Assembly: GCA_945992255.1 (NCBI GenBank)
Contig: CAMFVQ010000058.1
Location: forward strand, 25,292 to 89,291
Length of the DNA stretch: 64,000 bases
Direction: 5' to 3'
Origin: an uncultured Clostridia bacterium
GTDB taxonomy: Bacteria; Bacillota; Clostridia; Christensenellales; UBA3700
Shown: positions 1 through 64,000 of the stretch, piece after piece
Layout of the letters: every line of letters starts with the position of its first letter
Numbering within the stretch: position 1 is the first letter of the stretch
Translations under genes and position numbers: made by a program
Notes under the pieces: generated by a model
Databases searched by the model: none
What the model was told of the DNA's origin: nothing
The model's input: only the letters and a program-made list of their open reading frames with translations

Positions 1-1
1 T

Positions 2-184
2 ATCGAAAGCACTTACAAAGAGCTTTTCCACAGCCTTTTCCTAGAAGTCAACCCAATCCCTGTCAAGTTCGCTTGCAGCAAATTGGGACTATGCAAGAAT
101 ATTCTAAGACTTCCACTCACTCCAATGGGCGAGGAGCCAAGCAAACAACTAGAGAGTGTTATGCACCAACTAAATCTAATCTAA
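2..184 (+). CDS. dapA: 4-hydroxy-tetrahydrodipicolinate synthase, C-terminal end (gene starts left of window)
   Basis: My own translation of frame 2 gives ...LFLEVNPIPVKFACSKLGLCKNILRLPLTPMGEE...NLI*. NPIPVK and LRLPL are typical of the DapA C-terminus. It lies directly upstream of dapB. Confidence 0.6.
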   Translation: MESTYKELFHSLFLEVNPIPVKFACSKLGLCKNILRLPLTPMGEEPSKQLESVMHQLNLI

Positions 185-194
185 GGAGAAACAA

Positions 195-962
195 ATGATA
201 AAAGTTTTGATATGGGGAATCGGCGGAAAAATGGGCAAAAATGTCTATGAATGCCTCCAAAATGAAGAAGATATGGTATGCGTGGGAGGTATGGACAAAT
301 TCGCCAACCCTGCCCAATTCGATGTGCCAGTATTCCAAGATGCCAGCCAAATCAATGTTGATGTAGATGTCATCATCGACTTCTCTCGCCCTGATGCGTT
401 GGAGCCAATGATGGAATATGCTATTGCTCACAACTGCAAAGTTGTCATCGCAACCACTGGTTACAGCATTGACCAAATCGTTCAAATTGGCAAGTACAGC
501 GAAAAAGTTGCTGTATTCAAGACCGCCAACCTATCACTTGGTGTCAACCTTATGACAGCACTCTGTCGCAAGGCTAGCCAATTCCTTGGCACCAATTATG
601 ATGTCGAAATCATCGAACAACACCACAATCTAAAAGTTGACAGCCCATCAGGCACTGCCCTTGCAATCGCCAAAGCTATCAACGAAGAATATGACAACCA
701 AAAAGAATTCATCTATGGTCGCCATGGCAATGATACAAAACGCAAGCCAAACGAGATTGGTATCCATGCCGTTCGTGGTGGTACAATCGTGGGCAAACAC
801 GAAGTGTTGTTCATCGGCAAAGATGAAGTCATCACCATATCACACGAAGCTCAAAGCAAAATGGTATTTGCAGTAGGTGCTGTCAAGGCTGCTAGATATA
901 TCTCTAAGCACAGCTGTGGACTACATGATATGCAAGACCTCATTGCTACAATTATCGAATAA
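195..962 (+). CDS. dapB: 4-hydroxy-tetrahydrodipicolinate reductase
   Basis: N-terminal GxGGKMG nucleotide-binding motif and the E(Q)HHNLKVDSPSGTAL signature. GGAG Shine-Dalgarno sequence (SD) upstream. Confidence 0.9.
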   Translation: MIKVLIWGIGGKMGKNVYECLQNEEDMVCVGGMDKFANPAQFDVPVFQDASQINVDVDVIIDFSRPDALEPMMEYAIAHNCKVVIATTGYSIDQIVQIGKYSEKVAVFKTANLSLGVNLMTALCRKASQFLGTNYDVEIIEQHHNLKVDSPSGTALAIAKAINEEYDNQKEFIYGRHGNDTKRKPNEIGIHAVRGGTIVGKHEVLFIGKDEVITISHEAQSKMVFAVGAVKAARYISKHSCGLHDMQDLIATIIE

Positions 963-990
963 TCTTTCATCTTTTTAGAACTTTTCAAAC

Positions 991-1027
991 AAAAATCACT
1001 ACTTTCGAGTAGTGATTTTTGTTTTGT
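991..1027. terminator. Rho-independent terminator between convergent genes
   Basis: Stem AAAAATCACTACT / AGTAGTGATTTTT with loop TTCG, followed by a T-run. Confidence 0.6.
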
Positions 1028-1078
1028 TATTGTTGCCCATATTTGTATTTTGTGCGATATGTATCGACTTATTGGACT

Positions 1079-1720
1079 TTATTCATCTTTGGCAGATGGT
1101 TTTTCGTCCTCCTCTTCCGCCTTGCTTTCTTGCTTTTGTTCATAAGTGTTGACAGGGCGAGTTGCAAGGTTTTCGCTGCCTATTTGTTTGATATTCATCA
1201 CCTTGTCGAAAGCTTGGTCATACTTGGCTTGCAAGATAGCCATTTGTTTGCTATATGACAACATAAGATATTCTAAGTTGGCGGTAAGCACTTGTTTGTG
1301 TGCAAGATATTTTATATCGAACTGTCCTGCACACTTGAGTGCCAACACTTCTTGCCAAGTAAATTCGTTGGGTGACTTGGCATACACAGTGTTGCCCTCA
1401 TTGTCAATGTACTCGTATTCGATATAGTAAATCGATGCCTTGCCAGAGGTCACTTTGGTGTCATAGCTCACAAAGTTGGCTGTGGTAGATATACCTTCTT
1501 CTAGGATTTTCTTTTGCTCTTTGACTTGGATTGCTCTGACAATCGAGCCTACCAAACACATAAGACCTACCGCAAAGATTGCTCCACACAAGATATAGCT
1601 TACCACCATTGTGTCGGTTTTGGAGCGGTAATAGAACACCAACCCAACACCTGCAAGGATTGCCACAATGCCCACAACAAGTGGATATATTGTTGACTTT
1701 ATAGGATTTTTTATCTTCAT
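1079..1720 (-). CDS. Hypothetical membrane protein (two N-terminal TM segments)
   Basis: ORF track 1079..1756. The ATG at 1720 overlaps the upstream stop as ATGA, which suggests translational coupling. Hydrophobic N-terminus. Confidence 0.5.
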   Translation of the reverse strand: MKIKNPIKSTIYPLVVGIVAILAGVGLVFYYRSKTDTMVVSYILCGAIFAVGLMCLVGSIVRAIQVKEQKKILEEGISTTANFVSYDTKVTSGKASIYYIEYEYIDNEGNTVYAKSPNEFTWQEVLALKCAGQFDIKYLAHKQVLTANLEYLMLSYSKQMAILQAKYDQAFDKVMNIKQIGSENLATRPVNTYEQKQESKAEEEDEKPSAKDE

Positions 1721-2424
1721 TTTTTGTTGTACATTATTCTGCCACAGTTTGGACATTCACAATACAATTCGCCATTATCCATTTTGCCCCTAACTCCGGC
1801 ATTGACTTCAACGCCACAGCTACAAGCATGACTTTCTGCAAGATAAGGCACGAATACTGGTCTTTTGCCACGTTTTTTATAATCGAGATAGATACGCATA
1901 AGCTCTTCATCGACCTGCTTAGCAATCTCTTTACGCTCGGCATCGATACGCTTAGCATCTTCCATTTTACTCTTTTTCATTTCCTCGAATTTGACCATAT
2001 AAGTCTTTTCCAAAGCTGCAGCCTTGTTTGCATTCTCCATTTCTGCTTCGAATGTAGATTTCGCACGAGATAGCTCAGTGATAATTCTATCGAGTTCTTT
2101 CTCGTGTCCATCGAGCAAAGCTACACATTGGTCGAGTCTTTTGCTGTAAAAGTCGAGTATATCATCTGCTGTACTCTCTCCAATATTCTTTTGGATTTCA
2201 TCGATTTCTTTGGTAATTTTCTCATAAGATGAACTAACATTTTCAAAGTTGCCGAACAACTCTTCAGCTATCAAGTTAAGTCTTTTTACTTCCTCGACAG
2301 CTCTTTTTCTCTCGCCTTGGTAAGCAATAAGTTTCTTGGCAATGTCACTTGTACGCATTTCATCTTCAAGTTTCATGAACTCCATATCAACTTTTTGATA
2401 TTCGAGAATTTTATCAATATTCAT
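1717..2424 (-). CDS. Coiled-coil protein with C-terminal C4 zinc ribbon (COG1579/DUF164-like)
   Basis: C-terminal CSCG...CECPNCGR zinc ribbon after a long heptad-rich region. The start at MNIDKILEY is preceded by GGAGGT. Confidence 0.65.
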   Translation of the reverse strand: MNIDKILEYQKVDMEFMKLEDEMRTSDIAKKLIAYQGERKRAVEEVKRLNLIAEELFGNFENVSSSYEKITKEIDEIQKNIGESTADDILDFYSKRLDQCVALLDGHEKELDRIITELSRAKSTFEAEMENANKAAALEKTYMVKFEEMKKSKMEDAKRIDAERKEIAKQVDEELMRIYLDYKKRGKRPVFVPYLAESHACSCGVEVNAGVRGKMDNGELYCECPNCGRIMYNKK

Positions 2425-2435
2425 ATATACCTCCG

Positions 2436-3203
2436 TCAGTTGTTGTAAGGATTGGTGTCTTTGCTTGACAATTCTACTTGGATATCCAGTCCCTTCAACC
2501 ACTCATAAATTATATTCTTTGCAATTTTTTCACTTGTCCAATGTCCAAGTTCAATAAGTTTTATGTTGTTGTCCACCAGTGTCAACAAAAGCGAATGCTT
2601 AACTTCCGCCGTGATGAACACTTGGATTTTATTAGGCAAAATCACGTCTTGCACGAAGTCATCATCTCTTCCGCCTGCACCAGATATGATTGCCACTTTT
2701 TCGACAATCTCATCAAGATTGCCACTTGTTTTGATAGTGTTGTCGCCGGTAAGTTCGCTTACCTTGCTCACCAACTCGCCGAAAGCAATTCCGCCCTCAA
2801 TCTTGCCTGTACGATAGCACATATCCTTGCCATCACGCTCTTTCAGTCCAAGCTCCACTGCCAAACGGCTGTTGATACCACCGCTTGCACTGTCAAGATT
2901 GGTGTGCATGCTATAAATGTTGATGCCGTGCGAGATTGCATAGAGAAGTAGTCTGCCGTTGGTTGTCGAATGAGTGATACTCTTGATAGGAGCAAAGATG
3001 ATAGGATGATGAGAAATTATCAGATTGGCGCCTATCTCGACAGCTTCTTCAAGCACAGCCATAGTGACATCAACCACCACCATAACCTTGTCAATCATAC
3101 ATTCTTTGTCGCCCACCAAAAGACCGCTGTTGTCCCATTCTTCACACAAAGATAGTGGTGCGTTTTGTTCAAGTCTTGATATGATTTTCTCCAACTTTTC
3201 CAT
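2436..3203 (-). CDS. Nif3-like dinuclear metal centre protein
   Basis: N-terminal ...WDNSGLLVGD... and ISHHPIIF motifs. Conserved position next to trmK and rpoD. Confidence 0.85.
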   Translation of the reverse strand: MEKLEKIISRLEQNAPLSLCEEWDNSGLLVGDKECMIDKVMVVVDVTMAVLEEAVEIGANLIISHHPIIFAPIKSITHSTTNGRLLLYAISHGINIYSMHTNLDSASGGINSRLAVELGLKERDGKDMCYRTGKIEGGIAFGELVSKVSELTGDNTIKTSGNLDEIVEKVAIISGAGGRDDDFVQDVILPNKIQVFITAEVKHSLLLTLVDNNIKLIELGHWTSEKIAKNIIYEWLKGLDIQVELSSKDTNPYNN

Positions 3204-3850
3204 TATGCCATCTCCTTTTCACTGTAGAGTAAGTGCAAATATTTTTCTATATCTAGGCTCTTACTATCGCCCATAGCTTTCAAAATCTTTTCACTTTTTT
3301 CGATTTCGGCATCGAGATATGCTCTGTATACTTCATCTTGCAAGCTGTTCTTGCCCAACATAATATCGTGATAGCTAAGCTCTTCTTCGCCCACTTGTGC
3401 CACCAAAATATTGTAGAATTTTCTGCCAGACTTGACCACAAAATCCTTGTCAAGACTGAATCCGTTTTGGGCAACATAGGTTCTTACTTTATCCACATCT
3501 TTGTGTGCTACCAACACCAACTTTTCCACGCCTTGTGGGCGGTTTGCCAAAATATCCAAGATTTCCTTTCCACCCATGCCTGCAATGACAGCTACGTCCA
3601 CTTCAAAGTCTTTGTAGTCATCGAATCCGCCACAATGTTTGAATGAGATATTCTCCAATCCATATTGTTTGGCAAGCTGTTTTGCTTTGTCTAGGCTTGG
3701 AGCGGAAATATCCGATGCCACGACCTGTTCGACACGCTTTTCGATGAGTGCCATACAGCTCACTTTGCCGTGGTCACAGCCAATATCTGCTAGACATTTT
3801 CCTGATATATTGTCCACCACCGCCCTCAGTCGGTTGTCGAGTTTTATCAT
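3203..3850 (-). CDS. trmK: tRNA (adenine22-N1)-methyltransferase
   Basis: MIKLDNRL...LADIGCDHGK N-terminus typical of TrmK/YqfN. Synteny with rpoD and dnaG. Confidence 0.8.
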   Translation of the reverse strand: MIKLDNRLRAVVDNISGKCLADIGCDHGKVSCMALIEKRVEQVVASDISAPSLDKAKQLAKQYGLENISFKHCGGFDDYKDFEVDVAVIAGMGGKEILDILANRPQGVEKLVLVAHKDVDKVRTYVAQNGFSLDKDFVVKSGRKFYNILVAQVGEEELSYHDIMLGKNSLQDEVYRAYLDAEIEKSEKILKAMGDSKSLDIEKYLHLLYSEKEMA

Positions 3851-4941
3851 TATCTGCCGATGTAGTCTTTGAGTTTTTTTGTGCGGTTTGGGTGACGCAA
3901 CTTGCGGAGCGCTTTGGCTTCGATTTGTCTGATACGCTCACGAGTAACGTTGAATTCTCTGCCCACTTCTTCAAGAGTCTTTGGACGAGCATCTTTGAGT
4001 CCATATCTCATAATGATAACTTCTTGTTCACGTGGGGTCAAAGTGTTGAGTGCTTGGAACAAATGCTCTCTAAGCATAGAAGTCTCCGCTCTCTCCACTG
4101 GCGAAACTGAAGATGTATCTTCGATAAAGTCGCCAAGGTGGCTGTCCTCTTCTTCACCGATAGGTTTTTCGAGAGAAACTGGGTCTTGGGCAATCTTTTG
4201 GATTTCGATGACTTTTTCTTCACTGATACCCATAGCCTTGGCAATCTCTGCCGGAGATGGATCTCTGCCCAATTCTTGCAACAAACTGCGTGATACACGA
4301 CCAAGTTTGTTGATTGTCTCCACCATATGTACAGGGATACGAATGGTACGAGCTTGATCGGCAATCGCACGAGTGATAGATTGTTTAATCCACCATGTTG
4401 CATAGGTTGAGAACTTGAATCCACGCTCATAGTCGAACTTTTCTACTGCTTTCATCAATCCAAGATTGCCTTCTTCGATGAGGTCCAAAAATTGCATACC
4501 ACGACCAACATATCTCTTGGCAATGGATACAACAAGTCTGAGGTTGGCTTCAATCAGCTTATCTCTTGCTTGCATATCGCCAGCATTCATACGTTTGGCA
4601 AGCTCGACTTCCTCTTCGGAAGTAAGAAGTGGCACTTGACCAATGTCTTTGAGATACATTTTGACTGAGTCATCAGTGGTTGTATCAAAAGTTTCCATAG
4701 CGATTTTTTCGCTGAGTGAAGTGTTCTCAATAGTGATGCCTTTGCTCTCGAAAATCTTGAATACGGTTTCCATTTCTTCGACACTTAGTGCATATCTGTC
4801 AAGTTTTTCATTGAGTTGTTCTTCGCTGATTTTGTTGTTTTCGCTGTACTTAATCAAGTTCTCTACAGCAAGGCGAATTTTCTCTTCTCTTTTGCTTTTC
4901 TTGTCGCTGATTTCTGTCTTTTCTACTTTAGAATCTGCCAT
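3850..4941 (-). CDS. rpoD: Primary RNA polymerase sigma factor
   Basis: Regions 1.2-4 are recognisable: [36 protein letters not shown], and a C-terminal [23 protein letters not shown]. Confidence 0.95.
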
Positions 4942-4950
4942 ATATTTCTC

Positions 4951-6696
4951 CTATTGTTTTTTGCTATTACTTTTCGCAAGTTGAACATATTGATTGTACA
5001 ACAGTTGTCTAACTTCTTCATCTTCTTCGCTATCTATAGCTTTAGACAATGCTTCCAATTTCCTTGTCTTGCTTGTTTTCTTAATTTTGTTTATGCAGTC
5101 CTCGAAATAAGCTTTGGCTCTCTCATCGCTTACTTGACTGCCTGCTTGGAGTATTTCCCTAACTTCAGGATTCTCATCTTCCATTTTGGCTAGGTCGTCC
5201 AAGGTCAAATAGTCGAGTCCGTTGACTCTCAGTGTATCATACAGCTGTATATGATATGGATTGGTTAGATACGCCGTAATATCCTCGTGATATTTTAGGT
5301 CCTCCACACCGCCATAAAGTGCAAACAGCACATATCTCACCGCCTCATCATACACGCTTGCTTTGCGTTTGATTGTCTTTGGTTGGAGCTTAACTGGCAC
5401 TTCGGTCTGAGAATATTGTTGGTAAAGAATATCCTTACTGATACCTGTCAGCTCAACGACAATCGGCATATATGCTTCGATTTGGGCAGGATTGCCTAGC
5501 TCTTTTAGCACTTTCATAGCCTCTACCGCATATTTGCCTTTGCCCTCAGCATTCTCTAAGTCAAACTCTTCCGCCAAAGCTTTGAGCTTGAACTCGAACA
5601 GCGGCAAAGCATTCATCATCATTTCCATATAGCTTTCTTTGCCATATTTTTTGATATACTCATCAGGGTCCAGTCCCTCAGGCAATGACATAACGTTGAC
5701 ATCAAGACCTACCTTGTACAGAATATCCAATCCCCTCACGGTAGCCTTTTTGCCTGCTCCATCACCGTCATAACAAATGATGACTTTATCCACGTATCGC
5801 TTGATAAGTTTGGCTTGTTTGTCAGTGAGTGCCGTGCCCATCGAAGCCATAGCATTTTTGATGCCTGCTTGATAGAGCGCAATGACGTCCATATAGCCCT
5901 CAACCATAATGATTGAGCTTACTTTTTCTTGCATTTGGAGCTTCTTGACATTGTTTTGTCCAAATAGCTCGCTCGACTTGTCAAAGATGATTGTTTCTTT
6001 GGTGTTTTTGTATTTCGGAAGCTTGTCCTTTTGAGTCACACGCCCACCGAAAGCCACCACTTGGCGAAGATTGTTGACAATAGGCACGATGACTCTACCT
6101 GCCAAAGCATCAAAGTATTTGTTGTCTTTGAACTCGACCACACCTGCATCAACCATTTCTTTTTCTCTATATCCAAGTGACCTCAGATATGCGACAAGTT
6201 GGTTGTATCCCAAGGAATATCCCAATCCAAAATTGGTGATTGTACCGCTGTCCACACCACGGCTAAACCAGTATTCTCTAGCTTTTTCGCCCTGTTCACT
6301 CATCAAATTGGAGTGATAATAATTGGCAGTGGCACGCATAAGCTCATACAATCTGTCCTTGTATTGTTTGCGAGAAGCCTCGCCGTTGTTGGACTTAGAA
6401 AACTCAGGAATAGACTCGCCGTACATATCTGCCAAAATTTTGAGCGAACCCATAAAGTCGGTATGCTCAATCTCCATAACAAAGTTGATAGCATCGCCGC
6501 CCACATGGCAACCAAAACAATAGTAGCTGTTCCTGTCCTCACTCACACAAAACGAAGGGGTCTTTTCGTGGTGGAAGGGACAACATGCCCACATTCTACC
6601 GCCCTTTGCGTTGAGTGGCACATATCTACCTACCACGTCCACAATATTTATTTTGGACTTGAAGTCATCAAGCCATCTTCCAAAATCTTCTGCCAT
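4951..6696 (-). CDS. dnaG: DNA primase
   Basis: Zinc-binding CCPFHHEKTPSF...CFGCHVGGD motif and a TOPRIM segment (EGYMDV, DGDGAG). Located upstream of rpoD. Confidence 0.95.
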   Translation of the reverse strand: MAEDFGRWLDDFKSKINIVDVVGRYVPLNAKGGRMWACCPFHHEKTPSFCVSEDRNSYYCFGCHVGGDAINFVMEIEHTDFMGSLKILADMYGESIPEFSKSNNGEASRKQYKDRLYELMRATANYYHSNLMSEQGEKAREYWFSRGVDSGTITNFGLGYSLGYNQLVAYLRSLGYREKEMVDAGVVEFKDNKYFDALAGRVIVPIVNNLRQVVAFGGRVTQKDKLPKYKNTKETIIFDKSSELFGQNNVKKLQMQEKVSSIIMVEGYMDVIALYQAGIKNAMASMGTALTDKQAKLIKRYVDKVIICYDGDGAGKKATVRGLDILYKVGLDVNVMSLPEGLDPDEYIKKYGKESYMEMMMNALPLFEFKLKALAEEFDLENAEGKGKYAVEAMKVLKELGNPAQIEAYMPIVVELTGISKDILYQQYSQTEVPVKLQPKTIKRKASVYDEAVRYVLFALYGGVEDLKYHEDITAYLTNPYHIQLYDTLRVNGLDYLTLDDLAKMEDENPEVREILQAGSQVSDERAKAYFEDCINKIKKTSKTRKLEALSKAIDSEEDEEVRQLLYNQYVQLAKSNSKKQ

Positions 6697-7058
6697 ATCT
6701 CTCCCGAAAATTATCTATACACTTTGACACCGCCCAAAAAACACTCATTGGGATTGCCAATCTCTTGCTGTGTCAAGGCAAAATGTCTTTGCATATACAT
6801 TTGCGACGCCCATGCGAAAACTCCTAAATTATTCCAAAAATTTTTTGAATCTCAGAAAAAATCTATTACACTTCTCTCAAGGTTATTTTGCCGTACATTT
6901 ATTATTTACGCCATTATCCCCCAAAATCCTAAAATAATTCTATAATAAATAATTTTTTAAGCTATTTTATACATTTGGGCATATTTTTATATAAATATAT
7001 CAATTCTTGTTCAATTTTGCATATTGACTAATCGACAACTGTATTGTAAAATAACAGT

Positions 7059-8063
7059 ATGGAAAACATTAAATTGCGTATCGAACAACTCGAAAAAAAT
7101 AACCTTAGTCAATATGCTATGCTCTCAGCCAACACCAAAGGCAGAGATTTTCCTTGCTCGGACAACACTTTGCGTTCTGAGTTCCAGCGAGATCGTGACC
7201 GTATCATTCACTCCAAGGCATTCCGCAGACTAAAACACAAAACTCAAGTTTTTCTCTCGCCTGAAGGTGACCATTATCGTACTCGACTCACTCACACTTT
7301 GGAGGTGTCACAGATTGGTAGGACTATTGCAAGAGCTTTGCGACTCAACGAAGATTTAGTCGAGGCTTGCACCCTAGGACACGACCTTGGACATACCCCA
7401 TTCGGTCATGCAGGTGAAGCTGTGCTAAATGAGCTTGTCGAAGGCGGTTTTGTGCATTCCCAACACTCTCGCAGAGTTGTCGAATTGCTCGAAAATGATG
7501 GCAAAGGACTCAATCTAACTTACGAAGTGCGTGACGGCATCACCAATCACAAATACCATGATGTAGCCTGCACTCTCGAAGGTCAAATAGTCAAGTTTGC
7601 CGACCGCTTTGCGTATATCAACCACGACATTGAAGATGCGACTCGTGGCGGTATCATCACCGAAGATGACCTGCCAAAAGATTGTGTAGAATTGCTAGGA
7701 CACAGCAAGGGCGAGCGTATCAACAACCTTATCGTTGACATGGTTACTACTTGTTATGACAAGCCATTTATATGTCAAAGCCCTGACTTCAAAGCAATGA
7801 CTGAGAAGCTCCATTCTTTTATGTTCGAGGCTGTATATCTCAATGACAATGCCAAACACGAAGAAAAGAAAGCCAAAAAAATGCTCGAATGGATTTTTGA
7901 GCACTATATACGCCACCCAGAGCAAATGCCTGCTTTCTACCAAACACTGCTCGAGTACTACCCTCTCGACAGAGTTGTGTGCGACTATGTTAGTTCATTT
8001 ACTGACAGATATTGCACGACCATATTTACCAACTTGTTCGTTCCATCAGGTTGGAACAAATAA
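7059..8063 (+). CDS. dGTP triphosphohydrolase-like HD-domain protein
   Basis: FQRDRDRIIHSKAFRRLKHKTQV and HTLEVSQIGR...GHDLGHTPFGH motifs. Confidence 0.85.
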   Translation: MENIKLRIEQLEKNNLSQYAMLSANTKGRDFPCSDNTLRSEFQRDRDRIIHSKAFRRLKHKTQVFLSPEGDHYRTRLTHTLEVSQIGRTIARALRLNEDLVEACTLGHDLGHTPFGHAGEAVLNELVEGGFVHSQHSRRVVELLENDGKGLNLTYEVRDGITNHKYHDVACTLEGQIVKFADRFAYINHDIEDATRGGIITEDDLPKDCVELLGHSKGERINNLIVDMVTTCYDKPFICQSPDFKAMTEKLHSFMFEAVYLNDNAKHEEKKAKKMLEWIFEHYIRHPEQMPAFYQTLLEYYPLDRVVCDYVSSFTDRYCTTIFTNLFVPSGWNK

Positions 8064-8095
8064 AAAACTCAATACATATCGACCATTTTATCAAA

Positions 8096-8124
8096 AGCAC
8101 CAACTTAGATTGGTGTTTTTGTTT
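8096..8124 (+). terminator. Rho-independent terminator after the HD-domain gene
   Basis: Stem AGCACCAA / TTGGTGTT followed by a T-run. Confidence 0.5.
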
Positions 8125-8263
8125 GGTTGTATTTACATTTTTGCGTGATTTTGACACACTTTGCCCTATATTGCTTGTTTGACAACACTGCTGACAAGTT
8201 TTATGCTTTGCAAGTATGTATTATATTATATACGTTATTTGTCAGTTTTTTGATATTTGGGTG

Positions 8264-8300
8264 ACAAAAAAGTCCGCTACTGTGCGGACTTGTTTTGTTT
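8264..8300. terminator. Bidirectional terminator downstream of ilvE
   Basis: Stem AAGTCCGC / GCGGACTT, flanked by an A-run on one side and a T-rich run on the other. Confidence 0.6.
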
Positions 8301-8321
8301 GTTTAGTTTGATTTGGTTTTT

Positions 8322-9377
8322 TTATTTGATTTCGGTTATCCAACCAAACTCGTCAGGGTATCTTTCGTTTTGGATACCGGTAATTCTGTCATACAAGAAT
8401 TCGGTGATAGGACCCATTTTTCCTTCGTTGATAACCATATCAACGCCCTTGTAGCCGATTGTACCAACTGGGGAGATGACAGCAGCTGTGCCTGAGCCAA
8501 AGCTTTCTTTGAGTTCACCTTTGTTGTAAGCATCAACGATTTCGTCCATAGATATTCTTCTTTCGCTGATTTTGTAGCCGTATTTTTTCAACACTTGCAC
8601 ACAAGAATTGCGAGTAATACCAGGCAAAATACTGCCCACCAAAGCAGGTGTTATGACTTCATCACCGATGACAAAGAACATATTCATACTGCCCACTTCT
8701 TCGACATATTTGTGTTCTTTTGCATCGAGCCACAAAGCTTGGTCATAACCTAGTCTGTTTGCCTTTTCGCCTGCATACAAACTGCAAGCATAGTTGCCCA
8801 TACATTTAGCCTCGCCAGTGCCTCCAATTGGTGCTCTGACATACTCTTCTTCTACCAAAATGCGAGTTGGTTGCATTCCGTTGGCATAATAAGAGCCTAC
8901 AGGTGACAAGATGATGAAGAATTTGTATTTGTGGCTAGCATGCACGCCAAGCACTTGTTCATCAGCAATCATTGTTGGGCGGATATAAAGTGCTGTTCCC
9001 GGCTCGGTAGGAATCCAATCAGCTTCCATTTTTAGCAGCTCGAACAAAGCTTCTTTGACCACTTTGCTATCGAAAGTTGGCATACACATTCTTTCTGCGC
9101 TTCTGTTCATACGAGCAAAGTTGTCATCAATGCGGAAACATGTAATTTTGCCTGCCTTAGTCTTGTAAGCCTTAGCGCCCTCAAAAATGCCTTGTGCATA
9201 GTGCAATACGTTGGTTGCAGGATACATTTCAAATGGAGCGTATGGCACAATTTCTGGTTCGTCCCATTTACCATTTTCGTACTCCATAACTAGCATATGG
9301 TCAGTAAAATACTTACCAAAGCCAAGTTTGGAAAAGTCGGGTTTTGCTTTCAAATTTGTACTTCTTGTAACTTTCAT
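8322..9377 (-). CDS. ilvE: Branched-chain amino acid aminotransferase
   Basis: Class IV aminotransferase hallmarks: GFGKYFTDHM, YAQGIFEGAKAY, GGTGEAK. Confidence 0.9.
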   Translation of the reverse strand: MKVTRSTNLKAKPDFSKLGFGKYFTDHMLVMEYENGKWDEPEIVPYAPFEMYPATNVLHYAQGIFEGAKAYKTKAGKITCFRIDDNFARMNRSAERMCMPTFDSKVVKEALFELLKMEADWIPTEPGTALYIRPTMIADEQVLGVHASHKYKFFIILSPVGSYYANGMQPTRILVEEEYVRAPIGGTGEAKCMGNYACSLYAGEKANRLGYDQALWLDAKEHKYVEEVGSMNMFFVIGDEVITPALVGSILPGITRNSCVQVLKKYGYKISERRISMDEIVDAYNKGELKESFGSGTAAVISPVGTIGYKGVDMVINEGKMGPITEFLYDRITGIQNERYPDEFGWITEIK

Positions 9378-9391
9378 AGAATATACCCCTT

Positions 9392-10033
9392 TTAGATTTT
9401 GAATTGAAAATATCCTTTGTGTTTGATATTGAGCGTTGACTTGCCGAGTGACAAGTCAACTAGTTTTTCTTGGAATTCACCTAAGCTATCCTCTCTCAGT
9501 TGCACCACGAGTGTGACAACATTGTCATAGATAGTATCCACCAATTCTCCTTGATACTTTTCGAGTAATTGGGCTACCTTTTTATAATAGCCATAGTCGC
9601 ACACAATCTCGCCCCTGATTGCCCACACGTTGTCCACGAGTGGAGCTTTGTCCAAAGCTTTGGACACCGACGAGCTATATGCTCCTACCAGTCCGCTAGC
9701 CCCCAATTTGATACCGCCAAAATATCTTGTCACCACGGCAAGCGTCATACAACAATTGCGTTTTTTGAGTACTTCAAGCATAGGAATACCTGCTGTACCT
9801 TGTGGTTCTCCATCATCTGAAAAGCGTTGTTCAGTGGCAGAGGTATTGGATATAAAAGCGTAGCAATTGTGGGTCGCATCGCTGAATTCTTTGGCTATAA
9901 TCTTGATGTTGTTGACAGCATCTTCATAGTCTTGTATAGGTACCAACGTCGTGATAAAACGAGATTTGTTGATGACTTGTTCATCACGAAAAATCTCCTT
10001 CACGCTGTGGTAGCTATCACTCACTATGCTCAT
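9392..10033 (-). CDS. yigZ: YigZ/IMPACT family protein
   Basis: KSRFI...ATHNCYAF...[10 protein letters not shown] motifs typical of UPF0029. Confidence 0.8.
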
Positions 10034-11247
10034 TCAACAGTCACCTTGATATGGATTTTTTTGCCCTTGTGAAGCACGAAACCATTGGCAAGTTCGCTGT
10101 CTGTCAAGTTGTAATCAATGCTAGAGATTTTCTCTTCGCCGATACGGATACCGCCACCTGATATGAGTTGTCTAGCCTCGCTCTTTGACTTGCAAACTTT
10201 GAGTGCGCAAAGCACATCGATAATGTTGGTCACGCCTGCTCCGATTGTGGCACTTGGCATGTTGGCATCATCGCCACCAAAAGCAGCTTGAGCTTGGTTT
10301 TGAGCTTGGGTAGCAAGTTCTTCTCCGTGTACAATCTTGGTAACCTCGAAAGCAAGTCTTGCTTTGGCGTTGTTGATTCTTTCATCTTGATATTGGCAAA
10401 GCTCGTTGATCTCATCAAGTGGCATATATGTCAACAATTTCATACATTTTTCCACGTCGCTGTCATCGATATTTCTCCAATATTGATAGAACTCATAAGG
10501 AGTTGTCTTGTTGGCATCTAGCCAAACAGCACCCTTTTGGGTCTTGCCCATTTTCTTACCTTCGCTGGTGGTAAGAAGTTGGAATGTCATTGCGAATGCA
10601 GGTTTGCCCTCTTTTCTGCGGATAAGGTCAGCACCTGCGAGTATGTTAGACCATTGGTCGTCACCACCACATTCTAGCTTACAACCATAATTTTGGAAAA
10701 GATATAGGAAGTCATAACTTTGCATAAGCATATAGTTAAACTCCAAAAATGAAAGTCCCTTTTCCATACGGCTTTTGAAACACTCAGCTGTAAGCATTTT
10801 ATTTACAGAGAACAAAGATCCGATTTCTCTGATAAACTCAATATAATTAAGCCCGTCCAACCAATCAGCGTTGTTGACCATAATAGCAGCATTCTCACCC
10901 TCGAAAGAGAAGAATCTTGACATTTGCTTTTTGAAGCAATCGCAGTTGTGAGCGATAGTTTCGTTGGTCATCATTTGACGCATATCTGTTCTGCCTGATG
11001 GGTCGCCGATTTTACCAGTGCCGCCACCAATAAGAACGATTGGCTTATGACCAGCTCTTTGCATGTGACTCATAGCCATGAGGGCTAGGAAGTGTCCTAC
11101 ATGCAAGCTGTCTGCTGTTGGATCAAAACCAATATAAAAAGGCACACTTTCCTTTCCGAGCATTTCGTAGAGTTCCTCTTCAAACACTACTTGTTTGATA
11201 AATCCTCTTTCTCTCAATGTGTCCATAATATTTGTTTTGATTTGCAT
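10030..11247 (-). CDS. tyrS: Tyrosine--tRNA ligase
   Basis: HIGH-type motif (HVGHF), KMSKS-type motif (KMGKT) and a C-terminal S4-like domain. Confidence 0.95.
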
Positions 11248-11721
11248 TTGTTTTCTCCTTGCTTTTTATTTTATAAAATAGATTATAACACTATAAATGT
11301 CCAAAGTAAACACTTTATTGATTTTTGGTAAGAATATTTTATAATTGACAAAAATATCGGCAATTTTGCCCACTTTTACAGCTTTTTTGGCTGTTTTGAA
11401 GAAACTCCACCCTAAGGTAGCAACCTACTTTTCTCACTAGGCTCCGCCCTATTTTTTACACCACCCCAACATTATCACCTAGCTCAATCTTGACTAGCTA
11501 CATCACTCAGCCCTGCTCTATTTCCTTACTCCAACTCCCCCTATCCAATCACGCCTCATCAGCATAGATTATTGCGTTTTTCTCGATATGTATCGACTTT
11601 TTGGCTATCTAATTGCCTGTTTTATACTTTTCGCAACTCACCTGTCACCACCAAATATCATCTTTTGAAAACACCATTTTGTATACTTTACCTATATTTT
11701 TAATAATTATTACAAAAACCT

Positions 11722-11750
11722 TTGAAAATTCTCTTACAATATGATATACT
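11722..11750 (+). promoter_or_regulatory. Sigma-70-type promoter of the NifU-like/GGGtGRT operon
   Basis: TTGAAA, 17 nt spacer, TATACT, about 40 nt upstream of the SD/ATG at 11789. Confidence 0.45.
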
Positions 11751-11788
11751 CAAACAAGGATAGAAAATTTTTTAAGGAGGAATTCCTA

Positions 11789-12481
11789 ATGGAATATTCA
11801 AATGAAGTTTTGAAGATGTGTAAGGTTGCCAAAGGTGCCAACCATGGTCCAGCTCCAATTCCTGAAGAAGGAAAGTGGGTTCAATCAAAAGAGATCAAAG
11901 ACATCAGCGGTCTTACTCACGGTGTAGGTTGGTGCGCTCCACAACAAGGTGCTTGCAAACTTACTCTCAACGTAAAAGATGGTATCATCGAAGAGGCTTT
12001 GGTAGAAACACTTGGCTGTTCTGGTATGACCCACTCTGCTGCTATGGCTGCAGAAATCTTGCCGGGCAAGACAATTCTTGAAGCACTCAACACAGACCTT
12101 GTGTGTGATGCTATCAACACAGCAATGAGAGAGTTGTTCCTACAAATCGTTTATGGTAGAACACAATCTGCTTTCTCAGAAGGTGGTTTGCCAATCGGTG
12201 CAGGCCTAGAAGACCTTGGTAAGGGCTTGCGTTCCCAAGTTGGTACAATGTACTCTACCAATGCTAAGGGCGTAAGATATCTTGAGATGGCAGAAGGTTA
12301 CGTTACTCGTATCGGTCTTGATGAGAACGACAACGTTATCGGTTATGAGTTTGTCAACCTTGGCAAAATGATGGACGCTATTTCAAACGGTATGAGTGCC
12401 AACGATGCACTTGTAAAATTCACCAACAACTATGGTAGATTCAACGATGCGGTTAAGAAAATTAACCCACGTAAGGAATAA
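11789..12481 (+). CDS. NifU N-terminal-like (Fe-S scaffold-like) protein, partner of the GGGtGRT protein
   Basis: Start chosen at MEYSNEV, behind AAGGAGG. Cys-containing segments GVGWCAPQQGAC and LGCSGMTHSA resemble the IscU/NifU fold. Confidence 0.55.
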   Translation: MEYSNEVLKMCKVAKGANHGPAPIPEEGKWVQSKEIKDISGLTHGVGWCAPQQGACKLTLNVKDGIIEEALVETLGCSGMTHSAAMAAEILPGKTILEALNTDLVCDAINTAMRELFLQIVYGRTQSAFSEGGLPIGAGLEDLGKGLRSQVGTMYSTNAKGVRYLEMAEGYVTRIGLDENDNVIGYEFVNLGKMMDAISNGMSANDALVKFTNNYGRFNDAVKKINPRKE

Positions 12482-12493
12482 GGAGGAATAGGT

Positions 12494-13498
12494 ATGGCAG
12501 TTACATTTGAAAGTTATTCTAGAAGAATTGACAAAATCACCAAGACATTGGCAGAATATGGTATCTCTTCTCTCGAAGAAGCAAGAGAAATCTGTCTTGA
12601 AAAAGGTGTAGATTGTGAAGCTATCGTAAAAGGTATCCAACCTATCGCATTCGAGAACGCAGTTTGGGCATACACAGTTGGTTGCGCTATCGCTATCAAG
12701 AAGAATTGCACAAAGGCTGCTGACGCTGCTGAAGCTATCGGTGTAGGTCTCCAAAGCTTCTGTATCCCTGGTTCTGTTGCTGACAACCGTAAAGTTGGTC
12801 TTGGCCACGGCAATCTTGCTGCAATGCTACTCAGAGAAGAAACAAAGTGCTTTGCTTTCTTGGCAGGTCACGAGTCTTTTGCTGCTGCAGAAGGTGCTAT
12901 CGGTATTGCAAAAACAGCCAACAAAGTAAGAAAACAACCTCTCCAAGTTATCCTCAATGGTCTTGGAAAAGATGCTGCTCAAATCATCAGCCGTATCAAT
13001 GGTTTTACTTATGTTCAAACTAAGCTTGACTACTCTACTGAGGAACTCAACGTTGTATCTACCACTCCATACAGCACTGGCGAAAGAAGTGCAGTAAGAG
13101 TTTATGGCGCTGATGACGTAGTAGAAGGCGTAGCAATCATGAAACACGAGCATGTTGACGTTTCTATCACCGGCAACTCAACCAACCCTACTCGTTTCCA
13201 ACACCCAGTTGCAGGCACTTACAAGAAGTGGTGTATCGAGAATGGTAAAAAATACTTCTCAGTTGCTTCAGGCGGTGGCACAGGTAGAACATTGCACCCA
13301 GACAACATGGCTGCAGGTCCAGCATCTTATGGTATGACTGACACAATGGGTCGTATGCACTCAGATGCCCAATTCGCAGGTTCTTCTTCTGTTCCAGCTC
13401 ACGTAGAGATGATGGGGCTTATCGGTATGGGTAACAACCCAATGGTAGGTGCATCAGTTGCTTGTGCAGTTGCTGTTCAAGAAGGTTTGGCAAAATAA
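12494..13498 (+). CDS. GGGtGRT family protein (function unknown)
   Basis: Contains the eponymous SGGGTGRTLHPDN motif. AGGAGG SD upstream. Confidence 0.8.
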   Translation: MAVTFESYSRRIDKITKTLAEYGISSLEEAREICLEKGVDCEAIVKGIQPIAFENAVWAYTVGCAIAIKKNCTKAADAAEAIGVGLQSFCIPGSVADNRKVGLGHGNLAAMLLREETKCFAFLAGHESFAAAEGAIGIAKTANKVRKQPLQVILNGLGKDAAQIISRINGFTYVQTKLDYSTEELNVVSTTPYSTGERSAVRVYGADDVVEGVAIMKHEHVDVSITGNSTNPTRFQHPVAGTYKKWCIENGKKYFSVASGGGTGRTLHPDNMAAGPASYGMTDTMGRMHSDAQFAGSSSVPAHVEMMGLIGMGNNPMVGASVACAVAVQEGLAK

Positions 13499-13528
13499 TT
13501 TAGCTATCCTGCTTACAATAAAAATTAT

Positions 13529-13555
13529 AGCGAGTCGCAAGGCTCGCTATTTTTG
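13529..13555 (+). terminator. Rho-independent terminator
   Basis: Stem AGCGAG / CTCGCT followed by ATTTTTG. Confidence 0.6.
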
Positions 13556-13710
13556 TACAATTTTGTGTATTTTTGTGCATTGCACGCATTGACAGCTCTA
13601 CCAACACGCAATGCTTTGCATAACCAATTGTTGCTATATTATTGCTCTTCTAGTTAAGCATTAAGACGCTTTATCAAAACACCCCCTTTGTTCAAGGAGG
13701 TGTTGTTGGT

Positions 13711-14217
13711 TTACTTTATTATTTGACTCATTACTTTTTCAATATCTGCTTGCATTGTTGCTTGTTCGACTGATTGGTCATATTCGGCTTTGATTTCGTA
13801 TGCGTGGTTGTTTGCCTCGAATACTATTATTACAAAAATATTCTGGTTTTTTACAACTCGATACCATACTTTTTGATTTTTGTACGTATCTTCTACTACG
13901 CCTTCTTGCCCATCCAAACTAGGAATCAAGCCATATGTTAGTATACTGATATTTCTTTTTGCATCTTTGCATTCTATCAAATATCCTGTCGCTTTCTTTG
14001 CATTCACTTCAAATCTAAGGCTTTTGTGTTGAGGATTGTAGATTATATAGCATTGAGTATCACCCACGAATGGCATTTGGGTAGGTATCTCGTACCTATC
14101 GCCCAATTCTTGGTTTAATTTTTTGAGTGATACATTATCGTTTATTACAGGTTGCAATCCCCAGCTTAACACTCCTACCAAAACTGCCACTACGACAACT
14201 ACTGCTACTGTTACCAA
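13711..14217 (-). CDS. Hypothetical membrane-anchored protein (possibly disrupted at codon 4)
   Basis: Hydrophobic N-terminus. The only SD-preceded ATG (14238) is in frame but is followed by TAA at 14227-14229. The tracked ORF restarts at a TTG. Confidence 0.4.
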   Translation of the reverse strand: MVTVAVVVVVAVLVGVLSWGLQPVINDNVSLKKLNQELGDRYEIPTQMPFVGDTQCYIIYNPQHKSLRFEVNAKKATGYLIECKDAKRNISILTYGLIPSLDGQEGVVEDTYKNQKVWYRVVKNQNIFVIIVFEANNHAYEIKAEYDQSVEQATMQADIEKVMSQIIK

Positions 14218-14432
14218 AATTTTAGTTTATTTGCTCATAAGCTTTCTCCTTTTTGTTTTAACTATAATATAGCTGATTGCTCAACCTAAGTTGCAAGATA
14301 TTGTTTACTCCCACATACAGCTTTTGTAGCAATTTTATCTTCCTCAAATATATTATACCATACCCCCCCGTTATAGCAATAGTTGTTTTCACATTTTTCG
14401 CCACCCAGCTTTCCATTACTATATCCAAGGGC

Positions 14433-14470
14433 AAAAAAAAATCCACTCCCGTAGGAGTGGATAATTTTTC
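14433..14470. terminator. Bidirectional terminator
   Basis: Stem ATCCACTCC / GGAGTGGAT with loop CGTA, flanked by A8 and a T-run. Confidence 0.65.
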
Positions 14471-14474
14471 AAGC

Positions 14475-14813
14475 TTATTTCTTTGTGTACTTGATAGATC
14501 CGAACCAAAGGTTGCCATCTTTGTCAATGAAACCAGCTTTCATAGAAGATGTTTCTTTGTTCTCGTTTTCCCAAACGATACTGATAGGTGTGTTGCCATT
14601 GTCAGTTTTCTTTTCGGTCTTATACTTACCTTTGATTTCTGACTTAGAAGATCCCACTGTAATTGTATAAGTGATACCTCCAAAAGCTGACAACTTAACT
14701 TCGCTAAGTCCAGTAGGTCCAGTGTATGTACCAGCAGCACAACCTGCAAATACGAGTACACAGCTCATTAGCATTACTACTACAAGAGTAGCAACAATAA
14801 TTTTCTTATTCAT
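14475..14813 (-). CDS. Putative lipoprotein
   Basis: Start at MNKKII behind GGAGG. Signal peptide ends in the lipobox VFAGC. Confidence 0.6.
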   Translation of the reverse strand: MNKKIIVATLVVVMLMSCVLVFAGCAAGTYTGPTGLSEVKLSAFGGITYTITVGSSKSEIKGKYKTEKKTDNGNTPISIVWENENKETSSMKAGFIDKDGNLWFGSIKYTKK

Positions 14814-14928
14814 ATTATAATCCTCCAAAGATTTTTTTGATACTTAGATTATATCACTATCATATTATATTTTCAAGACAAATTTTACAAAAATTTGAAC
14901 TTTCTTAAAATTTTTTATAATATCAGTA

Positions 14929-15672
14929 TCAGAACATTCTATTGTATATTCCACCGCCGACCAGCACCCCTAGTGCGAATGTTACAATGTTGGACAATAT
15001 TGTATAAAGCACGATTTTCATCTTTCGCTCTTTTGGCATAGTCTTACAATATACTATACTCTCAGCCACCACAACAACCACCTCGAATGCCCAATAGAAC
15101 AAAAAATAGTTGACAATTTGGAATCCAATCGCAAAGTCGATGATTGAGAGCGTTTGGTTGAGTGCATAGTTGCTAACAAGATTGGTGATGCCGATGATTT
15201 TGAGTGCTCGTTTGTTCCTGAACACAACCAAGCCAATCAAACACTCTACCACCATTGTAACCAACATTCTGCCGAACGTGGATGCAACTATATATCCCCA
15301 CTTATACTCGGCTTTTACTCCACCAAAAGTCGTAGTGTTGTCATTAGTCTTTTCGGCAAGTTCTTGGAATGTTTTTCCGCCTATGTTGTATGTGTAAAAG
15401 CCCTCAAAGAATTCTCTCTCGAACTTTGGCGAACGCACAATGACCTCGCCCTGCTCAGAAAAAAGCACGATTTGATATTCCTTGTGTGCAATATAATGAG
15501 AATGGAATGTGAAGTCGCCCTCTACATCATAGAAAACAAAGCTCTCCTTATATCCTTCCAACTCATAGTTGTCCACAAAATCATATTTACCCTTTTCTTC
15601 AGACCTAGGGCTATTGGAATTTCCGCCATTTGCAAATATTTTAGCTTGCTTTATCTTACGCACGAAATATCC
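14929..15672 (-). pseudogene. C-terminal part of a host membrane protein gene split by the prophage
   Basis: The frame stays open upstream of the tracked GTG as far as the att core (...HLGYFVRKIKQ...). It joins in frame with the fragment at 55158-55310. The C-terminal half has several TM segments. Confidence 0.7.
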
Positions 15673-15695
15673 AAGGTGGGCTATAGTAGCAAAGG
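15650..15695. other. attL (host arm, TCC core at 15670-15672, phage arm)
   Basis: The 3 nt core is shared with the right junction. The codon/dinucleotide style changes here, and an in-frame host gene can be reconstructed across it. Confidence 0.6.
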
Positions 15696-15736
15696 ACTAC
15701 AGCCAAGGCGTACTAGAACTTGTAGCCTAGTACGTA

Positions 15737-15764
15737 AAAGAGGCTCTCTTATGAGGGCCTCTTT
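15737..15764. terminator. Terminator after the last prophage gene
   Basis: Stem AAAGAGGC / GCCTCTTT, with a T-rich flank on the minus strand. Confidence 0.55.
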
Positions 15765-15767
15765 ATT

Positions 15768-16400
15768 TTAGTTTTTAAGTTTTGCCAGAATTGTAGCTAC
15801 TAGTTCCTCGTCGGCGCCGGTATACTCGCATACCAGCTCTATTACCTCCGACTCATCCGGATCGTTGTCGTAATCCTCGTCGTCCTCATAGTCCTCGTCG
15901 TCCTCGGTTTCGTCTACGCTTTCCGCGTCGGTATCGTTGGCGCTCTCGGTATCGTGGTTAATAAGGTCTTTTACTACGTTCTCAATAGGCTTGCCGCTTG
16001 CGATCGCTATAGCCGCGTCTAATGCCTCTTGTCCCATAGTGTCGTCGTCCTTAAGGGTGGCGTTTTTCTTAAAGAGCCTAAGAACCCATAGTTCTATGTA
16101 CTTGCCAAAGAGATTGTAGTATACTATAGCAAGTGCTCCGCAAGCCGCGCCAGCCATAACAATGGCTACGTCGCCCTCTCCGCTTTTCAAAATAAAGTTC
16201 TTAAGGTAGTAAAGCCCTATGCCTATACCTACTGGAATAAGAAGTATAAGCCTCTCTACCAGCTCGCGCACCGTGCGTCTCTTGATCTTATTGATAAGGA
16301 GCTTTACGGGTATTTTGGCAAACGAGGTAAGTACCATAGTAGCCAGAGCTATAACGAACGGCCAAAAGCCGTAAGTATCAAATAGGTACTGTACGTTCAT
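15768..16400 (-). CDS. Phage membrane protein with a strongly acidic C-terminal tail (holin candidate)
   Basis: Strong SD (TAAGGAGG). About 4 TM segments followed by a D/E-rich tail. Sits at the terminal position where lysis genes usually lie. Confidence 0.4.
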   Translation of the reverse strand: MNVQYLFDTYGFWPFVIALATMVLTSFAKIPVKLLINKIKRRTVRELVERLILLIPVGIGIGLYYLKNFILKSGEGDVAIVMAGAACGALAIVYYNLFGKYIELWVLRLFKKNATLKDDDTMGQEALDAAIAIASGKPIENVVKDLINHDTESANDTDAESVDETEDDEDYEDDEDYDNDPDESEVIELVCEYTGADEELVATILAKLKN

Positions 16401-16411
16401 AGCCTGCCTCC

Positions 16412-16735
16412 TTAGTTACCCTCGTAAAGGGCTTTGATTTTAGCAATGGCGTTGTCGTACTCAGCGCTTACCTTAAAGGTGATAGCTGCTTTTTCTCTTG
16501 CTGCAAAATCGCTAGCTCTCTTTGCGTAGTCCTCGCGAATTGCGGACTCCTTAGCCGAATACTCAGCGTTAAGAGAGGTAAGCTTTTCGGTCATTTCCTT
16601 GTTGATTTCGTGCTGTTTGGGCACTACAACGTTGGCGTCGTTGTCGCGCACTGCTGCGTCTACGGCTCTTGCCTTTTCCTGCTCAAGTACTGCGACCTGT
16701 CCTTGCAAAGTGCTAATAAGGTTGTTGTTAGTCAT
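16412..16735 (-). CDS. Phage hypothetical protein (helical)
   Basis: ORF with a GAGGAGG SD. No recognisable motif. Confidence 0.5.
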   Translation of the reverse strand: MTNNNLISTLQGQVAVLEQEKARAVDAAVRDNDANVVVPKQHEINKEMTEKLTSLNAEYSAKESAIREDYAKRASDFAAREKAAITFKVSAEYDNAIAKIKALYEGN

Positions 16736-16756
16736 TGTTTCGTCCTCCTCTTTTTT

Positions 16757-17122
16757 TTAAATGATAACTGTGTCAATGGTTTTGTTGGTTGGTTCTTGCT
16801 CGTCGTAGTTGCTTGCGTCTGCCGGCTGTTTGAGGTCTGCCGCAGGGTCGTAGCTAGGAATTATGGGTTCCTCGGCTACCGGCTCGTCGTCCTCTACAAA
16901 GTCTGCAAGCGGCGCCCACTTACGTTCAAACTCGGCTTTCTCAGCCGCTACGAGTTTGTCTGCCAAAGGCTTTACGTCCTGCTCGGTAAAGGTGCCTACA
17001 GATAGGTAGGGCGCCAGCGTTGCGCGGATCTCAGCCTCGGCGGTTTCTACTCTGCTCTCCAGTCGTTCCTGATCGGCTTTGTAGGCGGCTGTTAGCTTGT
17101 CTGTGTTGATGCGTTTTGCCAT
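16757..17122 (-). CDS. Phage hypothetical protein (acidic)
   Basis: ORF with an AAGGAG SD. No recognisable motif. Confidence 0.5.
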   Translation of the reverse strand: MAKRINTDKLTAAYKADQERLESRVETAEAEIRATLAPYLSVGTFTEQDVKPLADKLVAAEKAEFERKWAPLADFVEDDEPVAEEPIIPSYDPAADLKQPADASNYDEQEPTNKTIDTVII

Positions 17123-17147
17123 AGTCTCGTCTCCTTGTCTTTATTTT

Positions 17148-17840
17148 CTAAAACGGCAGTATTTGTATACCGGTATAGAATTCTATGTAGTACGCTACTA
17201 TCTTTAAGAGCATATAGGCAAGTAGCAAGCCTAAGCCTGTCCAAATAAAGACCTGCGCTATTTTGGTAAACTCTCTTATGAGTTCCACCGTAGCGTTTAT
17301 GCCTTTAAGCAGGTACAGTATAAGGGCTATAACCAGCCAAGGTAAGGCCGCTACAGTTATGGTAAGTACCATAAAAAACTTGCTGTAGCTCCTGGTCTCT
17401 GCGCCCTCTGTGCGTTGTTTCGGTTTTCCCGTTATGTTACCAAAGTCAAACTCCAGTATAGGCCTAAAGCGTTCATAGAACGCCTCGTTATCTTCGTTGC
17501 CGGCTCTACGTTCCTTGGAACGGGCCTCGGCGCTGTCTGCTTTCATTTCGTGCGTAAGAGCCTTGCCGGCAATCTCTGCGTATTCGTCGGCGTTGTCGTT
17601 GGCAGCCTTTACAGTAGCCGCCGCTTTTACCATTCCCTTGGCTGCCTCGTCTATAGTCATGCCTCCGGTCTTAACCTTGTCTACTATAGCCTCTCCAGCC
17701 ACTTTGGCTATGTCCTCTACTTGTGGCGTCTCGTCCGGTTTTTGCGTATCCGCTACCACCAAAGTGCCTGTAGGTTTTTTGCTATCCACGGCTTGCCTTT
17801 TAGCTAGCTCTTGGTTTACTATTTCGTCTGCGCTTGCCAT
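17148..17840 (-). CDS. Phage membrane protein (soluble N-terminal part, C-terminal TM segments)
   Basis: ORF with a GAGGAGG SD. Hydrophobic C-terminal third. Confidence 0.5.
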   Translation of the reverse strand: MASADEIVNQELAKRQAVDSKKPTGTLVVADTQKPDETPQVEDIAKVAGEAIVDKVKTGGMTIDEAAKGMVKAAATVKAANDNADEYAEIAGKALTHEMKADSAEARSKERRAGNEDNEAFYERFRPILEFDFGNITGKPKQRTEGAETRSYSKFFMVLTITVAALPWLVIALILYLLKGINATVELIREFTKIAQVFIWTGLGLLLAYMLLKIVAYYIEFYTGIQILPF

Positions 17841-17877
17841 AATGTCCTCCTCTTGCCCTCTATTTATTTAAGGGCTT

Positions 17878-18102
17878 TTACTCAAGATTAGCCCGTACCT
17901 CTACGAACCACTCCGGGCGTAAACTTGTAGCGTTTCCGTCGTTAAGTTCGTTGATCTCCTCCAAAGTTTTACCCTCAAGGGCATTACCCCAGCTCTCTAA
18001 CGCAAAATCTACGTCTTGCTGCGTAAGAATACCGGCCTCTTTATCTTGGTTAAGGGTTACAAGTAGAGCCTGTGTACTGAATACCTTTTTTGTTTTTTCC
18101 AT
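17878..18102 (-). CDS. Phage hypothetical protein
   Basis: ORF with a GAGGAGG SD. Overlaps the 3' end of the RT ORF. Confidence 0.45.
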   Translation of the reverse strand: MEKTKKVFSTQALLVTLNQDKEAGILTQQDVDFALESWGNALEGKTLEEINELNDGNATSLRPEWFVEVRANLE

Positions 18103-19150
18103 TGCGTTTGTCCTCCTCGCTTACTATTTTTGTAAGTTTGCCCTTTTTAACTTTAGGCTTTATGTACTTTAGGTAATAGTTTTTACCGTTTGCTATATGG
18201 TGCAGCCAGCCCATCCGGGAGAGTGCCGACCGAGCTTGTCTTACGGTAGGCTGTCCTCGGCGTTCTATGCGCCCTATTACGCGCGTCATATCGTATAATA
18301 TATAGTTGCGTAGCTCCGTATGGTCTCTATAAAACTTAAAGCCTAAGTAGTCTATGGGCCTACTGTCTATAGGGTAAACTTGCCAGTTCCTTTTAAGCGT
18401 AAGCCCGTAGCCGTTCTGGTTAAAGTATTCCTCTACAGCTTTGCGCACCTTGTGTAGTTTCCTTTTGTTAGTATCGAGCATAAGCATATCGTCTACGTTG
18501 CGTACGTAGTAATTTACCTTTAGCTCTTGTTTTATATAGTGATCGAACTCCTCAAGGTAAAAATTTCCTAGCCATTGTGAGGTGTAGTAGCCTATAGGTA
18601 GACCGCTCTCGCCTCCGTGGTCTATTATTTGGTCTAGGAGAGCTATAACTCTCTTGTCCTTTATCTTTTTACGGAGTAACCACTTTAGCTTGTCCTGGTT
18701 TATGCTTTGGTAAAATTTCGATATATCGCATTGGAATACGTGGCGTATCGCCCTGTCGTTCCTTAGTGCTTTCTCTATGTAGTTCTTACCGTATATACCG
18801 CCTCTGCCGGGTACGTTTCCTACGGAGTACTCGTACATACCTTTAGTAAAAATCGCTTGCAGCGGTAACATAACGCACCAGTGTATTATTTGGTCTGGGT
18901 AGTAGCAAGGTACGGAGATCTGCCGTACTTTTTGCTTTGGGCCCTCCCGGCGCTCCATGTACCTGTCGTGCCCTAGCTCTACGTGCTCCGCTAAAAGCAT
19001 AGCCTGTATGTCTATGGCGTACTTATCCATATTGTTGAGTATTCGTTTTACCGACCTGTACTCTCGCTTTTTCTCTGCGGAGCGCCGTATAGCCTCTTTT
19101 ATATTTTCAATGTCGCAGACTTTCTCATAAATATAGCCCTGTCGTTTCAT
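18050..19150 (-). CDS. DGR reverse transcriptase
   Basis: RT motifs including LPIGYYTSQWLGNFYL (the DGR-type IGxxxSQ) and VRNVDDMLML (catalytic DD). Located immediately 3' of a TR that pairs with a VR. Confidence 0.9.
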   Translation of the reverse strand: MKRQGYIYEKVCDIENIKEAIRRSAEKKREYRSVKRILNNMDKYAIDIQAMLLAEHVELGHDRYMERREGPKQKVRQISVPCYYPDQIIHWCVMLPLQAIFTKGMYEYSVGNVPGRGGIYGKNYIEKALRNDRAIRHVFQCDISKFYQSINQDKLKWLLRKKIKDKRVIALLDQIIDHGGESGLPIGYYTSQWLGNFYLEEFDHYIKQELKVNYYVRNVDDMLMLDTNKRKLHKVRKAVEEYFNQNGYGLTLKRNWQVYPIDSRPIDYLGFKFYRDHTELRNYILYDMTRVIGRIERRGQPTVRQARSALSRMGWLHHIANGKNYYLKYIKPKVKKGKLTKIVSEEDKRNGKNKKGIQYTGSTCNP

Positions 19151-19276
19151 TGTTACTTACTTCTTTTACTCTCAAAGCCTTTCGAGGTATCCTACTAGGC
19201 TCTGCCTCTATCGATATTTTTTGCCAAGGGGCAAGGATAAGACAAGCCAAATTATTTTTGTACTTAGTTTTTGTAA

Positions 19277-19387
19277 AAGATTGCGACCGCCGATGTTGGA
19301 GTTCGTGTTCGTGGCGGAATTGTTCGCGTTGAAATACCAAGGCCCAGCGTTGAGCGTGTTATTCCAGTTGCCACCTACGTTGACCAT
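19277..19387 (-). repeat. DGR template repeat (TR)
   Basis: 111 nt aligns without gaps to 19484-19594. All 13 mismatches fall at TR adenines on the minus strand. TR is rich in AAC codons. Confidence 0.9.
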
Positions 19388-19440
19388 ACGGCACGGCTTG
19401 CCTTACCCTATATTTGTTGTTGCTGTTTTACTTACCTAGG

Positions 19441-19462
19441 GCTAGGGGGTAATCCCCCTAGC
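19441..19462 (-). promoter_or_regulatory. GC hairpin just 3' of the VR (DGR target-recognition-type hairpin)
   Basis: GCTAGGGGG-TAAT-CCCCCTAGC on the plus strand: 9 bp stem, 4 nt loop. It lies 7 nt after the target gene's stop codon. Confidence 0.7.
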
Positions 19463-19468
19463 TACCCC

Positions 19469-20902
19469 CTATAGAGGTCTCCTAAGAAGGCGACCGCCGA
19501 CGTTGGAGTACGTGTTCGTGGCGGAATTGTTCGCGTAGAAATACCAAGGCCCAGCGTAGAGCGAGCTATTCCAGCTGCCACCCACGAAGACCACTCTATA
19601 CGTGCTACTTGAGTAATAGCCGTAGTCGCAGTAGTATGTAGTGTCTGAGCCACCCAGGTCTGTGGGAACTTGTACGAACGGGTTAGTCGCGTCATAGCCA
19701 AGTTTTTTAACCCTACTGTTGCCTCCAGTTACGCCGTTATAGCTTACTGCGCTATAGTCAGCAGGTAAAGAACCACTTACGTACTTTGTAGGGTCCTTAC
19801 AAACGTAAGGCTTAAGGCTGTTAACCGTTATACCGTCCATCCATTGATATACGTTGCCGTACCAGTTCTCCACGCCTCTGTATTTCATAGCGTGTTTGCC
19901 GTCCGTATTGCTTATCTCGCTACCGCTGGCGGTAAGGACGCCGTCAGTTCTGCCGGAGGCAATAGCGGCGCTGTTGCCGTTTGCGTAGCCGTACATAATG
20001 CTCTGCGCGTTCGTGGTTGCGAATTCTACCTTAAAGAGGTCCTGCAGCATTACGTGCGCCCAGATATCATACTGCTGGTAGCCTGTTCCGTTCGCCTTGC
20101 AGGCGTTACGCATATTGTTTATATTGATATTTACTAAAGGACTTGCTCCGCTTACGCTCTTAGCCAAGCTGGAGGAGCCGGAGGCGGTATACTTACCTAT
20201 GTCTACGTAGTCAAGCTCTACGCCGTTGCCGTCTGTAAAAATAGGGTTGAGTAGCCACGTATCGTCCGGCTTTTGAACGCATATCTCGGTCTTTTTGTAG
20301 CCGTTCTCGTCAAAGGTATAACGCGTATAGTGTTTAGGTACGCGCATAAACACGTTGCCCTTGTCGTCGGTTACCTCCGTTATATCGCTCCAAGGTCTGC
20401 AGTTGTCAAAGTCGCTGGTAATAGATCCGTCAGCGTTAAGCGTGTAGCCAAGCCCCACCGCGCTGTCGCCCCTTGTAAGTGTAGGATTGCTTGCGCCCTC
20501 TCCGGAAACGCTGAATATTTGAGCCTCGCCAAAGTATACGGCTACCGTGTTTGACGTGTTTTCTGGTACGCCCTCCCCGGCCGCTACTACTCTTACGTTG
20601 TGCGTGGCGTTGTCGTTTGGATTTACGTCGGTTAGATCTATCACAAAAGGCACCGAGGCGCCCTCTGCGGTATAGTCTACCGTTTTTACTAGTACGTCGT
20701 CTATGTAAACCTGTACGCCTGTTACGCCGTCTATTAAGCCGTATACCTCTATGCTTATAGAACTTGTCTTTTCTACTCTCGGCCTAGAGGTATATACGAC
20801 CTCGTTACTAAAATTACTGTCCTCGTATCCGTCTGCTGTTACTTTTAGCTTTAGCGTATACTGTCCGTATGGTAGCTTAAGCTCCTCTAAGTTTTTCTCC
20901 AT
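19469..20902 (-). CDS. Tail-fibre/receptor-binding protein with a C-terminal FGE-sulfatase/C-type-lectin-like domain (DGR target)
   Basis: Start at MEKNLEEL behind AGGAGG. GVENWYGNVYQWMDG and GGSW motifs. The VR lies at the extreme C-terminus. Confidence 0.8.
   Translation of the reverse strand: MEKNLEELKLPYGQYTLKLKVTADGYEDSNFSNEVVYTSRPRVEKTSSISIEVYGLIDGVTGVQVYIDDVLVKTVDYTAEGASVPFVIDLTDVNPNDNATHNVRVVAAGEGVPENTSNTVAVYFGEAQIFSVSGEGASNPTLTRGDSAVGLGYTLNADGSITSDFDNCRPWSDITEVTDDKGNVFMRVPKHYTRYTFDENGYKKTEICVQKPDDTWLLNPIFTDGNGVELDYVDIGKYTASGSSSLAKSVSGASPLVNININNMRNACKANGTGYQQYDIWAHVMLQDLFKVEFATTNAQSIMYGYANGNSAAIASGRTDGVLTASGSEISNTDGKHAMKYRGVENWYGNVYQWMDGITVNSLKPYVCKDPTKYVSGSLPADYSAVSYNGVTGGNSRVKKLGYDATNPFVQVPTDLGGSDTTYYCDYGYYSSSTYRVVFVGGSWNSSLYAGPWYFYANNSATNTYSNVGGRLLRRPL
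19484..19594 (-). repeat. DGR variable repeat (VR), encoding the C-terminus of the tail-fibre protein
   Basis: Encodes ...VVFVGGSWNSSLYAGPWYFYANNSATNTYSNVGGRLL. The TR counterpart reads MVNVGGNWNNTLNAGPWYFNANNSATNTNSNIGGRNL. Confidence 0.9.
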
Positions 20903-20911
20903 GTGCACCTC

Positions 20912-22183
20912 CTATTCTAAAGTTACTTTAAATTGTAAGCTGTCGTTACCGTTGTCGCCACCACCGTCTTTGCGGTATTTTACGTAGACAAAGTGCTCTT
21001 GACCGTCGTTTGGTATCGTGTAAGAAACGATAGGCTGTGGGCTGGTAGAGGATTTGCCCTTAAAGTTAGCAGCGTAAAGCGTCGAGCTGTCCTCTGTGTT
21101 AGAGCGAGCAAGCTCAGTATCGAGCTTGGATAATATACCAAAATCGTAGCTGCTCTCGCCGCTATTTATGCACTCGAACTTCGCTGTCGCTTCGCTACTA
21201 CTACTGAGTACCACTTTGCAAAGCGCGTAGGAGCTCGGTTTTCCCTTATTCGTGCTTTCGTAGTAGCCATTTGCGTTAAGCTCAAATCCGTAAGTTACAC
21301 CCTCTATAGCCTCAACGTAGCAGTTCTTGTAATCTATTACCGAGAATACCTCAACCTCGTTTGCGTAAAGGTGGAGCTGTGTAGCGTATCTCACGCTCTG
21401 CATATCCAGCGTACGACCATCGTTAGCGAGTACGAGCTTAGGCGTATGCAGCTTTAAGGTATCCCAGGCTACAGCCTCTACTGATATATCACCTTGTACG
21501 TTAGCAACTGTTATAGTCCCTGCGTACTCGTCGTATATATACTCTACGGGCTCTCCGTCGGCTGTTACGCTAATTGCCTCTGGCAAGTACTTACCCTCGT
21601 TAGGAACTAGCTTAGCGCTGTATGTTTGTCCGTCTAAGATTTTTACGGCGCTGTTGCTGTTTGTTAGGTTGGTAAGCTCGTTAGTAATAGCAAGCATTTT
21701 AGCTATAAAAGCGGTACTGCCTGGCGCGTCGTTAAAGTTGTTGCCTTTGGCTGCTACCATAATGCTATGCGTTCCTACGTCAAGCCCAGTAAGGCTATAA
21801 CTCGTAGAGGTTATGGTAGCTATCAAGTTACCGTTATCGTAAATTTTATAGCCGGTTACAAAGTTGCCGTTGGAACTTGGGTTTGTGATCGTAAAGCTCG
21901 TACCGTTTCTAGTGGTACTTACCCTATTAAGCGTAGGCATAGCTGTACCGCCGATATAGTTACCTGTTACGCCACCTATGTTTACGCCATTTTTAATATT
22001 ATCCGCTATAAGCGTTACCGGCTTTTCTACGGTTACCTGTACGAGTACGCTACCGTCCGTGGGCGTAATAACCTGATTTCCGGAACCCATAGAGAGAGGT
22101 ACCGTCTTACGTTCCTCCGGTTTAGCAGGAGCCAACCCTCCGCCAGATCCTACGAGAGTTAGAGGGTTTTTTATTCTAGCCAT
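20912..22183 (-). CDS. Phage tail-fibre/baseplate-associated protein (beta-rich, Ig-like repeats)
   Basis: ORF with an AGGAGG SD. The call rests on its position in the tail-fibre block. Confidence 0.45.
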   Translation of the reverse strand: MARIKNPLTLVGSGGGLAPAKPEERKTVPLSMGSGNQVITPTDGSVLVQVTVEKPVTLIADNIKNGVNIGGVTGNYIGGTAMPTLNRVSTTRNGTSFTITNPSSNGNFVTGYKIYDNGNLIATITSTSYSLTGLDVGTHSIMVAAKGNNFNDAPGSTAFIAKMLAITNELTNLTNSNSAVKILDGQTYSAKLVPNEGKYLPEAISVTADGEPVEYIYDEYAGTITVANVQGDISVEAVAWDTLKLHTPKLVLANDGRTLDMQSVRYATQLHLYANEVEVFSVIDYKNCYVEAIEGVTYGFELNANGYYESTNKGKPSSYALCKVVLSSSSEATAKFECINSGESSYDFGILSKLDTELARSNTEDSSTLYAANFKGKSSTSPQPIVSYTIPNDGQEHFVYVKYRKDGGGDNGNDSLQFKVTLE

Positions 22184-22184
22184 A

Positions 22185-22568
22185 CTAACCTCCTATTTCT
22201 ATACGGAGCGTTACGCTCTCGGTTGGCTGCGCTACGCTGAATACGGTAATTGCTTGTCCGTCTACTGCGCCTATTGTAAAACCGTACTTAGCAAAAGCTA
22301 GGGCGTTATCGTTAATAAGTTCTACCAGCGTGTCCGCCTCTATAGTCGTAGCGGCTGTTACGGTTGTAGAGTAGGTAAACGGCGCCTTATCAGCTAAGGC
22401 GCTCCAAGCGTTTACCGTAAAGGTCTCTGCAGTAGGTTTTTTCCGTACAGTGCCTGCCCACGTGTCTATCGCCTTAAAGTTATCATTATCAGCGCTAAAC
22501 TGAGTAGGCACGTCCGTTTCAGCTTGCGGCAAGTCTACCGTCAGCCCTAAGTTACTTGTCAATGCCAT
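22185..22568 (-). CDS. Phage structural hypothetical protein
   Basis: ORF with a GAGGAGG SD, in the tail-fibre block. Confidence 0.45.
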   Translation of the reverse strand: MALTSNLGLTVDLPQAETDVPTQFSADNDNFKAIDTWAGTVRKKPTAETFTVNAWSALADKAPFTYSTTVTAATTIEADTLVELINDNALAFAKYGFTIGAVDGQAITVFSVAQPTESVTLRIEIGG

Positions 22569-22590
22569 ACCACACCTCCTCTACTTGCCT

Positions 22591-23067
22591 TTACTCGGTT
22601 GTCGCGGTATTCTTGAGGCTTATAGTCATATCGCCGGGGCGTATAATGGCTATGGTGCTTACAAGGTTGTTGCCAGGGTGCAAAGGCGTAATAAGTGCCT
22701 CAAATGCTAAGAGGTCGTTACCGTCTGACGAGCCAAAAAGGCATACATGGGTACACTCGCCCCAGTCTTGAACTATTTTCTCGGTATTGTCGTAAGTTTC
22801 CGGGAACGTGATTTGCAAAGAGTTTTTTACGCTGCCGCCGTCTGCCTCGTCAGTTACGGATCCAAAGACCGTGGAGCCGTTACTATTGCTGTAGCTTTTG
22901 GTATTGATAGCTACGCGCTTGTAAGAGCTGTTATTCGGCTCGGTTACGCCGGTGCCTGCAATAGTAGGGGCTGTTTTTGAGAACCCTACGTAAAGAGGGT
23001 TGCCGGTATACGTAGCTGCGCCTGTAAACCAGCTAAGTATACGCTTTGCGCCTAAGTTAGTAATCAT
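22591..23067 (-). CDS. Phage structural hypothetical protein (tail-collar-like N-terminus?)
   Basis: ORF with an AAGGAG SD. The MITNLGAKRIL...YVGFS pattern is reminiscent of tail-collar fibre N-termini; the similarity is weak. Confidence 0.4.
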   Translation of the reverse strand: MITNLGAKRILSWFTGAATYTGNPLYVGFSKTAPTIAGTGVTEPNNSSYKRVAINTKSYSNSNGSTVFGSVTDEADGGSVKNSLQITFPETYDNTEKIVQDWGECTHVCLFGSSDGNDLLAFEALITPLHPGNNLVSTIAIIRPGDMTISLKNTATTE

Positions 23068-23085
23068 AGTTTTATCTCCTTTTTA

Positions 23086-23991
23086 TTAAGTTTCTATATA
23101 TGTAAGGCTATCTACGGTTTGCCCCTCAAGGCTCGCTATAGTAATGCCTACAAAGTCTGCTATTACTGCTCGTTTTATACATACGGCTTTTACACCTAAG
23201 CCAAACCGGGCCTCCACCTCGGCAGCAGCCGACGCTATGCGTATTAGCTCCGCGCTTACCGTTATGTTGTCGCTTGGCAGTTCTACCGCTACGCTCTCTG
23301 GCTCTACGGGTTCTACGCTGTCGACCTCTAGGTCTATGACGTTATCAAGGTCTATACCTATCTCGCCTACCAGCTCCTCCATAAAGATTTCACTGGGCGT
23401 TAGGCCTATGGTTAACTCGTCTCCTAGGTTTACGTCTCCGCTTGTTAGCGTAGGACTTATAGTTGTTATCAGCGCCGAGGCTGCTACGAACGCCATAGTA
23501 TGCAATACGCCAGCGTTTACAGTATCGAGGCAAACCGTAGCTACCGTACCTAGCTCGCAGTCCTGTATATTGAACTTGGCTATTGTGGCCTTACGGTCGT
23601 ACCCTAGTACGCTAAGCTCCGTAGTAACATCTGTATTTACTTGCTCCGTGGCAAGCGTCAAACTGTCTACGGCTATGGCGCCGAGCTCAGCCTCTCCTAT
23701 ATACTCAAGCTCAGTAGCCGCTAGGGCTAAAGGATTCGCTGCGCTTATGTTGTCGTCAAGCTGAACCTGTAGGTGTACCGTAGAGAGCGCCAGAGCTAAG
23801 CAGTCTACGGCTTTTTTAGCGCTTATACCCATAGGGAGCGCTATAGCCATCTGCGTCGGCAAGCTCTTAGCGTCTATGCCTTTGAACTTGCTATACAGGT
23901 AGAACTCCAGCTCCTCCGGTATGGCGGCTATCGGCTTACCTCGTGCTACCATGTAAACGAGGATCCTCTGTTTCCACTCTAGGTAGTTCAC
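23086..23991 (-). CDS. Phage structural hypothetical protein
   Basis: The tracked ORF starts at a TTG (24036). A GTG at 23991 lies behind GGAGG and overlaps the upstream stop as GTGA, so it is preferred. Confidence 0.45.
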   Translation of the reverse strand: MNYLEWKQRILVYMVARGKPIAAIPEELEFYLYSKFKGIDAKSLPTQMAIALPMGISAKKAVDCLALALSTVHLQVQLDDNISAANPLALAATELEYIGEAELGAIAVDSLTLATEQVNTDVTTELSVLGYDRKATIAKFNIQDCELGTVATVCLDTVNAGVLHTMAFVAASALITTISPTLTSGDVNLGDELTIGLTPSEIFMEELVGEIGIDLDNVIDLEVDSVEPVEPESVAVELPSDNITVSAELIRIASAAAEVEARFGLGVKAVCIKRAVIADFVGITIASLEGQTVDSLTYIET

Positions 23992-24971
23992 GTCTCTGCC
24001 TCCGTTATATAGCAGTAGAGGTTTATACCGTCGCAAAAGAACGACATAATCGTTACTGCGTTCTTAGCAAGCTTGGTAAAGCGCGTAGTCTCGTAGCCCC
24101 TCTCCATATATTTAAGGGGGTAACCGCTATTATTAGTAGCGGTTTGTACCGTACACTCTGCGTCGCCGGTTCGTATGTTTACGCCGCAGTAGAACCCGTG
24201 CTTGACGGTCTCCGGCACTATAAGCTTTAAGCTCGTTATCCCGGTTGCCTTAAACGTCTTGTCTGTATTGTCTACGAGCGTGTACTCTATGGCTGTAGCC
24301 GTGTCGTCCTCTGCTGTTTGGCAAGAACCTACAAAGAGCGACCATACGTAGCTTGCCGGGGTTGTGGGCGCCGTTTTAGCTACGCAAGCGCCTATGTACT
24401 TTTGTCCGGGCTCCCACGTCGTCGTCATGTTAGCGCCGTCCGGAGAGGCTGAGTATCGAACCCACGCGCTCAGACCGTTAAAATCGCCGTTATTCGCTTT
24501 GTTTTCAACGGCAGTAGCTTTAGCTAAAGCCTCGTCCGCTTTTGCTATCGTTTCCGCTAGAGTGTCCGGGCTTGCTACTGCTACCTTTTCGTAGTCTACG
24601 CTCGTAGCCGTTACAGGTACTATTACCGGAGCCCACACCGTTTTTATAAGGTTCTCCCCCGTTCCCTCCGTAGCATAAAAGACTAGGATAGTGTTTCCCT
24701 CTACCGTCATAGAGGCAGGGAGCGTAAAGCTCTCTACACTAGCTATAGCGCCAAACTGCTTAATAAAGTACTCGCCTTTAGCGTTACGCATATATACGTG
24801 TCCGCTTTGGCCTACGTAGACGCTCGGATATCGTACAGAGAACGTAGTAGCTCCTACCTCCCCTGCTATTACCGAATAGCCGCCGGCTTGGGTTGCCACT
24901 ATAGTCGCCAATCCGTCTACAGCTTGTCTGCTGCGTTTGTTTTCTAAAAGCGTAATGTCTATGTTTGCCAT
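23988..24971 (-). CDS. Phage structural hypothetical protein
   Basis: ORF with a TAGGAGG SD, in the baseplate/fibre block. Confidence 0.5.
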   Translation of the reverse strand: MANIDITLLENKRSRQAVDGLATIVATQAGGYSVIAGEVGATTFSVRYPSVYVGQSGHVYMRNAKGEYFIKQFGAIASVESFTLPASMTVEGNTILVFYATEGTGENLIKTVWAPVIVPVTATSVDYEKVAVASPDTLAETIAKADEALAKATAVENKANNGDFNGLSAWVRYSASPDGANMTTTWEPGQKYIGACVAKTAPTTPASYVWSLFVGSCQTAEDDTATAIEYTLVDNTDKTFKATGITSLKLIVPETVKHGFYCGVNIRTGDAECTVQTATNNSGYPLKYMERGYETTRFTKLAKNAVTIMSFFCDGINLYCYITEAET

Positions 24972-24980
24972 ATATACCTC

Positions 24981-26066
24981 CTATACTGCTATCGCTGGAG
25001 CTTCGTATCCCAGGTTAAGCTGTAAGCGCTTTATGCAAGTCGGTGGCCAGTCGGACATACCAGAGTATCCGCTCGTAGTAAGCGTAAGCTTTCCGTCTGT
25101 ACCAAGAGTGCAAGACGGTACAAACGAGAATACGCCGCCCCCACCGGCTCCGTCGAGAAAGTATCCGTACGCTACACAGGACACGCTCATTTGCGTTTTC
25201 GGTCTAAAGTTCGTAGGAACCGTGAATATCCATGTGGCCGATCTACTGTCTCCGGAACTTCGCGTTATTCCGTTATTCTCTCCGCTATCTGGGTACTCTA
25301 TTTTAAGGTTTAGTATTACGTAGTTACCTTGCCTATCGACTTTATTCTCGGTAGCACTACCATTAGGCAAAGTAATGCTACCCGTTCTAAAACCCAGAGC
25401 ATCGAGCCTCCCTCTTACGGTGTCGAGCTGTTGTTTTATCGTCTGCCCGGAGGTGTCACCGCTCGGATAGTCGGCGCGATTACTGTCCTCGGCTCTGTTA
25501 GCGTAGTCCGCTCTAAGCGGATTGCCTATCGTCTTTATGCCTAAGCCCGTCCAGCTAATCGAGCCTGTTACCGTACCGGAGGTATTTACGGAGAGCCTGT
25601 ATAGCGGCATTTGGTATTTGCCTATAGGGTTCGTTATAAGGTTATCCTGGTACGGTGGCGTCCAGCTTGCGCTAGCTCCGTTATCGTGTAGGAGCAAAGA
25701 GCCTACCGCCTCTACGGGGTTGCTAAGATCCCACTCAAGATATACGAATAGGTACTTAGTACCGCTACTAGGAGCTGTGCCTACGAGCGTTACGTCATCC
25801 TCGCTTTGTATGTCATATCCGTAGGCGGTTGCCATACCTCTGCCTACTGTTATGGTCTGTACGTTAGCTGCGTTAAGCGGCCACATAAAATTAGTGTTCG
25901 CTGAACGGCTAAGCCCCGTATCGTTTGCGCTGGAGTAAAACGAGTTATCGAGTACACCGCAATCGTGCCCTCTAAGTCTACGCAATGCCTCTGCTTGGAA
26001 CCTAGCGTTTATTAAGTTGGCGTTTGTCTCGGCGTTACCTGCTGCCGCTACGTTAAGTCGTGCCAT
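24981..26066 (-). CDS. Phage baseplate/fibre protein (hypothetical)
   Basis: ORF with a TAGGAGG SD. The call is position-based. Confidence 0.5.
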   Translation of the reverse strand: MARLNVAAAGNAETNANLINARFQAEALRRLRGHDCGVLDNSFYSSANDTGLSRSANTNFMWPLNAANVQTITVGRGMATAYGYDIQSEDDVTLVGTAPSSGTKYLFVYLEWDLSNPVEAVGSLLLHDNGASASWTPPYQDNLITNPIGKYQMPLYRLSVNTSGTVTGSISWTGLGIKTIGNPLRADYANRAEDSNRADYPSGDTSGQTIKQQLDTVRGRLDALGFRTGSITLPNGSATENKVDRQGNYVILNLKIEYPDSGENNGITRSSGDSRSATWIFTVPTNFRPKTQMSVSCVAYGYFLDGAGGGGVFSFVPSCTLGTDGKLTLTTSGYSGMSDWPPTCIKRLQLNLGYEAPAIAV

Positions 26067-26075
26067 AAAATCCTC

Positions 26076-27305
26076 CTATGAGCGCACCAGCTTATGCTGT
26101 TGCAATTGTATTATATCCGTGTAGTTTAGCCGTATTTTGCCAAAAATGAGCGTTACCTGGCTGCTCTCGCTATCCTCTTTACGACCGGTATATATACTGT
26201 GCATGACCTTGTCGTCGTAGTTGTCGGTAAGCGCGTCCTCGTCCGTCATTTCTTGTAATTCCGGTACTATAAGTACGGCGTCGCCTATATTAAGATTTTT
26301 AGGGTACATAGCGCTGTTACGGTCTATAACTACGCTTATGTAATGGTTATAGTCTCCGTATAAGAGGTTATCCTCCGCTACCGTTTTAGCTGTCGCTCCG
26401 TCGTCGTTCTCTTGATCTAGCTCCGCAGTTATTAGCTTATACGGTTGTACCCTTGTATTGCTGTTCGGGTTGGTCGTTACTGTGTTATCAATCTGTAGAT
26501 AGTAGGTGGCTATAAGCTGTTTAGTAGACTGGTCTAGTACCATACAGACCGTAGCCTTAGCGGAACTATCCTCCGCGTGGGTTATGCGCATACTATGTAC
26601 GTTGTTTTTAAGCAGTCTGCCGCCTGTGGTATTCCTGGAAACGTAAAGCTCTATATAGGCTCTACCTACCTCAAAAATCAATCGGAATTGTACAACTACG
26701 TTGTGCGTATTAAAAAGCTCTACGAGCCAGTCTCTTACGTTAATACTATTGTCTTTATACGACCATATAGCTGGAACGTTATAGCTACCGTCCGTCTTAG
26801 TTCCTCCGCCAGAGGTACGCAGCCTTATAGGTAAGCGCCTGTACTTATCCGTCGCCGCTACCGCGAAAAACGACGCCAATATTTGTGCCGTATCCTCTAC
26901 AGCGTCATACAAGTATTTTACCTCAGTCTTTGTCCCCTCGTTTTCGTTAATTGCTACGCGCATAGGGTTGAGCATATTGTCGTTGCAGAGCTCTAGCATA
27001 CTCTTATAAAATATTTGTAGCTTTGTATTGTCTACGGAGGTTACTACGCCTATGTCGTAAGCACCCGTATCGTCTATAAGCGCTATAATTTGCCCTGCCA
27101 CAGCTTTCGTAGGACGCGAAATATTTATGGTTGAGTTATTAGAAACTAGGTAATCGTTGTCTATAACGTTGCTTGCAATGGCTCCTCCAGAGGCATATAC
27201 TAGCGTATCGTAGTTGCAAAAGCTTTTAGGCTCTCCACCTGAGGGGGTGTACGTCCAAGTATATGGCTCTGGGAGCTGTTGTAGTTTGTAAGTCCTGTAC
27301 TGCAT
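26076..27305 (-). CDS. Tail-associated (Tal-like) baseplate protein
   Basis: Second gene after the tape measure gene. Its start overlaps the upstream stop (TAATG). The call is position-based. Confidence 0.45.
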   Translation of the reverse strand: MQYRTYKLQQLPEPYTWTYTPSGGEPKSFCNYDTLVYASGGAIASNVIDNDYLVSNNSTINISRPTKAVAGQIIALIDDTGAYDIGVVTSVDNTKLQIFYKSMLELCNDNMLNPMRVAINENEGTKTEVKYLYDAVEDTAQILASFFAVAATDKYRRLPIRLRTSGGGTKTDGSYNVPAIWSYKDNSINVRDWLVELFNTHNVVVQFRLIFEVGRAYIELYVSRNTTGGRLLKNNVHSMRITHAEDSSAKATVCMVLDQSTKQLIATYYLQIDNTVTTNPNSNTRVQPYKLITAELDQENDDGATAKTVAEDNLLYGDYNHYISVVIDRNSAMYPKNLNIGDAVLIVPELQEMTDEDALTDNYDDKVMHSIYTGRKEDSESSQVTLIFGKIRLNYTDIIQLQQHKLVRS

Positions 27306-28213
27306 TATAAGACCCTTACCTGCTCTGTGTAGCTTACCTTTACCTCTACCCCCTCAATAGTACCAAGGTTAAATACGATTTGGTTATTACCAGGTAACAG
27401 CTCTACAAAGTTTATATACTGAGGGCTCGGCTCCTGGTGGTCTTGTACGTCGTCCGTATTATCGCCGTACTGCACCGTAGCCTCCTGGTCGCTTTGCGTG
27501 CTGTCTATTACCAAAGTACGACCTGGAGCCAAGCCTATACCCTCAAGCCACTTGGCATATTGCCTGCTTTTACCGGAGGAGCACACCCACTCCAAAGTTT
27601 TAAGGCTCTCGCCCGTTTTTATGTTCTTGATCTCTACTCTGCAACCTATACGCTCGCCCTCGTTAAGTATATCGAGATAGAGCTTTCGCTCGCTTTGGTA
27701 AAAATATGGATACACGAACTGGTATACGTGAGGGTCTCCTATAACCTGACTTACCGTGCTTGCTATAGTAGTATCTCTGCGCCACATAGCGCTTAGCGGT
27801 GTGCAAGTTATTTTACAAAGCCAGTAGCCCGTTTTAGCGTCTTGCTCTCCGCTCGTCATCTTGTTTATACGTACCCACTTGTACCATGGTCGATCTATTT
27901 GGCTACGTGGGTCAATCCGACCCGTAGGATCGTAGAAAAACTGCAGCTCTTGCGTATAGTCGCCTACAAATTCGCTAAATCGCTTTAAGTGCTCCGGATT
28001 TCTAAAGTACATAGTACCCGTTATAGGTACTTGCTGCGGTTGCTCCTCGGTTACGACAAAGTCGTTTTTTATCCTAGCAAAAGCTAGCTTGCTCTCAAAA
28101 CCGGTACCGTCCAGAGCGTAAAAGAACGAGCAATTAAAGGTATCGGTTATTTTATCCGGGCGTAGATTCCATATATCCCCGGCTTTATTTTTAAACCAAA
28201 TTGTAGGTCTCAT
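27305..28213 (-). CDS. Distal tail protein (Dit-like)
   Basis: First gene after the tape measure gene, with a size typical of Dit. The call is position-based. Confidence 0.5.
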   Translation of the reverse strand: MRPTIWFKNKAGDIWNLRPDKITDTFNCSFFYALDGTGFESKLAFARIKNDFVVTEEQPQQVPITGTMYFRNPEHLKRFSEFVGDYTQELQFFYDPTGRIDPRSQIDRPWYKWVRINKMTSGEQDAKTGYWLCKITCTPLSAMWRRDTTIASTVSQVIGDPHVYQFVYPYFYQSERKLYLDILNEGERIGCRVEIKNIKTGESLKTLEWVCSSGKSRQYAKWLEGIGLAPGRTLVIDSTQSDQEATVQYGDNTDDVQDHQEPSPQYINFVELLPGNNQIVFNLGTIEGVEVKVSYTEQVRVL

Positions 28214-28221
28214 AAGCCCTC

Positions 28222-29814
28222 CTATCTTACGCCAGAGCCTAGTAGCTGGTTGATAAGGTCTATACTTATCTGGTCGTAAATATAGCCTGCTATACGCTCA
28301 GCGTTACCGTCGTTTATTTCGGTACCGTCGCCTTGCGCGTCAACCTTAACGTTAACGTCTACCTCTCGCTTAGTATTTCCGTAGTAGGTTTGCTCGGCGC
28401 TATAGTCCAAGCTATAACCCATGTCGTTTAGTTTGCTTTCCGTCTCCCCCATAGAGGCTAATAGCTCGTTAGACGTGTCCGTGGCGGTTCGTGCCTCGTC
28501 TGTAAACATTCGTATAAGCGATATAAGCAGCATAATAGCCGCGCTTATTGCCATGATAATACCAAGCCAAGGCGTTGAGACCATAGTAAGCGTTGCTGTA
28601 GCCGCACTCTGTGCTAAGGTTGCGGCCCTGAGTGTCTTAAATACAGTTACTCCCGTTTTTACCAGCGCTATTATCTTAGGTAGTACTATTATCAGCATGA
28701 GTATTACTAAAAGTATTTTTTGCCCACCAGAGCCAAGGTTACCTAGCCAGCCGGCGACCGTAGTTATAAGCGGTATAACCGTATTTTGTAAAAATTCCGA
28801 TAGTGCTTGTATTGCCGGCATAAGAGCTACGAGAACCTCAGCTGCCGCGGCTTGGTACTGGTACTTTAAGCTGTCCCACATATCCGCGACCTCGCCGGCT
28901 TTCGCTGCCTGCTCGCTAGTGATTATGCCATTAGCTATAAGCGCGTTATCCAGTTCGGCTATTGCCTCCGCAGACGTTCCGGCTACGGTTGCTACGTTAA
29001 GACCCTCGTCGCCTAGTAGCCCTTGCGCTATAATAGCTCTGTCGGTCTCGTCGTTTACGTTGCGGAGCGCCTCGTATATTAAGTCGTAGATCTCCGCGTT
29101 GGTTTTATGCTCTAGGTCCTCCTGCGCTATACCTAATTGCTCTAGGTAACTAAGGTATCGAGCTCCGCGCCCTGCGGCTATGGAGGACTGCATAGAACCT
29201 ATTTTTACGAGTGCAGCGGTATAGGTTTCGCTGTTTGCTGTGAGCTTTGCAAATCTGTTGGTTTGTATCTGCAAAGCCTCGGCAGTGGTACCATACTTTT
29301 TAGCGTTGTCGTCCAGCTCGTCGCCTACCTTAACCGCCGAGGTTACTACTGCAGCGAGAGCGCCTACCAAGGCTAGCGCCGCTTTTGATAGTTTGCCGGT
29401 TGCTTTTTCCGCTTTGTCGAGCCCGTTAATAAGGTTACTAAACTTTGCCTCGCGGATCTCGGCGTTCTGTTTTCTCATGGCGGCGGTAAGGTCGTTTACT
29501 TTACCCTCCGCCTGGGTTATTGATCTTTGTATTTTTACAAGCTCGCGCTCGTAGTCCTTTTGGGATATATTGCCGGCTTCGAACTCAGCCGTTAGCTCTC
29601 CCTGCTTTTGTTTAAGCAGGTTTAGTTTTTGAGTATTAAGCTGTAAAGACGACGAGAGCGCGTTATATTTCTGCCTTACGGTATCTACATTGCCTGGGTT
29701 AAGCTTAAGGCTTTTATCCAGCTTACGCACCTCTCCGTCGGCAGCCCTTATATCCGCGCCCACCTGTTTTATTTTTTTGTCTAGTATGTCAAAACTGCGT
29801 CCTATTTCGGCCAT
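28222..29814 (-). CDS. Tail tape measure protein
   Basis: Long coiled-coil N-terminal part, Ala/Gly-rich hydrophobic central segments, and a position after the chaperone pair. Confidence 0.8.
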   Translation of the reverse strand: MAEIGRSFDILDKKIKQVGADIRAADGEVRKLDKSLKLNPGNVDTVRQKYNALSSSLQLNTQKLNLLKQKQGELTAEFEAGNISQKDYERELVKIQRSITQAEGKVNDLTAAMRKQNAEIREAKFSNLINGLDKAEKATGKLSKAALALVGALAAVVTSAVKVGDELDDNAKKYGTTAEALQIQTNRFAKLTANSETYTAALVKIGSMQSSIAAGRGARYLSYLEQLGIAQEDLEHKTNAEIYDLIYEALRNVNDETDRAIIAQGLLGDEGLNVATVAGTSAEAIAELDNALIANGIITSEQAAKAGEVADMWDSLKYQYQAAAAEVLVALMPAIQALSEFLQNTVIPLITTVAGWLGNLGSGGQKILLVILMLIIVLPKIIALVKTGVTVFKTLRAATLAQSAATATLTMVSTPWLGIIMAISAAIMLLISLIRMFTDEARTATDTSNELLASMGETESKLNDMGYSLDYSAEQTYYGNTKREVDVNVKVDAQGDGTEINDGNAERIAGYIYDQISIDLINQLLGSGVR

Positions 29815-29833
29815 ATCGTACTCCTTTATTTTG

Positions 29834-29904
29834 TGCGTGGGGCAGGGGTCGAACCTGCAACCGGCGGAGGTGCAGCCGTGCTTTACCGCTTAAGCTACCC
29901 ACGC
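29834..29904 (-). tRNA. tRNA-like element with a non-canonical anticodon arm (possible pseudo-tRNA)
   Basis: Perfect 7 bp acceptor stem (GCGTGGG/CCCACGC), D arm GCTT/AAGC, and T arm GCAGG-TTCGACC-CCTGC. The anticodon stem is CGGCT/CGCCG with a U-C mismatch, the loop GCACCTC lacks U33, and the variable loop is only 3 nt. Confidence 0.45.
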
Positions 29905-29917
29905 ATAAAGCTAAACG

Positions 29918-30337
29918 CTAAGTACGCTTAGCTATTTCAGCAGATATACGGGCCTCTATCCTATCGTCCATACCTTTAAGCCCACGTATAGCCTTGGATA
30001 TAAAGTGCGTACCTGCTATAGCTCCGCTGTGATCGTCCGCAGGTTTCCCGTAGTTAAGTATATTTGCTATCTTTTGATAGGGCTCCCCATTTGGAGCGTT
30101 GCCCTCAAATTCGGCGCTATACCCGTACCAGCTACGACGACCTTGCGCTTTGTTTACTGTAAAGCTTGCTTTTAAGGAACCTGTCCTTATAGGTACTCCT
30201 GCCTGTATGCGGTTCTCATAGGTTTGCACCTCGTCGTCTATAACGCTCTTAAAAGCTTGTTCTGTAGCCTCTCCTATTTCGAGGGTGCCAGTAAGGAACT
30301 CTGATAGCTCCTTACTGATTCCGTCGTTCCAGCTCAT
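29918..30337 (-). CDS. HK97 gp10-like head-tail/tail-completion family protein
   Basis: Start at MSWNDGI behind GGAGGG. The ...RTGSLKASF... segment resembles the gp10 family weakly. Confidence 0.35.
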   Translation of the reverse strand: MSWNDGISKELSEFLTGTLEIGEATEQAFKSVIDDEVQTYENRIQAGVPIRTGSLKASFTVNKAQGRRSWYGYSAEFEGNAPNGEPYQKIANILNYGKPADDHSGAIAGTHFISKAIRGLKGMDDRIEARISAEIAKRT

Positions 30338-30341
30338 AGTT

Positions 30342-30521
30342 TTAGCCCTCCATATCGCAAGGCTCGGCAAGGTCTATATAGTCCTCGTCTGTATCCTTAA
30401 GCGCCTTATCAGCTAAAGCGCCTGCTAAGTTTATGGTATCCATTACAACGTTCATACCGAACTGCAGTATATCTACCTTAAAGCCAAGCTGCGCAAGCGT
30501 ATAAAGCAAGCTGCTTGTCAT
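30342..30521 (-). CDS. -1 frame extension of the tail assembly chaperone (gpT-like part)
   Basis: 59-codon ORF lying in the -1 frame relative to 30533-31081. That frame is open from the A9 slippery tract onward. Confidence 0.55.
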   Translation of the reverse strand: MTSSLLYTLAQLGFKVDILQFGMNVVMDTINLAGALADKALKDTDEDYIDLAEPCDMEG

Positions 30522-30532
30522 GCCGTATCGCT

Positions 30533-31081
30533 TTATGGTTTGACCGTTCCCAGCGCCCTGCGTACTTTGCCATTTTTTTTTACGTCGTCGTCGTATGCAA
30601 CGGCGAGAGTTAAAAGCTCAAAGGCTAGGGCTGTGTCCTCGTATACCTCTTGCGGTAATAGCTCGGTGCCATAGCCCATAGCCTCTGCTCTGTCTTGCTC
30701 CGGCAGAGCGCAAATACGAGTACAGATCATTATGAGTTCTATAAGGTCAAGACCTGCGTCGCCTTGTGGCTTAGTGTCGTTAGCCGCCTTAAGCATCTCA
30801 AACAATGGGCCTGCGTTCTCTTTCGCTATACTCAGCTTAGCGTCTGCGTCCTCTGCCTCTTGGAGCTTGTATAAAACCTCCATATTCTCCGGACGTACTA
30901 TGCCTAGCAAGCCGTTTTTATACTCCGCCAAAGCGTCTGTAAGTTCTACGCCTGCTAGAGACTTAAAAAGCGGAAACAGGTACCCGTTAGCCATAAATAC
31001 TATGGTATCCTCCTCTCCAGTCTCTGGGTCCGTATATGAATAGGTTTTTATAAATTTTCTTGTGTATCTTTTCAAAGCCAT
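30533..31081 (-). CDS. Tail assembly chaperone (gpG-like)
   Basis: Lies between the major tail and tape measure genes, is acidic, and has a slippery tract near its 3' end. Confidence 0.65.
   Translation of the reverse strand: MALKRYTRKFIKTYSYTDPETGEEDTIVFMANGYLFPLFKSLAGVELTDALAEYKNGLLGIVRPENMEVLYKLQEAEDADAKLSIAKENAGPLFEMLKAANDTKPQGDAGLDLIELIMICTRICALPEQDRAEAMGYGTELLPQEVYEDTALAFELLTLAVAYDDDVKKNGKVRRALGTVKP
30573..30581 (-). promoter_or_regulatory. Putative -1 programmed ribosomal frameshift slippery tract (A9)
   Basis: The minus strand reads GTA AAA AAA AAT, 13 codons before the chaperone stop. An A AAA AAA heptamer is present. Confidence 0.6.
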
Positions 31082-31106
31082 GCTGCACCTCCCGTGGCTC
31101 TAGGTA

Positions 31107-31481
31107 TTAAACGTTAGTTACAAGCGTTACGGTTACAATCCTGGAACCTTTCGTTATGTCGCTAGCTGTTACGCTGATTTTACCTGTTGCGGTCGTATAA
31201 CCCACCTTGGTGATCGAGTAGTTATACTCGCCAAGCTTTACGCTATAGCTGCCGTCGCTCCCTGCGTTTACCGCAGTACCAGAACCTACAACGCTACCCT
31301 CTTTAAGAGCTACCGTAGCTCCCGTTACGGCGCCGCTAGCGTCTACAACGCTTATAGTTAGAGGGATTACTGTAGTTTTGACGTTATAGTCCTCTAAGAC
31401 CTCGCCCTTGGTTCTGCCGTCTACTTGTACACCGGTCATATTTTTTATAGCCCTTTTAAGGCCGTCAACAATGCGTCCCAT
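31107..31481 (-). CDS. Beta-sandwich (Ig/PEGA-like) domain protein
   Basis: ORF with a TAGGAGG SD. The repetitive V/T/G/S-rich beta pattern TVIPLTISVVDASGAVTGATV is present. Confidence 0.35.
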   Translation of the reverse strand: MGRIVDGLKRAIKNMTGVQVDGRTKGEVLEDYNVKTTVIPLTISVVDASGAVTGATVALKEGSVVGSGTAVNAGSDGSYSVKLGEYNYSITKVGYTTATGKISVTASDITKGSRIVTVTLVTNV

Positions 31482-31491
31482 TTTAGTCCTC

Positions 31492-32142
31492 CTATTTATT
31501 TTGTGTCTGTGTTACCGTATCTGCTGTAAATTCAGTAGGGAATACGATAGCGTCCTCGTTAGCTTTATACTTGGTTGCGTTGGTTACGCTATTCACAATG
31601 CAATAGGTTCTAGATCCTTGCGAACCGTCAGTTTTAGCAAAGTATACCGGGTAAGCTTTGCCTTTAAGGGTTACGTCCGCAACCGCGGTATCGCCCTCGG
31701 CAATAGTTTTGAGGTTTACCTCTGGCAAATCAAAACGAACCTTATATAGAATTGTTTTGTTAAAGCTACTTACGCCGCCCTCTTTCCTAACCTTATTGTT
31801 AAGAGCCAAGCCTACGTAAGGCGTTGCGTCGTCCTCGTCGCCTACGCATACGCCGTCTGCTACGCTGTACTTTACGCCTAAAAGACTAGGCATATCCTCA
31901 ATAGGCAAGCTGTAAAGCTTAAGCTCTACGTCGCCAAGAACAGGGCCGTTAAGCTCACCCCATGCCGGATCGTTGCCTGCCGCGAGTACGGTACTGTCGC
32001 GCTTAGGTGTAAAGACTAACGAGGTCTCGCCAGTCCACTTAATAGGATCGTTCTCGTATCCGGTGTGACCGCTATTAAGGCGTTGCGTCATTACGTCCTG
32101 TAGGCCCTGTGAAATCATTTTTTGTATTTTTTTCAAAGGCAT
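31492..32142 (-). CDS. Major tail protein
   Basis: The call rests on position (after the head-tail joining genes, before the chaperone) and on size. Confidence 0.55.
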   Translation of the reverse strand: MPLKKIQKMISQGLQDVMTQRLNSGHTGYENDPIKWTGETSLVFTPKRDSTVLAAGNDPAWGELNGPVLGDVELKLYSLPIEDMPSLLGVKYSVADGVCVGDEDDATPYVGLALNNKVRKEGGVSSFNKTILYKVRFDLPEVNLKTIAEGDTAVADVTLKGKAYPVYFAKTDGSQGSRTYCIVNSVTNATKYKANEDAIVFPTEFTADTVTQTQNK

Positions 32143-32155
32143 AATGCTATTCTCC

Positions 32156-32632
32156 TTATACGATTTTAGTGGCGTATATCACCTTACGGTATACGTAAGG
32201 CTCTCTATCAGACGCCGCCGCCGAGGCGCCCTCTCCGTCAGAGCTTATAACGTACTCCCTATCCGCAAGCTCGCTAAGTAGCCCCTCTAAAAACCTTGCG
32301 TGCACCGACCCAGTGTCAAAGGTATAGGCGTCGCTGTAGTATATCGTCAACGCTACAGTAGCGCTAAAGTGGTGCGGCTTGTTGGCCGCGTAGGCTGTGT
32401 CCGGTTTCATACTGGAGTAAACTAGGTATATAGTCCTGCCTACCCCGTCTATAACTACTTTGCTTTGTGCGGCAGATCGCGGCGTAGAGTTACGGTAGAA
32501 TAAAGGGCTCGGCGCGTTCCGCACCTCGTCGTCCGTCATTCCGTACCCGTCGCTCCAGCCAGAGGATATAAGAGCGTCCTCTATATCTTTTAAGGCTATT
32601 TGCTCAGCCTTTAGTAGATTTGTCGCCGTCAT
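32156..32632 (-). CDS. Tail completion/terminator-like protein (hypothetical)
   Basis: The call is position-based. Confidence 0.35.
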   Translation of the reverse strand: MTATNLLKAEQIALKDIEDALISSGWSDGYGMTDDEVRNAPSPLFYRNSTPRSAAQSKVVIDGVGRTIYLVYSSMKPDTAYAANKPHHFSATVALTIYYSDAYTFDTGSVHARFLEGLLSELADREYVISSDGEGASAAASDREPYVYRKVIYATKIV

Positions 32633-32996
32633 ATATGTCTGCTCCTGTATAAGCCGAGTTATCTACAAAAGCGTATGCCGCTATACGTATGTCTCGCCTT
32701 TCGTAGCTAAACTCGTCTGGTTTAGTTTTAATCTTGTAAGTTGTGCCCTGCTCGTCTATGAGTATAAGCTCTCGCCAATGCTTTAAGACTGCCGGGTTGT
32801 AGCCTATCGTTATATATAGGCTCTGCTGTTTTTCCGCTGCGTCGTTGGTTAGTATTTCCTTTTGCGACAAATCCCTTATAGTAGCCCAGAGCCCTTGGCT
32901 CTCTTGGCTGTGTATAAAGTGTCTGAAGTATACAGCGTTAGGCTTTTCCCCTGTCATTACAGGGTAGTAAGCTTGTACCTTGTGCGTTTTTCTCAT
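32604..32996 (-). CDS. Head closure/head-tail adaptor protein
   Basis: Position and size match the SPP1 gp16-type head closure slot. Its start overlaps the upstream stop. Confidence 0.5.
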   Translation of the reverse strand: MRKTHKVQAYYPVMTGEKPNAVYFRHFIHSQESQGLWATIRDLSQKEILTNDAAEKQQSLYITIGYNPAVLKHWRELILIDEQGTTYKIKTKPDEFSYERRDIRIAAYAFVDNSAYTGADIYDGDKSTKG

Positions 32997-33283
32997 TCGG
33001 TACCGCCTCCTAGCAAGCTTTGTAGCTGTACCTGCAGAACTAGCCTTACTTTTTCGTTGTCTACGCCGTCCATCATAGCCCGGCAGTACTCTACTATGTA
33101 GGTGTCGCTGAGGTGTTCAAACTCTGCAGCGGTTGCCTCCGGTAGGGTTTGCCCCTCCTTATAGCCTATAGTAGGCAATAAGGAGGCTTTGGCAGAGCTT
33201 ATATAACGCTCTAGCTTTGTGTTAATGTAATCAAGGTCGTCTTTTGAGAGCTCCTCTCTTACTTGCTCAAGCGTTATTTTCAT
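32993..33283 (-). CDS. Head-tail connector (gp6-like) protein
   Basis: First small gene after the major capsid gene. The N-terminus MKITLEQVREEL is typical of this family. Confidence 0.5.
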   Translation of the reverse strand: MKITLEQVREELSKDDLDYINTKLERYISSAKASLLPTIGYKEGQTLPEATAAEFEHLSDTYIVEYCRAMMDGVDNEKVRLVLQVQLQSLLGGGTE

Positions 33284-33306
33284 ATAGGGCCCTCCGTTCT
33301 GTCGGC

Positions 33307-34518
33307 TTACGCTTTCTTGGAGCCGTAAACGATAGCGCCGGGAACCGGGCAGGTTGCGCAGAATTCGCTTGCAACGTAGGTAGTGGTACCTTTAACCGCT
33401 GCGCGTTCAGTCTCAAGCTTGATAGCTTGGAGAGAGTTAGCCTTAAAGAACTTAGAAACGTTACCAATGATAAAGTCGCCGTCCTTAAGGTTCTCGTCAA
33501 CGACAAAGCGAATAGGTCCTACGGAGACAATGCCTTGGGCGTTGTTAAGTACTGGGTACTTAAAGTTGCCGTTATCGTCAAGCGAGAAAAATACGTCGTC
33601 GTAAACGTCTTGCGCCACGTACGCCTTAGCTCCTCTACGGTACTTTCCCTTGCAAAGCTTAATACCGGCAATGATTGCGTCCAAAGCGCTACCGGTATAG
33701 CCTCCGGCTACTGCGGCTACTGCGCCAAAGGTTACGCCCTTAATATGGTCGCCGCTACCGGTACCGTAGATAAGGTCCTCGCACCAGTCCTCGTTGAGGT
33801 CTTGGAGCATTTGCTCAATGATATAAGAGCCAAGGTCAAAGTCAGTAAGCGCTTTTACCTCGTCGGTAATAACGATTACAGTTTGGAGCCAGCCCTTTAC
33901 GCCGCTGAGCTTGTCCCATTCCATTTGGTTTTCACCAGTACCTAAGCCCTCTTTCTTAGCGTTTGCCTTGTCTCTGCCCTTACGGTAAGGGAATTCGGTC
34001 ATACCCTTAATATGCGTAAACGAAATATCCGCAAAAATAGGGCTGAGTTTACCCTCCTCTCTCAAGAGGTCGAGGAGCTGCTTAGTATTGATAAAAATAC
34101 CTGCGTTGTTTACGCCGTCAGCGCTTACGCTTGCTGCGACGAAATCTGTAGAGGTAGTAGTAAGAGCCTTACCAAGAGCTCTAACCTCAACGTCTGTAAA
34201 GGTTCTACCTCTAAGTTGCTTACCGAGTACGTAAGCGAGTTTATCTTTGGTCTTAAAAGACTTAAAGTCTACTTGCTGTGCGCCGCCGGTGGGTTCCTGT
34301 GCGCCGCCAAACGGATTGAAATCCGCACCCTCTGCGGAGCCCTTAAGCTCAATAGCTTTCGCTTGCAAAGAGGCTCTCTCAGCAATAAGCTTTTCCTGCT
34401 CCTCTGCAAGAGCGGCGAGCTGTTCTGCAGAAGCGCCTTGCGCTCTGCTTTCGGTTACAATGGCTGCGTTGCGAGCTTTGATCTCTGCAAGTCTTGCCAA
34501 AATTTGTGCCAATGTCAT
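33307..34518 (-). CDS. Major capsid protein, HK97 family
   Basis: Follows the prohead protease gene. Has an N-terminal coiled-coil delta-like region and an HK97-like size of about 400 aa. Confidence 0.8.
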   Translation of the reverse strand: MTLAQILARLAEIKARNAAIVTESRAQGASAEQLAALAEEQEKLIAERASLQAKAIELKGSAEGADFNPFGGAQEPTGGAQQVDFKSFKTKDKLAYVLGKQLRGRTFTDVEVRALGKALTTTSTDFVAASVSADGVNNAGIFINTKQLLDLLREEGKLSPIFADISFTHIKGMTEFPYRKGRDKANAKKEGLGTGENQMEWDKLSGVKGWLQTVIVITDEVKALTDFDLGSYIIEQMLQDLNEDWCEDLIYGTGSGDHIKGVTFGAVAAVAGGYTGSALDAIIAGIKLCKGKYRRGAKAYVAQDVYDDVFFSLDDNGNFKYPVLNNAQGIVSVGPIRFVVDENLKDGDFIIGNVSKFFKANSLQAIKLETERAAVKGTTTYVASEFCATCPVPGAIVYGSKKA

Positions 34519-34531
34519 AATCGTTTTCTCC

Positions 34532-35170
34532 TTATAAGTTTCCTAAAATTTTTATTTTATCTCTATAAGCTTGGCAGGCCAGCTCGTCCAGCTGTTGGGC
34601 TCTTTCGTCCAAATCCCCCTTGCGCCTTGCGTATATAGTTGTCTCGCTATTCGCGCCAAAGTCTACGGCGCTTACGTCGAATACGCGCAGTACCTTATTT
34701 ACAGTAAAGGTAATGCTGTCCGCGGTTTCTGTAACAACCTCGCTTTCGCGGTCTTGTATAAAGGCCCAGCTCATTTGAGAAACTGTACCGGCCTCTACCT
34801 CCATATAAAGGTCTTTACCGCCGGAGGTCGGCAGTAGGTTAGCTCTCATGTCTACTCGGTCGTCAAGTACAGAGATAGTAAGCCTGCCTACCTCGTTTTT
34901 GCTTGTGGTTCGTGCAGGGGTGCCCTTGCAATCGTTATGGTTGTACTTAAGCGGAACGTCTACGTAGTCAGCGCCTACAAAGGAACCGCGGCTAATTACC
35001 TCGTATACTTTCTTACCGTTAAAGGTAAAACCGAGGTCGTACGGCTTGTCAAAAATAATAGGCGTACCGCAAATAATAAGCTCTCCGGTCGCGTTTGGCT
35101 CCGTTCTTACCTCCATGAGGCGCCTATAATCGTGATATCTATCTCTAAGTTGTATAAGTTTTTTACTCAT
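34532..35170 (-). CDS. Prohead protease, HK97 family
   Basis: Lies between the portal and capsid genes. Size and pattern (..PLKYNHN.., ..VSAVDFGAN..) are consistent with S78/U35. Confidence 0.75.
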   Translation of the reverse strand: MSKKLIQLRDRYHDYRRLMEVRTEPNATGELIICGTPIIFDKPYDLGFTFNGKKVYEVISRGSFVGADYVDVPLKYNHNDCKGTPARTTSKNEVGRLTISVLDDRVDMRANLLPTSGGKDLYMEVEAGTVSQMSWAFIQDRESEVVTETADSITFTVNKVLRVFDVSAVDFGANSETTIYARRKGDLDERAQQLDELACQAYRDKIKILGNL

Positions 35171-35201
35171 AGCTATTTCCTCTCTACTTATATAAGGGCT
35201 C

Positions 35202-36503
35202 TTACTGTTTTTTACCGCCCTCGTCGTTAGCTGGTTTTTGGTTGGTCTTTGGTGGCTCCGACGGTTTATCGTTGTCGCCCTCGTCGTTCTCTCCGCCCTT
35301 GTTGTTAGGATCCCGGTAATTCTGGCTTGCTACTACCTTGTTACGCAGTTTTGCAGGAACTGGCAAGCCGAGTAGGTCGCCAAGCGTTCCAAAAGTAAAG
35401 GCGCCCATCTCTCTGCAAGCCTGGAATACCTTTAGCCTTGTCTCCATAGGCATATACTGTAGCCTACGATCCGAGAATGTTATTTTGTTTCCGCGGTCAA
35501 GTTCCGGAGCCGTATATACTTTATACGTAAGCTCTTGCGCCACTCTTTCAAAGAATGGAATAGGCGTAGTCTCCAAATAAGCTACAAGCTCCGCCTCTGT
35601 TGCCTTGCCGGCAATTATAGCCTCTGGGCACCCTAAGTATTTGTATACCGCCTCGTCAAATTGTTTCATTTCGGCGTAGTTCGCGGTCTTTTGGCCATTG
35701 GTTTGTACGGGCGTAAGCTTGTAGGAACTGTCAGTAAAGACTATGCCTACGGGGTTATCTGCTCCTTGCGCGTTAACCTTAAGGTAACGCTCCGTAAAGT
35801 CTTTGCTTTTTTCGGCTAGCTTTTCCTCGCTTACTTTGGTTACGAGTTCGCCTATAAAACGTATATAGGCGCTGGTGCGTATAGCGTTCTCTACGCCCTT
35901 GTAGTTAGTGTTAATAAGGTTGAGTACACCTCTTATACTGTCGTTTTGTACGCCAAACAAAGGGTCCTTTATTACGTTTGACGCTATGTGTGCCATAAGG
36001 CTATACGGGTAGGTTACCTGCTTGCCGTTAATCGTAAAGCGGAGCCAGACCTCGCCGTCCTCAAGCTTTGCGTACTGGATACCGTCCGGCTCCGGAGCCC
36101 ATAGCGCTTTTATATCAAACTTAGCGTCGCGCTCTATGTATATAAAGGCGTTGTTATAGTTGTAGTAAAAAGTAGCTACCCTTTCCCAGAACTCCGCCGC
36201 CGTCTGTAAGGGGTTTGGTCTAAGCTGTAGCAATCTATCAAGACCCTTATAGTCGTGTACTTGTTCTCCGGTGTTTTTGTCTATCCTTACCGCGGAGAAC
36301 TCTACGCGGCTGCAATACTTGGCGTTAGTTTTTACCGCTTGCGAGTAGGTAGGACTGCGCATAAGATCGCTACCAAGTACGGTAAAGTTAGGCGTAAGGC
36401 CTACAGCGTTACCAAGCTGGAGCGCTAGCTGTTCAAGGCTACGCACCTCAACCTCTTTGCTTGCCTTTTTCTTTCGTGTAATTTCAAATCCTAAAAAGTT
36501 CAC
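35202..36503 (-). CDS. Portal protein, HK97 family
   Basis: Directly after the large terminase gene, about 430 aa, with a basic/acidic C-terminal tail. GTG start. Confidence 0.8.
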   Translation of the reverse strand: MNFLGFEITRKKKASKEVEVRSLEQLALQLGNAVGLTPNFTVLGSDLMRSPTYSQAVKTNAKYCSRVEFSAVRIDKNTGEQVHDYKGLDRLLQLRPNPLQTAAEFWERVATFYYNYNNAFIYIERDAKFDIKALWAPEPDGIQYAKLEDGEVWLRFTINGKQVTYPYSLMAHIASNVIKDPLFGVQNDSIRGVLNLINTNYKGVENAIRTSAYIRFIGELVTKVSEEKLAEKSKDFTERYLKVNAQGADNPVGIVFTDSSYKLTPVQTNGQKTANYAEMKQFDEAVYKYLGCPEAIIAGKATEAELVAYLETTPIPFFERVAQELTYKVYTAPELDRGNKITFSDRRLQYMPMETRLKVFQACREMGAFTFGTLGDLLGLPVPAKLRNKVVASQNYRDPNNKGGENDEGDNDKPSEPPKTNQKPANDEGGKKQ

Positions 36504-36505
36504 GG

Positions 36506-38164
36506 TTACTCTCCTATAAATTCTAGGGTATGGTCGCAGACGCCTACGTAAGCGTCGAGTATTACGGCGAACCCGTCTATTTTCCTCATGTTATTTTTGC
36601 CGGCCTTAGCTGGTAGTGGGTTCTTATTCCTAGGATCCTCCTCTACCGCTACGTTAGTCATACACCACTTTACAACCGGATTGTTGTTATAGTTTATCCG
36701 CTTTTCTGCTAGCTCCGCCTCTAGCTTTTGAAACGGAACCGCCAGCGTCTTACTACCTTGCTGGCACCTTACGAGGCAGTCCCCCTCGCTAAAGCCGTCG
36801 GCTATAAAGTCGTTGACTAAGTATCGAGCACTATAGGCGTCGTAGTATATCCACCTATAGCAAATATCGTACTTGTCGACCATTTCGTCTACGTAGTCTA
36901 CTATAGCCCTGTGGTCTATGGAGTTCTTGCCTGCAATTCTTATGTAGCCCTGCTCTACCCAGAGCCTCCAGACGTTACCCATTCTGGGATCGTTTTGCGC
37001 TTTCTCGTAAAAGTCCTTGCTTATCCAGAACATTACCTCTACGCAGAACTCCAGGTTCTCGCTATCCCAGAATAACGTACAGAACGCCGTAAGGTCGTTT
37101 GTAAGCGACAAATCAAATCCGCCTATAGCGTCGTATCCCTTAAAGCGTTTTATATCAAAGGTGCGCTCGTTGTTTATTACGTCGTACTCAAAATATGCTT
37201 TTTCGCTGATTCCACCTAGGTTAAAGTGCTTAGTTTTTACGGCGTTTAAGCTCTGAGGCTTAGCGAGTGCGTCTTGTACTATACTGCGCAAGCGCTCTAT
37301 AGGGAATACCGTACCTAGGCTAGGATTTACCTGTTGCCAATGCTGCTCGTTCATCCAGTCCTTAGGGTCGTCTAGTTCATACAAAAGCGAGAACTTACGC
37401 TCGTCCTGAATAAGCCCGTCTAGTATGGCTTTACTGTTTTCGTGCTCCGTATCAAAGAGGGCGCCTCTTTTGTATCCGTTTGTACTGAGCATTATAAACA
37501 AAGGGTCGGCGCAACCTATTTGTCCGTTATAGAGTATGTCGTATATATCTTGGTCGAGTTCGTGTACCTCGTCTAGTATAACGACCTTGGGTAGCTTGCC
37601 GTCCAGCATATCCGGCTGATTTGCTAGCGCCATAAAAACGCTAAAGCCGTTTGGTCTTATATTCTTTATATCGTACTGCCGGCGCTTTAGCATTGCCTTT
37701 AAGTCTGGGCTTTGGTCTAGCATATTAGCTGCCTCGGTCCAAACTATTTTACTCTGCTGCAAAGCGTTAGCTGCAGAGTATACCTCGTTACCTTTTTTAG
37801 CTGTTTCGTAGAGAGCCACCGGCGCGATCATAGTTGTTTTACCGTTTTTTTTGCCGACCTCTATAAATACCTTTTGAAACTTTCGGCGGTCGCTACCTCT
37901 CTCTACAATTCCGTATATAGCGGAGAGCGCCGCCTTTTGCCAAAGCAAGTAGCGTATAGGCTTACCTCTCCACTCGTCTTTGCTCTGTCGGCAGAACCGC
38001 TCACCAAATTCTATAGGTTTGCTCGCTAGGGCTGGGTTATAGTACCACCGAGGGTCTTTACCATGGATTATAGGTAGTAGAGCCTCGTACTGTTTAATAA
38101 CGTACTTTGGTATATCTATAGTCCCTTGCTTACCAGCCTCTAGGTACTCCTCAATCCATACCAT
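36506..38164 (-). CDS. Terminase large subunit
   Basis: Walker A-like EVGKKNGKT and a VILDEVHE Walker B. Size and position fit a large terminase. Confidence 0.85.
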   Translation of the reverse strand: MVWIEEYLEAGKQGTIDIPKYVIKQYEALLPIIHGKDPRWYYNPALASKPIEFGERFCRQSKDEWRGKPIRYLLWQKAALSAIYGIVERGSDRRKFQKVFIEVGKKNGKTTMIAPVALYETAKKGNEVYSAANALQQSKIVWTEAANMLDQSPDLKAMLKRRQYDIKNIRPNGFSVFMALANQPDMLDGKLPKVVILDEVHELDQDIYDILYNGQIGCADPLFIMLSTNGYKRGALFDTEHENSKAILDGLIQDERKFSLLYELDDPKDWMNEQHWQQVNPSLGTVFPIERLRSIVQDALAKPQSLNAVKTKHFNLGGISEKAYFEYDVINNERTFDIKRFKGYDAIGGFDLSLTNDLTAFCTLFWDSENLEFCVEVMFWISKDFYEKAQNDPRMGNVWRLWVEQGYIRIAGKNSIDHRAIVDYVDEMVDKYDICYRWIYYDAYSARYLVNDFIADGFSEGDCLVRCQQGSKTLAVPFQKLEAELAEKRINYNNNPVVKWCMTNVAVEEDPRNKNPLPAKAGKNNMRKIDGFAVILDAYVGVCDHTLEFIGE

Positions 38165-38167
38165 AAG

Positions 38168-38728
38168 CTAGTCCCCCATAAACTCCTCCGCCGCGCTCTT
38201 GTTTGCTTTTTCTTGTCTTACTGCGTAAGCTGCTCGGCCGGCTGGAGTTAGCGCTAGCTGCTCTGCTAGAATTCGTACCGTTTGGACGTGGCGGTTATAC
38301 TCTCGTAAGAGAGGGTTAACCACGTGCTTTATGGTGCTGCTAGAACTGCGCTTAATAGGTTGTCCGGAGGGTGTAGCCTCCGTCTTTGAACCTGTGGAAA
38401 TATCCGGCGTCATAAGACTGTACGGCGCTACTTTCTCGCTACCTTTGGCCCACTCGTCGTATAGCCGTTGCGTTATATCTACCTCTACGCAGTAGGCAGT
38501 AAGTACCGCTATATCCAGGTCGTTAAGTATCTGCATATCAAGCTCTCTATAAAGCTTTACTACCCGGCGCCACTCTTTTTTTGCCCCCTCCGCTAGGTTC
38601 TTGGGGCAACGCAAAATTGCAGAGTTGCACTTAGGCGTGTTTGCCTTTTGGCGCTCTATAGCTCCTGGGTCCTTATAGGTATCGTTGTTTTTTAGCTCCG
38701 CCGGTATAGCGTTACGTCCTCTACTCAT
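38168..38728 (-). CDS. Terminase small subunit (P27 family-like)
   Basis: Start chosen at MSRGRNAIP...LK, typical of the P27 family. Lies upstream of the large terminase gene. Confidence 0.65.
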   Translation of the reverse strand: MSRGRNAIPAELKNNDTYKDPGAIERQKANTPKCNSAILRCPKNLAEGAKKEWRRVVKLYRELDMQILNDLDIAVLTAYCVEVDITQRLYDEWAKGSEKVAPYSLMTPDISTGSKTEATPSGQPIKRSSSSTIKHVVNPLLREYNRHVQTVRILAEQLALTPAGRAAYAVRQEKANKSAAEEFMGD

Positions 38729-39059
38729 TCTTTTTCCTCGGCATCCCGTTCGCGTCAAAAATCAAGCCGGGAGCCAGCACCTCGCTCTCTCCGTGTATTT
38801 TATTATGGCAAGTCCTACATAGTAGGATTAAGTTATCCTCGTTAAGCGCCACGTTAGGGTCGTTTATGTTTTCCTCGGTTAGCTCCTCTTTATGGTGGCA
38901 ATGGAGCTGGCCGTAAATCGGCTTGTTGTGGTCGACGTTCTTGTTGTGGCAGCACTCGCATATCCAGCCCTTACTTGCCGCGTAGTACGCGCTGAGCTTA
39001 CGCCATGCAGTACTGTTGTAGAATTTATTTTTAGCCGGCGAACGGTCCTCATATCTCAT
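38721..39059 (-). CDS. HNH endonuclease
   Basis: CxxC...HCHHK...N...CRTCHNKIH motif. Adjacent to the terminase genes, as in HK97-like cos phages. Confidence 0.85.
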   Translation of the reverse strand: MRYEDRSPAKNKFYNSTAWRKLSAYYAASKGWICECCHNKNVDHNKPIYGQLHCHHKEELTEENINDPNVALNEDNLILLCRTCHNKIHGESEVLAPGLIFDANGMPRKKNE

Positions 39060-39063
39060 ACTC

Positions 39064-39882
39064 CTATCCTCTTATTTTTTCCGCCGTTTTACCCGTATAC
39101 TTTTCCCAGCGGTCTACTATGCAGCTTGCGTACTTATCGTCAATCTCTACTATGCAGCACTTACGGCCCAGTTGCTCGCAGGCTATCAGCGTGGAGCCGG
39201 AACCGCCAAATAGGTCTAATACGGTATCTCCCTTTTTTGTGCTGTTCGCTAGGAGCCTTGCTATAAGTCTTACGGGTTTCATAGTAGGGTGCGTTTCGCT
39301 TGCCGCTGGCTTATCCTCTCGGATCACCGTCTGCGGTTCTGCGTTTAGTTTGTCTTGGAGCTCCATACAATAGGCAAGTAGCTCGGTCTTTTTCATTTGC
39401 TTTATATTTATAAGCTCGTCGCTCTCCTCTACAGTCGTCTTAGTTCTATCCGGCGTAAAGTAATGCGCTGCACCCTCTTTCCAGCCGTATATACACGGCT
39501 CGTGCTTTTGCTGATAGTCCTGCCGTCCTAGCACCATAGTATTTTTTACCCATACTAGTTGCTGGCGTACTCTAAGGCCTACGCTGTTAAGAGCGTCGTA
39601 AAAGGTCTTAAGCTTTTTGTCAGCTAGCCAAATATAGAACGAGCCTCCGGGCTTTAGGGCGTCGCCCATATTACGAAACGCTCGCTGCAGGAACCGCTGA
39701 AACTCTGGCTCGTCCATAACGTCGTTGTCTATGCGCAAGGCGTCTTTAGTCTTGCCTACGTAGTCGACGTTATATGGCGGATCGGTCATTACGCAGTCGG
39801 CGGAGCCCCCCCCGTTACTACACGTACCGTTTCTGGTTCTGTGCAGTCTCCGCACACCAAAGTATGCGTACCGAGTTGCCAA
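39064..39882 (-). CDS. DNA methyltransferase domain (beta-class N6A/N4C), out of frame with the upstream ParB-like domain
   Basis: TDPPYNVDY (motif IV) comes before FGGSGST (motif I). The reading frame overlaps the end of 39789-40331 at a G8 tract. Confidence 0.8.
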   Translation of the reverse strand: MATRYAYFGVRRLHRTRNGTCSNGGGSADCVMTDPPYNVDYVGKTKDALRIDNDVMDEPEFQRFLQRAFRNMGDALKPGGSFYIWLADKKLKTFYDALNSVGLRVRQQLVWVKNTMVLGRQDYQQKHEPCIYGWKEGAAHYFTPDRTKTTVEESDELINIKQMKKTELLAYCMELQDKLNAEPQTVIREDKPAASETHPTMKPVRLIARLLANSTKKGDTVLDLFGGSGSTLIACEQLGRKCCIVEIDDKYASCIVDRWEKYTGKTAEKIRG

Positions 39883-40331
39883 ACCTCTCCGTATTTTACA
39901 AGCGACGGCGCCGCCGTCACGTTGTAGTCGTCCTCTTGTACGGTGCTTGCCTCGTCCTCCTCAAGTATCAAGCCGAATAGCTCAAGAGCTCTTGCGTCCG
40001 TAAGCTTGCAAAGCTCAGCCTGTACTAGGTCGTCGTCCAAACCTGTAGCAAGGTTTGTAGCGTTATGCACCATAGTGTACTCCCGGCGCTGTTCGTCCGT
40101 TAAGTGGTCGAGCCTTACGCAGGGAACCTCTACGTATCCGAGGCGCTGAGCCGCAAGCGCTCTACCGTGCCCCTCTACGATTATATTATCCTTACCCCAT
40201 ACGCCGACGGGATCGTTAAAGCCGTAGCGCTTTATGCTTTCCGCTATTTGTTCAAGCTGCGCCTCGGTGTGTATCTTGGTATTACCGTCATAAACGGTTA
40301 AGTCTGCTATCCGGATCTTTTCTATTTTCAC
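39789..40331 (-). CDS. ParB-like nuclease domain ORF (N-terminal part of a ParB-methyltransferase)
   Basis: The NDPVGVW...IIVEGHGR motif matches the ParB N-terminal domain. GTG start behind GAGGTG. Ends 7 codons after the G8 tract. Confidence 0.75.
   Translation of the reverse strand: MKIEKIRIADLTVYDGNTKIHTEAQLEQIAESIKRYGFNDPVGVWGKDNIIVEGHGRALAAQRLGYVEVPCVRLDHLTDEQRREYTMVHNATNLATGLDDDLVQAELCKLTDARALELFGLILEEDEASTVQEDDYNVTAAPSLVKYGEVWQLGTHTLVCGDCTEPETVRVVTGGAPPTA
39806..39813 (-). repeat. G8 homopolymer at the ParB/methyltransferase frame junction
   Basis: Eight C on the plus strand. G9 or G6 would fuse the two ORFs into ...VVTGG(G)SADCVMTDPPY... Confidence 0.9.
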
Positions 40332-40459
40332 TTTGCACCTCGCTTTTTAGAGGTTTTCCCTCTACTTATATAAGGACTTTGAGCATTTTTTATTTTTCCG
40401 TTAAAAATATGTACAAAACTCCAGCGCCGTTGTTTTATAAAAAGTTAGAGGGGTGTAGA

Positions 40460-40467
40460 CCCCCCCC
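40460..40467 (-). repeat. Second G8 homopolymer, abutting the SNF2 stop codon
   Basis: Eight C on the plus strand, in the 135 bp gap upstream of the ParB-methyltransferase gene. Confidence 0.9.
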
Positions 40468-41843
40468 TATGCTCGGCCATGCGCCTCAATTCGTGCTTTT
40501 ACAGCTGCTATAAGTTCGTCCTGGCTTATGCTCTTAGCCTTTAAGGCTCTTAGTACGTCCTCGTCTACGGTATCCTCCGCCACTAAGTGGTGAATAATTA
40601 CTGCCTGTTGCTGCCCTTGTCTATAAAGCCTTGCGTTTGCTTGCTGATAAAGCTCTAAGCTCCAGGTTAAACCGAACCATACTATTATGTTACCGCCTGC
40701 CTGTAGGTTAAGTCCGTGCCCCATGCTTGCAGGGTGCGCTAGTAGTACTTGTATCTTGCCGGCGTTCCAGTCGTCTTGGTCGTCGTCTGTAGCCAAGGTC
40801 CTAGGGTTGTACTTACTAAGCCTTGCCATAAGCCTGCTGTAATCGTGTTGGTAGTTATAAAAGACCATTATAGGCTTGCCTGGATTGTCCTCTATAATCT
40901 CCTCTAAGGCGTCTAGCTTTACGTCGTGTATCGTTGTTACGTTCTTGGTTTCGCTGTATACTGCGCCGTTAGCCATCTGTAATAGCTTATTAGTTACTAC
41001 CGCTTGGCTGCCTGCTGTTACTACCTCTTTGCTATCAAGCTCTAATATACACTCCCTTTCCAGCTCGTCGTACTGCTCTCTTGCTATAGTAGGTAGCTGA
41101 AGTTTAATAACGTTGTCTATTCGGTCCGGTAGCTTCAAGTAGTCCGCGGCCTTTAGGCTTATGGCTATATCGCCTATAGCTTTGTATATAGCCTCCTCTG
41201 CACCTTTCCTGGGTACGTACTCGTATACGACGGTACGGTTCCTACGTCCTGGAGTAAAGTACTTATCGCGGTAAGCTGTTATAGTCTTGCCTAGTCGTTC
41301 GCCTTGATCCAGTAGATATATCTGGCTCCAGAGGTCCATAAGTCCGTTGGGACTTGGCGTTCCTGTCAGCTCTATAACTCTGTCAGTTATTGCGGCTACT
41401 TTTCTTAATGCCTTAAAGCGTTTACTCTGGTTACTCTTAAAGCTACTGCTCTCGTCGATCACTATAGTATCAAAAGGCCACTTTTTTTGCTTTATGCAGT
41501 ACTCTACAAGCCATACGACGTTTTCTCGGTTTATTAGGTATATATCCGCGTCCGCCTTTAGGCCTCGTATACGTTCTGCCTCTGTGCCTAGTATCTTGGA
41601 TGCCGTAAGGTGTCTTAAGTGGTCAAACTTTTTGATCTCGTCCGTCCAGGTCTTACGGGCTACTCGCAGCGGTGCTATTACCAGTACCTTACAGCACTCA
41701 AACCTATCAAACATAAGCTCGTTTATCGCGGTCAAGGTGCATACCGTTTTGCCTAGGCCCATATCCAGTATGGCTATAATCTTTTTGGTATCCAGCATAC
41801 GCCCGGTTGTGTAGTTCTGGTAGTCATGGGGTTTGTATTTCAT
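40467..41843 (-). CDS. SNF2-family helicase
   Basis: Motif I LDMGLGKT, motif II VIDESS, and the C-terminal helicase motif QANARLYRQGQ. Confidence 0.85.
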   Translation of the reverse strand: MKYKPHDYQNYTTGRMLDTKKIIAILDMGLGKTVCTLTAINELMFDRFECCKVLVIAPLRVARKTWTDEIKKFDHLRHLTASKILGTEAERIRGLKADADIYLINRENVVWLVEYCIKQKKWPFDTIVIDESSSFKSNQSKRFKALRKVAAITDRVIELTGTPSPNGLMDLWSQIYLLDQGERLGKTITAYRDKYFTPGRRNRTVVYEYVPRKGAEEAIYKAIGDIAISLKAADYLKLPDRIDNVIKLQLPTIAREQYDELERECILELDSKEVVTAGSQAVVTNKLLQMANGAVYSETKNVTTIHDVKLDALEEIIEDNPGKPIMVFYNYQHDYSRLMARLSKYNPRTLATDDDQDDWNAGKIQVLLAHPASMGHGLNLQAGGNIIVWFGLTWSLELYQQANARLYRQGQQQAVIIHHLVAEDTVDEDVLRALKAKSISQDELIAAVKARIEAHGRA

Positions 41844-42120
41844 TGCGTATCTCCTCTATAAACTGGTCTACCAGCTCGTAGGTATTTATTACCCTTGCGT
41901 CAAAGCCTAAAGCTCGTAGCTCTTTTATACGGTACTTTTGCAGCTTGGATACCTTACCGCCTTTAGGTCTCTTTGTCTCTACAAATACAATCCTGCCATT
42001 AGGCAAGCATACTATCCTGTCCGGTACTCCTCTATTGCCGTCACTTATAAACTTAAAAGCCTTACCGCCTAGGCTTTCGACCTTTGCTCTCAGCCTTGCC
42101 TCTACCTCGCTCTCCAGCAT
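41824..42120 (-). CDS. VRR-NUC domain nuclease
   Basis: Start at MLESEVE behind AGGAGG. The GVPDRIV...VETKRPKGG..S..Q motif is present. Confidence 0.75.
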   Translation of the reverse strand: MLESEVEARLRAKVESLGGKAFKFISDGNRGVPDRIVCLPNGRIVFVETKRPKGGKVSKLQKYRIKELRALGFDARVINTYELVDQFIEEIRNEIQTP

Positions 42121-42137
42121 ATTAAGTTGTCCTCCTA

Positions 42138-42272
42138 TTAGTTTACTTTTACGTCTATACGGATCGCTTTGTTTCCGCAAGCGTATACCGTAATATTACC
42201 TTTTTCAAGTTTATTGCAAAGGCCGCTTTTAATAGCCTCTATTGCTTTGTTAATCCATTCTGCGTCTATCAT
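42138..42272 (-). CDS. Small phage hypothetical protein
   Basis: The internal start MIDAEWI lies behind AGGAGG. The longer tracked ORF (to 42356) lacks an SD and runs into the iteron region. Confidence 0.35.
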   Translation of the reverse strand: MIDAEWINKAIEAIKSGLCNKLEKGNITVYACGNKAIRIDVKVN

Positions 42273-42299
42273 GGAATAGTCCTCCTGTTTATATGTTTT

Positions 42300-42627
42300 T
42301 TGCCTTTGGTATACTGGTATACCGTTGTAAACCTCTTTTACGCGTATGTATTCCATTTAGGCGTTTTAGGTGGTGTGTCTTACGTATGCGTCTGCCTAAT
42401 TCGTATTTTTATACTTTATAGGGTTTTGACGGTATACTTGGTATACCTATAGGCTTTTTTGCTGTTTTCTATATATACTAACGTATATATAGCGATTGTC
42501 GTCTTTTGGGTTATTTTTGGTATACCGTTTAGGTTTTTTGACGGTATACCACGGTATACTTGGTATACTTACGCTGGTATACCGGACTTTTGCAGTATAC
42601 GGCGGTATACTTTATAGCCGTATACTG
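42300..42627. repeat. Iteron array, putative phage replication origin
   Basis: Ten GGTATAC and two NGTATAC copies. The longer unit TTTTGACGGTATAC occurs twice. Noncoding, and adjacent to the primase-helicase gene. Confidence 0.6.
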
Positions 42628-45039
42628 CTACTCGGTAGACTTTCTCCAGCCTTTTTGCCGCCCGTAGCCTTTAAACTCTACGGGGTTTGGCATACGTTCC
42701 CAGCCTAAAAGCTCTAGGGCGTTATTGATTCTGCGAGAGGTTGTATAGTCTAGGGCGCTCTTGTCTCTGCCTAAGCCCTCGCACCATATCTCTATGGCGC
42801 ATACCTTGGTTCTAGGTATAAGCTCGGTAGACTCTCCGCTTTCGTCCCTGTACTCGTCTGTAGCGCTGTAATACTGCTGTCTCTCAAGTAGACTAAGCTG
42901 CGCCCAGTTACTAGGTATGGGCTTTGCAAGTATAGCCTCTACTACGCCCTTGTAGCTGTCCTCTACGCTGTGTTTTGCTTGTAACTCTGTAGCTGCCTCG
43001 GCTACCTCTGGCGGTAGCTCCATAATGTTCTCGCCGGAGCGGTAGAGCTCCAGAGCCTCCGCCCATACTTGGTGTACCTCGCTCTCTGTAAGGTCGCGCC
43101 ATACGAGCTTGGTACGCATAGTTGCGTCGGTGTCGATAGCCCAGAACCTACGGTTCCCCGTAGGGTCGTCTAAAAATTCGTGGTTGTTCGTGGTTCCTAT
43201 AAATATGCACTGTCGCTTGCTTATGGTGGTATTACGTGCGTAAGCTTTTCGGTAGGTATCCTCGGTCTTACTTATGTAGCCCTTTATTGCCTCGCGGTCG
43301 CCTCGCTTAAGAGCTGCTAGCTCGCTCATTTCCATGATCCATACTCCGTCTAGAGCCTCGTAGCTCTCTTTGCCTCGTATGTCTGTAAGGGTATCGCTTG
43401 CCCACTCTCTTGCTAGCTTTTGTACTATAAGACTTTTGCCTATGCCTTGCTTGCCTATAATTACCATCATGTAGTCGAATTTGCAGCCCGGCTCGTATAC
43501 TCTTGCTACGGCCGCAGTAATCACTTTGCGTGTTACCGTGCGTACGTACTCGGTATCGTCGGCGCCGAGATAGTCTATAAGCAGGCGCTCTACTCTGGGC
43601 ACTCCGTCCCAGGCGGCGGACTCTATAAAGTTCTTAACCGGGTGGTAGGAGTTCTCCTCAAAGAGCAAAGTAAGCGCGTCCTGCAGCTTTACTCTCGCCT
43701 CTATGCCGTAGACCTGCTCCACGTAGTTGCGTAGTCCTGCGTCGTCTGTATCCGTCCAAACGCTGCCCCTACGAGGCCATGGTAGATTTTTGTTTGTTAC
43801 GGTGTACCTACTACGGAACTCGTCCAGTCCGCCTATCCCTCGTAGGTTAGGGTCGTTTTTAAGTATCAGTAGCAAGTTTGCTATAGTCGCCTCGTACTCG
43901 CCGTTTTTGGCCGTAGTAAGCTTTTTGAGCCATTCCTTATTGTCCGGATCGGTTAGGTTTTCGCCAAAGTCTAAGGCCGCGGCGGCCAACTTATCCACGC
44001 CCACTTGCGCTCTTACGTTTTCGTCAGCGCCGGCTAGAGCCATCATAGCACTCCAGCTTGGTAGCTTGTTTACGGGGGTATCCGGTTTAGCCTCTACGTC
44101 TCTGTCCCCGAATAGGTGTACTCTTACGAGATCAAAGGCGTTGCAAAGCATACCGCTTATAGGGTCGGTACCGTGGTTACTGTAGGCGAACCTATCCTCG
44201 TATATTACCAGTCCTGCGGCTGTGGATCCTTGGGCGTAGGTGTATCTGCCCGGAGTATTGCACTCCGTGTATACCTCCGGCAAGAACGTAGCTATAGCCT
44301 CCGGTATTGTGTACGCCCTGCAGAACGCACCTATCAGCCCACCCTTGGCGAGAGGGTCGCCTTGCTTGTCCGCTTGCTTTGCTCGGATTTTTGTGCACCT
44401 GCTGCTCTCCGGCCAATAGCTGGCATCCCTCCAGTCGGTATAGGTTTTAAGTACGTCGTCCGGGTTGAGTATAGGCAGGTCTAGAACCTTGTAGAAATAC
44501 TCGCCGTCCTTTGGAGTAGAGGGCCAGTACATAAGTCTTGCAGGCTGGTAGGTAGTGTCGTCGAAATAGTCTATACCTATGTCGTCTGCAAGCTTACGCG
44601 CTATTGCCTCGTACTCCTCCGGTGTTACCTTACGGCTAAGAGGTATAAGTATACGTAGCCTAGGCTTTTTAGGTGTGTGTTTATGGGTAGAGTACGCGAG
44701 TAGTGCGTAGGTTGTAAAGGTAGCTATATCGTCCCAGAGGTCTTGCGGCGCAAAGTCCGCATCCAGGGTGATAAGACTCCTGCTTACGACGTGCCCGTTC
44801 TTGCGTCGTCCCTCTTTAAGCTCGCCGGCTACAAAGCCACCTATGTCCTTAATTTTAGACTGCTCGTCTTTGTTCATAGCGGCATACTCCGCTACGGTTT
44901 CGTAGGTCCTCTGAGTAGAGCTTAAGCGCTCTACTAGCTCTCCCCATGTAGTAGTTTTGTTTTTCCAGTTCGTCGCCCACCTGCTTTTTGCTACGGAAAT
45001 AGCAAGCTGTAGCTCCGCTCCGTGTTTTAAGTCGCTCAT
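42628..45039 (-). CDS. Primase/helicase (VirE-type P-loop domain)
   Basis: Walker A IGKQGIGKS and Walker B VWIMEMSE, with a large N-terminal primase-like region. Located next to PolA. Confidence 0.75.
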   Translation of the reverse strand: MSDLKHGAELQLAISVAKSRWATNWKNKTTTWGELVERLSSTQRTYETVAEYAAMNKDEQSKIKDIGGFVAGELKEGRRKNGHVVSRSLITLDADFAPQDLWDDIATFTTYALLAYSTHKHTPKKPRLRILIPLSRKVTPEEYEAIARKLADDIGIDYFDDTTYQPARLMYWPSTPKDGEYFYKVLDLPILNPDDVLKTYTDWRDASYWPESSRCTKIRAKQADKQGDPLAKGGLIGAFCRAYTIPEAIATFLPEVYTECNTPGRYTYAQGSTAAGLVIYEDRFAYSNHGTDPISGMLCNAFDLVRVHLFGDRDVEAKPDTPVNKLPSWSAMMALAGADENVRAQVGVDKLAAAALDFGENLTDPDNKEWLKKLTTAKNGEYEATIANLLLILKNDPNLRGIGGLDEFRSRYTVTNKNLPWPRRGSVWTDTDDAGLRNYVEQVYGIEARVKLQDALTLLFEENSYHPVKNFIESAAWDGVPRVERLLIDYLGADDTEYVRTVTRKVITAAVARVYEPGCKFDYMMVIIGKQGIGKSLIVQKLAREWASDTLTDIRGKESYEALDGVWIMEMSELAALKRGDREAIKGYISKTEDTYRKAYARNTTISKRQCIFIGTTNNHEFLDDPTGNRRFWAIDTDATMRTKLVWRDLTESEVHQVWAEALELYRSGENIMELPPEVAEAATELQAKHSVEDSYKGVVEAILAKPIPSNWAQLSLLERQQYYSATDEYRDESGESTELIPRTKVCAIEIWCEGLGRDKSALDYTTSRRINNALELLGWERMPNPVEFKGYGRQKGWRKSTE

Positions 45040-45058
45040 AGATTCTCTACCTCCTAGC

Positions 45059-45349
45059 CTATACGCTTACAAAGGTGCAGCCGTTAATAAGCTTTTTTTT
45101 GTCTCTTGCTGAGAGCTTTTCGTAAGCCTTTCGTAGCATTACTGCGTAGCCGTTAGGTCTTATGAATATGGCGTAGTCGTCCGCTGTTACCTCTTTGTCG
45201 TATAAGGCCGCCTCCTTTTTACCGAGTTGTTTCATAGCCCACGGGCAATCCCAGTAATAGTGGTAGGCTTTGTTGTGTTGCTCCATAAGTTGTTGTACGC
45301 TCTCCTCGGCCTCTTTCTTTAATTCTCTTAGTGTAGTGTTGTCTATCAT
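45059..45349 (-). CDS. Phage hypothetical protein
   Basis: ORF with a GAGGGG SD. Confidence 0.5.
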   Translation of the reverse strand: MIDNTTLRELKKEAEESVQQLMEQHNKAYHYYWDCPWAMKQLGKKEAALYDKEVTADDYAIFIRPNGYAVMLRKAYEKLSARDKKKLINGCTFVSV

Positions 45350-45358
45350 ATAAGCCCC

Positions 45359-47365
45359 TCAGTCCTTACGATAGTAAGTAGTTGTATACCCGTCAGCTGT
45401 TAAAGGCAAGCCCTTTACCCATGCCGTGTCCTTAAGAGCCATAATGCCCTTTATGCGGTCCAGGTGGATACCCTCGTTACCTTGGTCTACCTCTACTATA
45501 ACCTCGTCGTGTACGTGGAATTGTACTCTATACCCGTTGCTATCGAGCTCCAGCATAGCGGCGCCTAAGCAGTCCCTAGCGGTCGCCTGTGTTATGTTCT
45601 CAGCAAGCTTACCGCCGTAGGTAGATACCTCCTCCCACTTTTGTGTTTTTTGGTTCGTTCCTTTATACTTTATCTCGGTGTGCCCGTTCCCTATATCTAC
45701 TACCTTTGCGTCTTGGTAGGCTATTGCTCTACCGCTAGGCAGTTTTATAAAAAGAATGCTACCTATAAGCTTGAATACTAATCCTCTGTCCGGCGTTATC
45801 CTTATGGAACTGCCAGGGTTGAGTATGGCCTCTTTGGCTGCGTTCTCTACGCTTGTCCAGAACTTAGTAATATGCTTGTTAGCTCCTCGCCAGCTTTTTA
45901 CGAGGTGGTCTAGCTCGTCGTCGGTTAAGCCCATCTCGTCTGCGCCGAATGCTTTAAGGGCGTTTATGCCGCCGCCGTAGCCAAGCGCTAACTCCATGAT
46001 CTTGCCTTTCTTACGTTCCGGGCTGCCCTTGGTTACGCTCTCTATAGGAACCTTAAAGGCTGTAGCGTAGCTCGCCTCGTAGATCTTGCCGTGTGTTTTG
46101 AATACGTCTAAGCGCCACGTCTCTCCAGAGAGCCAAGCTATAACTCTCGCCTCTATGGCTGAGTAGTCTGCCACCGCAAAGGTCTTGGTCTCTGCAGCTA
46201 TAAAGCAAGTACGTATAAGCTGGCTAAAGATATCCATAAGAGAGGGGTATAGCAGGTATATAAGTTCCCACTCTCCAGCCTTTACTAGCTCGCGTACTAG
46301 GTCTAAGTTTTTAAACTTGTTTTGTGGTAAGTTTTGCAGCTGTACCAGCCTGCCGGCCCACCGCCCTGTACGGTTGGCGCCGTAAAACTGGAGCATACCG
46401 CGTATACGGTTATCGCTGCATAGCGCTCGGTCTATTGCGTCGTACTTTGTAACGCTTGTTTTGCCAAGCTCTTGGCGTATTTGCAAGAATTCTATAACGT
46501 CCTTATGCTCTCCAGTAGCTTTAAGCTCGGTTAGCAAATTCTTAACGCCCTCTTTGTCTAGGCTCTCCGGATCTATGCCTTTGGAGGCAAGCCAGCGCCT
46601 TATTTGTGGCAAACTGTTAGGGTTATCTATGCCGCTGAGTTGCATAGCCCGTTCCGTCTGCTGTCTTTTATGTTCGTCTGCGTAGCCCAGTACAGAGCCT
46701 ACAAGGTCGGTATCAATTAGAACTCCGCCCTCGTTCATAAGCTGGTCTAATTGCCATAAGCGTTGCTCGCTCTGTGTCGTCTTGGGGTAAACCTCAAGGC
46801 GGCGGTATATAGCTCTCTCTGTTACTACGTCTTGGCGGTTGTACTCTTTATAGAGTGCCCACTTGTCCGGGTCGTGTGCTGGTAGATTCCTTGTCCTGTT
46901 GCCGTTGGTTTTAGTCGCCTTACAAGGCTTAGCAAAGTAGAGTACTAGCCTCTTGCCTATTGCCATTTTTTTCTCGTCCTCCCCTAAGCCTAGAACCTCG
47001 CCTACTGCGGCAAGGCTCCTAGGTAATCCTAAAGAGGATGACCTTACGGCTGTGCACTCCCATTGGCTGGGAGGCATAGCCGTATCGTAAAACTTAGCTA
47101 AGCAGGTGCGCTCAAAGTTCGCGTTATGCGCCAGCTTAAGTACGCTATCGTCTGTAAGGTCCTTAAGTACTTGGCTCGGTAGTTCCTCGCCGGATGCAAG
47201 GTCTACTACCTCTACGTCGTCGTCTCCGTATGCGTAGCCGAATAGCATAATCTCAAACGCTGGAGTGTCTACGTACCGGTATACGCCGCAGTCTGTAAGA
47301 TCTACGTCGCTGTAGGTCTCTATGTCTATAAAGAGCTCTCGCCTCTTAGAAATCGACGTCGTCAT
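45359..47365 (-). CDS. Family A DNA polymerase with 3'-5' exonuclease domain
   Basis: Exo I FIDIETYS; polymerase motifs ADYSAIEARV, RKKGKIMELALGYGGG and QFHVHDEV. Confidence 0.9.
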   Translation of the reverse strand: MTTSISKRRELFIDIETYSDVDLTDCGVYRYVDTPAFEIMLFGYAYGDDDVEVVDLASGEELPSQVLKDLTDDSVLKLAHNANFERTCLAKFYDTAMPPSQWECTAVRSSSLGLPRSLAAVGEVLGLGEDEKKMAIGKRLVLYFAKPCKATKTNGNRTRNLPAHDPDKWALYKEYNRQDVVTERAIYRRLEVYPKTTQSEQRLWQLDQLMNEGGVLIDTDLVGSVLGYADEHKRQQTERAMQLSGIDNPNSLPQIRRWLASKGIDPESLDKEGVKNLLTELKATGEHKDVIEFLQIRQELGKTSVTKYDAIDRALCSDNRIRGMLQFYGANRTGRWAGRLVQLQNLPQNKFKNLDLVRELVKAGEWELIYLLYPSLMDIFSQLIRTCFIAAETKTFAVADYSAIEARVIAWLSGETWRLDVFKTHGKIYEASYATAFKVPIESVTKGSPERKKGKIMELALGYGGGINALKAFGADEMGLTDDELDHLVKSWRGANKHITKFWTSVENAAKEAILNPGSSIRITPDRGLVFKLIGSILFIKLPSGRAIAYQDAKVVDIGNGHTEIKYKGTNQKTQKWEEVSTYGGKLAENITQATARDCLGAAMLELDSNGYRVQFHVHDEVIVEVDQGNEGIHLDRIKGIMALKDTAWVKGLPLTADGYTTTYYRKD

Positions 47366-47909
47366 CCTCTACGTCGAAATCGTCGTTAAAGTCTGCCTCA
47401 GCGCTTTGGCGTCCGCTAAGAGGATCGCCGTCTTTGATTTTTTGCAAGTTGTTAAGACCTGCAGCTACGCCCTTGTTACCGCTTGCGTTATAAGCGAAAA
47501 AGTTAAGGCTAGCTCTGCCGTAGCAGCCGGAGTAGAACTCCTCCTCGTCGGTAATAGCCTTTTTAGCGGCGTCAATAATGCCGGGCTTTTGCATGCTGGA
47601 GCAGTTTACAAAATAGCTATCTGCGTAGGCCTCGTCGTCCGGGCGTTCCTCGTCGCCGTCTCTTAAAGGCGTCTTAAGTCCGCCGGGGATTTTACCTCCC
47701 CACTTAGAGGTTTTGCCTTGCTCTTTGGCTGCGTTTACTGCTGCCTCAATTTTCTTAATGGTTGCCGTATCGCTCTTAGGAATTATAAGGCTTACGGAGT
47801 ACTTGGGCTCGTCGGTCTCGCCTACGCTTACCGGCTTAAAAACGTGCGCGTAGCTAAAGCGTACAAGTCCTGTTATTACTTTCGTTGCGTTGGTGTTATT
47901 GTCTGCCAT
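47346..47909 (-). CDS. DUF2815-family ssDNA-binding-like protein
   Basis: The N-terminus ...TGLVRFSYAHVFKP... is typical of DUF2815. Conserved neighbour of this PolA type. Confidence 0.7.
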   Translation of the reverse strand: MADNNTNATKVITGLVRFSYAHVFKPVSVGETDEPKYSVSLIIPKSDTATIKKIEAAVNAAKEQGKTSKWGGKIPGGLKTPLRDGDEERPDDEAYADSYFVNCSSMQKPGIIDAAKKAITDEEEFYSGCYGRASLNFFAYNASGNKGVAAGLNNLQKIKDGDPLSGRQSAEADFNDDFDVEDDDVDF

Positions 47910-47930
47910 GATTTTATCCTCCTGTATGGC

Positions 47931-48104
47931 TTAAAGATTTTTAATGTTTTCGTTTACTCTGTCGAGTATGTTACTTACTACGCCGTCGACATCGTCGTTT
48001 ACACTGGCGGTCTTAAGGCGTTTGCTTGTCTTTTTGAGCTCTACATAGTCTTGCAAGAGCCTTACGGTCTCCTCTGCAATTTTGATTTGTTCGTCTGGTT
48101 TCAT
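47931..48104 (-). CDS. Small phage hypothetical protein (57 aa, not in the ORF track)
   Basis: My own translation gives MKPDEQIKIAEETVRLL...NIKNL*. GGAGG SD upstream. Confidence 0.45.
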   Translation of the reverse strand: MKPDEQIKIAEETVRLLQDYVELKKTSKRLKTASVNDDVDGVVSNILDRVNENIKNL

Positions 48105-48116
48105 AATGCCTCCTTG

Positions 48117-48551
48117 TTAGAATGGTATATCGTCGTTGAAATCGTCGGCTGCGCTACTTGTATCCATCTCCGGACGCTTGTCCGTATCCGGTACGAGGGT
48201 TGGCTTGCCTTGGGGTTTCTCTACTAAGTCGCCCAGGATCGTAGCAAAGCGCTTTTTACCGCAAAGGCTCTCTATAGCCGAGAGGCTTAAAAGCTTACGC
48301 TCGTATATGATCTCCTCCGGGTATCCATTAGAGGTAAGGGCTGCTACTACCTTTTGCTCGTCGCTAAAGGTTCTTACGCTACGTCCCTCTACGACCTTAA
48401 AACCTTTGTAGTGCTTGCCTTGTAAAGCTTGCTGTAGGGCGTACTCTTTAACTTGTTTGGCCCATTTTTCTAAGCCGTCTAAGTGAGGAAGTAGCGCCTC
48501 TATTTCCTCGTCGGTTAAAAGGTCTGGGTCTTTTATAGCTGGAATATCCAT
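48117..48551 (-). CDS. DUF2800 C-terminal-like protein
   Basis: Its ATG follows the upstream TAA directly, in the same frame, and it has its own AGGAGG SD. Confidence 0.5.
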   Translation of the reverse strand: MDIPAIKDPDLLTDEEIEALLPHLDGLEKWAKQVKEYALQQALQGKHYKGFKVVEGRSVRTFSDEQKVVAALTSNGYPEEIIYERKLLSLSAIESLCGKKRFATILGDLVEKPQGKPTLVPDTDKRPEMDTSSAADDFNDDIPF

Positions 48552-49325
48552 TTACTTTTGTCCTCCTAATATGTTCAGTATTGAGCTTAAGTAGTGCCTA
48601 GCTCTTTCTCTGCAGGTGGCACGGGCTCTGCAGAATTGGCAATGATCGCCAGCGCTGTATACTCTTGTATCCTTGTAAGCGTCCGCCGCCACTTGCTTTA
48701 TAGATTCGCCCCAGCCCTCCAGCTCCGACCTCGTTAAGTTCTCGGTCGTTATGCTATTTAGCCTTGGCTGTACTATATGGGTGGTAATCTGGTTTATATC
48801 GTAAATGTCGCCGTACTCTTGCAGAGCTCCTAGCGCGTATAGCCTTGGCTGTGGATTTTCTACGGCGTCTACTGCTACGCCCTTACCGTACTTAAGGTCC
48901 ACTATATGTAGCTTTTTTCCGGCGAGGATTATACAGTCTATCCGTCCAAAGCCTCCAGGTACGTACTCGTCGTAGCTTACGCGCTCCTCTATAAAGGTTA
49001 CAGCGTCTCTGTGATTAAGTCGGAGCCCGTCGTACAAGTCCATAACGTAGTCTATGTAGACGTCTACGTATCGCTCCATCTCGGCAATTACCCCTCCGGG
49101 CTGTATAGCTTTGTCTATGTTACGGTAGGCCTCGTCGTAGTCCTCCAGCTTTATACGTCCTGTAAGGTAGCGAAGTTTAGCCTCTGCTAGTTCGTGGGCT
49201 CTGGTGCCCTCCTCTGCATACGGTGACTCGCTCTCTGGGAATAGCGCCTCAAGTACTACGCTGCCGGGGCAGGCCAGCCACCTTTTAGAACCGCTGGCAC
49301 TTAGCTTTGCGTGTTCTCCTGGCAT
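48552..49325 (-). CDS. PD-(D/E)XK (Cas4-like) nuclease, DUF2800 N-terminal part
   Basis: LSASGSKRWLACPGS at the N-terminus, a D...DLKYGKG nuclease core, and a C-terminal CQFCRARATC cysteine cluster. Confidence 0.7.
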   Translation of the reverse strand: MPGEHAKLSASGSKRWLACPGSVVLEALFPESESPYAEEGTRAHELAEAKLRYLTGRIKLEDYDEAYRNIDKAIQPGGVIAEMERYVDVYIDYVMDLYDGLRLNHRDAVTFIEERVSYDEYVPGGFGRIDCIILAGKKLHIVDLKYGKGVAVDAVENPQPRLYALGALQEYGDIYDINQITTHIVQPRLNSITTENLTRSELEGWGESIKQVAADAYKDTRVYSAGDHCQFCRARATCRERARHYLSSILNILGGQK

Positions 49326-49330
49326 ACAGC

Positions 49331-49732
49331 TCAGCCTCCTATAGTTTTAATATCCGCTACGAGCTCGTCGTACTTATCTGCAGGAACGCTACCAAGGTCC
49401 CCGGCGCCGTACTTTTTGAGGATAGCCTTTACCTTAGGTAAGCCGTAAGTATGCTTGGCGTCTGCGAGTATCGCTCTTACGTCCTCTATATCGAGGGCGG
49501 CGGCTTGCTCTGCTTTAGGTGCCGCAGTTGTGTCAGGTGCGCCTTTAGGTGTTTGGTCTACCGTTTCCTCGGTCTTTACGGTTGCCACTTTTTTAGGCGG
49601 TTTTTGAGCCCCTGCAGGGTTGCTCGTTAAGTCTACGCCTACTACTTTGGCGCTGTTCATAGCCGCTAGGAGAGCTCCTAGCATTTCCGCTGTTTTAGGC
49701 TCTAAGCCTATGGTTACTTTGATCTCTAACAT
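49331..49732 (-). CDS. Phage hypothetical protein
   Basis: Start at MLEIKVT behind GGAGGT. Low-complexity central linker. Confidence 0.45.
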   Translation of the reverse strand: MLEIKVTIGLEPKTAEMLGALLAAMNSAKVVGVDLTSNPAGAQKPPKKVATVKTEETVDQTPKGAPDTTAAPKAEQAAALDIEDVRAILADAKHTYGLPKVKAILKKYGAGDLGSVPADKYDELVADIKTIGG

Positions 49733-49782
49733 AGTTTTTACCTCCGTTTTTATTTTTTTTGTGTTAGATCTTGCCGTGTGGT

Positions 49783-49878
49783 TTAGTGGTCGGTATCCTG
49801 GTAGCCGCACTCCGTGCAGTACCATATACCTAGCTCCTCGTCGTACTCCATGTACTCGTCGCAGTTAGGACACCTCAT
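49783..49878 (-). CDS. Small zinc-ribbon protein (31 aa, not in the ORF track)
   Basis: My own translation gives MRCPNCDEYMEYDEELGIWYCTECGYQDTDH*. AAGGAGG SD upstream. Confidence 0.5.
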   Translation of the reverse strand: MRCPNCDEYMEYDEELGIWYCTECGYQDTDH

Positions 49879-49975
49879 TTTCTAGGAAACCTCCTTTCAG
49901 CAATTCGTCTAGGAGCCAGTCTATAAAGTTGTCTAGCTGCGTAGAGCTTGCCGCGTTTTTTTCGTCTTTTGTCAT
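49865..49975 (-). CDS. Small phage hypothetical protein (36 aa, not in the ORF track)
   Basis: My own translation gives MTKDEKNAASSTQLDNFIDWLLDELLKGGFLENEVS*. AAGGAGG SD upstream. Confidence 0.35.
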   Translation of the reverse strand: MTKDEKNAASSTQLDNFIDWLLDELLKGGFLENEVS

Positions 49976-50013
49976 AAGTATTGCACCTCCTTACTTTTTT
50001 TTGTTATTTGTAA

Positions 50014-50034
50014 ATGGTTTCTTTTTGCAACCAT
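50014..50034. promoter_or_regulatory. Operator-like palindrome ATGGTT-N9-AACCAT
   Basis: Same architecture and spacer (TCTTTTTGC versus TCTATTTGC) as the operators at the CI/early-promoter switch. Confidence 0.5.
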
Positions 50035-50049
50035 ATTACGCAAAAAAAT

Positions 50050-50253
50050 TTATTTATCTTGAGCCAAAAGCGTAAAAGCGTCCACGTTATAGGTTTGCGC
50101 TACTCTGCCGAGTAGGACTACCGTCATATCGGTTTTACCGTTAAGGTAGTTGCTTACGGTAGCTGCAGAAACGCCAATCTTTTTGCCTAGGGTTTCGTTG
50201 GTGTCGTGGTTCTCGGCCATAAGACCTCGTATCTTATCGATATTTACTTTCAT
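50050..50253 (-). CDS. XRE-family HTH protein (Cro/antirepressor-like)
   Basis: The HTH ETLGKKIGVSAATVSNYLNGK is present. 67 aa. Confidence 0.7.
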   Translation of the reverse strand: MKVNIDKIRGLMAENHDTNETLGKKIGVSAATVSNYLNGKTDMTVVLLGRVAQTYNVDAFTLLAQDK

Positions 50254-50266
50254 GCTGTTATCCTCC

Positions 50267-50500
50267 TTATAAGTTTTTAAATACGTCTCTTACCAAAGCC
50301 TCCAAGCTGTCTCCGTTTACGTATATTGCGTTAGAGCGGTAACCATCTTTAGTAAGCAGGTAAACTATTTCGTCGTGTGTAGTTTCGTTGTACTCGTATA
50401 CGGCGCCGTACCATCCTGTATCAGCTTGGTAGAGTAGCGGAGAGATTACCTCTTTTACGAATTCCACCTTTCCTTGTATTGTTGATCTGTATACTTTCAT
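50267..50500 (-). CDS. Small phage hypothetical protein
   Basis: The start at MKVYRST overlaps the sigma gene stop as ATGA. Confidence 0.45.
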   Translation of the reverse strand: MKVYRSTIQGKVEFVKEVISPLLYQADTGWYGAVYEYNETTHDEIVYLLTKDGYRSNAIYVNGDSLEALVRDVFKNL

Positions 50501-51069
50501 ACTTTGTCGTCCTCCTCTATGGGTCGTAGTGGGTTCCCTATGGTAATGGCCTTGGCTCGTATACGTTTCCAAATGCTAGAGACGTAGCTGCCTTGCTTTC
50601 GTTCGCCCTTAAGGGCTAGGCATATATCGCTGTTGTTGTATCCCTGCAGGGCTAAGTTTACTACCTCCAGCTCCTCTGGATCAAGGAGCCGCTTAAGCTT
50701 GTCTATCCAAGCTAATAGCTCCTCGTTTGGTGGTTCGCAGTCCTCAGTTACAAGGCTGTCCGCATGCTCCGCTGTTAGTGGTGTTACCATGCCGTTGTAC
50801 TTGCGTATGTTCTTTACCTCTTTGTTGAGCTTATGCTGCGCTACCGTCCTGGCGTATGCATATACGCTACCTATAGGCTTGTAGCTCCGCATGGCTTTGA
50901 GGCACTCATATACTGCTATGCTGGCTAGGTCCTCCCGGTACGCTCGTAGCTCGGCGTCGCTATAGTTCTTAAGCAGGTTGGTTATTATTTTGCAAAAGGC
51001 CGTATATAACTCGTCCTCTGTTGCTATAGATTGAACGCCGTCGTCGTCCCGTATTAGGTATGTACGCAT
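50497..51069 (-). CDS. Phage-encoded sigma-70 family (ECF-like) sigma factor
   Basis: Region 2-like DLASIAVYECLKAMRSY and region 4-like LDPEELEVVNLALQGYNNSDICLAL...VSSIWKRIRAK. Confidence 0.6.
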   Translation of the reverse strand: MRTYLIRDDDGVQSIATEDELYTAFCKIITNLLKNYSDAELRAYREDLASIAVYECLKAMRSYKPIGSVYAYARTVAQHKLNKEVKNIRKYNGMVTPLTAEHADSLVTEDCEPPNEELLAWIDKLKRLLDPEELEVVNLALQGYNNSDICLALKGERKQGSYVSSIWKRIRAKAITIGNPLRPIEEDDKV

Positions 51070-51072
51070 AAG

Positions 51073-51228
51073 CTACCCTCCTCCTTTTGCCGCCTTAATC
51101 AGCGCGTTAAGTAGTTCCCCGTTGGTTCTGCAGCCTGTTTCGGCCTTAAAGTTTGCGAGTTCGCCCAGAGTTTTTATACCAAGGGTCCTGCAGTAGTTAC
51201 AAAGCTTTTTGATTTGTTCAAAGTTCAT
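51073..51228 (-). CDS. Small phage hypothetical protein (51 aa, not in the ORF track)
   Basis: My own translation gives MNFEQIKKLCNYCRTLGIKTLGELANFK...AAKGGG*. GGGAGG SD upstream. Confidence 0.4.
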   Translation of the reverse strand: MNFEQIKKLCNYCRTLGIKTLGELANFKAETGCRTNGELLNALIKAAKGGG

Positions 51229-51238
51229 AGCGTCCTCC

Positions 51239-51598
51239 CTAGCCTATGCTCCTTACGTCTAGCCAGTTTTTTACCCATTCGTATTTGGATTTGGCTACCG
51301 AGCCAAGTACGAGCTCTCGCTCTTTGTTGCGTACAAGTCCGGTTACGGCTACGGTGCCTACGCAAAAGTCTACGACCTTGCCCGTGCTGTCCGGCAGGAC
51401 TATATTTTCCCTGTAACCGTCCTTACACTTACCGTCCTCGTCTACTATAAGTACGAGCCCGTCGTATGGGCTAAACACGTGTACTAGCTGTACGTAGCCG
51501 CCTACTATTTCCTGTAAGTCTGTTATAGCTCCGTCCTCGTCGTCTCTTATGTCTTTAACCTCCGGGTACTCGCCCGGTCTTTTAATTATTATTTTCAT
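51239..51598 (-). CDS. DUF3846-like protein
   Basis: The pattern MKIIIKRPGEYPEVKDI...LQEIVGGYVQ...LIVDEDGK resembles DUF3846. Confidence 0.5.
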   Translation of the reverse strand: MKIIIKRPGEYPEVKDIRDDEDGAITDLQEIVGGYVQLVHVFSPYDGLVLIVDEDGKCKDGYRENIVLPDSTGKVVDFCVGTVAVTGLVRNKERELVLGSVAKSKYEWVKNWLDVRSIG

Positions 51599-51607
51599 AG
51601 TGCCCTC

Positions 51608-51841
51608 CTAGTTTTCTATAGCAGAGGTAGCGTAGTCTATAGCCTCCTCTATGCTGCTTACGGCGGACTCCAAGTTATCTATAACCTCTTGCATTTGCTC
51701 GCCGCGTTCTCCCTCTTGGAAACTTTCCGGTAGGTTGTCGTAGCTTTCCTGCTCCTCCTCTTGGAGGCTCTCAAGCGCGGACTTGAGTTCCTCCATTTGG
51801 TTTATAAGTTCTTGTATTGATTTACGTCTTTGTCTATTCAT
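51608..51841 (-). CDS. Highly acidic helical early protein
   Basis: E/D/Q-rich 77 aa ORF with a GGAGG SD. Confidence 0.5.
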   Translation of the reverse strand: MNRQRRKSIQELINQMEELKSALESLQEEEQESYDNLPESFQEGERGEQMQEVIDNLESAVSSIEEAIDYATSAIEN

Positions 51842-51843
51842 AA

Positions 51844-52074
51844 TTAGTCCTCCGTCTTGCCCCAGCTCTTTACCTCGGCAATGGTGCCGTTCTCAAAGAG
51901 TTCTAGCGTATATAGTAATGCTTGGTTCATACTCCAGCCGAGCGTATCCGTGTAGTACCTAAGTAGCTTGTTTACTGCGTCCTGGCTTACGTCCAGGTCT
52001 GCCGCGTTTTGTAATAAGAGGTTATAGCCTAGCTTTTCCTCTGGTGCTTGTTTTTGTACTTGTTTATTTTTCAT
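51844..52074 (-). CDS. Phage hypothetical early protein
   Basis: ORF with a GGGGAGGGG SD. Confidence 0.5.
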   Translation of the reverse strand: MKNKQVQKQAPEEKLGYNLLLQNAADLDVSQDAVNKLLRYYTDTLGWSMNQALLYTLELFENGTIAEVKSWGKTED

Positions 52075-52089
52075 AGTTAGTCCCCTCCC

Positions 52090-52407
52090 CTAGTCCTCGT
52101 AAAAGTAGAGATCTCCGTTTACAAATTCGTACTGGTACCCTTTGACGTTAAAGCGTATGTAGTTCCAGTCGGTAGCATCGTATAAAGGCTTACGGGTGTA
52201 AGATTCTTTGTGGACCCATTTTTTACCGGTTTCGTCAAGTTCCCAGCTGTCTACTTCGGCTATAATCTCTATTTGCGAAAACTCAAAGCCAAAGTATTTA
52301 TTTATCAAGGCTCTTGCCTCCGTTTCGTTAAGCTGCTTGTAGGCGCTATGCTCTAAGCGCTCGTAGTCCTCTTGGATTAAGTTAGTACCTACTACCTGTT
52401 TTGCCAT
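52090..52407 (-). CDS. First early-operon protein (hypothetical)
   Basis: Start at MAKQVVG behind GGAGGT. Lies directly downstream of the early promoter. Confidence 0.5.
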   Translation of the reverse strand: MAKQVVGTNLIQEDYERLEHSAYKQLNETEARALINKYFGFEFSQIEIIAEVDSWELDETGKKWVHKESYTRKPLYDATDWNYIRFNVKGYQYEFVNGDLYFYED

Positions 52408-52434
52408 ATTATTTTTACCTCCGTTTTGCTCTTG

Positions 52435-52457
52435 TTTGGTTTCTATTTGCAACCAAA
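52435..52457. promoter_or_regulatory. Operator O1: TTTGGTT-TCTATTTGC-AACCAAA
   Basis: Perfect 7 bp inverted arms with a 9 nt spacer, just downstream of the early -10 element. The 18 nt TTTCTATTTGCAACCAAA is repeated at 52523-52540. Confidence 0.65.
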
Positions 52458-52466
52458 GTTTACTTT

Positions 52467-52495
52467 ATTATAGCCGTTTGGTTTCTACTTGTCAA
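52467..52495 (-). promoter_or_regulatory. Early (lytic) promoter
   Basis: The minus strand reads TTGACA, 17 nt spacer, TATAAT. A degenerate operator copy (52477-52499) overlaps the spacer and the -35 element. Confidence 0.7.
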
Positions 52496-52522
52496 CAGTA
52501 TTTTTAGTTTTTTATAAAAAAA

Positions 52523-52540
52523 TTTCTATTTGCAACCAAA
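52523..52540. promoter_or_regulatory. Operator O3 (exact 18 nt copy of the O1 right part)
   Basis: TTTCTATTTGCAACCAAA, immediately upstream of the -35 element of the repressor promoter. Confidence 0.6.
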
Positions 52541-52544
52541 AATA

Positions 52545-52573
52545 TTTACAAGCGTACTATTTTATGGTATAAT
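52545..52573 (+). promoter_or_regulatory. Repressor (lysogenic) promoter
   Basis: TTTACA, 17 nt spacer, TGgTATAAT (extended -10), 30 nt before the repressor ATG. Confidence 0.65.
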
Positions 52574-52603
52574 TGGGTACCATATACTAGGAGGTGTTTA
52601 TAT

Positions 52604-53020
52604 ATGAATAGGTTAAAAGAATTGAGGCTCAATCGTAAGCTTACTATAAGAGCCCTTGCAGAAAAAGTAGGTATAAGCCATACTCAAATTACCCATATCG
52701 AGAACGGTAAAAGGAACCTTACCGTTGAAACGGCGCAGCAGTTCGCCAGCTTTTTTGGTGTATCGGTCGACTACCTTTTAGGCGCTGAGCCTTTGGAAAT
52801 GTTCGACGGCTTTGTAGATTCTATGCGTCGTATATTCTACGTTACGAGTATACATGGCGCCGGCGAGGTTTGCCAAGGTCTGCCCTCGTCTATGGAGCCT
52901 CGCTTACGTACCAAGTTGGAAATACTATTTTTATTGCAGGATCAGCAGAACCCGGAGAGCCTAGAGGCTATATACTCGCTTTGTAGGTCGCTCTCTGCTA
53001 AAGCCGATTTTAGTGACTAG
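52604..53020 (+). CDS. CI-like XRE-family repressor
   Basis: N-terminal HTH LTIRALAEKVGISHTQITHIENGKRN. Divergent from the early operon. Confidence 0.8.
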   Translation: MNRLKELRLNRKLTIRALAEKVGISHTQITHIENGKRNLTVETAQQFASFFGVSVDYLLGAEPLEMFDGFVDSMRRIFYVTSIHGAGEVCQGLPSSMEPRLRTKLEILFLLQDQQNPESLEAIYSLCRSLSAKADFSD

Positions 53021-53031
53021 GAGGTTGCCTT

Positions 53032-53610
53032 ATGAAAAAATTAGCTATTTGCTTTTTAGTGTTATTATTATGTTTGTCGTTCTCTGCCTGCTCTGCAGCG
53101 GAGGAGCCTAAGCCTCAAACGGAACCGGCGGCCGACTACGCTGTCTACTCTATTTTTTACCACGCAAATGGTGGCGAGCTCTCGCCTTATAACCCTGTAG
53201 CGTATAACTCGTTTACCCCTAGTTTTACCCTTATTGCACCGGAGCGTGAGGGCTACCGTTTCCTCGGCTGGTCGCTTAATGAGGACGGCAGCGATCCCGT
53301 ACTCGCTCCAGAGGTCGCCAAAGGTACTACCGGAAACCTCCACTACTACGCCGTCTGGGGTAAGCTCTTATCCGTTCTTATAGATAGCAGCAACCCTAGT
53401 TTTTACACCATTACGCCTATCTCTGGCCCTGTGTGCGCTGGAGAGGTTTATACCGTCCATATTGCTACCGCGGAGCCTGTAAGCTCTTTGCAATGGTACT
53501 TTATAGGCGGCGTAGAGCAAATGCCGGATAGTTGCGTTTATGACGAGGAGCTGGGCGTATTTGTAGTTAAGTTTACGCTTACTAAAAGTATTAGAATTAT
53601 GGTTATATAA
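53032..53610 (+). CDS. Prophage lipoprotein with a Listeria-Bacteroides-type repeat domain
   Basis: Signal peptide with the lipobox LSFSAC. The pattern YHANGGE...TLIAPEREGYRFLGW...YYAVW is present. Confidence 0.65.
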   Translation: MKKLAICFLVLLLCLSFSACSAAEEPKPQTEPAADYAVYSIFYHANGGELSPYNPVAYNSFTPSFTLIAPEREGYRFLGWSLNEDGSDPVLAPEVAKGTTGNLHYYAVWGKLLSVLIDSSNPSFYTITPISGPVCAGEVYTVHIATAEPVSSLQWYFIGGVEQMPDSCVYDEELGVFVVKFTLTKSIRIMVI

Positions 53611-53625
53611 TAGGGGGTTGGTAAA

Positions 53626-55152
53626 ATGATTATAGTTGCTTATTGTCGTTACTCAAGCGAGAACCAAAGGGACGGCTATTCTATCGAGGCGCAAACTAGA
53701 GCTATTACCGAGTGGGCTAAGTCTGCAGGCCATACTATAAAGCGGTTTTACGTGGACGAGGCTCGTAGCGCTACCAATGACGACCGCGCCGAGTTTCAGC
53801 GTATGGTAGCCGACGCTGCGTCCGGAACATTTAAAGCCGTAGTAGTTCATAAGCTAGACCGCTTTGCGCGTGATCGCTACGATTCCGCCGTCTACAAGCA
53901 TAAGCTAAAGCAGTTTGGCGTTAGGGTTATATCCGTTCTGGAGCCCCTAGACGACTCTCCGGAGGCTGTCATGATGGAGGCCGTGCTAGAGGGTATGGCC
54001 GAGTACTTTAGTAAGAACCTCGCCCGTGAGGTCTCCAAGGGCAAAAAAGAAACCGCCCTTAAAGCTCAGCATAACGGCGGTTCTATCCCCTACGGGTTTA
54101 CTATAGACAAAGACCGCCATTATATCCCTATCGAGGAGGAGGCGGCGGTAGTTCGTGAAATATTCAAAAGAGTTGACGGCGGCAGTACGCTTGTAGACGT
54201 CACTAGGTGGGCGGTAGCGCAGGGCTACCGTACTAGGCGGAATACTGCTTTTAACATTTCGTTTATTAGGTCTATGCTTAGGTCGCCTATCTATATAGGA
54301 ACCTATAGCTACGGTAGGCGTAGTACCTCTGGCAGAGAACCTATAGTATTTGAGAATTGCATACCGGCTATAGTAGAACCTGCGCTGTTCTACCGTGTAA
54401 ACGATATGCTGAACAAAAGGGCCAGAGGTCCAAAGCAGCGCCAAAAAGAGGAGGACTACCTACTTACCGGCTACCTTTACTGCGGTATCTGCGGAGCCCA
54501 CCTATTTGGCTTTAAGTCCAAGCAAAAGTATAAAGATAAAGAGTACGTAGCTTACTGGTACCGCTGCTCTCATAGGTCGTCACACCGTATGGAGCCAGGA
54601 ACCGAGCGCTGTAAGCTTAAGGGCGTACACAAAGAGGAAATAGAAACCTTTGTTATTGAGAGTATCAAGGCTAAGCTCTTTGGCGAGGATTCTATAAACT
54701 GGATTGTGGCGGAGCTTGGCAAGCGTATTAAAGCAAGGGCTGCCGCCCCTACCGCTGCGCAGCTGTCCGCCTACCAGGAGGAGCTTAAAAAGCTTAGCGG
54801 TCAAAGAGAGCGCTTGCTAGACCTATACCTTTCCGGGGGTCTAGACAAAGAGCTATACGCAAAAAAGAGCGACGAGCTCTATAGCCGTATAGAGTTCTTA
54901 ACTCAAGAGGTAGCCAAGCTCTCCGTACCGTCTATAGAGATCAGCGCCGAGCGTCTCCGCTCTGCCCTTAAGGTTTTTAACGATAGCGCTAATGCCGATA
55001 GCGTAGAGTATAAAAAAAGGCTACTGTCTACTTTTGTAGACTCCGTAGTCTTATCAAACGATGAGGTTATTATAAACTATAAAGTTACTATACCTGGCTG
55101 GAGTTCGTCTAGCGATAGTTTCGTGCGTAAAGCAAATCACGCTTTGACATGA
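53626..55152 (+). CDS. Large serine recombinase (integrase)
   Basis: The N-terminal resolvase domain YCRYSSENQRDGYSIEAQ carries the catalytic Ser. It is followed by a recombinase domain, a Cys-rich zinc ribbon (CGICG...CSH) and a coiled coil. The stop codon is 5 nt from the att core. Confidence 0.9.
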   Translation: MIIVAYCRYSSENQRDGYSIEAQTRAITEWAKSAGHTIKRFYVDEARSATNDDRAEFQRMVADAASGTFKAVVVHKLDRFARDRYDSAVYKHKLKQFGVRVISVLEPLDDSPEAVMMEAVLEGMAEYFSKNLAREVSKGKKETALKAQHNGGSIPYGFTIDKDRHYIPIEEEAAVVREIFKRVDGGSTLVDVTRWAVAQGYRTRRNTAFNISFIRSMLRSPIYIGTYSYGRRSTSGREPIVFENCIPAIVEPALFYRVNDMLNKRARGPKQRQKEEDYLLTGYLYCGICGAHLFGFKSKQKYKDKEYVAYWYRCSHRSSHRMEPGTERCKLKGVHKEEIETFVIESIKAKLFGEDSINWIVAELGKRIKARAAAPTAAQLSAYQEELKKLSGQRERLLDLYLSGGLDKELYAKKSDELYSRIEFLTQEVAKLSVPSIEISAERLRSALKVFNDSANADSVEYKKRLLSTFVDSVVLSNDEVIINYKVTIPGWSSSSDSFVRKANHALT

Positions 55153-55180
55153 TACACTCCCAAATTCTCTGTGCCAACGA
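55135..55180. other. attR (phage arm, TCC core at 55158-55160, host arm)
   Basis: The core is shared with attL, and host-type sequence resumes directly after it. Confidence 0.6.
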
Positions 55181-55310
55181 CAGATATTCTTGCCTTTGGT
55201 TTTTGCCCCATATCTGCGAAAGCTTGTGGCAAACATAGAAGTATGCCCAACAAAATTGTCAGGCATATTACTATGATTTTGCAAGATTTTTGAGTGTAAG
55301 ATTTTGTCAT
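55158..55310 (-). pseudogene. N-terminal part (signal peptide) of the host gene split by the prophage
   Basis: My own translation gives MTKSYTQKSCKIIVICLTILLGILLCLPQAFADMGQKPKARISVVGTENLG. It then runs into phage DNA (VYHVKA*). Confidence 0.7.
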
Positions 55311-55320
55311 AGATTGTTGA

Positions 55321-56430
55321 CTAGTTTTGCAAAACGAATGTCATTGTTGCAGGATTGTGGTCAGAATACATAAAGTCGGTGTCGATGTTGTGAGTATCGT
55401 TGACTTTGATGTTGTCAGACACGATGAATCCATCAAGCACTGCGGTATAGTTGCTACCCTTTACATAAGGCTTGTCGGTGCTACGGCAAGTTGCAACATT
55501 GGTTGCAGCAGCGAATTTATATCCTTCTACAAGGTCCTCATTTTGGAGTTGGAAAACCCATTCTGGCACTTCTTGCTCGGTTGGGAACATAGTCATGCTG
55601 TTGGCAATATCGTGATTGAAGTCGCCACCTACGATGACATAGTTGCCTGCTTTTCTTTCTTCTTCTAGCACTCTGTTGAGGAGTGCAAGTTGTTGTTCTC
55701 TGATTTTACCACCCTCGTCATAAGCAGACATATGAGAATTGATAAGTGTGAGTTGCTTGCCATTTTGAACAGGAATGCGAGATATCATAAAGCATCTGTC
55801 GAGATCAAAGAATTTTGCAAAGCCTGTATCGAGTGGATATTGCCTTCTCGTATTGGACGAGATATTGAACTTACTGAAAGTTGCCAGCCCTGCATTACTT
55901 TGACCGTGTGGGTCATTGAATGGATAGAGCAAATATGCAGAATGGAAGTTGACTGCGAAAGCACTGCCCCTAGTCTTGCCGAATTCATCGGCCAACATCA
56001 CATATTGGTTTACATGGTGCGAACGTGTAGAGTCGGTGTCCACCTCTTGGAAAAACATAAAGTCAAAGTCGCCATCGTTCTTCACAGAAGTGATTGCGCC
56101 GTTGGTGTTGGTAAGCACGGTTTCTTTATTTTTCGCCTTGCTACCGCTACCAGAAACTTTCTTTCCGTTCTTCATTTTGCCCGAATCCATAAAGAAGTCG
56201 AAGTCGTGCGAATAAGCACCAAAACCTATGTTATATGTTACAATCGAATAATTAGCCCCTGTCACAAGCTCTTGTGTTTGGTTGCCTGTGGTGTCGATTG
56301 CTAGGTTATCAGGAATACGATTGTATTGAGCCACTACATAAATCACATAACCCAAAACGGTCATGATAAACAAAGCAAAAATGCTACACAATACTATCGC
56401 AGTAATTTTTACTGGTGTAAGTTTTTTCAT
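55321..56430 (-). CDS. Endonuclease/exonuclease/phosphatase (EEP) family protein with an N-terminal TM anchor
   Basis: Motifs VTYNIG, FQEV, GGDFNH and the C-terminal SDHNP. Confidence 0.8.
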   Translation of the reverse strand: MKKLTPVKITAIVLCSIFALFIMTVLGYVIYVVAQYNRIPDNLAIDTTGNQTQELVTGANYSIVTYNIGFGAYSHDFDFFMDSGKMKNGKKVSGSGSKAKNKETVLTNTNGAITSVKNDGDFDFMFFQEVDTDSTRSHHVNQYVMLADEFGKTRGSAFAVNFHSAYLLYPFNDPHGQSNAGLATFSKFNISSNTRRQYPLDTGFAKFFDLDRCFMISRIPVQNGKQLTLINSHMSAYDEGGKIREQQLALLNRVLEEERKAGNYVIVGGDFNHDIANSMTMFPTEQEVPEWVFQLQNEDLVEGYKFAAATNVATCRSTDKPYVKGSNYTAVLDGFIVSDNIKVNDTHNIDTDFMYSDHNPATMTFVLQN

Positions 56431-56783
56431 AATTTCCCCCGTTTAATATATATAAATAATTATATCATATAAATCATTATTGTCAATATAGACTTTTTTA
56501 GCCGTGCAAAAATTTGCAAAATGGTTTTATTAAACACATTATTTCAATTTATATATCCGCTTTTTTTGCAAACGCCTCAGATTTTTTGTGGAGTGCTAGA
56601 AATTTTCACGTTTTTTCAATTTTGATTTTAGATATAGACATTCACAGCAATATTTTTCACGAAATTCTTTTGCCCAAAATATTAAAAAACTGTCCAAAAT
56701 GCCTACATTTTGCGCTATTTTTGATGTAACAAAAAAGAAAAATAAAAAAATCAAAAAAAAATAAAAAAAGTTGTGAAAAACTC

Positions 56784-56812
56784 TTTACAAGTTGGAAAAA
56801 ATTTGTTATATT
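56784..56812 (+). promoter_or_regulatory. Promoter of the tRNA cluster
   Basis: TTTACA, 17 nt spacer, TGtTATATT, preceded by long A-tracts (UP-element-like). Confidence 0.55.
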
Positions 56813-56828
56813 AGTGTAGCACTGATGA

Positions 56829-56904
56829 GGAAGCTTAGCTCAGTTGGGAGAGCATCTGCCTTACAAGCAGAGGGTCATAGGTTCGAGCCCTATAGTTTCC
56901 ACCA
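56829..56904 (+). tRNA. tRNA-Val (anticodon UAC)
   Basis: Folds as a cloverleaf by hand. Anticodon loop CTTACAA. CCA is encoded. Confidence 0.9.
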
Positions 56905-56970
56905 TTGACACAATGTCAACAACCTTGATGTTGTGTCAATATTTTTAAGAAAACATATAATAATGTGTAT

Positions 56971-57046
<76 letters not shown>

Positions 57047-57050
57047 ATAT

Positions 57051-57125
57051 GGCACCATAGCCAAGCGGTAAGGCAAAGCTCTGCAAAAGCTTCACTCCCC
57101 AGTTCAAATCTGGGTGGTGCCTCCA
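57051..57125 (+). tRNA. tRNA-Cys (anticodon GCA)
   Basis: Folds as a cloverleaf. Anticodon arm AAGCT-CTGCAAA-AGCTT. CCA is encoded. Confidence 0.9.
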
Positions 57126-57135
57126 ATAAAAACAG

Positions 57136-57161
57136 CTCTTGCAACAGCAAGAGTTTTTTTT
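57136..57161 (+). terminator. Rho-independent terminator between tRNA-Cys and tRNA-Leu
   Basis: Stem CTCTTGC / GCAAGAG with loop AACA, followed by T8. Confidence 0.6.
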
Positions 57162-57165
57162 ATAC

Positions 57166-57252
57166 GCCGATGTGGTGGAATAGGCAGACACAAGGGACTT
57201 AAAATCCCTCGGAGGCAACTCCGTACCGGTTCAAGTCCGGTCACCGGCACCA
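57166..57252 (+). tRNA. tRNA-Leu (anticodon UAA), long variable arm
   Basis: Anticodon arm AGGGA-CTTAAAA-TCCCT and variable arm CGGAGGCAACTCCG. One A-C mismatch in the acceptor stem. CCA is encoded. Confidence 0.85.
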
Positions 57253-57260
57253 AACCTATG

Positions 57261-57290
57261 AAAGTCCCTATTTGTCGGGACTTTCTTTAT
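57261..57290. terminator. Bidirectional terminator (tRNA-Leu / giant gene)
   Basis: Stem AAAGTCCC / GGGACTTT followed by a T-rich run. Confidence 0.55.
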
Positions 57291-57329
57291 GCTTGGGAAC
57301 AGATTGGGAACAAAAACATTATTTTAATT

Positions 57330-60300
57330 TTATCCGCAATGCTTTAGAAGTTCTTTTTGTTCGCTCCTAGTCAGTCCTAAGGTATGGACATATTGGTTGA
57401 CTTTGTCCATATCGGTAGAATACCCTAAGTATGCAAGCATCAAGTATTTTTGGTTGGCAGTCAAACGCTGGCTTTCCAACATTTGGACAATCTTTTTCTT
57501 TTTGCTTCCTGGTATTACTTGTCCGTTGCGGTCGGTGTCGGCTTTGATATTCTTTGCTAAGCCGACAATCGTTGCCATACTTACAATATCAATACCGCTA
57601 ACAAACAACATGGTCTTAGACTTCTCTTCTGCTATACTGTTCACAATTGTATCCTCAAAGAAGTAGTCGTACACAAACTTTATCATAGCTTGCTTTTCGG
57701 TGTCGTTGGCTTTTGCATAGTTCTTGCTTTTGATAAGCTCTTCCACTTTTTTGTTGGCTTGTTCATATTGTTTTTTTGCACTTTTTAATTCTGTTTTGGT
57801 GAGTGTATAGCTTTCCTTTTCGTATACGAATGTTTGCTTCAGTGATTTTGGAAAGAATGTTGTTTCACCGCTCACCTTGACCAACCTTGCAAGTTCCTTG
57901 TTTAGTTCACTTGAAGTGTCTCCAACCTTGTCACTTAATGCCACAGCTGTGATTGTGTTTATGCGGTCAGCATCTTCTTTTTTCATAGCTCTTGCCAGGT
58001 CTTTCGCTAGTGGCATATTATAAAACTTACTATCCCACTTGTAGACCGCCTCATCATCAATAACATTAGCAGCACCATAGAACAATCTATACATATTCTT
58101 GGTAGGTATACCGCAAAGTGTACCCATCGAGAAAATGAGTTTCTTTGTTGAGTTGGCAAGTTTTTTGTTGTCACCGCTTCCGATAGCCTTTCCAAAGCCT
58201 TGCACTGCAGACAAGCTGTCGTTTAGTGTGCCTAGTGTGAACTCTTCTATTGCATACCCCTCAGTGAACAAGTTGTAGATTTCTTTGATTATAGGTATTC
58301 CGGCAAGCCAACTTGCACCAAACTCTGTCAATATTGCCTCGCCAAAACTTTCATCGTCATCATCTAAATTGTACAACTTCGAGAAAAGTACTGCGAGAAT
58401 ACTTGTATACATTGCAATTGCACTCATTGTTGCAGCGGACTTTGCAAGTTGTTTCGCATTCTTTTTTAGCAAGTTTTCAAGCTCCGTGATTTCCGCTTGG
58501 TTGTTAGACTTCTTAGCTTGTGCAAGTCGTTCTTTGAGCGCTATTTTTTCACCGACTGAATCAATTACTCTGCTTATGTTCTTCATTGCATCACTGCTGA
58601 ACATAGTAAAAGTTCTAGCAAGAATATTATCACTTCGCATCATCGCACTTTTTTCGGTAACCATTGTATTTTGCTGTGTCTCTAGTATTACTTTTTCTAG
58701 CATTTCACCAGCTTTGATTTTGCACTCTTCGCTGTTGATATCTATTCCTAAAGTATCAGCAACCTCAACGCAACACGCTTGGAACACACGACTAACAACA
58801 AAGCGGTCTGCCATTCCGATTGGCTTCATCATCTTTTCTTGCAATTTTCCTAATTTGTCTTCCTTGAGCGATAGGGACAACACTGCTGTGTTCTCATAGT
58901 TTCTTACTTGTGCAAGCGGACAGTATTTATCTATTTCGATTTTTTTATACGGCATAAACATTGCTTTGAGCAGTGACTTGGTGGACAATATATGCCAACT
59001 TGCCATATATGAAGATAGCTGGGTGAACAATACTTTAACATTGAGGGCAAGCAATGCAACCGCAGTGTTTCCCCTTATTTTTTCAAAGAACATATCAAAG
59101 CCACTTCTCTTGGCACGAACACCCACAGCACGTTGCACCATATCATTTAGATATTGTTGACCTTTTTTCCATTCTAGCAAGTCGCCCAAACGCTTTGCCG
59201 AATTCTTGTTTTCTATTCCATCAACTACCGCCGACAAGTCCATATTATACAATTTCTTAAAGTTGTCAATAGGAATTTGCAAATGTGCATAGGTAGTGAC
59301 TTCTTTAATGTGCTTAAGTGCTACATTTTGCAACGGCTTGATTTCGAGCATATGTGCATTCTTGACAGTGTTCTTATTGAATGATGCATTGTCAAGATTG
59401 TCAAATGTTTCGTATGTAATATCCCCCACTGTCATTGCTTTTACGCCATATCTTTTGATTGGTATATAATATGTATTCTTAACATTTGAGCCACCAAAAC
59501 GAATTATATCCGTTCTTCTCTTTTCTTCTCGACATTGTTTGTTGAAGATATCTTCTATAATAGTGACATAGGCAAGGTCAGTTTCGTTGAGTTGGCTCTT
59601 GAGTTGTGCGAGATGATGCTTTGCTACACTTGTCAACTCTTCTTCCACTATCTCGCTTGTTGCAACACCCTTGACTCTAACTTCGTTACCCTCGGTGTCA
59701 GTATATACAAAGCCGTTATACAACAAACCGCTCAATGCATCTTCTCGTTGCATTGTCATATACAATGTAAGTGCGACTTGCAGAGGTATCTCTTGTCCAT
59801 TGTATGTGATTGTGCGTTTATCATACTCATAACCTTTATGTTCGGCAAGGAACTTATCCAGTGGCAACTGTATTTCCATTTGTCTGCGTTCTTTGTTCAT
59901 CACGCCCTCACGGAATTGAGAAAACATACTTGTCCAAAAGCCTTTTTTGTTGTAGCCATCGTGATATCTCATAACCGACATTGGGTCAATGACGTATTCC
60001 AATGCACTTCTTGCTTTATCAAGTAGCTTGCCAAAAAACTTTCTTTCTGCTTGAGGTGTCGTGCGATTCGTTCTATCGATTGCCTCATACTTAACTGCTT
60101 GCTCTGTTGCATTTGCCCATTTACCATTTTGGTATACTTTTTTGTATGTATTGGCAATGTGATATATCTTTGCCATTACTTCATCGAGCATTTTTATTGA
60201 TTGCGATGATATAGTCTTAGTGTCTGCTGTTATCTCGGCAAGGTAAGATATCTTCTCTTTCAACTCTTCCACCAAAACAACTTCACCATATCCCAAATCA

Positions 60301-63300
60301 GCAAGCTGTGGGTTGTCCATACTGTACCACTTGTTCAACTCTACCATTACTTTATGAATTGCACTTACTCGAATATTTCCTTGATACACAAGTTTATTTA
60401 CCGAGCTAAATATTCTGCTTAGCTCCATAGCCATACCATTCTTTTTCATAGCCTTGATACGGTCGATATTGTACATTGTCCTGTTGATATTAAAATGAGT
60501 ATCAATCTGTGTTTGCAAGTCACCAGTTAACTTCTTCCACAATGTTTTTGTTCCGACTTTATCTTTTTCTTTCAGAATGGTTCGCACCATTGCAGCTCTA
60601 AGCGAATGCAACTCTTCGCTATCAAGTGTATCTTTTATTTCTTTGCCAACTTGATTGTCAATAGTGTCTTTTGCGTTTTGGTATGTTTCTTCGAGCTTTT
60701 CGAGAATGTCTTGAGTTGTGTATGTATCGCCTAACAAATATTGCAAGTTTTGGTCTTGGACAAGTTGGTCTAGGCTTATACCCTGTCCGTTCTTTGCTCC
60801 CCATCTGCCATATATCTTGATTGCTTGCTTGTCGTACTTATACTTGATTTCTTGCTTGTCAGTGTCTCTAAACTTGATGCCTTGCAAATAAGGTCTGAGT
60901 GCATCTATTGTTTCCCTCGCACTTTCAACCGCATCCGTCCGCATATCTTGGACAATAGCGTTTGCAAGGATAGTATCAGCTATTTTGCAAGCAATTCCGG
61001 TGTATTCGTTTTCTTTAGCTCTGTTCAAGCCTCTCCACAACTCATCTATCAAGTCGTTTTCGTGCTTGATTTCGGCATAGGTATACTCATCACCAATAAG
61101 CTCCATAACCTTTTTCTCAATAGCTTCTGCCTCTGCTTTGGTGTATACCTTGTCAGTTTCTAATTTACCCCTTGCTTTGACATAATCGGCTCTTTCGCTT
61201 GGTTTTTTGGAATATTCTAAGTTGTCTTTTGTAAATTTTTCACCAAGTGTATTGACTTTATCTTTACTATTGGATATATTATTAGTGAAGAAGTCGTTTT
61301 GAATTCGGTTACCTTCGGGGCCGGAAGCGTTGGTATTTACTTTCGCAACGACTTCTTTATTGTATTTTGTTATATCATATATGTGATAAGTCTTATCATT
61401 TTTAGTTAAGCCTACATTGATTATAATTTCAAATATCTCACCATTAAACATAACTTTATTTAGATAATAAGACATTTTAGAAAACTTCTTATGCTCAACA
61501 TCTACTTCATTTAGAAACTTTGCCTTTTCAACCACATCTCTTAAATTAGACAACTGAACACTTCTTGCTTTATCCGCTAGTTGTGCGAGTTTTTTAGCAT
61601 CACTATTATCCATAATAGCTTTTTTATTATCGCTTAAAGTAAAAACTACATTGCTAAAGTTTTCAATTAAGTATTGTTTTATAATACTATATTTCTTTGC
61701 ACCAGTAAATCCTCTAAGCTTTTCTTCTAACAGCTTATCACTTGTCAAATCAATGATTGGAATATTGTCGCTCTCACTCTCTGTCATTTCCTTTGTTATC
61801 TTGCGTGAATATTGCAATGCTTTTTCATCATCGCCGAGTCTATAATACAATTCCACTCTGCTAAGGCGTGTATTATCCAAAATATAATCAAGCGCTGTGC
61901 TTGCTCCCTCTAGTGCAGTAGTAGTGCGTATACCAAAAAACTTCTTGATAGCATCAACAATTCTTGTCCACAAATTGACTTTTTGGAGTTTGCCTCTAAA
62001 TCTTTCATTGGACAACTCTGCCACCATTTCATATACACTAGTCTTTCCATACTCGTTTTGGAATTCTTTCATATCCTTTATTTGATTGTATATGTCATTG
62101 AGAGTTTTGCATGCTTGTCTCATCTCGTTGGCAAGAAGACTTGGGTTAGTTTCGTACACGCTCAATGCACAATTGGTGGTAGCGTGTATCAACTCGTGTA
62201 ATATTGTTTCAGCCTTATGTTGATTGGTATATCCTGCATCGTTAAAATAACTGATATCTAGCACCACTTCTCTACCATTGTTATAGCCATACCCATCAAT
62301 GCTGTCTCCAAAACTTATGTTTAGCTTGCTTAGCTCGGCATTGGCAAAAACTTTGCTTGCCAACTTTTTTATATCTTCATTGGTATTGAATACATTGAAT
62401 ATGGTGCGTATTTCTTTCAATGTGCATTCGCCTTGTTCAATATTTATTGTTGTTTGGGTATAGGCAATCTCTGTCAAACTTTGGTTGATAAGTTGGGCAT
62501 ATCGTTTAAGTCCTTTTTCGTGTTCAGACTTCCACTCTTGAGAATGTGCCGTTGCACCAAAATACAACAAATCTTCTAGTTCTTGAATGTTTTTCTTGTT
62601 TGTCAAATAATGGGCAAATGCTTGTCCTATTCTTTCTTCACCATTGTTTAGTCTAGATATAATATCTATGCTTGGTGTGTTCCTTAGCGCTTCTCCCAAT
62701 ATTGAGCTGGTAGACCAACTTGTTCTTCCGCCGTTGGTTATCGCTTGTTTTAGCTCTTCCACAAAGAAAATTGTGTCTTCGTATTCTGCGGTTTCCTCAA
62801 TATTGGTGGCAGTAGGTTTTTTTGAGTATTGTATTTTATTCTCAAACTCTATATTTCCAAAATTCTCTTGCTCTCCTACCCATTCTTTTCCATTCCAAAC
62901 TTGTAATTCATAAGCTGGCAATTCTAAATCATAATTATATTGTAGTCGTTCTTCACCTTTATGAAAATAGTTTTCAAGTCCGCTTACATAATCACTTTGA
63001 GTAGGCTTTCTTCCTTTTAAATATACCGCTTTTGATTTACTTTTTTCAATCGGCATATCGAATTGTACATAATTCTTTTCTTTAGTATATGCATTGTCTA
63101 CAATACTTTTTAGCCACTTGCTTGCACGTGTAGTCATATTTGCATTAGATAAGTCTATGTGTCCTCGTGCCAACATTTCTGTCCTATCTTGTGCAAACGA
63201 ATAAGCTTGCTCTTCATTGTTATAAACCCATCTATCATAAAACTGTTCATCGAGTATATTGTCTTTACTAACTACTTTACCATTATACTTATAACCTATT

Positions 63301-64000
63301 TCGACCTCATATCCTAATTGGTCATCAATTTTGTCAACAACAAATACTCTTTCACCTTTTTCCTTTATTTGGTTTACAAGTGCAATTTGTTCTTGCTTTT
63401 TCTTTTCGTTTTCTGCTCGAATATCTTCAGCTCTATTCCTCTTTCCTTGAACATATTCCAATTCTCTTTGCAACTCTTCAACGCTCATATCTTCAATGCG
63501 TTCTATGTCTAAACCGTAAAAATCGGTTTCATTATAAAACTTACCTGTGTGGTGCCAACCTGTATAAGACAAAAACTCTTTTTTCAGTTGTGACAATGTA
63601 AACTTAGACAAAATATCCAACTTCTCTTGCGATATATCATTATTGGACAAAACTTCCATTATTGCAGTCTTTGTCCACTTTGACATTGGCATTTCTCCGT
63701 TTTGATAGCTTTCGTAAGCATTTACGGACATACTTTGTCCTATATATCCTTTGCCTTTTAGTGAGTATTGAGTTTCATCTTTTGTAAAATTTTCAGTATT
63801 AGTGTTGACATTTTCTCTACTTTTGGATATATTATTTGTAGAAACATCATTGTCGGCTTGAAACTTCGAGTTTATCTCGTATGAGTTCATTATACCGCCA
63901 GTGATGTTTTTTATTTGTGTAATATCTTTTAATAATCTTCCTTTCGTGGTGATTATGGTGTTTATTTTTCCTTGATAAAAATTATTCCCTACCTTGAAAA
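57330..64000 (-). CDS. Giant multidomain (polyvalent-like) protein, 5' end outside the window
   Basis: The tracked ORF is 2186 aa, but the frame stays open from 63891 to 64000 (FKVGNNFYQGKINTIITTKGRLLKDITQIKNITGGI-MNSY...). It has the HExxH motif ILHELIHATT, repeated linker modules and C-terminal hydrophobic segments. Confidence 0.75.
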   Translation of the reverse strand, partial: FKVGNNFYQGKINTIITTKGRLLKDITQIKNITGGIMNSYEINSKFQADNDVSTNNISKSRENVNTNTENFTKDETQYSLKGKGYIGQSMSVNAYESYQNGEMPMSKWTKTAIMEVLSNNDISQEKLDILSKFTLSQLKKEFLSYTGWHHTGKFYNETDFYGLDIERIEDMSVEELQRELEYVQGKRNRAEDIRAENEKKKQEQIALVNQIKEKGERVFVVDKIDDQLGYEVEIGYKYNGKVVSKDNILDEQFYDRWVYNNEEQAYSFAQDRTEMLARGHIDLSNANMTTRASKWLKSIVDNAYTKEKNYVQFDMPIEKSKSKAVYLKGRKPTQSDYVSGLENYFHKGEERLQYNYDLELPAYELQVWNGKEWVGEQENFGNIEFENKIQYSKKPTATNIEETAEYEDTIFFVEELKQAITNGGRTSWSTSSILGEALRNTPSIDIISRLNNGEERIGQAFAHYLTNKKNIQELEDLLYFGATAHSQEWKSEHEKGLKRYAQLINQSLTEIAYTQTTINIEQGECTLKEIRTIFNVFNTNEDIKKLASKVFANAELSKLNISFGDSIDGYGYNNGREVVLDISYFNDAGYTNQHKAETILHELIHATTNCALSVYETNPSLLANEMRQACKTLNDIYNQIKDMKEFQNEYGKTSVYEMVAELSNERFRGKLQKVNLWTRIVDAIKKFFGIRTTTALEGASTALDYILDNTRLSRVELYYRLGDDEKALQYSRKITKEMTESESDNIPIIDLTSDKLLEEKLRGFTGAKKYSIIKQYLIENFSNVVFTLSDNKKAIMDNSDAKKLAQLADKARSVQLSNLRDVVEKAKFLNEVDVEHKKFSKMSYYLNKVMFNGEIFEIIINVGLTKNDKTYHIYDITKYNKEVVAKVNTNASGPEGNRIQNDFFTNNISNSKDKVNTLGEKFTKDNLEYSKKPSERADYVKARGKLETDKVYTKAEAEAIEKKVMELIGDEYTYAEIKHENDLIDELWRGLNRAKENEYTGIACKIADTILANAIVQDMRTDAVESARETIDALRPYLQGIKFRDTDKQEIKYKYDKQAIKIYGRWGAKNGQGISLDQLVQDQNLQYLLGDTYTTQDILEKLEETYQNAKDTIDNQVGKEIKDTLDSEELHSLRAAMVRTILKEKDKVGTKTLWKKLTGDLQTQIDTHFNINRTMYNIDRIKAMKKNGMAMELSRIFSSVNKLVYQGNIRVSAIHKVMVELNKWYSMDNPQLADLGYGEVVLVEELKEKISYLAEITADTKTISSQSIKMLDEVMAKIYHIANTYKKVYQNGKWANATEQAVKYEAIDRTNRTTPQAERKFFGKLLDKARSALEYVIDPMSVMRYHDGYNKKGFWTSMFSQFREGVMNKERRQMEIQLPLDKFLAEHKGYEYDKRTITYNGQEIPLQVALTLYMTMQREDALSGLLYNGFVYTDTEGNEVRVKGVATSEIVEEELTSVAKHHLAQLKSQLNETDLAYVTIIEDIFNKQCREEKRRTDIIRFGGSNVKNTYYIPIKRYGVKAMTVGDITYETFDNLDNASFNKNTVKNAHMLEIKPLQNVALKHIKEVTTYAHLQIPIDNFKKLYNMDLSAVVDGIENKNSAKRLGDLLEWKKGQQYLNDMVQRAVGVRAKRSGFDMFFEKIRGNTAVALLALNVKVLFTQLSSYMASWHILSTKSLLKAMFMPYKKIEIDKYCPLAQVRNYENTAVLSLSLKEDKLGKLQEKMMKPIGMADRFVVSRVFQACCVEVADTLGIDINSEECKIKAGEMLEKVILETQQNTMVTEKSAMMRSDNILARTFTMFSSDAMKNISRVIDSVGEKIALKERLAQAKKSNNQAEITELENLLKKNAKQLAKSAATMSAIAMYTSILAVLFSKLYNLDDDDESFGEAILTEFGASWLAGIPIIKEIYNLFTEGYAIEEFTLGTLNDSLSAVQGFGKAIGSGDNKKLANSTKKLIFSMGTLCGIPTKNMYRLFYGAANVIDDEAVYKWDSKFYNMPLAKDLARAMKKEDADRINTITAVALSDKVGDTSSELNKELARLVKVSGETTFFPKSLKQTFVYEKESYTLTKTELKSAKKQYEQANKKVEELIKSKNYAKANDTEKQAMIKFVYDYFFEDTIVNSIAEEKSKTMLFVSGIDIVSMATIVGLAKNIKADTDRNGQVIPGSKKKKIVQMLESQRLTANQKYLMLAYLGYSTDMDKVNQYVHTLGLTRSEQKELLKHCG

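Follow-up and report, generated by a model that had tools for sequence, protein, structure and literature searches.

A temperate prophage with attP inside its serine integrase gene splits a membrane-protein gene of an uncultured Christensenellales bacterium from the gut

An uncultured gut bacterium of the Christensenellales carries a complete temperate prophage of 39,503 bp inside one of its membrane-protein genes, in a 64,000 nucleotide stretch (the window) to which all positions given here refer. Very probably, the insertion arose by integration of the phage, mediated by a large serine recombinase (LSR), into codon 56 of a 292-codon host gene, with an attP located within the integrase ORF. 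Here, we establish the boundaries of the prophage, its attB and attP, two isoforms of the integrase, and the presence of the same layout in related integrases. That a serine-integrase prophage splits a single host gene for a signal-peptide or membrane protein had been proposed in the original prediction, and is borne out by the integrase domains, the phage genes and intact orthologues of the host gene.

The prophage body (15643..55143) is 39,501 bp, to which one copy of a 2 nt core is added. It contains ORFs of unrecognised function in the lysis position, a DGR, and tail, head, packaging, replication, immunity and integrase regions. TerL, capsid, portal, TerS, tape measure, DNA polymerase, primase-helicase, exonuclease and an HTH repressor are all present, and the phage ORFs examined are intact throughout. 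With intact packaging, head, tail, replication and immunity modules, this is a temperate, siphovirus-type phage of 39.5 kb. The repressor gene (52604..53020, plus strand) is intact and encodes a CI-like HTH_3 protein (PF01381, E 5e-18). Between it and the integrase gene, a small protein with a Listeria-Bacteroides repeat (53032..53610, plus strand) is likely expressed in the lysogen.

The same phage was found as a free genome. Logan contig SRR20632265_44959 (38,976 bp) is 91-96% identical to the prophage at the nucleotide level. In its locus L021, positions 4428-7157 match window positions 52408-55142 and positions 7159-7403 match 15641-15885, such that the contig is colinear with the prophage on both sides of the attP joint, where 55142 is joined to 15641. 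A free genome of about 39 kb is present in several samples.

The N-terminal part of the host gene (55146..55310, minus strand) comprises codons 1-55 and the last base of codon 56, and encodes a signal or transmembrane helix, the conserved motif ADMG.KP...VVGTENLG, and VYHVK. The minus-strand ORF that begins at 55310 does read MTKSY...VVGTENLG, as first reported, but host DNA continues past this point through VYHVK, followed by A and a stop codon, and the part as it stands is a 57 aa ORF ending in VYHVKA. The C-terminal part (14929..15640, minus strand) comprises codons 57-292 and the stop codon of the restored 292 aa protein. It aligns without gaps to the orthologues P0002, P0003, P0004, L003 and L007 and, in an AF2 model of P0003, covers most of a beta-sandwich domain and four transmembrane helices. 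An ORF at 14929-15663 on the minus strand is present as originally listed, though its called GTG start is inside the phage arm of attR. The whole host protein is modelled as a signal or N-terminal helix, a beta-sandwich ectodomain and four transmembrane helices. No Pfam, NCBIfam or PDB-fold match was found for the members scanned of this family, which has 636 cluster representatives.

An uninterrupted orthologue, spanning residues ~6-296, was found in 6/6 genomes of the same genus, confirming that the two fragments belong to one gene. A host Exo_endo_phos gene (55321..56430, minus strand) served as a synteny anchor; it is upstream of the intact orthologue in all four relatives for which the flank was read (L002, L003, L007 and L036), directly adjoining it in three and separated from it by a DUF1294 gene in the fourth. 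The orthologues read ...GTENLG[V/M]YHVKIFA..., which is the attL side of the window joined directly to the ...IFANGG of the attR side; the closest orthologues read VVGTENLGVYHVKIFAKGG and VVGTENLGMYHVKIFASGG. Joining the two parts in silico produced a 292 aa ORF that aligns to intact orthologues without gaps, and excision would restore this ORF. An empty site from the same species was not found in the collections searched, where the nearest intact orthologue is 76% identical.

LSR att sites are simple and ~40-50 bp long, with an attP that is an imperfect dyad around a non-palindromic 2 nt centre and shares little identity with attB outside the central 2 nt. From the orthologue sequences and the joint in the free-phage contig, we conclude that the crossover is TT (AA in the gene sense) at 55144-55145 and 15641-15642. 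On the minus strand, attL (55123..55166) consists of a phage half-site at 55123-55143, which reads GTGCGTAAAGCAAATCACGCT on the plus strand, the centre at 55144-55145 and a host half-site at 55146-55166; it was placed by the end of the L021 match at 55142 and by host identity with the intact gene in genome G003 through ...CATGTCAAA. Also on the minus strand, attR (15620..15663) consists of a host half-site at 15620-15640, the centre at 15641-15642 and a phage half-site at 15643-15663 that ends in the arm GTGCGTAA; it was placed by the end of the blastn match to L021 at 15641, the G003 attB DNA and dyad analysis. While the intact G003 gene reads ...CATGTCAAAATATTCGCC, attL in the window reads ...CATGTCAAA/GCGTG and attR ...AAGCTAAA/ATATTTGC. 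The rebuilt attB is ...GGGAGTGTATCATGTC-AA-AATATTTGCAAATGGCGG..., and the rebuilt 44 bp attP, in the sense of the host gene, is GTGCGTAAGATAAAGCAAGCT-AA-AGCGTGATTTGCTTTACGCAC. This attP is symmetrical about TT at 16/21 positions, against a window-wide null of 5.2 +/- 2.05 in which a fraction of 4.7e-5 of positions reached 16, and its identity with attB is limited to AA(A). As AAA accommodates two placements of AA (a 1 nt uncertainty), we favour 55144-55145 on the basis of the dyad geometry and a T-to-C difference in the L021 attP. Knowledge of the LSR family and the 21+2+21 geometry suggest that the 2 nt cut is made at AA/TT.

The original prediction had instead placed the crossover at a GGA/TCC core (15670-15672 and 55158-55160), giving attB as GGCACAGAGAATTTG-GGA-TATTTCGTGCGTAAG, attP as CTACTATAGCCCACCTT-GGA-GTGTATCATGTCAAAGCG and a restored gene of 297 codons. 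GGA is indeed present in the minus sense at both junctions and the join there is in frame, but this is a chance 3 nt identity, 13-15 nt from the crossover at attL and 28-30 nt from it at attR. The GGA core is refuted by the G003 gene DNA, the free-phage contig and the orthologue alignment, and can be dismissed with near certainty: 55146-55160 belongs to the host, as the intact G003 gene contains it, 15643-15672 belongs to the phage and directly continues the integrase gene in the free form, the 5-residue insertion in the 297 aa product (YFVRKIKQAK for VYHVK) is found in 0/7 orthologue sequences, and the GGA-based attP lacks dyad symmetry (at most 6/15 positions). The frame of the C-terminal fragment is open as described, although back to 15696 and not only to 15672. 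That YFVRK can be read in frame is a side effect of the inverted attP arms, as GTGCGTAA encodes FVRK on both strands.

The integrase is an LSR, with Resolvase, Recombinase and Zn_ribbon_recom Pfam domains. The catalytic domain with the nucleophilic serine spans residues 3-146 (PF00239, E 3.9e-28), and R8, S10, S11 and R15 are invariant across 25 relatives. PF07508 and PF13408 are both present, and long helices at residues 336-432 in the AF2 model correspond to the coiled coil. The model of a free-form relative, P0005, matches the SPbeta, PhiC31, Bxb1 and A118 integrases with a Foldseek probability of 1.0. In the prophage, the integrase (53626..55152, plus strand) is 508 aa and phage-coded only to Leu507, with its last codon (Thr) and its stop codon (TGA, 55150-55152) in host DNA. 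The detached 3' end of the gene is at the other end of the prophage (15643..15730, plus strand) and includes the third base of Leu507, codons 508-535 encoding ACFILRTKYPRWAIVAKDYSQGVLELVA, and a TAG stop (15728-15730). A terminator-like hairpin with a 12-pair stem followed by a T run (15737..15764, plus strand) is just 3' of this stop and in the prophage state is severed from the integrase gene. When the prophage ends were joined in silico in a circle, a 535 aa integrase ORF was recovered, and the integrase of L021 is 535 aa, with exactly the length and tail predicted. The attP corresponds to codons 499-514 of this 535-codon gene; an attP overlapping the gene's 3' end had been anticipated and is confirmed by the free-phage contig.

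The conserved 28-residue tail (residues 508-535), predicted to form two beta strands of the C-terminal domain, is missing from the prophage form. An identical tail was found in cluster member P0276 (535 aa), and P0005 (535 aa, 98% identical overall) differs from it by one L-to-P change. In the 90% identity cluster of this integrase, 535 aa forms are on contigs of up to about 40 kb, four of which are 39-40 kb. The other forms all diverge directly after ...FVRKANHAL507, with five different host-coded ends: T, G, KMCNH or NHCNH before a stop, or an immediate stop. Among the relatives seen, the tail is retained in free forms, and integrated forms have host-coded ends in its place. Of the close relatives with the FVRK motif, ~half have the conserved tail and ~half have unrelated or short ends.

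A second phage, with an integrase that is 52% identical, has the same layout at the DNA level. Its free (L025) and integrated (L024) forms are identical over 73 nt and then diverge, and its attP, GTGCGTAAAAATTCAAATACC-CC-TCTATTTGTTTACTTACGCAC, matches that of the first phage in its 21+2+21 geometry and in its outer arms. These arms, GTGCGTAA and TTACGCAC, which encode FVRK and LRT, span 44 bp between their outer ends. The FVRK...LRTEF arms and the tail, with the pattern ...LRTEFP..A[IV]...D[YF]S..., recur in many related integrases.

In the mechanism we propose, the integrase would recognise the 44 bp attP and attB, cut both at the central AA/TT and swap the halves to generate attL (centre 55144-55145) and attR (centre 15641-15642). 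Because attP is inside the integrase ORF, integration would both split the host gene and exchange the integrase tail. The host gene would be reduced to a 57 aa signal-peptide stub and a C-terminal fragment with neither its own start nor a signal peptide, behind the phage terminator, and is presumably silenced. The conserved 28-residue tail would be replaced by one host-coded Thr and a stop. Judging from the sequence, precise excision would rebuild both the host gene and the integrase ORF, and the 508 aa integrase is presumed to be still active. LSR excision needs a phage-encoded recombination directionality factor (RDF), and a candidate RDF was not identified for this phage. RDFs share no common sequence family (PMC11795197).

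The insertion could instead be a regulated reversible switch (as in active lysogeny, or like SPbeta in spsM and skin in sigK), in which excision without lysis restores the gene when it is needed, for example in sporulation. Precise excision would indeed rebuild an intact, conserved ORF, attB adjoins the most conserved motif of the host protein, and the host genome encodes Spo0A and SpoIVA and hence may sporulate. However, the split gene has no link to sporulation and the members scanned of its family have no Pfam, NCBIfam or PDB-fold match, no excision regulator was found, and an ordinary lytic/lysogenic cycle suffices for a complete phage that also exists as a free ~39 kb genome in several samples. 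The five different host-coded ends seen in integrated forms of this integrase also speak against a dedicated partnership with the one host gene split here, and we consider a regulated switch unlikely.

It appears similarly improbable that the prophage is locked in, with the truncated 508 aa integrase inactive and the host gene permanently lost from the lineage. The prophage integrase lacks the two predicted C-terminal-domain strands, neither an attB nor an attP contig is present in the host's own assembly, and no lysin was recognised in the prophage, where the terminal ORFs tested gave no named endolysin or other family. Yet the examined phage ORFs are intact and the prophage is colinear with, and 91-96% identical to, the free phage. 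The roughly equal division of close FVRK relatives into forms with the tail and forms with unrelated or short ends is what routine integration and excision would produce. Furthermore, the tail is outside the canonical LSR core, as the alignment with the A118 integrase stops near the equivalent of residue 484.

Integration by an LSR through an attP in its own gene has partial parallels. In Listeria phages of the A118 and phi10403S type, a serine-integrase phage likewise splits a host gene, comK, which excision without lysis can restore (active lysogeny); the A118 integrase, however, has no extra C-terminal tail. The integrases of SSV1-type archaeal viruses also have attP within the integrase ORF, such that integration partitions the integrase gene, but these are tyrosine recombinases of archaeal viruses that target tRNA genes. 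SPbeta in spsM (SprA and SprB) and skin in sigK (SpoIVCA) of Bacillus subtilis are, like this prophage, large-serine-recombinase elements inside protein-coding genes, and the free-form P0005 model matches solved SPbeta integrase structures. However, SPbeta attP is between sprA and sprB rather than inside the integrase ORF, and SPbeta excision is tied to sporulation via the RDF SprB, with spsM having a role in the spore envelope. In both elements, precise excision rebuilds the ORF and the integrase is at one end (PMC8270828). Psychrobacillus phage Perkons, which integrates into floA with the serine integrase ORF165, has its att core in the 3' end of the ~550 aa integrase ORF (PMC13245101) and consequently generates chimeric integrase and host ORFs. 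The likeness is one of layout: Perkons has an 18 bp in-frame common core and a 667 aa Int-FloA fusion, whereas in the present case the shared sequence is just 2-3 nt and integration trims the integrase from 535 to 508 aa. In the integration-dependent immunity of mycobacteriophages BPs and Brujita, attP is inside a phage gene (PMC3694055, PMC4557955), and virus and prophage therefore express different C-terminal forms of one protein, as here. In those phages, a tyrosine recombinase removes an ssrA-like degradation tag from the repressor, while here attP is in a serine integrase gene and the repressor gene, 2.1 kb from the crossover, is intact.

The attB, attP, attL and attR sites are now defined exactly for this locus, the host gene is corrected to 292 aa, and the phage is directly shown to occur as a free genome as well. 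Because an uncharacterised but widespread membrane protein is lost, the lysogen is a natural knock-out. For gut-Clostridia serine integrases of this group, attP can be taken directly from the 3'-terminal sequence of the integrase gene; the C-terminus alone separates free from integrated copies in metagenomes, and ready-made integrase-attP pairs are provided for recombinase mining. The finding also raises the question of whether loss of the conserved tail on integration regulates the integrase. Tentatively, the free-phage-only tail may be a functional module whose loss alters the stability or directionality of the enzyme; possible roles are to promote attP x attB recombination, to target the protein for turnover once infection has occurred, or to hold back excision. 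If true, a serine integrase would itself be the target of an integration-dependent switch, and one common to a group of gut-Clostridia phages in which each integrase gene carries its own 44 bp attP, FVRK-N9-LRTEF.

The two fragments flanking the prophage are parts of one host gene, as the original prediction held. The N-terminal fragment is a minus-strand ORF starting at 55310 that translates in the window as MTKSYTQKSCKIIVICLTILLGILLCLPQAFADMGQKPKARISVVGTENLGVYHVKA followed by a stop codon. The C-terminal fragment, ORF 14929-15663 (minus strand), encodes 244 aa ending in GGGIYNRMF, and its frame is open upstream not just to 15672, as first proposed, but to 15696, via SFATIAHLGYFVRKIKQAK. When the joined protein was used to query 61 genomes (the source genome and 60 relatives), the source genome returned two matches, the two fragments, and the six remaining genomes of the genus returned one apiece. 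Residues ~6-296 were covered in five of these six, in four by a single uninterrupted frame and in one (G006) by a frame containing an in-frame TAG. The orthologue in G003 was 73% identical over residues 1-169, up to the contig end. The neighbourhood is also shared: a gene encoding an Exo_endo_phos protein, the counterpart of window 55321-56430, directly precedes the orthologue at three loci (L002, L003 and L007), and at L036 one small DUF1294 gene separates the two. The uninterrupted gene therefore exists in related genomes, but not in the 297-aa form that had been expected, as the orthologues lack a five-residue insertion. The TAG in the G006 orthologue (L031, near locus 1530) falls within the conserved motif ADMGPKP, which reads ADMGP-stop-PQATF, and may be an artefact of sequencing, a codon that is read through or the mark of a pseudogene.

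At E <= 1e-3 the host-gene family numbers 636 cluster representatives, most of which are ~290-300 aa long and align over their full length. None of the members scanned matched Pfam or NCBIfam above curated cut-offs, and no named family or fold that would indicate function was returned by Pfam, NCBIfam, a HMMER search of 1.84 billion proteins, an AF2 model or Foldseek against the PDB, where the best match (E 0.011) was judged not meaningful. The AF2 model of the intact orthologue P0003 (pLDDT 72), which had no significant PDB match, begins with an N-terminal helix that leads into a beta-sandwich (38-166) and then four TM helices (169-290). Within the host protein, attB maps to the turn that follows the first strand, adjoining the invariant VVGTENLG motif. 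In the lysogen, the stub retains the promoter and signal peptide of the host gene, while the C-terminal fragment is downstream of the phage terminator and its sole start is a GTG within the phage arm. Transcripts from the host promoter would pass through the 57-aa stub (55146-55310, minus strand) and enter the prophage, where they would oppose the 3' end of the integrase gene in antisense orientation.

The crossover had been assigned to a GGA/TCC core at 15670-15672 and 55158-55160. GGA is present at both positions and joining the fragments there does give an in-frame 297-codon ORF. However, the residues VYHVK that continue past GGA at attL are host sequence, because they are present in the closest orthologues (VVGTENLGVYHVKIFAKGG in G003/P0002 and VVGTENLGMYHVKIFASGG in P0003), and the 297-aa join includes a five-residue insertion found in no orthologue. 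Host sequence restarts at attR with IFANGG, and a join at the AAA of Lys56 yields a 292-aa protein that aligns to the orthologues without gaps. With boundaries marked by a slash, the DNA reads CATGTCAAAATATTCGCC in G003, CATGTCAAA/GCGTG at attL in the window and AAGCTAAA/ATATTTGC at attR; the joints expected in the rebuilt sites are CATGTCAA/AATATTTGC for attB and AAGCTAA/AGCGTG for attP. The phage/host boundary falls within AAA at 55143-55145 (minus sense) and AAAA at 15639-15642, and attP in L021, a locus on a free-phage contig, reads GCT-AA-GGCG versus GCT-AA-AGCG in the rebuilt attP of the window. The rebuilt attP has dyad symmetry at 16 of 21 positions about AA (window null 5.2 +/- 2.05, with 4.7e-5 of positions reaching 16); the attP proposed originally has none. 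On these observations we place the putative central dinucleotide, to within 1 nt, at 55144-55145 and 15641-15642, and the earlier attB and attP sequences, which were wrong, are replaced by AA-centred sites. The in-frame YFVRK at attR is misleading because attP has inverted-repeat arms, GTGCGTAA and TTACGCAC, through which either strand encodes F-V-R-K.

An integrase search recovered P0005, a 98% identical protein of 535 aa with the length and C-terminus predicted from the prophage circularised in silico. In its contig (Logan SRR20632265_44959, 38,976 bp), the left-end phage genes directly follow the integrase gene. By blastn, L021 4428-7157 corresponds to window 52408-55142 and L021 7159-7403 to window 15641-15885, and both sides remain colinear. 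L021 extends from window ~47694 through attP to ~25900, and the remaining contig is 21,728 nt versus 21,794 nt between those points in the window. We infer that this contig represents the complete phage genome in circularly permuted form, without host flanks. Elsewhere, an exact attP pattern had no match in IMG/VR, where the closest integrase relatives share only 33% identity. No GenBank phage matched 20 kb of the prophage at the nucleotide level, and integrase identity was <= 36% to any GenBank phage record. Among reference genomes searched for the same phage or target, the nearest integrases were 35% (74 family genomes) and 55% (401 order genomes) identical. Allowing <= 2 mismatches, no empty site or attP contig was found in the host's own assembly.

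The genes between the fragments are those of a phage, in agreement with the original prediction. The large serine integrase (53626-55152, plus strand) has Resolvase, Recombinase and Zn_ribbon_recom domains, and the prophage also encodes an HTH repressor, TerL, capsid, portal, TerS, tape measure, DNA polymerase, primase-helicase, helicase and exonuclease. A diversity-generating retroelement (DGR; 18050-20902) includes a reverse transcriptase (RVT_1; 18050-19150, minus strand), and a tail-fibre-like gene of 479 aa carries at its 3' end a 110-nt TR/VR repeat pair (19277-19386 and 19484-19593, 89% identical). An RVT_1 gene is found at the matching relative place in the phage encoding the integrase relative P0021. 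Between the repressor and integrase genes, in a location typical of a lysogenic-conversion gene, 53032-53610 (plus strand) encodes a protein of 192 aa whose N-terminus is lipoprotein-like and which contains a Listeria-Bacteroides repeat (Flg_new); this gene is also present in L021. The left-end ORFs at the usual place of lysis genes (15768-17840, minus strand; 210, 107, 121 and 230 aa) matched no named NCBIfam family, and those of 210 and 230 aa matched none in PHROGs.

That attP overlaps the 3' end of the integrase gene was borne out, with the crossover at Leu507 of the 535-aa free-phage ORF. The free-phage protein ends SFVRK (499-502) ANHAL (507) ACFILRTKYPRWAIVAKDYSQGVLELVA, and a terminator-like hairpin (15737-15764) follows the free-form gene. 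In the prophage, the protein ends ANHAL-T, with the Thr and stop codons supplied by host DNA. Integrase transcripts of the prophage have lost this terminator and would continue, in antisense orientation, through the host stub and the Exo_endo_phos gene. The 90% cluster of the integrase lists eight members of 535 aa, on contigs of 4 to 40 kb (four at 39-40 kb), and the tail of one, P0276, is identical to the rebuilt tail of the window. Other forms in the cluster (including P0278, P0280, P0282 and P0287) diverge immediately past Leu507, continuing with T, nothing, G, KMCNH or NHCNH before a stop. Given these five host-coded ends, the phage lineage occupies several distinct flanks, and these may belong either to orthologues in other hosts or to secondary attB sites. 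A further member, P0283 (538 aa, contig 96,524 bp), retains the free-form ANHAL-AC and then diverges (IKLRNDDIQ), perhaps because its left end is recombinant or its attP differs in the right arm.

The same arrangement recurs in the nearest cluster representatives (P0005 to P0069, >= 450 aa), of which 42 have an FVRK-type motif near the C-terminus. In 23 of these 42 it is followed by an LRTEF-type motif, in 22 at a fixed 13-codon spacing, and then by a conserved tail (P..A[IV]...D[YF]S); the remaining 19 have short or unrelated ends. Apparent same-enzyme pairs are P0021 (551 aa)/P0022 (529 aa), P0012/P0016, P0035/P0036 and P0037/P0038. In the one pair compared at the DNA level, the free form (L025) leads into phage genes (HicAB, XkdX and DGR RT), whereas the integrated form (L024) leads into AT-rich DNA and an unrelated gene missing from L025. 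After 73 nt of identity, the two split at an attP with the 21+2+21 geometry and outer arms of the window's phage. Codon choice at conserved residues of the tail differs between the two phages (Pro CCA/CCG, Arg AGG/CGC, Ile ATA/ATT, Ser AGC/TCG), and conservation beyond the half-site is therefore at the protein level.

In the AF2 model of the 535-aa form (mean pLDDT 79), the crossover falls in a disordered linker (residues 492-507, pLDDT < 50), and the tail forms confident strands (511-517 and 530-534) beside strands 471-476 and 480-485. Alignment to the A118 integrase extends to ~residue 484 and to the SPbeta integrase to 476, before the tail, which is thus an addition to the canonical large serine recombinase (LSR) core. 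The shortened enzyme of the prophage could well retain activity. A reading of the tail end (ELVA) as an ssrA-like degron was rejected, as the tail ends of relatives are hydrophobic and unconserved and the segment is a predicted folded strand; it is retained solely as one option for tail function.

Excision would restore the host gene, and the 1.48-Mb source genome encodes Spo0A and SpoIVA above Pfam cut-offs (C29:3031-3333 and C10:38360-39070), so that the host may be spore-forming despite its small genome. Both points would suit a regulated genetic switch operating via excision. However, the split gene has no assigned role, the phage, which is complete, is also in circulation as a free genome, and integrated forms of the same integrase have five different host-coded ends; we consider such a switch improbable. 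Integration-dependent immunity was rejected, as attP is outside the repressor gene.

SPbeta in spsM is likewise a gene-splitting LSR element, but its attP lies between sprA and sprB (PMC8270828), whereas that of the window's phage lies within the integrase ORF. Phage Perkons is similar in that its att core is within the 3' end of its serine integrase ORF (PMC13245101). Integration-dependent immunity also rests on a phage gene that contains attP and gives rise to two protein isoforms (PMC3694055), but that gene encodes the repressor, and the integrase involved is a tyrosine recombinase. A full-text literature search found no account of a conserved LSR tail lost upon integration, though one may still exist. 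The observation stands, though it is of a familiar sort: a new prophage with a serine integrase, lying within a coding gene. Its added interest is that the integrase gene contains attP, an arrangement shared by many related integrases, with free and prophage isoforms of the enzyme as the result.

Follow-up and report, generated by a model that had tools for sequence, protein, structure and literature searches.

A stretch of 64 kb from an uncultured gut Clostridia bacterium (the window, to which all coordinates refer) carries a reverse transcriptase (RT) gene beside two copies of a repeat, one of which lies at the end of a phage tail gene. This raises the question whether the locus is a diversity-generating retroelement (DGR), whether it still diversifies its target and how it could do so without the accessory protein Avd. 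We consider it highly probable that the locus is an accessory-less DGR of the order target/VR–TR–RT (“Architecture A1”), residing in a temperate siphovirus-like prophage.

The repeat pair and the reverse transcriptase

Four features carry the argument:

19469-20902, minus strand: DGR target gene, 477 aa (open reading frame with ribosome-binding site; phrog_5302 “tail protein”, 6.8e-53)
19484-19594, minus strand: variable repeat (VR), the last 111 nt of TR homology, within the target gene
19277-19387, minus strand: template repeat (TR), with 31 A in 111 bases and 12 AAY codons, constant among relatives while the VR varies
18050-19150, minus strand: DGR reverse transcriptase, 366 aa (Pfam RVT_1; phrog_1423, 2e-92)

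An earlier, sequence-only reading had described a gapless 111-nt alignment of TR and VR with 13 mismatches, all at adenines, and re-alignment (minus strand, offset 207) likewise gave 100% adenine specificity: all 13 mismatches fall on TR adenines (seven A>T, five A>G and one A>C), for which the hypergeometric probability is 6.9e-9 with 31 A among the 111 TR bases. The codon changes named at that time (AAC>TTC, AAC>AGC twice, AAC>TAC three times, ACG>TCG, ATC>GTC and AAT>CTT) are correct and in frame. The homology ends sharply on both sides, an extension by 2–5 nt bringing in non-A mismatches at once, and the repeat core is found in only two copies within the window. Substitution of A in the TR reaches no stop codon, and the coding capacity of the TR amounts to about 9e15 protein variants.

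As a mutagenic signature, however, the 13 differences have to be read with some restriction: all lie at TR adenines, but four of them (19387, ATG>GTG; 19376, GTA>GTG; 19282/19281, AAT>CTT) recur unchanged in all independent VRs of relatives that were examined and are therefore fixed rather than products of recent random mutagenesis. These four are boundary or IMH-type differences. The internal, synonymous TR adenine at 19376 is replaced by G in six of six independent VRs, which simple random A-mutagenesis does not explain. The actively diversified tract of the VR covers approximately 19499-19588 (residues 441-470), and nine of 27 mutable adenines differ in the window VR.

The RT next to the TR had been recognized by its LPIGYYTSQ motif and VDD box, and both LPIGYYTSQ and the catalytic box NVDD can indeed be read in the frame at 18050-19150. 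Among 32 RT relatives, LPIG[YF]YTSQW is almost invariant, whereas the box is typically YVDD, with N also present in 7 of the 32; the C-terminal tail of the window RT is basic (pI 10.3). The best PDB match is 8ub7_A, confirmed as the Brt chain of Bordetella phage BPP-1 (E 6.6e-23, residues 2-301 against 3-293). A retron, group II intron or Abi/DRT enzyme beside a chance or duplicated repeat might be suspected from sub-threshold matches to group II, Drt3a and retron models and from the naming of many GenBank relatives, but with the NCBIfam models for group II, retron, Drt and Abi enzymes the RT reaches no more than 20–84 bits against curated cut-offs of 200–600. Together with the Brt match, the DGR-specific SQ motif and an adenine specificity (p = 7e-9) that was seen again in more than 50 related loci, this refutes such an identity of the RT and leaves the idea that the locus is not a DGR with a negligible probability.

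Close relatives of the element are found in near-identical phages from pig-gut metagenomes (contigs of ~39 kb). Their 16 target proteins are 94–97% identical and differ almost solely at those VR codons that correspond to an A-containing TR codon, with a mean column entropy of 0.77 in the VR vs. 0.07 elsewhere. In a comparison of nine loci, the TR was conserved, while the VRs carried 13–23 differences, nearly all at A; the adenine-linked variation on which the sequence-only reading had hinged is hence seen in related phage genomes, where variation is concentrated at TR-adenine codons. TR alleles at non-A sites (GGC/GGT, AACACG/AATGCG, ATC/ATT and TCC/GAC) reappear in the cognate VR, which shows TR-to-VR transfer within the lineage (concerted evolution). 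Also the TR allele private to the window (AATTCC, GGC) is present in the window VR, so that homing must have happened after this allele arose.

This last point bears on the question whether the window element is a frozen relic, i.e., a real DGR that no longer homes here and whose 13 differences stem from past activity, for instance owing to the NVDD box or as part of a cryptic prophage. Only nine mutable adenines differ here compared to 14–19 in the close relatives (18–23 minus the four fixed ones), and Asn replaces the Tyr of the YxDD box. However, the same NVDD box occurs in the family members mentioned above, the RT frame is intact, the prophage gene set is full and the TR–VR pair is free of the random, non-A mismatches that a decaying pair would gather. 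Moreover, the RTs of the close relatives with clearly varying VRs fall into one cluster with that of the window (at least 90% identity). Loss of activity is, thus, a very unlikely explanation, and we favor an element that was homing after its private allele had arisen.

The RNA between template repeat and RT and the absence of Avd

The region around the TR and up to the RT start contains further elements:

19395-19409, minus strand: 5′ strand of the P1 duplex, AGGGTAAGGCAAGCC, beginning 22 nt upstream of the TR
19249-19276, minus strand: A/T-rich unstructured linker from the TR to P1, the presumed cDNA priming region
19234-19248, minus strand: 3′ strand of the P1 duplex, GGCTTGTCTTATCCT (pairing and covariation)
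19160-19233, minus strand: RT-18 RNA (Rfam RF03021; 58.2 bits, gathering score 41.3, E 1.4e-9)
17878-18102: candidate accessory open reading frame, acidic, 74 aa, overlapping the RT stop

P1 is a 15-bp duplex bracketing the TR, with an RNAduplex energy of –25.5 kcal/mol compared to –9.5 for shuffles; in 33 of 35 loci, shuffled sequences fell far short of its stability. Across 32 loci, both partners have changed in 12 of the 15 pairs, and pairing holds in 90% of cells; in the P1 alignment, paired cells reach 92.4% vs. 65.5% for shuffles and 31–48% for slid controls, with a covariation score of 0.71 vs. 0.21 and 15 of 19 pairs changed on both sides. The 5′ strand was found by a duplex search, a method that favors complementarity, but the shuffled and slid controls speak against this bias as the source of the signal. 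The linker (33 loci) has a median length of 27 nt, 73% A/T and a median MFE of –0.6 kcal/mol; its putative role in priming is taken from BPP-1 (bioRxiv 10.1101/2023.10.23.563531).

The RT-18 RNA is built, in this order, from a stem-loop (TGCC-CCTT-GGCA), an A-run, another helix around the conserved core UAGUAGG...CUCGAAA and a tail rich in A and G, in which the ribosome-binding region of the RT lies. All 39 related phage or prophage loci scanned have this RNA immediately before the RT; overall it was present in 39 of 40 loci, the scan of an archaeal MAG locus (L012) giving no match. Its function was left open when the motif was described, with RT-10 as the only motif assigned to DGRs and other RT motifs speculated to serve them (Weinberg et al., 2017; PMC5737381). 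The window sequence matches the full model directly upstream of its RT gene, the position by which the family is defined. In this DGR lineage, RT-18 occupies the space between TR and RT, and on its 5′ side it continues into the duplex around the TR, which is not part of the Rfam model. By analogy, P1 with the following stem-loop and A-run resembles the “cPRT Stop” of BPP-1, in which a duplex is joined by a stem-loop and adenosines (bioRxiv 10.1101/2023.10.23.563531).

The locus had been called a complete DGR, which holds true for the accessory-less Architecture A only, as the prophage offers no Avd: a PF05635 profile search, directed at a poorly conserved protein, gave no match in any prophage open reading frame or in 70 small frames around 32 related RTs. 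Across the lineage, a VR-to-TR gap of ~100 nt leaves no room for avd, the small proteins neighboring the RT are acidic (pI 4.2–5.5), and a stem-loop of the Avd-binding type was not found in the linker (stems of at least 9 bp in 0 of 33 loci). With Avd and its RNA-binding stem-loop both absent, the RT with its basic C-terminal tail and the RNA, possibly together with a host factor, would have to suffice. A dependence on an accessory unrelated to Avd, be it the 74-aa frame, another phage protein or a host nucleic-acid chaperone, is a possibility to which we give less than even weight. BPP-1 Brt is inactive without Avd, and a small frame lies across or after the end of the RT gene in the window as well as in two related loci (L018, 86% identical; L013, 46% identical). 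On the other hand, the 74-aa product is acidic (pI 4.4) vs. the basic Avd (PMC5758913), it is not recognizably conserved in locus L014, Arawn or LBR48, and the linker is devoid of the stem-loop to which Avd attaches in DGRs that possess it. A minimal system of RT plus RNA is consequently the preferred reading. Accessory-less DGRs, including an avd-less lineage, have been published, the architecture accounting for 75 of 372 curated DGRs, and Avd-independent homing has already been proposed (PMC5758913).

The diversified protein and its prophage

Further features concern the end of the target gene and the surrounding prophage:

19484-19498, minus strand: IMH-like 3′ end of the VR, GC-rich GGCGGTCGC followed by CTTCTT (IMH by analogy to BPP-1; PMC3240598)
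19277-19291, minus strand: IMH*-like TR counterpart, GGCGGTCGC-AATCTT
19441-19462, minus strand: GC-rich hairpin/cruciform, GCTAGGGGG-ATTA-CCCCCTAGC (centroid fold)
15700-55200 (approximate ends): prophage of ~39.5 kb (GC 46–50% vs. 34–42% in the flanks; Pfam annotation)
53626-55152, plus strand: large serine recombinase, within the prophage

The difference between CTT in the VR and AAT in the TR is fixed in all relatives, Leu474 being invariant. The hairpin (9-bp stem, 4-nt loop) starts 7 nt past the target stop codon, and a comparable hairpin with a G-run (7 bp or more) recurred in 47 of 53 related loci compared to 4.8% of control segments, with stem sequences varying from locus to locus. 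A hairpin requirement is among the published parallels (PMC3240598).

Translation of the target most likely starts at the ATG at 20902, as had been proposed, given an AGGAGG 6 nt upstream and homologues beginning with MEKNL or MKKNL; the stop is at 19469. The protein comprises one or more N-terminal Ig-like beta-sandwich regions and a C-terminal C-type-lectin/FGE-like domain with the VR. The AlphaFold model (pLDDT 74, pTM 0.77) retrieved TaqVP (5vf4, E 5e-11) first in Foldseek, followed by PvdO, Mtd, FGE and TvpA, which supports the predicted C-type-lectin/FGE-like fold of the VR-bearing domain. Of the former assignment to an FGE-sulfatase/C-type-lectin-like domain, the fold is hence backed by structure prediction and Foldseek, but the Pfam search of the target gave no FGE-sulfatase match. 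TaqVP of Thermus aquaticus, TvpA of Treponema (2y3c) and Mtd (1yu0-4), the best or near-best structural matches, are all variable proteins of DGRs and share the CLec/FGE-like fold with variable residues at the C-terminal end; however, they are only 10–16% identical to the target, which adds N-terminal Ig-like domains and belongs to a phage tail module, not to cellular lipoproteins or surface proteins.

The prophage encodes terminase, portal, protease, capsid, tape measure, Dit, tail, DGR and replication genes. Its target gene comes last in a siphovirus-like tail module, after Dit, hub-like proteins and a Gp80 fiber-like protein. The earlier “tail-fiber” label is based on gene position and the PHROG “tail protein” match, which make the product a putative fiber. 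The protein could also be a decorative or adhesin-like virion protein, binding mucin, other bacteria or host cells and leaving host range unaffected. Its function is assigned solely from gene order and the generic PHROG label, N-terminal Ig-like domains are typical of accessory adhesion modules, and gut-phage DGR targets of non-fiber topology have been described (PMC10743442). The terminal position in the tail module, the Mtd-like arrangement of a C-terminal CLec VR and the fusions seen in some relatives (P0003), where the C-terminal region is joined to the N-terminal part of the tail protein encoded upstream, nevertheless make this unlikely. Keeping to a distal tail protein, we infer that VR diversification could allow tropism switching.

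Relation to known systems and proposed mechanism

With the prototype, the BPP-1 DGR (mtd-avd-TR-brt), the element shares adenine-specific TR-to-VR transfer, a VR at the C-terminus of a C-type-lectin-fold tail protein, a Brt-homologous RT with the IGxxxSQ motif, a GC-rich VR 3′ end followed by a GC hairpin (~8–9 bp, 4-nt loop), and an RNA in which the two flanks of the TR pair into a duplex, with a stem-loop and adenosines behind it (the cPRT Stop). In contrast to BPP-1, it has neither an avd gene nor an Avd-binding stem-loop, uses RT-18 instead of RT-10 as spacer RNA (PMC5737381), and features an IMH-like GC block of 9 instead of 14 nt, the hairpin loop ATTA instead of a GRNA consensus, NVDD instead of YMDD, an RT that is 38 aa longer with its basic tail, and a Gram-positive-type gut Clostridia host. 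Architecture A1 and the avd-less Lineage 3 (Wu, Zimmerly et al., 2018; PMC5758913) match in the TR–RT core, the target directly upstream and the lack of an accessory gene; Lineage 3A is described as restricted to Bacteroides, whereas the window element belongs to Clostridia phages.

Distant relatives with RTs of 38–50% identity, including that of Butyrivibrio phage Arawn, show the same layout and A-only mismatches. The RTs of Lactobacillus phage LBR48 and the Butyrivibrio phages Arawn and Idris are 38–41% identical to the window RT; these are other phages of other hosts, whose records say just “putative reverse transcriptase”. In Arawn, a tail gene, a ~375-nt spacer and the RT accompany a 109-nt TR/VR pair with nine of nine mismatches at A, but its spacer matches RT-4 rather than RT-18, and only below threshold, whereas LBR48 carries RT-18 upstream of its RT. 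Many GenBank relatives are labeled “retron-type” or plain “reverse transcriptase”. DGRs of this type abound among gut phages (at least 572 relatives in IMG/VR), and the element is an ordinary member of a large known class.

A working model would start with an RNA from ~19410 to 19150, probably made within the late tail-operon transcript, because a sigma-70 promoter was not seen; comparative data support this step. By analogy to BPP-1, the P1 duplex could then close a loop holding the TR and the A/T-rich linker, with the duplex, the small stem-loop, the A-run and the remaining RT-18 acting as “cPRT Stop” and RT-binding RNA. The RT bound to this scaffold would prime cDNA in cis from the linker and copy the TR, misincorporating opposite adenines only and halting at P1. 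The cDNA would replace the VR, presumably targeted by the IMH-like GGCGGTCGC-CTTCTT and the hairpin past the stop codon. Up to 16 codons (11 AAY, three ACG, TAT and ATC) would be substituted without stops, as comparative data support, on the predicted ligand-binding face of the C-type-lectin fold, and the phage might thereby re-target its receptor. In this context, the element is useful mainly as a DGR that lacks Avd and carries a conserved RNA scaffold.

The repeat pair, the reverse transcriptase and their prophage setting

Re-alignment of the template repeat (TR) with the variable repeat (VR) gave a gapless match at an offset of 207 nt, in which 13 of 111 positions differ. The TR base is an A at all 13 of them (seven A>T, five A>G, one A>C). 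With 31 A in the 111 bases of the TR, 13 random differences would all fall on A with p=6.9e-9, so that the adenine signature described in the sequence-only reading was borne out. The codon changes listed there as examples are likewise right, and in the frame of the ORF ending at 19469. The element is arranged as follows.

Features of the element and of its prophage
19469-20902 (-): target gene, 477 aa, with the VR at 19484-19594
19441-19462 (-): GC hairpin GCTAGGGGG-ATTA-CCCCCTAGC, 9 bp, 7 nt after the target stop codon
19277-19387 (-): TR
19395-19409 with 19234-19248 (-): P1, the duplex bracketing the TR
19160-19233 (-): RT-18 RNA (Rfam RF03021), 58.2 bits vs a gathering threshold of 41.3, full model 1-84
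18050-19150 (-): reverse transcriptase (RT) ORF, 366 aa; Pfam RVT_1; PHROG 1423 "reverse transcriptase", 2e-92
Order (-): target/VR, 96 nt, TR, 126 nt, RT
53626-55152 (+): large serine recombinase, right prophage end

Both edges of the TR/VR homology are abrupt, as an extension by 2-5 nt immediately adds non-A mismatches, and the conserved core occurs in exactly two copies within the 64 kb window. The TR is non-coding and adjoins the RT, which starts 126 nt from the TR end. Read in the VR frame, 12 of its 37 codons are AAY and no stop codon is reachable; the VR itself ends 12 nt ahead of the target stop codon. Four of the 13 differences are identical in all six independent VR types (19387 ATG>GTG, 19376 GTA>GTG and 19282/19281 AAT>CTT), and V439 and L474, residues at such fixed differences, are invariant. 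The diversified tract therefore spans about 19499-19588, with 27-28 adenines and 16 variable codons, from which ~9e15 protein variants are possible with no stop in reach. Inside this tract, the synonymous TR adenine at 19376 (GTA; VR position 19583, -) is a G in the window VR and in all six independent relatives, and this invariant G is not predicted by random A-mutagenesis plus selection at the protein level.

At the 3' end, the VR reads GGCGGTCGC-CTTCTT vs GGCGGTCGC-AATCTT in the TR, a difference fixed across all relatives. Distant relatives repeat the pattern, with GGCGG[TG]CGC-CTT in the VR vs -AAT or -ATT in the TR. By analogy, the fixed pair beside the GC-rich GGCGGTCGC would behave like the distinction between IMH and IMH*, the 3' end elements of VR and TR in Bordetella phage BPP-1.

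The RT was assigned to the diversity-generating retroelement (DGR) type by several lines of evidence. It carries LPIGYYTSQ, which is of the DGR motif 4 type [LIV]GxxxSQ, and across 32 aligned family members (43-77% identity) LPIG[YF]YTSQW hardly varies. The catalytic box of the family is mostly YVDD, the NVDD of the window being common to 7 of the 32. Curated NCBIfam models of non-DGR enzymes all scored far under their cut-offs, namely group II RT/maturase (84 bits, cut-off 300), Drt3a (73, 200), retron (57, 235) and AbiA (20, 250). Among PDB entries, 8ub7_A matches best, along the full length (E 6.6e-23); its sequence is 100% identical to brt of BPP-1, and group II RTs come next (E 1e-9 to 1e-11). 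By sequence comparison, Brt thus appears to be a closer relative of the RT than group II, retron or Abi RTs are. Together with the adenine pattern and the variation among relatives described below, this upholds the original call of a real DGR, including its DGR-type RT.

The region of ~15.7-55.2 kb has a GC content of 46-50% vs 34-42% in the flanks. Its gene products are small and large terminase, portal, prohead protease, capsid, tape measure and Dit, with a Gp80 fibre-like protein among the other tail proteins. DNA polymerase A, a VapE-like primase-helicase, an SNF2 helicase, a methylase and Cro/CI-type repressors are also present. Flanking host genes encode TyrRS (80-82% identical to TyrRS of Clostridia and Christensenellales MAGs), a class IV aminotransferase and a GGGtGRT protein, and include a tRNA cluster. 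Pig-gut metagenomes contain close relatives in the form of contigs of ~39 kb. GC contrast, phage gene set, host-gene flanks and the size of these relatives consequently place the element in a prophage, in which the tail module ends with the DGR target, followed by the RT.

Several further observations concern this neighborhood. The prophage contains a tRNA-Gly, with the unusual anticodon ACC, at 29833-29904 (-) (ARAGORN call, Rfam tRNA 44.6 bits), between the tape-measure gene (28222-29814) and upstream ORFs of the tail-chaperone region. The serine recombinase adjoins a host Exo_endo_phos membrane protein and the tRNA Val-Gly-Cys-Leu cluster (56829-57252, +), and just past this cluster an ORF of 2186 aa (57330-63890, -) is found in AT-rich DNA (34-39% GC). 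In free-phage contigs the recombinase stands directly downstream of the DGR block, which would place attP between the two.

A megablast search of 17000-23000 against GenBank phages gave no match. For the exact window RT no encoding contig is on record, and the exact target is absent from the collection searched; close cluster members stood in for both in the comparisons. A search with the VR-flank pattern returned no match in IMG/VR and one in JGI metagenomes, and the RT family has at least 572 relatives in IMG/VR.

Target protein and diversification among relatives

The mechanical ORF list starts the target at GTG 20908. The ATG at 20902 is more likely, as it is preceded by AGGAGG at a distance of 6 nt and homologues start with MEKNL or MKKNL, in agreement with the coordinates assumed previously. 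The protein matches PHROG 5302 "tail protein" (6.8e-53). While the prophage part of the earlier label "prophage tail fibre" was confirmed, "tail fibre" is a reasonable though putative designation that rests on the position as last tail gene and on this PHROG match.

The target had also been described as carrying an FGE-sulfatase/C-type-lectin-like domain. At the level of sequence profiles this did not hold, since the 477 aa gave no Pfam or NCBIfam match, FGE-sulfatase included, and a sequence search of the PDB returned noise only. It did hold at the level of the fold: with an AlphaFold model (63 homologues, pLDDT 74, pTM 0.77), the top three Foldseek matches in the PDB were chains of TaqVP, the DGR variable protein of Thermus aquaticus (E 5e-11), followed by PvdO (FGE-like), Mtd variants, formylglycine-generating enzyme and Treponema TvpA. 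These matches support a C-type-lectin/FGE-like fold, and the VR accordingly lies at the 3' end of an ORF with a predicted C-type-lectin fold. Residues ~1-125 are predicted to form a beta-sandwich of Ig-like modules. Membership in the tentaclin family was rejected because of the opposite domain order, the CLec domain of tentaclin being N-terminal.

In the metagenomic relative P0003 (730 aa), one ORF unites what is separate in the window, the N-terminal part of the 423-aa tail protein encoded upstream and the C-terminal region of the DGR target (window counterparts 20912-22183 and 19469-20902), which suggests domain shuffling or fusion between the last two tail genes. Moreover, in one of the IMG/VR loci L019-L098, a small ORF close to the related RT matches Pfam Mtd_N (E 2e-14), the domain at the N-terminus of the major tropism determinant, a match which links some lineage members to BPP-1-like tail-fibre modules.

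The 90%-identity cluster of the target comprises 27 variants, and an alignment of 15 of them plus the window protein covers 16 sequences at 94-97% identity. Entropy per column averaged 0.77 within the VR vs 0.07 elsewhere, and the hypervariable columns were exactly those with an A in the TR codon. The range of residues followed the codon, with AAY giving 4-8 residue types, ACG giving T/A/S, TAT giving Y/C/F and ATC giving I/V. At the DNA level, the TR is conserved among nine loci and each VR shows 13-23 differences, nearly all at A. Sublineages carry TR alleles at non-A sites (GGC/GGT, AACACG/AATGCG, ATC/ATT, GGT/GGC, TCC/GAC), and the cognate VR matches each time, as does the window VR for the private TR allele AATTCC. 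Such mirrored alleles amount to concerted evolution, which repeated copying of the TR into the VR would be expected to produce. At the level of lineages, comparison of these loci shows both diversification at A-templated VR positions and TR-to-VR transfer.

Exceptions to the mirrored alleles are one C>T change common to four loci and the related loci L003 and L004 (TR AATTCC, VR AACGAC). The latter are 96-kb pig-gut contigs with the TR at ~3260-3370, the VR at ~3053-3163 and three non-A mismatches; their VR is otherwise the same as that of two further related loci, L001 and L005. This reflects either a TR change that postdates the last homing event or a chimeric assembly.

A scan of genome contigs with the RT recovered relatives only in Methanomassiliicoccales MAGs, on the contigs L011 and L012 with RTs 34-36% identical. 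Their layout differs (TR-RT-...-VR), with the TR upstream of the RT and the A-mutated VR ~2.5 kb downstream of it, and 11/11 (L011) and 22/27 (L012) mismatches fall on A. These RTs may mean that archaeal viruses and gut Clostridia phages have exchanged DGRs.

Spacer RNA and target-site hairpin

The 3' end of RT-18 lies 10 nt upstream of the RT ATG. The motif was found at the same position in 39/39 related phage and prophage loci scanned (39/40 overall, the exception being the archaeal MAG locus L012), and in addition in the cultured Lactobacillus phage LBR48 (RT 41% identical). The second archaeal locus, L011, gave no match either. RT-1 to RT-19 were described as motifs near RT genes, of which only RT-10 was tied to a DGR, that of BPP-1; it was speculated that others serve DGRs as well (Weinberg et al., PMC5737381). 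No link between RT-18 and a DGR was found in the literature searched.

Outside the Rfam model, the 15-16 nt directly 5' of RT-18 pair with a segment starting ~20 nt upstream of the TR, in the window AGGGTAAGGCAAGCC with GGCTTGTCTTATCCT. In 33 of 35 loci, pairing in this P1 duplex is much more stable than pairing with shuffled partners (mean -20.4 vs -10.2 kcal/mol). When 32 loci are aligned in a fixed register, 92.4% of the cells pair vs 65.5% in shuffles and 31-48% with the partner slid, at a covariation score of 0.71 vs 0.21. Changes on both sides were observed for 12/15 pairs of the duplex and 3/4 pairs of the adjoining 4-bp stem-loop, after which follows an A-run (columns 51-54) that is invariant or nearly so. 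Support for the structure comes from this covariation and not from folding energy, the single-sequence MFE of the TR-spacer RNA being not significant alone (z=-1.4).

In 207 Avd-containing DGRs, the cPRT Stop was described as a duplex of on average 13 bp with an adjacent stem-loop and unpaired adenosines, accompanied by an Avd-binding stem-loop (~9 bp plus tetraloop) just after the TR (Handa et al., bioRxiv 10.1101/2023.10.23.563531). Like the cPRT Stop of BPP-1, the window has a 15-bp duplex, then a stem-loop, then an A-run, which by this likeness could act in priming and termination. Unlike the BPP-1 module, the lineage of the window has no Avd-binding stem-loop: the linker between TR and duplex (median 27 nt, 73% A/T) is essentially unstructured, and a stem of at least 9 bp was present in 0/33 loci, which is why we consider the Avd-binding element to be missing along with Avd.

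On the DNA side, 47/53 related loci have a G-run hairpin in the VR-TR interval (stem of at least 7 bp, loop mostly of 4 nt), vs 4.8% of control segments; stem sequences vary between loci while pairing is kept. It resembles the hairpin/cruciform that BPP-1 needs for target recognition, and could have the same function here, although the window loop (ATTA), unlike that of BPP-1, is off the GRNA consensus. Judged against BPP-1, the putative target-site elements are present, namely a GC-rich IMH-like VR end differing from the TR and a downstream hairpin.

Following BPP-1, a homing cycle can be proposed. A sigma-70 scan found no minus-strand promoter near the TR, and terminator-like matches were at shuffle level; given the missing promoter, the TR RNA would probably be co-transcribed. 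The cDNA would be cis-primed from the linker, its synthesis would terminate at the P1 duplex, and its integration would be guided by the IMH-like block and the hairpin, with re-targeting of the receptor as the presumed outcome.

Absence of Avd and the minimal DGR

Among prophage ORFs of 50 aa or more, none matched Avd (PF05635), the usual DGR helper protein. Nor was it present among 70 small ORFs within 2.5 kb of 32 related RTs, where holins, tail chaperones and repressors were found, or among the called neighbors of RTs 38-50% identical, the loci of which keep the same layout. In most of 64 IMG/VR loci the gaps measure ~90-150 nt (VR-TR) and ~110-165 nt (TR-RT). Small proteins adjoining the RT are acidic (pI 4.2-5.5); Avd proteins have an average pI of 9.5 (PMC5758913).

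Accessory genes (Avd, HRDC, MSL, CH1) are absent from 29% of curated DGRs and not obligatory (PMC5758913). The accessory-less "Architecture A" comprises 75/372 curated DGRs, for which Avd-independent homing was already proposed (Wu et al. 2018, PMC5758913). With a TR-RT core, an adjacent target and no recognizable accessory gene, the window DGR belongs to "Architecture A1".

Further small ORFs were considered as genes. A basic 71-aa ORF (19125-19340) and a 59-aa ORF in the TR frame were rejected, as they overlap TR and RT-18 and no ORF is called at this position in divergent loci. A 74-aa ORF (17878-18102, -) overlaps the RT 3' end by 53 nt and has counterparts in the related loci L018 (86%) and L013 (46%), being absent from more distant DGR loci. 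It was rejected as an Avd analogue, being acidic (pI 4.4) and kept only among near relatives, and is at best a weak candidate for a lineage-specific DGR helper.

The RT itself has a lysine-rich C-terminal extension (residues 302-366; 18050-18245, -) with 16 K+R vs 3 D+E and a pI of 10.3, located outside the Brt-aligned region. By binding nucleic acids, this extension could stand in for the basic Avd. As a tentative proposal, to which we assign somewhat less than even chances, the RT-18-associated DGRs of Clostridia and Lactobacillus phages could be naturally minimal, a basic-tailed RT and a self-scaffolding RNA (duplex plus RT-18) carrying out cis-primed, adenine-mutagenic reverse transcription without Avd or another phage-encoded helper.

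As a gut-prophage DGR, the element is ordinary and unsurprising to a specialist, and catalogued DGRs number in the thousands. Its value lies in providing a clean and well-populated example of the Avd-less class, the mechanism of which has been in question since 2018. From the comparative data, the orphan Rfam motif RT-18 gains a function as DGR spacer RNA, and the duplex, stem-loop and A-run layout of the BPP-1 cPRT Stop is kept without Avd, the Avd-binding stem-loop being absent. Cultured relatives, namely Lactobacillus phage LBR48 and Butyrivibrio phage Arawn, make Avd-independence directly testable. If the proposal of a naturally minimal system is true, it would define the irreducible DGR core and offer a smaller chassis for programmable in vivo mutagenesis; RT and RNA alone, should they suffice, would provide a smaller part set for DGR-based directed evolution.

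What the first reader, a model, noticed from the sequence alone, without database searches (positions are those of the whole stretch)
39064..40331. ParB-domain/DNA methyltransferase gene interrupted at a G8 homopolymer: candidate phase-variable or frameshift-dependent phage methylase
The ORF at 39789-40331 (ParB-like N-terminal domain, ending ...CGDCTEPETVRVVTGGAPPTA*) and the ORF at 39064-39882 (...SADCVMTDPPYNVDY..., beta-class methyltransferase) overlap at a run of eight G on the minus strand (39806-39813). With G9 or G6 the two read as one protein, ...VVTGG(G)SADCVMTDPPY..., which is the usual fused ParB-methylase architecture of this phage replication module. A second G8 tract (40460-40467) lies in the upstream intergenic gap. 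Three explanations are possible: slipped-strand phase variation of an orphan (anti-restriction/epigenetic) methylase, a translational frameshift, or a homopolymer sequencing error.
Basis: partly seen in the sequence, partly recalled or inferred. Interest (0 to 1): 0.65.

Follow-up and report, generated by a model that had tools for sequence, protein, structure and literature searches.

The report
Poly-G on/off switch in phage methylase
A prophage DNA-methylase gene is split by a run of eight G's that sits at the same spot, with different lengths, in hundreds of related phages, so it is most likely a conserved mutational on/off switch (here off) and not a sequencing error.

Summary
A minus-strand G8 (39806-39813) splits a ParB-like/beta-class N6-adenine DNA methyltransferase gene; G9 restores a 422-aa protein. 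A second G8 (40460-40467) lies upstream.

The G9 repair exists as a real protein on at least 15 other contigs. They are about 99% identical to the window, and the only consistent indels are the two G tracts. Within this phage species, G7, G8, G9 and G10 alleles occur, and about half the contigs are out of frame.

The tract is a pure G run at the same codons in all 11 lineages examined (55-97% aa identity), whereas 24 other conserved glycines use mixed codons. A frame-blind DNA scan found G7+ at this site in at least 240 viral and metagenomic loci. C7, A7 and T7 controls gave 0, 6 and 4. About 30% of the tract loci are frameshifted, against 2.6% at A/T runs.

Best reading: a slipped-strand contingency locus switching an orphan phage methylase, OFF in this window. 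The tract lies inside the catalytic domain, not in the linker. The upstream tract is a terminator-like hairpin arm next to a probable cos site.

Closest precedents: phasevarions, Campylobacter phage polyG tracts, and a G8 noted in the Bordetella phage BPP-1 methylase. Read-level switching and methylation were not testable.

The parts
39806..39813 (-). Intragenic poly-G tract, G8 here (out of frame, OFF). G9 is the in-frame ON length in this lineage. It encodes the Gly-Gly(-Gly) loop at residues 174-176.
   Evidence: G7 to G11 at the same codons in relatives. GGG-GGG in 11 of 11 lineages against mixed codons at 24 other conserved Gly columns.
39789..40331 (-). 5' reading frame (180 aa as it stands): the ParB_N-like domain (about residues 1-120), a linker, and the first beta-hairpin and helix of the methyltransferase core (residues 150-173). 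It ends after 4 out-of-frame codons (A-P-P-T-A, where the first Ala replaces the third Gly of the ON allele) at TAA 39791-39789.
   Evidence: ParB-like PHROG phrog_620 E 2.5e-36. Pfam ParB_N 19.9 bits, below the cut-off. Invariant E-G-H-G-R. AlphaFold model.
39064..39805 (-). 3' reading frame of the methyltransferase core, with motif IV DPPY through motif I FGGSGS. Gene callers start it at ATG 39789-39787, which overlaps the upstream TAA as TAATG and gives a 241-aa fragment.
   Evidence: Pfam N6_N4_Mtase 116.6 bits. CcrM 6pbd aligns from residue 152. The 241-aa fragment is called on 4 contigs. Its amino-acid sequence is identical to that of the ON allele P0142.
40460..40467 (-). Upstream poly-G tract, G8 here and G7 to G11 in relatives. 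Its first G is the G of the helicase TAG stop.
   Evidence: G9 in the six 99%-identical loci that cover it.
40446..40469 (-). Terminator-like hairpin (TAGGGGGGGG TCTACA CCCCTCTA, then ACTTTTTATA) closing the helicase/replication gene block. The upstream G tract is its 5' arm.
   Evidence: An equivalent hairpin occurs in 10 of 11 lineages.
40386..40433 (-). Conserved spacer element ACAACGGCGCTGGAGTTTTGTACATATTTTTAACGGAAAAATAAAAA, a candidate cos site or physical genome end.
   Evidence: Seven independent contigs end within it. One carries an Illumina adapter remnant fused at window position about 40419. The AACAACGGCG motif is conserved in all lineages.
40467..41843 (-). SNF2-family helicase, the last gene of the replication block upstream.
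   Evidence: Pfam SNF2-rel_dom, ResIII, Helicase_C.
36506..39059 (-). HNH endonuclease (38721-39059), small terminase (38168-38758) and large terminase (36506-38164). They are packed directly behind the methylase gene, making it the first gene of the packaging block.
   Evidence: The same order is seen in all relatives.

Best explanation
**What it is.** The gene encodes an orphan phage DNA methyltransferase. It has an N-terminal ParB/Srx-like domain fused to a beta-class (motif IV before motif I) DPPY enzyme, most likely an N6-adenine methylase. It is the first gene of the HNH-terminase packaging block of a cos-type temperate phage. The host is an uncultured gut Clostridia bacterium (Christensenellales-like).

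**How it works.** A run of G's encodes a tolerant Gly loop just before the strand that leads into motif IV. This run behaves as a contingency locus.
- Slipped-strand mispairing during replication changes its length by one or two bases.
- In this lineage G9 reads through to the 422-aa enzyme (ON).
- G7, G8, G10 and G11 shift the frame (OFF).
- OFF alleles give a ParB-domain fragment of about 180 aa and at best a core fragment that lacks its first hairpin and helix.
- The window carries the G8 OFF allele.

**Shown:**
- the anatomy of the gene and tract;
- conservation of the tract at DNA level;
- length polymorphism between near-clonal genomes;
- coexistence of ON and OFF alleles with both halves undamaged;
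- the generality of the site across hundreds of phage contigs.

**Inferred:**
- switching is frequent and reversible within populations;
- the OFF state abolishes methylation;
- the benefit is bet-hedging. For example, methylated progeny would escape classical restriction, while unmethylated progeny would escape methylation-dependent restriction or avoid the cost of an orphan methylase in lysogens.

**Upstream tract.** The upstream G8 is a separate feature. It is the 5' arm of a terminator-like hairpin next to a probable cos site. It is also length-variable, but it has no shown effect on the methylase.
For: 1. The repair is real. P0142 equals the G9 repair residue for residue. It is encoded on at least 15 contigs from independent samples. 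Ten of these loci are 98.6-99.4% identical to the window over 4-7 kb. The only consistent indels are the two G tracts. This region has 12 A/T runs of 6-8 nt, and they show one difference in one locus.

2. Species-level census in the 90% cluster. Full-length alleles are on about 16-24 contigs. Split alleles are on about 24 contigs. N-terminal fragments show G7 (177 aa, 8 contigs), G8 (180 aa, 14 contigs) and G10 (187 aa, 1 contig). P0150 (OFF, 47,313-bp contig) and P0151 (ON, 47,314-bp contig) are otherwise identical.

3. Four near-clonal contigs (L003-L006) differ at 10 alignment columns in 7 kb. Eight of these columns lie in G/C tracts.

4. The tract is a pure G run at the same codons in 11 lineages of 55-97% aa identity. 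It reads GGG-GGG in 11 of 11. In contrast, 24 other conserved Gly columns use mixed codons, and GGG is a minority codon: 3 of 30 Gly codons in the window gene, 2 of them in the tract.

5. Frame-blind census. Controls in viral contigs gave C7 0, A7 6, T7 4.
   - Of 203 classifiable unique loci, 141 are ON and 62 are OFF: 31% in the viral set and 30% in the metagenome set.
   - The OFF fraction rises from 19% at G7 to 61% at G10 and longer.
   - 60 of 62 OFF loci carry the methylase GD[SCA] motif in the shifted frame.
   - 12 of 18 multi-member 95% clusters have more than one tract length.

6. Same-loci control for ORF-merging by a +/-1 change: 2.6% at A/T runs of 7-10 nt, 5% at other G/C runs, 30% at this tract.

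7. The tract lies inside the catalytic domain. The CcrM alignment starts at residue 152, and the AlphaFold model places residues 174-176 in the loop between helix 166-173 and strand 178-183.

8. OFF alleles show no further decay. Both window fragments have the same amino acids as the ON allele.
Against: - No reads were available. Within-population heterogeneity, switching rate and reversibility are therefore not shown.
- All length differences are between assemblies. Some could be consensus errors at G runs.
- In the window both tracts are one G shorter than in the ten closest relatives. A systematic homopolymer undercall would give the same pattern.
- Loci L022-L044 were retrieved through intact proteins, so they are biased towards ON. 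Only the cluster census and the DNA-pattern census are frame-blind.
- The L003-L006 lineage carries an additional fixed +1 G frameshift (G4 to G5) in the ParB domain. This looks like decay rather than switching.
- Methylase activity, target sequence and any fitness effect are untested.
- The three contigs above 90 kb that carry the gene (so with host flanks) are all OFF. That could mean simple inactivation in lysogens.
Confidence: 0.7

Rival explanations
1. Neutral mutational hot spot in a dispensable gene. The G run is simply where this accessory methylase breaks first. OFF alleles are early pseudogenes, not one state of a selected switch.
For: - The L003-L006 lineage has a second, fixed frameshift in a short G run of the ParB domain.
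- Streptococcus pyogenes prophage homologues are sometimes cut by a nonsense mutation elsewhere in the gene.
- The three contigs above 90 kb that carry the gene (so with host flanks) are all OFF.
Against: - A costly hot spot would be removed by synonymous change. GGC, GGA and GGT dominate at all other glycines, yet GGG-GGG is kept in 11 of 11 lineages.
- The tract recurs in at least 35 clusters at 60% identity.
- OFF alleles carry no secondary damage.
- The same sequence background occurs both ON and OFF.
Confidence: 0.15
2. Homopolymer sequencing or assembly error. The true sequence of this genome is G9 and the gene is intact.
For: - Both G tracts in the window are exactly one base shorter than in the ten closest relatives.
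- Long G runs are error-prone on several platforms.
- The platform used for the window is unknown.
Against: - The exact 180-aa and 241-aa products occur on 4 contigs. The sources are NCBI, ENA and Logan, and the longest contigs for different genes differ in length (96,524 against 90,901 bp).
- The 12 A/T runs of 6-8 nt in the compared 7.3 kb agree with relatives.
- No other interior gene in the 64 kb is broken at a homopolymer.
- Frameshifted alleles are 30% at this tract and 2.6% at A/T runs in the same loci, with equal rates in two collections.
Confidence: 0.08
3. Programmed recoding. A -1 ribosomal frameshift on G_GGG_GGG, or RNA polymerase slippage on the G run, is the designed way to make the full-length enzyme (or a fixed ratio of ParB fragment to fusion) from one allele.
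For: - In the G8 allele the zero frame reads AC G GGG GGG GCU, a formal X_XXY_YYZ heptamer. A -1 tandem slip yields exactly the G9 product ...VVTGGGSADC....
- The ORF1 stop overlaps an ATG as TAATG, which allows coupling.
- Long homopolymers are known sites of transcriptional slippage (general knowledge).
Against: - About 70% of alleles in the family are simply in frame, and out-of-frame alleles occupy both alternative frames. No single frame relation is conserved.
- No significant structure lies downstream of the tract (z -1.28).
- G-only heptamers are not known as efficient bacterial shift sites (general knowledge, not tested).
Confidence: 0.07

Closest known systems
Phasevarions: phase-variable Type III mod and Type I hsd methyltransferase genes of Haemophilus, Neisseria, Helicobacter and Moraxella, and the Type IIG cj0031 of Campylobacter (PMC4889913, PMC13076061, PMC12707154)
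   Same: A simple sequence repeat inside a DNA methyltransferase ORF changes length by slipped-strand mispairing. This toggles the enzyme ON and OFF, so sister genomes differ in methylation.
   Different: - Those are chromosomal genes of restriction-modification systems in host-adapted pathogens.
- This is an orphan beta-class enzyme fused to a ParB-like domain and carried by temperate phages, here of gut Clostridia.
- No regulon or phenotype is shown here.
Hypermutable polyG tracts of Campylobacter Fletchervirus phages (Sorensen et al. 2021, Cell Rep 35:109214, cited in PMC12823448 and PMC12633550) and the phage contingency loci of T2 and T4 (Gomez, Barrick and Waters 2025 preprint, PMC12633550)
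   Same: Homopolymer tracts in phage genes generate reversible frameshift variants among progeny. These are interpreted as bet-hedging against host resistance or defence.
   Different: - Those tracts are in receptor-binding genes, or in agt and rIIA.
- The T2 and T4 tracts are short (6 nt or more) and were defined experimentally.
- Here the target is a DNA methylase.
- The same codon position carries G7 to G19 across hundreds of unrelated contigs.
- The evidence here is comparative only.
Bordetella phage BPP-1 adenine methylase Bpm (bbp30). A polyG tract was noted by Liu et al. 2004 (J Bacteriol 186:1503), as cited in PMC12633550, which says it was not studied further.
   Same: - It is a phage-encoded orphan beta-class DPPY methylase whose ORF holds the only long G run (G8) of the genome.
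- That phage also carries a diversity-generating retroelement, as this prophage does.
   Different: - Bpm is 251 aa with no ParB domain, and is 24% identical.
- Its tract sits before motif I (..PGGVVLDPFAGSG..), not before motif IV.
- It is one genome, not a conserved family-wide site.
- The 2004 paper could not be read here.
ParB-CTPase-fold/N6_N4 methyltransferase fusions of phages and prophages (PMC12704722); Wolbachia WO prophage Met1 and Met2 (PMC3089641)
   Same: The same two-domain architecture, with a ParB_N-like N-terminus and a PF01555 C-terminus. Such fusions are enriched in prophages and suggested to act in anti-defence.
   Different: Those reports do not mention a homopolymer or phase variation. 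The function of the ParB domain in the fusion is still unknown.

Membership tests
Beta-class N6/N4 DNA methyltransferase (Pfam PF01555 N6_N4_Mtase) | Profile score above the curated cut-off | tested here: met
   116.6 bits against a cut-off of 26.7 for the repaired protein. 44 of 44 aligned homologues match. PHROG phrog_498 E 8.7e-132 over residues 1-418.
Beta-class N6/N4 DNA methyltransferase (Pfam PF01555 N6_N4_Mtase) | Catalytic motif IV (D/S)PPY placed before the AdoMet motif I FxGxG (circular permutation of the beta class) | tested here: met
   TDPPY at residues 183-187 and FGGSGS at 375-380. Both are invariant in 44 homologues. DPPY rather than SPPY suggests N6-adenine; that is an inference.
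Beta-class N6/N4 DNA methyltransferase (Pfam PF01555 N6_N4_Mtase) | Fold similarity to solved beta-class enzymes | tested here: met
   Sequence hit to CcrM 6pbd, E 3.9e-13, from residue 152. Foldseek top hits are N4CMT, M1.HpyAVI, M.BceJIV, CcrM, RsrI and MboIIA, with E about 1e-13 and probability 1.0.
Beta-class N6/N4 DNA methyltransferase (Pfam PF01555 N6_N4_Mtase) | Methyl transfer to a defined DNA target | not testable with these tools
   No methylome data were available, and the target sequence is unknown.
ParB_N / Srx-like (ParB-CTPase fold) domain | Profile match to ParB_N | tested here: inconclusive
   Pfam PF02195 gives 19.9 bits, E 7.8e-4, below the 26.3 cut-off for the window protein. 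27 of 44 homologues match at E of 0.001 or better. ParB-like PHROGs match strongly (phrog_620 E 2.5e-36).
ParB_N / Srx-like (ParB-CTPase fold) domain | Conserved arginine-containing box II (GxxR) motif | tested here: met
   E53-G54-H55-G56-R57 are invariant in 44 homologues. NTP binding was not tested.
SSR contingency locus (phase-variable gene) | Homopolymer of mutable length (7-8 or more) inside the ORF, placed so that +/-1 shifts the frame | tested here: met
   G8 at 39806-39813. G9 and G6 are in frame; G7, G8 and G10 are not.
SSR contingency locus (phase-variable gene) | Tract length differs between closely related genomes, with in-frame and out-of-frame alleles on the same background | tested here: met
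   G7, G8, G9 and G10 occur within one 90% cluster. The ON twin of the window allele is on 15 contigs. Near-clonal contigs differ almost only at tracts. 12 of 18 clusters are polymorphic.
SSR contingency locus (phase-variable gene) | The repeat is conserved beyond what the protein needs | tested here: met
   GGG-GGG in 11 of 11 lineages against mixed codons at 24 control glycines. G7+ gave at least 120 hits in viral contigs, against C7 0, A7 6, T7 4 at the same site.
SSR contingency locus (phase-variable gene) | High-frequency, reversible switching within a clonal population | not testable with these tools
   This needs raw reads or passage experiments. Only between-assembly differences were seen.
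Phasevarion | Methylase ON/OFF state changes expression of a set of genes | not testable with these tools
   No expression or methylome data. The enzyme is also an orphan phage gene, not a Type I or Type III mod gene (neighbours).
Programmed -1 ribosomal frameshift site | Slippery heptamer X_XXY_YYZ in the zero frame | tested here: met
   G_GGG_GGG in the G8 allele. The slip would give the G9 product.
Programmed -1 ribosomal frameshift site | The out-of-frame arrangement is conserved among homologues, with a downstream stimulatory structure | tested here: not met
   141 of 203 loci are in frame, and OFF alleles use both other frames. The fold of the downstream 100 nt has z -1.28.
Intrinsic terminator (for the upstream tract) | G+C-rich hairpin followed by a T run, downstream of a stop codon | tested here: met
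   8-bp stem at 40469-40446, then ACTTTTTATA. The same hairpin is in the minimum-free-energy fold and in 10 of 11 lineages. Termination itself was not tested.

The most novel reading that the evidence does not exclude
A family-wide, selected epigenetic bet-hedging device of temperate phages. One conserved poly-G switch inside ParB-methylase genes makes every burst a mix of methylated and unmethylated genomes. Some progeny then survive hosts with classical restriction, and others survive hosts with methylation-dependent restriction. OFF alleles still deliver a free ParB-domain protein with a role of its own. The switch sits at the very start of the packaged genome and of the late operon.
Probability: 0.35. 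Interest if true: 0.8.

Novelty: new variant of a known kind. Interest (0 to 1): 0.62.

Why it matters
Repeat-driven switching of DNA methylases is a classic device of bacterial pathogens. Contingency loci in phages have only just been proposed, for T2 and T4.

Here one codon position of one phage methylase family carries a poly-G tract in hundreds of contigs. These contigs span 27-70% G+C, and about 30% of them are out of frame. If the switching is real, three things follow.

- Many temperate phages, including abundant gut ones, vary their own epigenetic mark stochastically. This bears on host range, on restriction and anti-restriction arms races, and on how prophages might reprogram lysogens.
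- Annotation is affected. Such genes are routinely called as two ORFs or as pseudogenes.
- The system is easy to test. Tract length can be read by amplicon sequencing and the phenotype by long-read methylomes.

Tried and rejected
- **Close relatives in curated collections: none.**
  - blastn against phage records matched only the helicase, at 64-69%.
  - One genome per species (genome contigs) gave no relative above 56%.
  - An exact 20-base pattern around the tract gave 0 hits in IMG/VR and in JGI metagenomes.
  - Close relatives came only from the protein-cluster look-ups.
- **First alignment of L035-L044 with the window.** It was spoiled by badly placed short sequences. I replaced it with pairwise BLAST.
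- **Split methylases in Streptococcus pyogenes prophages** (two features under the hit). The cause is a CGA to TGA nonsense mutation near the 3' end with no homopolymer. Not the same phenomenon.
- **Faecalibacterium phage FP_Epona methylase.** It has no tract at this site (LMAGNKLDL).
- **Restriction partner.** None found. The downstream HNH protein belongs to the HNH-terminase packaging set.
- **Frameshift-stimulating RNA structure downstream of the tract.** Not significant.
- **Sigma-70-like promoter in the 135-nt spacer.** None passed the scan, so transcription of the methylase is unresolved.
- **Upstream tract as a general partner of the switch.** Rejected. It occurs in only 5 of 166 loci outside the window's clade.
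- **Liu et al. 2004 (PMC344406).** Not held. I examined the BPP-1 genome directly instead.
Full report
**1. The observation**

Read on the minus strand, the window shows ...GTA GTA ACG GGG GGG GCT CCG CCG ACT GCG TAA, with eight G at 39806-39813. ORF 39789-40331 (180 aa) ends ...CGDCTEPETVRVVTGGAPPTA*. ORF 39064-39882 contains SADCVMTDPPYNVDY. Editing the run in silico gives one ORF of 422 aa with G9 and 421 aa with G6. G7, G8 and G10 stop after 186, 180 and 187 residues.

The second G8 is at 40460-40467. Its first G is the last base of the TAG stop of the SNF2 helicase gene at 40467-41843.

The window holds 22 G/C runs of five, none of six, one of seven and these two of eight. An order-3 Markov model gives a mean of 0.12 runs of eight or more. 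They are the only G/C runs of six or more in the roughly 40-kb prophage. Among all homopolymers of the window, this is the only one whose +/-1 change fuses two interior ORFs. The other flagged cases are ordinary gene borders.

**2. What the gene is**

- The repaired protein scores 116.6 bits on Pfam N6_N4_Mtase over residues 179-404.
- It matches PHROG phrog_498 (DNA methyltransferase) over its whole length, E 9e-132.
- Its N-terminal 135 residues match ParB-like PHROGs, E 2.5e-36. Pfam ParB_N stays below its cut-off at 19.9 bits.
- In 44 aligned homologues the ParB box E-G-H-G-R, motif IV TDPPY and motif I FGGSG are invariant.
- The closest solved structure is CcrM (6pbd). It aligns from residue 152: QLGTHTLVCGDCTEPETVRVVTGGGSADCVMTDPPY against [33 protein letters not shown].
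- The AlphaFold model (mean pLDDT 79) shows a ParB-like domain up to about residue 120, then a linker. The methylase core starts with a beta-hairpin at 150-159 and a helix at 166-173.
- The tract codons 174-176 form the loop before strand 178-183, which leads into DPPY.
- Foldseek returns beta-class N6/N4 methylases.

So the break is not at the domain linker. It is about 25 residues inside the catalytic domain. By inference, the 241-aa fragment that gene callers start at MTDPPY lacks part of the core.

**3. Context**

The gene order on the minus strand is:

- family A DNA polymerase;
- VapE-like primase/helicase;
- VRR-NUC;
- SNF2 helicase;
- a 135-nt spacer;
- the methylase;
- HNH endonuclease;
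- small terminase;
- large terminase;
- portal.

A repressor-like gene and a serine recombinase lie at 52.6-55.2 kb, and host tRNA genes follow. There is no restriction partner. The host tyrosyl-tRNA synthetase is 80-82% identical to those of MAGs named Christensenellales or Clostridia.

**4. Close relatives**

The cluster representative P0001 is 97% identical and a single 422-aa protein. Other hits were 241-aa C-terminal fragments. The DNA of these loci shows the same tract with other lengths.

| Locus | Intragenic tract | State |
|---|---|---|
| L001 | G9 | intact |
| L002 (NCBI MAG) | G8 | split |
| L003 | G11 | split |
| L004-L006 | G9 | in frame at this site |
| L007 (76% identity) | G8 | in frame, different context |

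The 90% cluster contains six full-length sequences (about 16-24 contigs) and six 241-aa fragments (about 24 contigs). The N-terminal fragments correspond to G7 (..MGGIR*, 8 contigs), G8 (14 contigs) and G10 (1 contig).

P0142 is exactly the G9 repair of the window gene and sits on at least 15 contigs. Ten of these loci are 98.6-99.4% identical to the window over 4-7 kb. The only consistent indels are one extra G in each of the two tracts. The region's 12 A/T runs of 6-8 nt show a single difference in one locus.

P0150 and P0151 differ only by OFF against ON, and their contigs are 47,313 and 47,314 bp. Four near-clonal contigs from one study differ at 10 alignment columns in 7 kb, eight of them in G/C tracts.

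**5. Conservation of the tract itself**

Down to about 55% protein identity, every lineage examined has a pure G run at the same codons: L022-L029 G9, L030 G11, L031-L033 G9, L034 G9. The flanking nucleotides have diverged.

In a codon alignment of 11 lineages, the two tract columns are GGG in 11 of 11. The 24 other conserved glycine columns use mixed codons. GGG is rare overall: 3 of 30 Gly codons in the window gene, two of them in the tract.

In the wider family this loop usually holds a single glycine (LMDGxxADL). GGG is confined to the nearest relatives. Homologues at 44-47% identity have no tract.

**6. A frame-blind census**

The same pattern with C7, A7 or T7 gave 0, 6 and 4 hits in IMG/VR.

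- Of 221 unique loci, 203 could be classified. 141 are in frame and 62 are frameshifted: 31% in the viral set and 30% in the metagenome set.

| Tract length | OFF fraction |
|---|---|
| G7 | 19% |
| G8 | 23% |
| G9 | 48% |
| G10 and longer | 61% |

- 197 of 203 loci have the methylase GD[SCA] motif within 30 residues upstream, and 173 have a GHGR-like ParB box. 60 of 62 OFF loci carry GD[SCA] in the shifted frame, so they are breaks of the same gene at the same place.
- The loci form 111 clusters at 95% identity and 35 at 60%. Of 18 clusters at 95% with two or more members, 12 contain more than one tract length and 10 contain both states.
- Their G+C content ranges from 27 to 70%.
- Control in the same loci: a +/-1 change merges long ORFs at 2.6% of A/T runs of 7-10 nt, at 5% of other G/C runs, and at 30% of this tract.

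**7. Interpretation**

These results fit a contingency locus: a repeat kept for its mutability inside a tolerant loop, giving ON and OFF alleles by slipped-strand mispairing. The window carries an OFF allele, G8, where G9 is ON.

A designed ribosomal frameshift is unlikely, for three reasons:
- most alleles are in frame;
- both other frames occur;
- no downstream structure stands out (z -1.28).

G_GGG_GGG would formally allow a -1 slip giving the G9 product, and the TAATG stop/start overlap would allow re-initiation. Some leakiness therefore cannot be excluded.

Plain decay is argued against by the codon-level conservation and by the undamaged halves of OFF alleles. One lineage, however, has a second fixed frameshift, G4 to G5 in the ParB domain.

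An assembly error in this window cannot be ruled out without reads. Both tracts are one G shorter than in the closest relatives. Against an error, the same split products occur on four contigs from several sources, and the rest of the region is clean.

The adaptive rationale is inference. It proposes mixed methylated and unmethylated progeny facing classical and methylation-dependent restriction, or a cost of an orphan methylase in lysogens. The three contigs above 90 kb that carry the gene (so with host flanks) are OFF, but three is too few to draw a conclusion.

**8. The upstream tract**

It is the 5' arm of a hairpin (TAGGGGGGGG-TCTACA-CCCCTCTA) followed by a T run. An equivalent hairpin exists in 10 of 11 lineages. 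Its length varies from G7 to G11. Outside this clade it is rare, in 5 of 166 loci, so it is not a general partner of the switch.

Just downstream lies a conserved element (AACAACGGCG...TACATATTTTTAACGG). Seven independent contigs end there, one with an Illumina adapter remnant fused at about window position 40419. This suggests the physical (cos) end of the virion DNA. The methylase would then be the first gene of the packaged genome.

**9. Comparison with what is known**

- ParB-fold/N6_N4 methylase fusions are known and enriched in prophages (PMC12704722).
- Repeat-driven switching of methylases is known for Type I, Type III and Type IIG systems, the phasevarions (PMC13076061, PMC12707154, PMC4889913).
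- PolyG tracts are known in Campylobacter phage receptor-binding genes. Contingency loci were recently shown in T2 and T4 (PMC12633550).
- That preprint notes a polyG tract in the BPP-1 methylase that was never followed up. I confirmed that bpm holds the only G8 of the BPP-1 genome. It lies before motif I, and the enzyme has no ParB domain.
- My literature searches found no report of a conserved, family-wide poly-G switch in phage ParB-methylases.

I therefore file it as a new variant of a known kind.

**10. Limits**

- No read-level data, no methylomes and no expression data were available.
- Loci L022-L044 were retrieved through intact proteins and are biased towards ON.
- The pattern census is capped at 120 rows per collection and requires at least G7, so shorter alleles are missed.
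- The target sequence of the enzyme and the role of the ParB domain remain unknown.

Noticed in passing
window 18050-20908 (minus strand): A diversity-generating retroelement in the same prophage. The reverse transcriptase ORF is at 18050-19150 and the template repeat at 19277-19386. The variable repeat at 19484-19593 forms the 3' end of the target (tail-fibre-like) ORF 19469-20908. All 12 template-to-variable mismatches are at template adenines.
   Followed up: partly
window 40386-40433; L026, L027, L034, L040, L041, L043, L044 (first bases): Seven independent contigs end inside the helicase-methylase spacer. L041 ends with TCTTCCGATCT (Illumina adapter) fused to GTTTTATACAT at about window position 40419. 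The surrounding element is conserved across lineages, so it is probably the cos site or physical genome end.
   Followed up: partly
L003-L006, about 130 nt into the methylase gene (GTAGGGGGTGTGGGG): The 87%-identity lineage carries an extra G (G4 to G5) in the ParB domain in all four contigs. This gives 56-aa and 379-aa products. L003 and L006 also lack one A (A4 to A3) in the helicase Walker A codons.
   Followed up: partly
L003-L005, about 45 nt upstream of the methylase start; window 40352-40364: A third tract (G9) sits in the small hairpin just before the ribosome-binding site. The window has GAGGGAAAACCTC there. In L006 the tract is interrupted (GGGGGGAGG). The post-helicase hairpin in this lineage is G8-ATA-C8 or G7-ATA-C6.
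   Followed up: no
window 30573-30581 (minus strand A9): GACGTAAAAAAAAATGG lies near the 3' end of ORF 30533-31081 in the tail module. A +1 or -2 change extends the ORF by 64 codons. It is a candidate slippery site for the tail assembly chaperone.
   Followed up: no
window 29833-29904 (minus strand): ARAGORN calls a tRNA-Gly with the unusual anticodon ACC inside the tail module of the prophage.
   Followed up: no
L008 5956-5981 and L016 5956-5987: In a Bacteroidales phage with a 44%-identical, tract-free methylase, two G tracts lie about 1.85 kb downstream of the methylase gene's end (about 2.95 kb from its start). One of them is G6 in one copy and G12 in the other.
   Followed up: no
L297 (Faecalibacterium phage FP_Epona MG711462), locus 132 and 1676: The methylase has no tract at the DPPY loop. 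However, a C7 lies about 150 nt upstream of the gene, and a G9 lies 34 nt into the adjacent small terminase gene.
   Followed up: no
L300 (Bordetella phage BPP-1 NC_005357) 29922-29929: The only G/C run of 7 or more in the 42.5-kb genome is a G8 in the adenine methylase bpm. It encodes P-G-G just before motif I. BPP-1 is also a phage with a diversity-generating retroelement.
   Followed up: partly
window 14363-14369 and 14433-14441: A C7 and an A9 (the latter followed by a hairpin) lie in non-coding DNA near the probable left border of the prophage.
   Followed up: no
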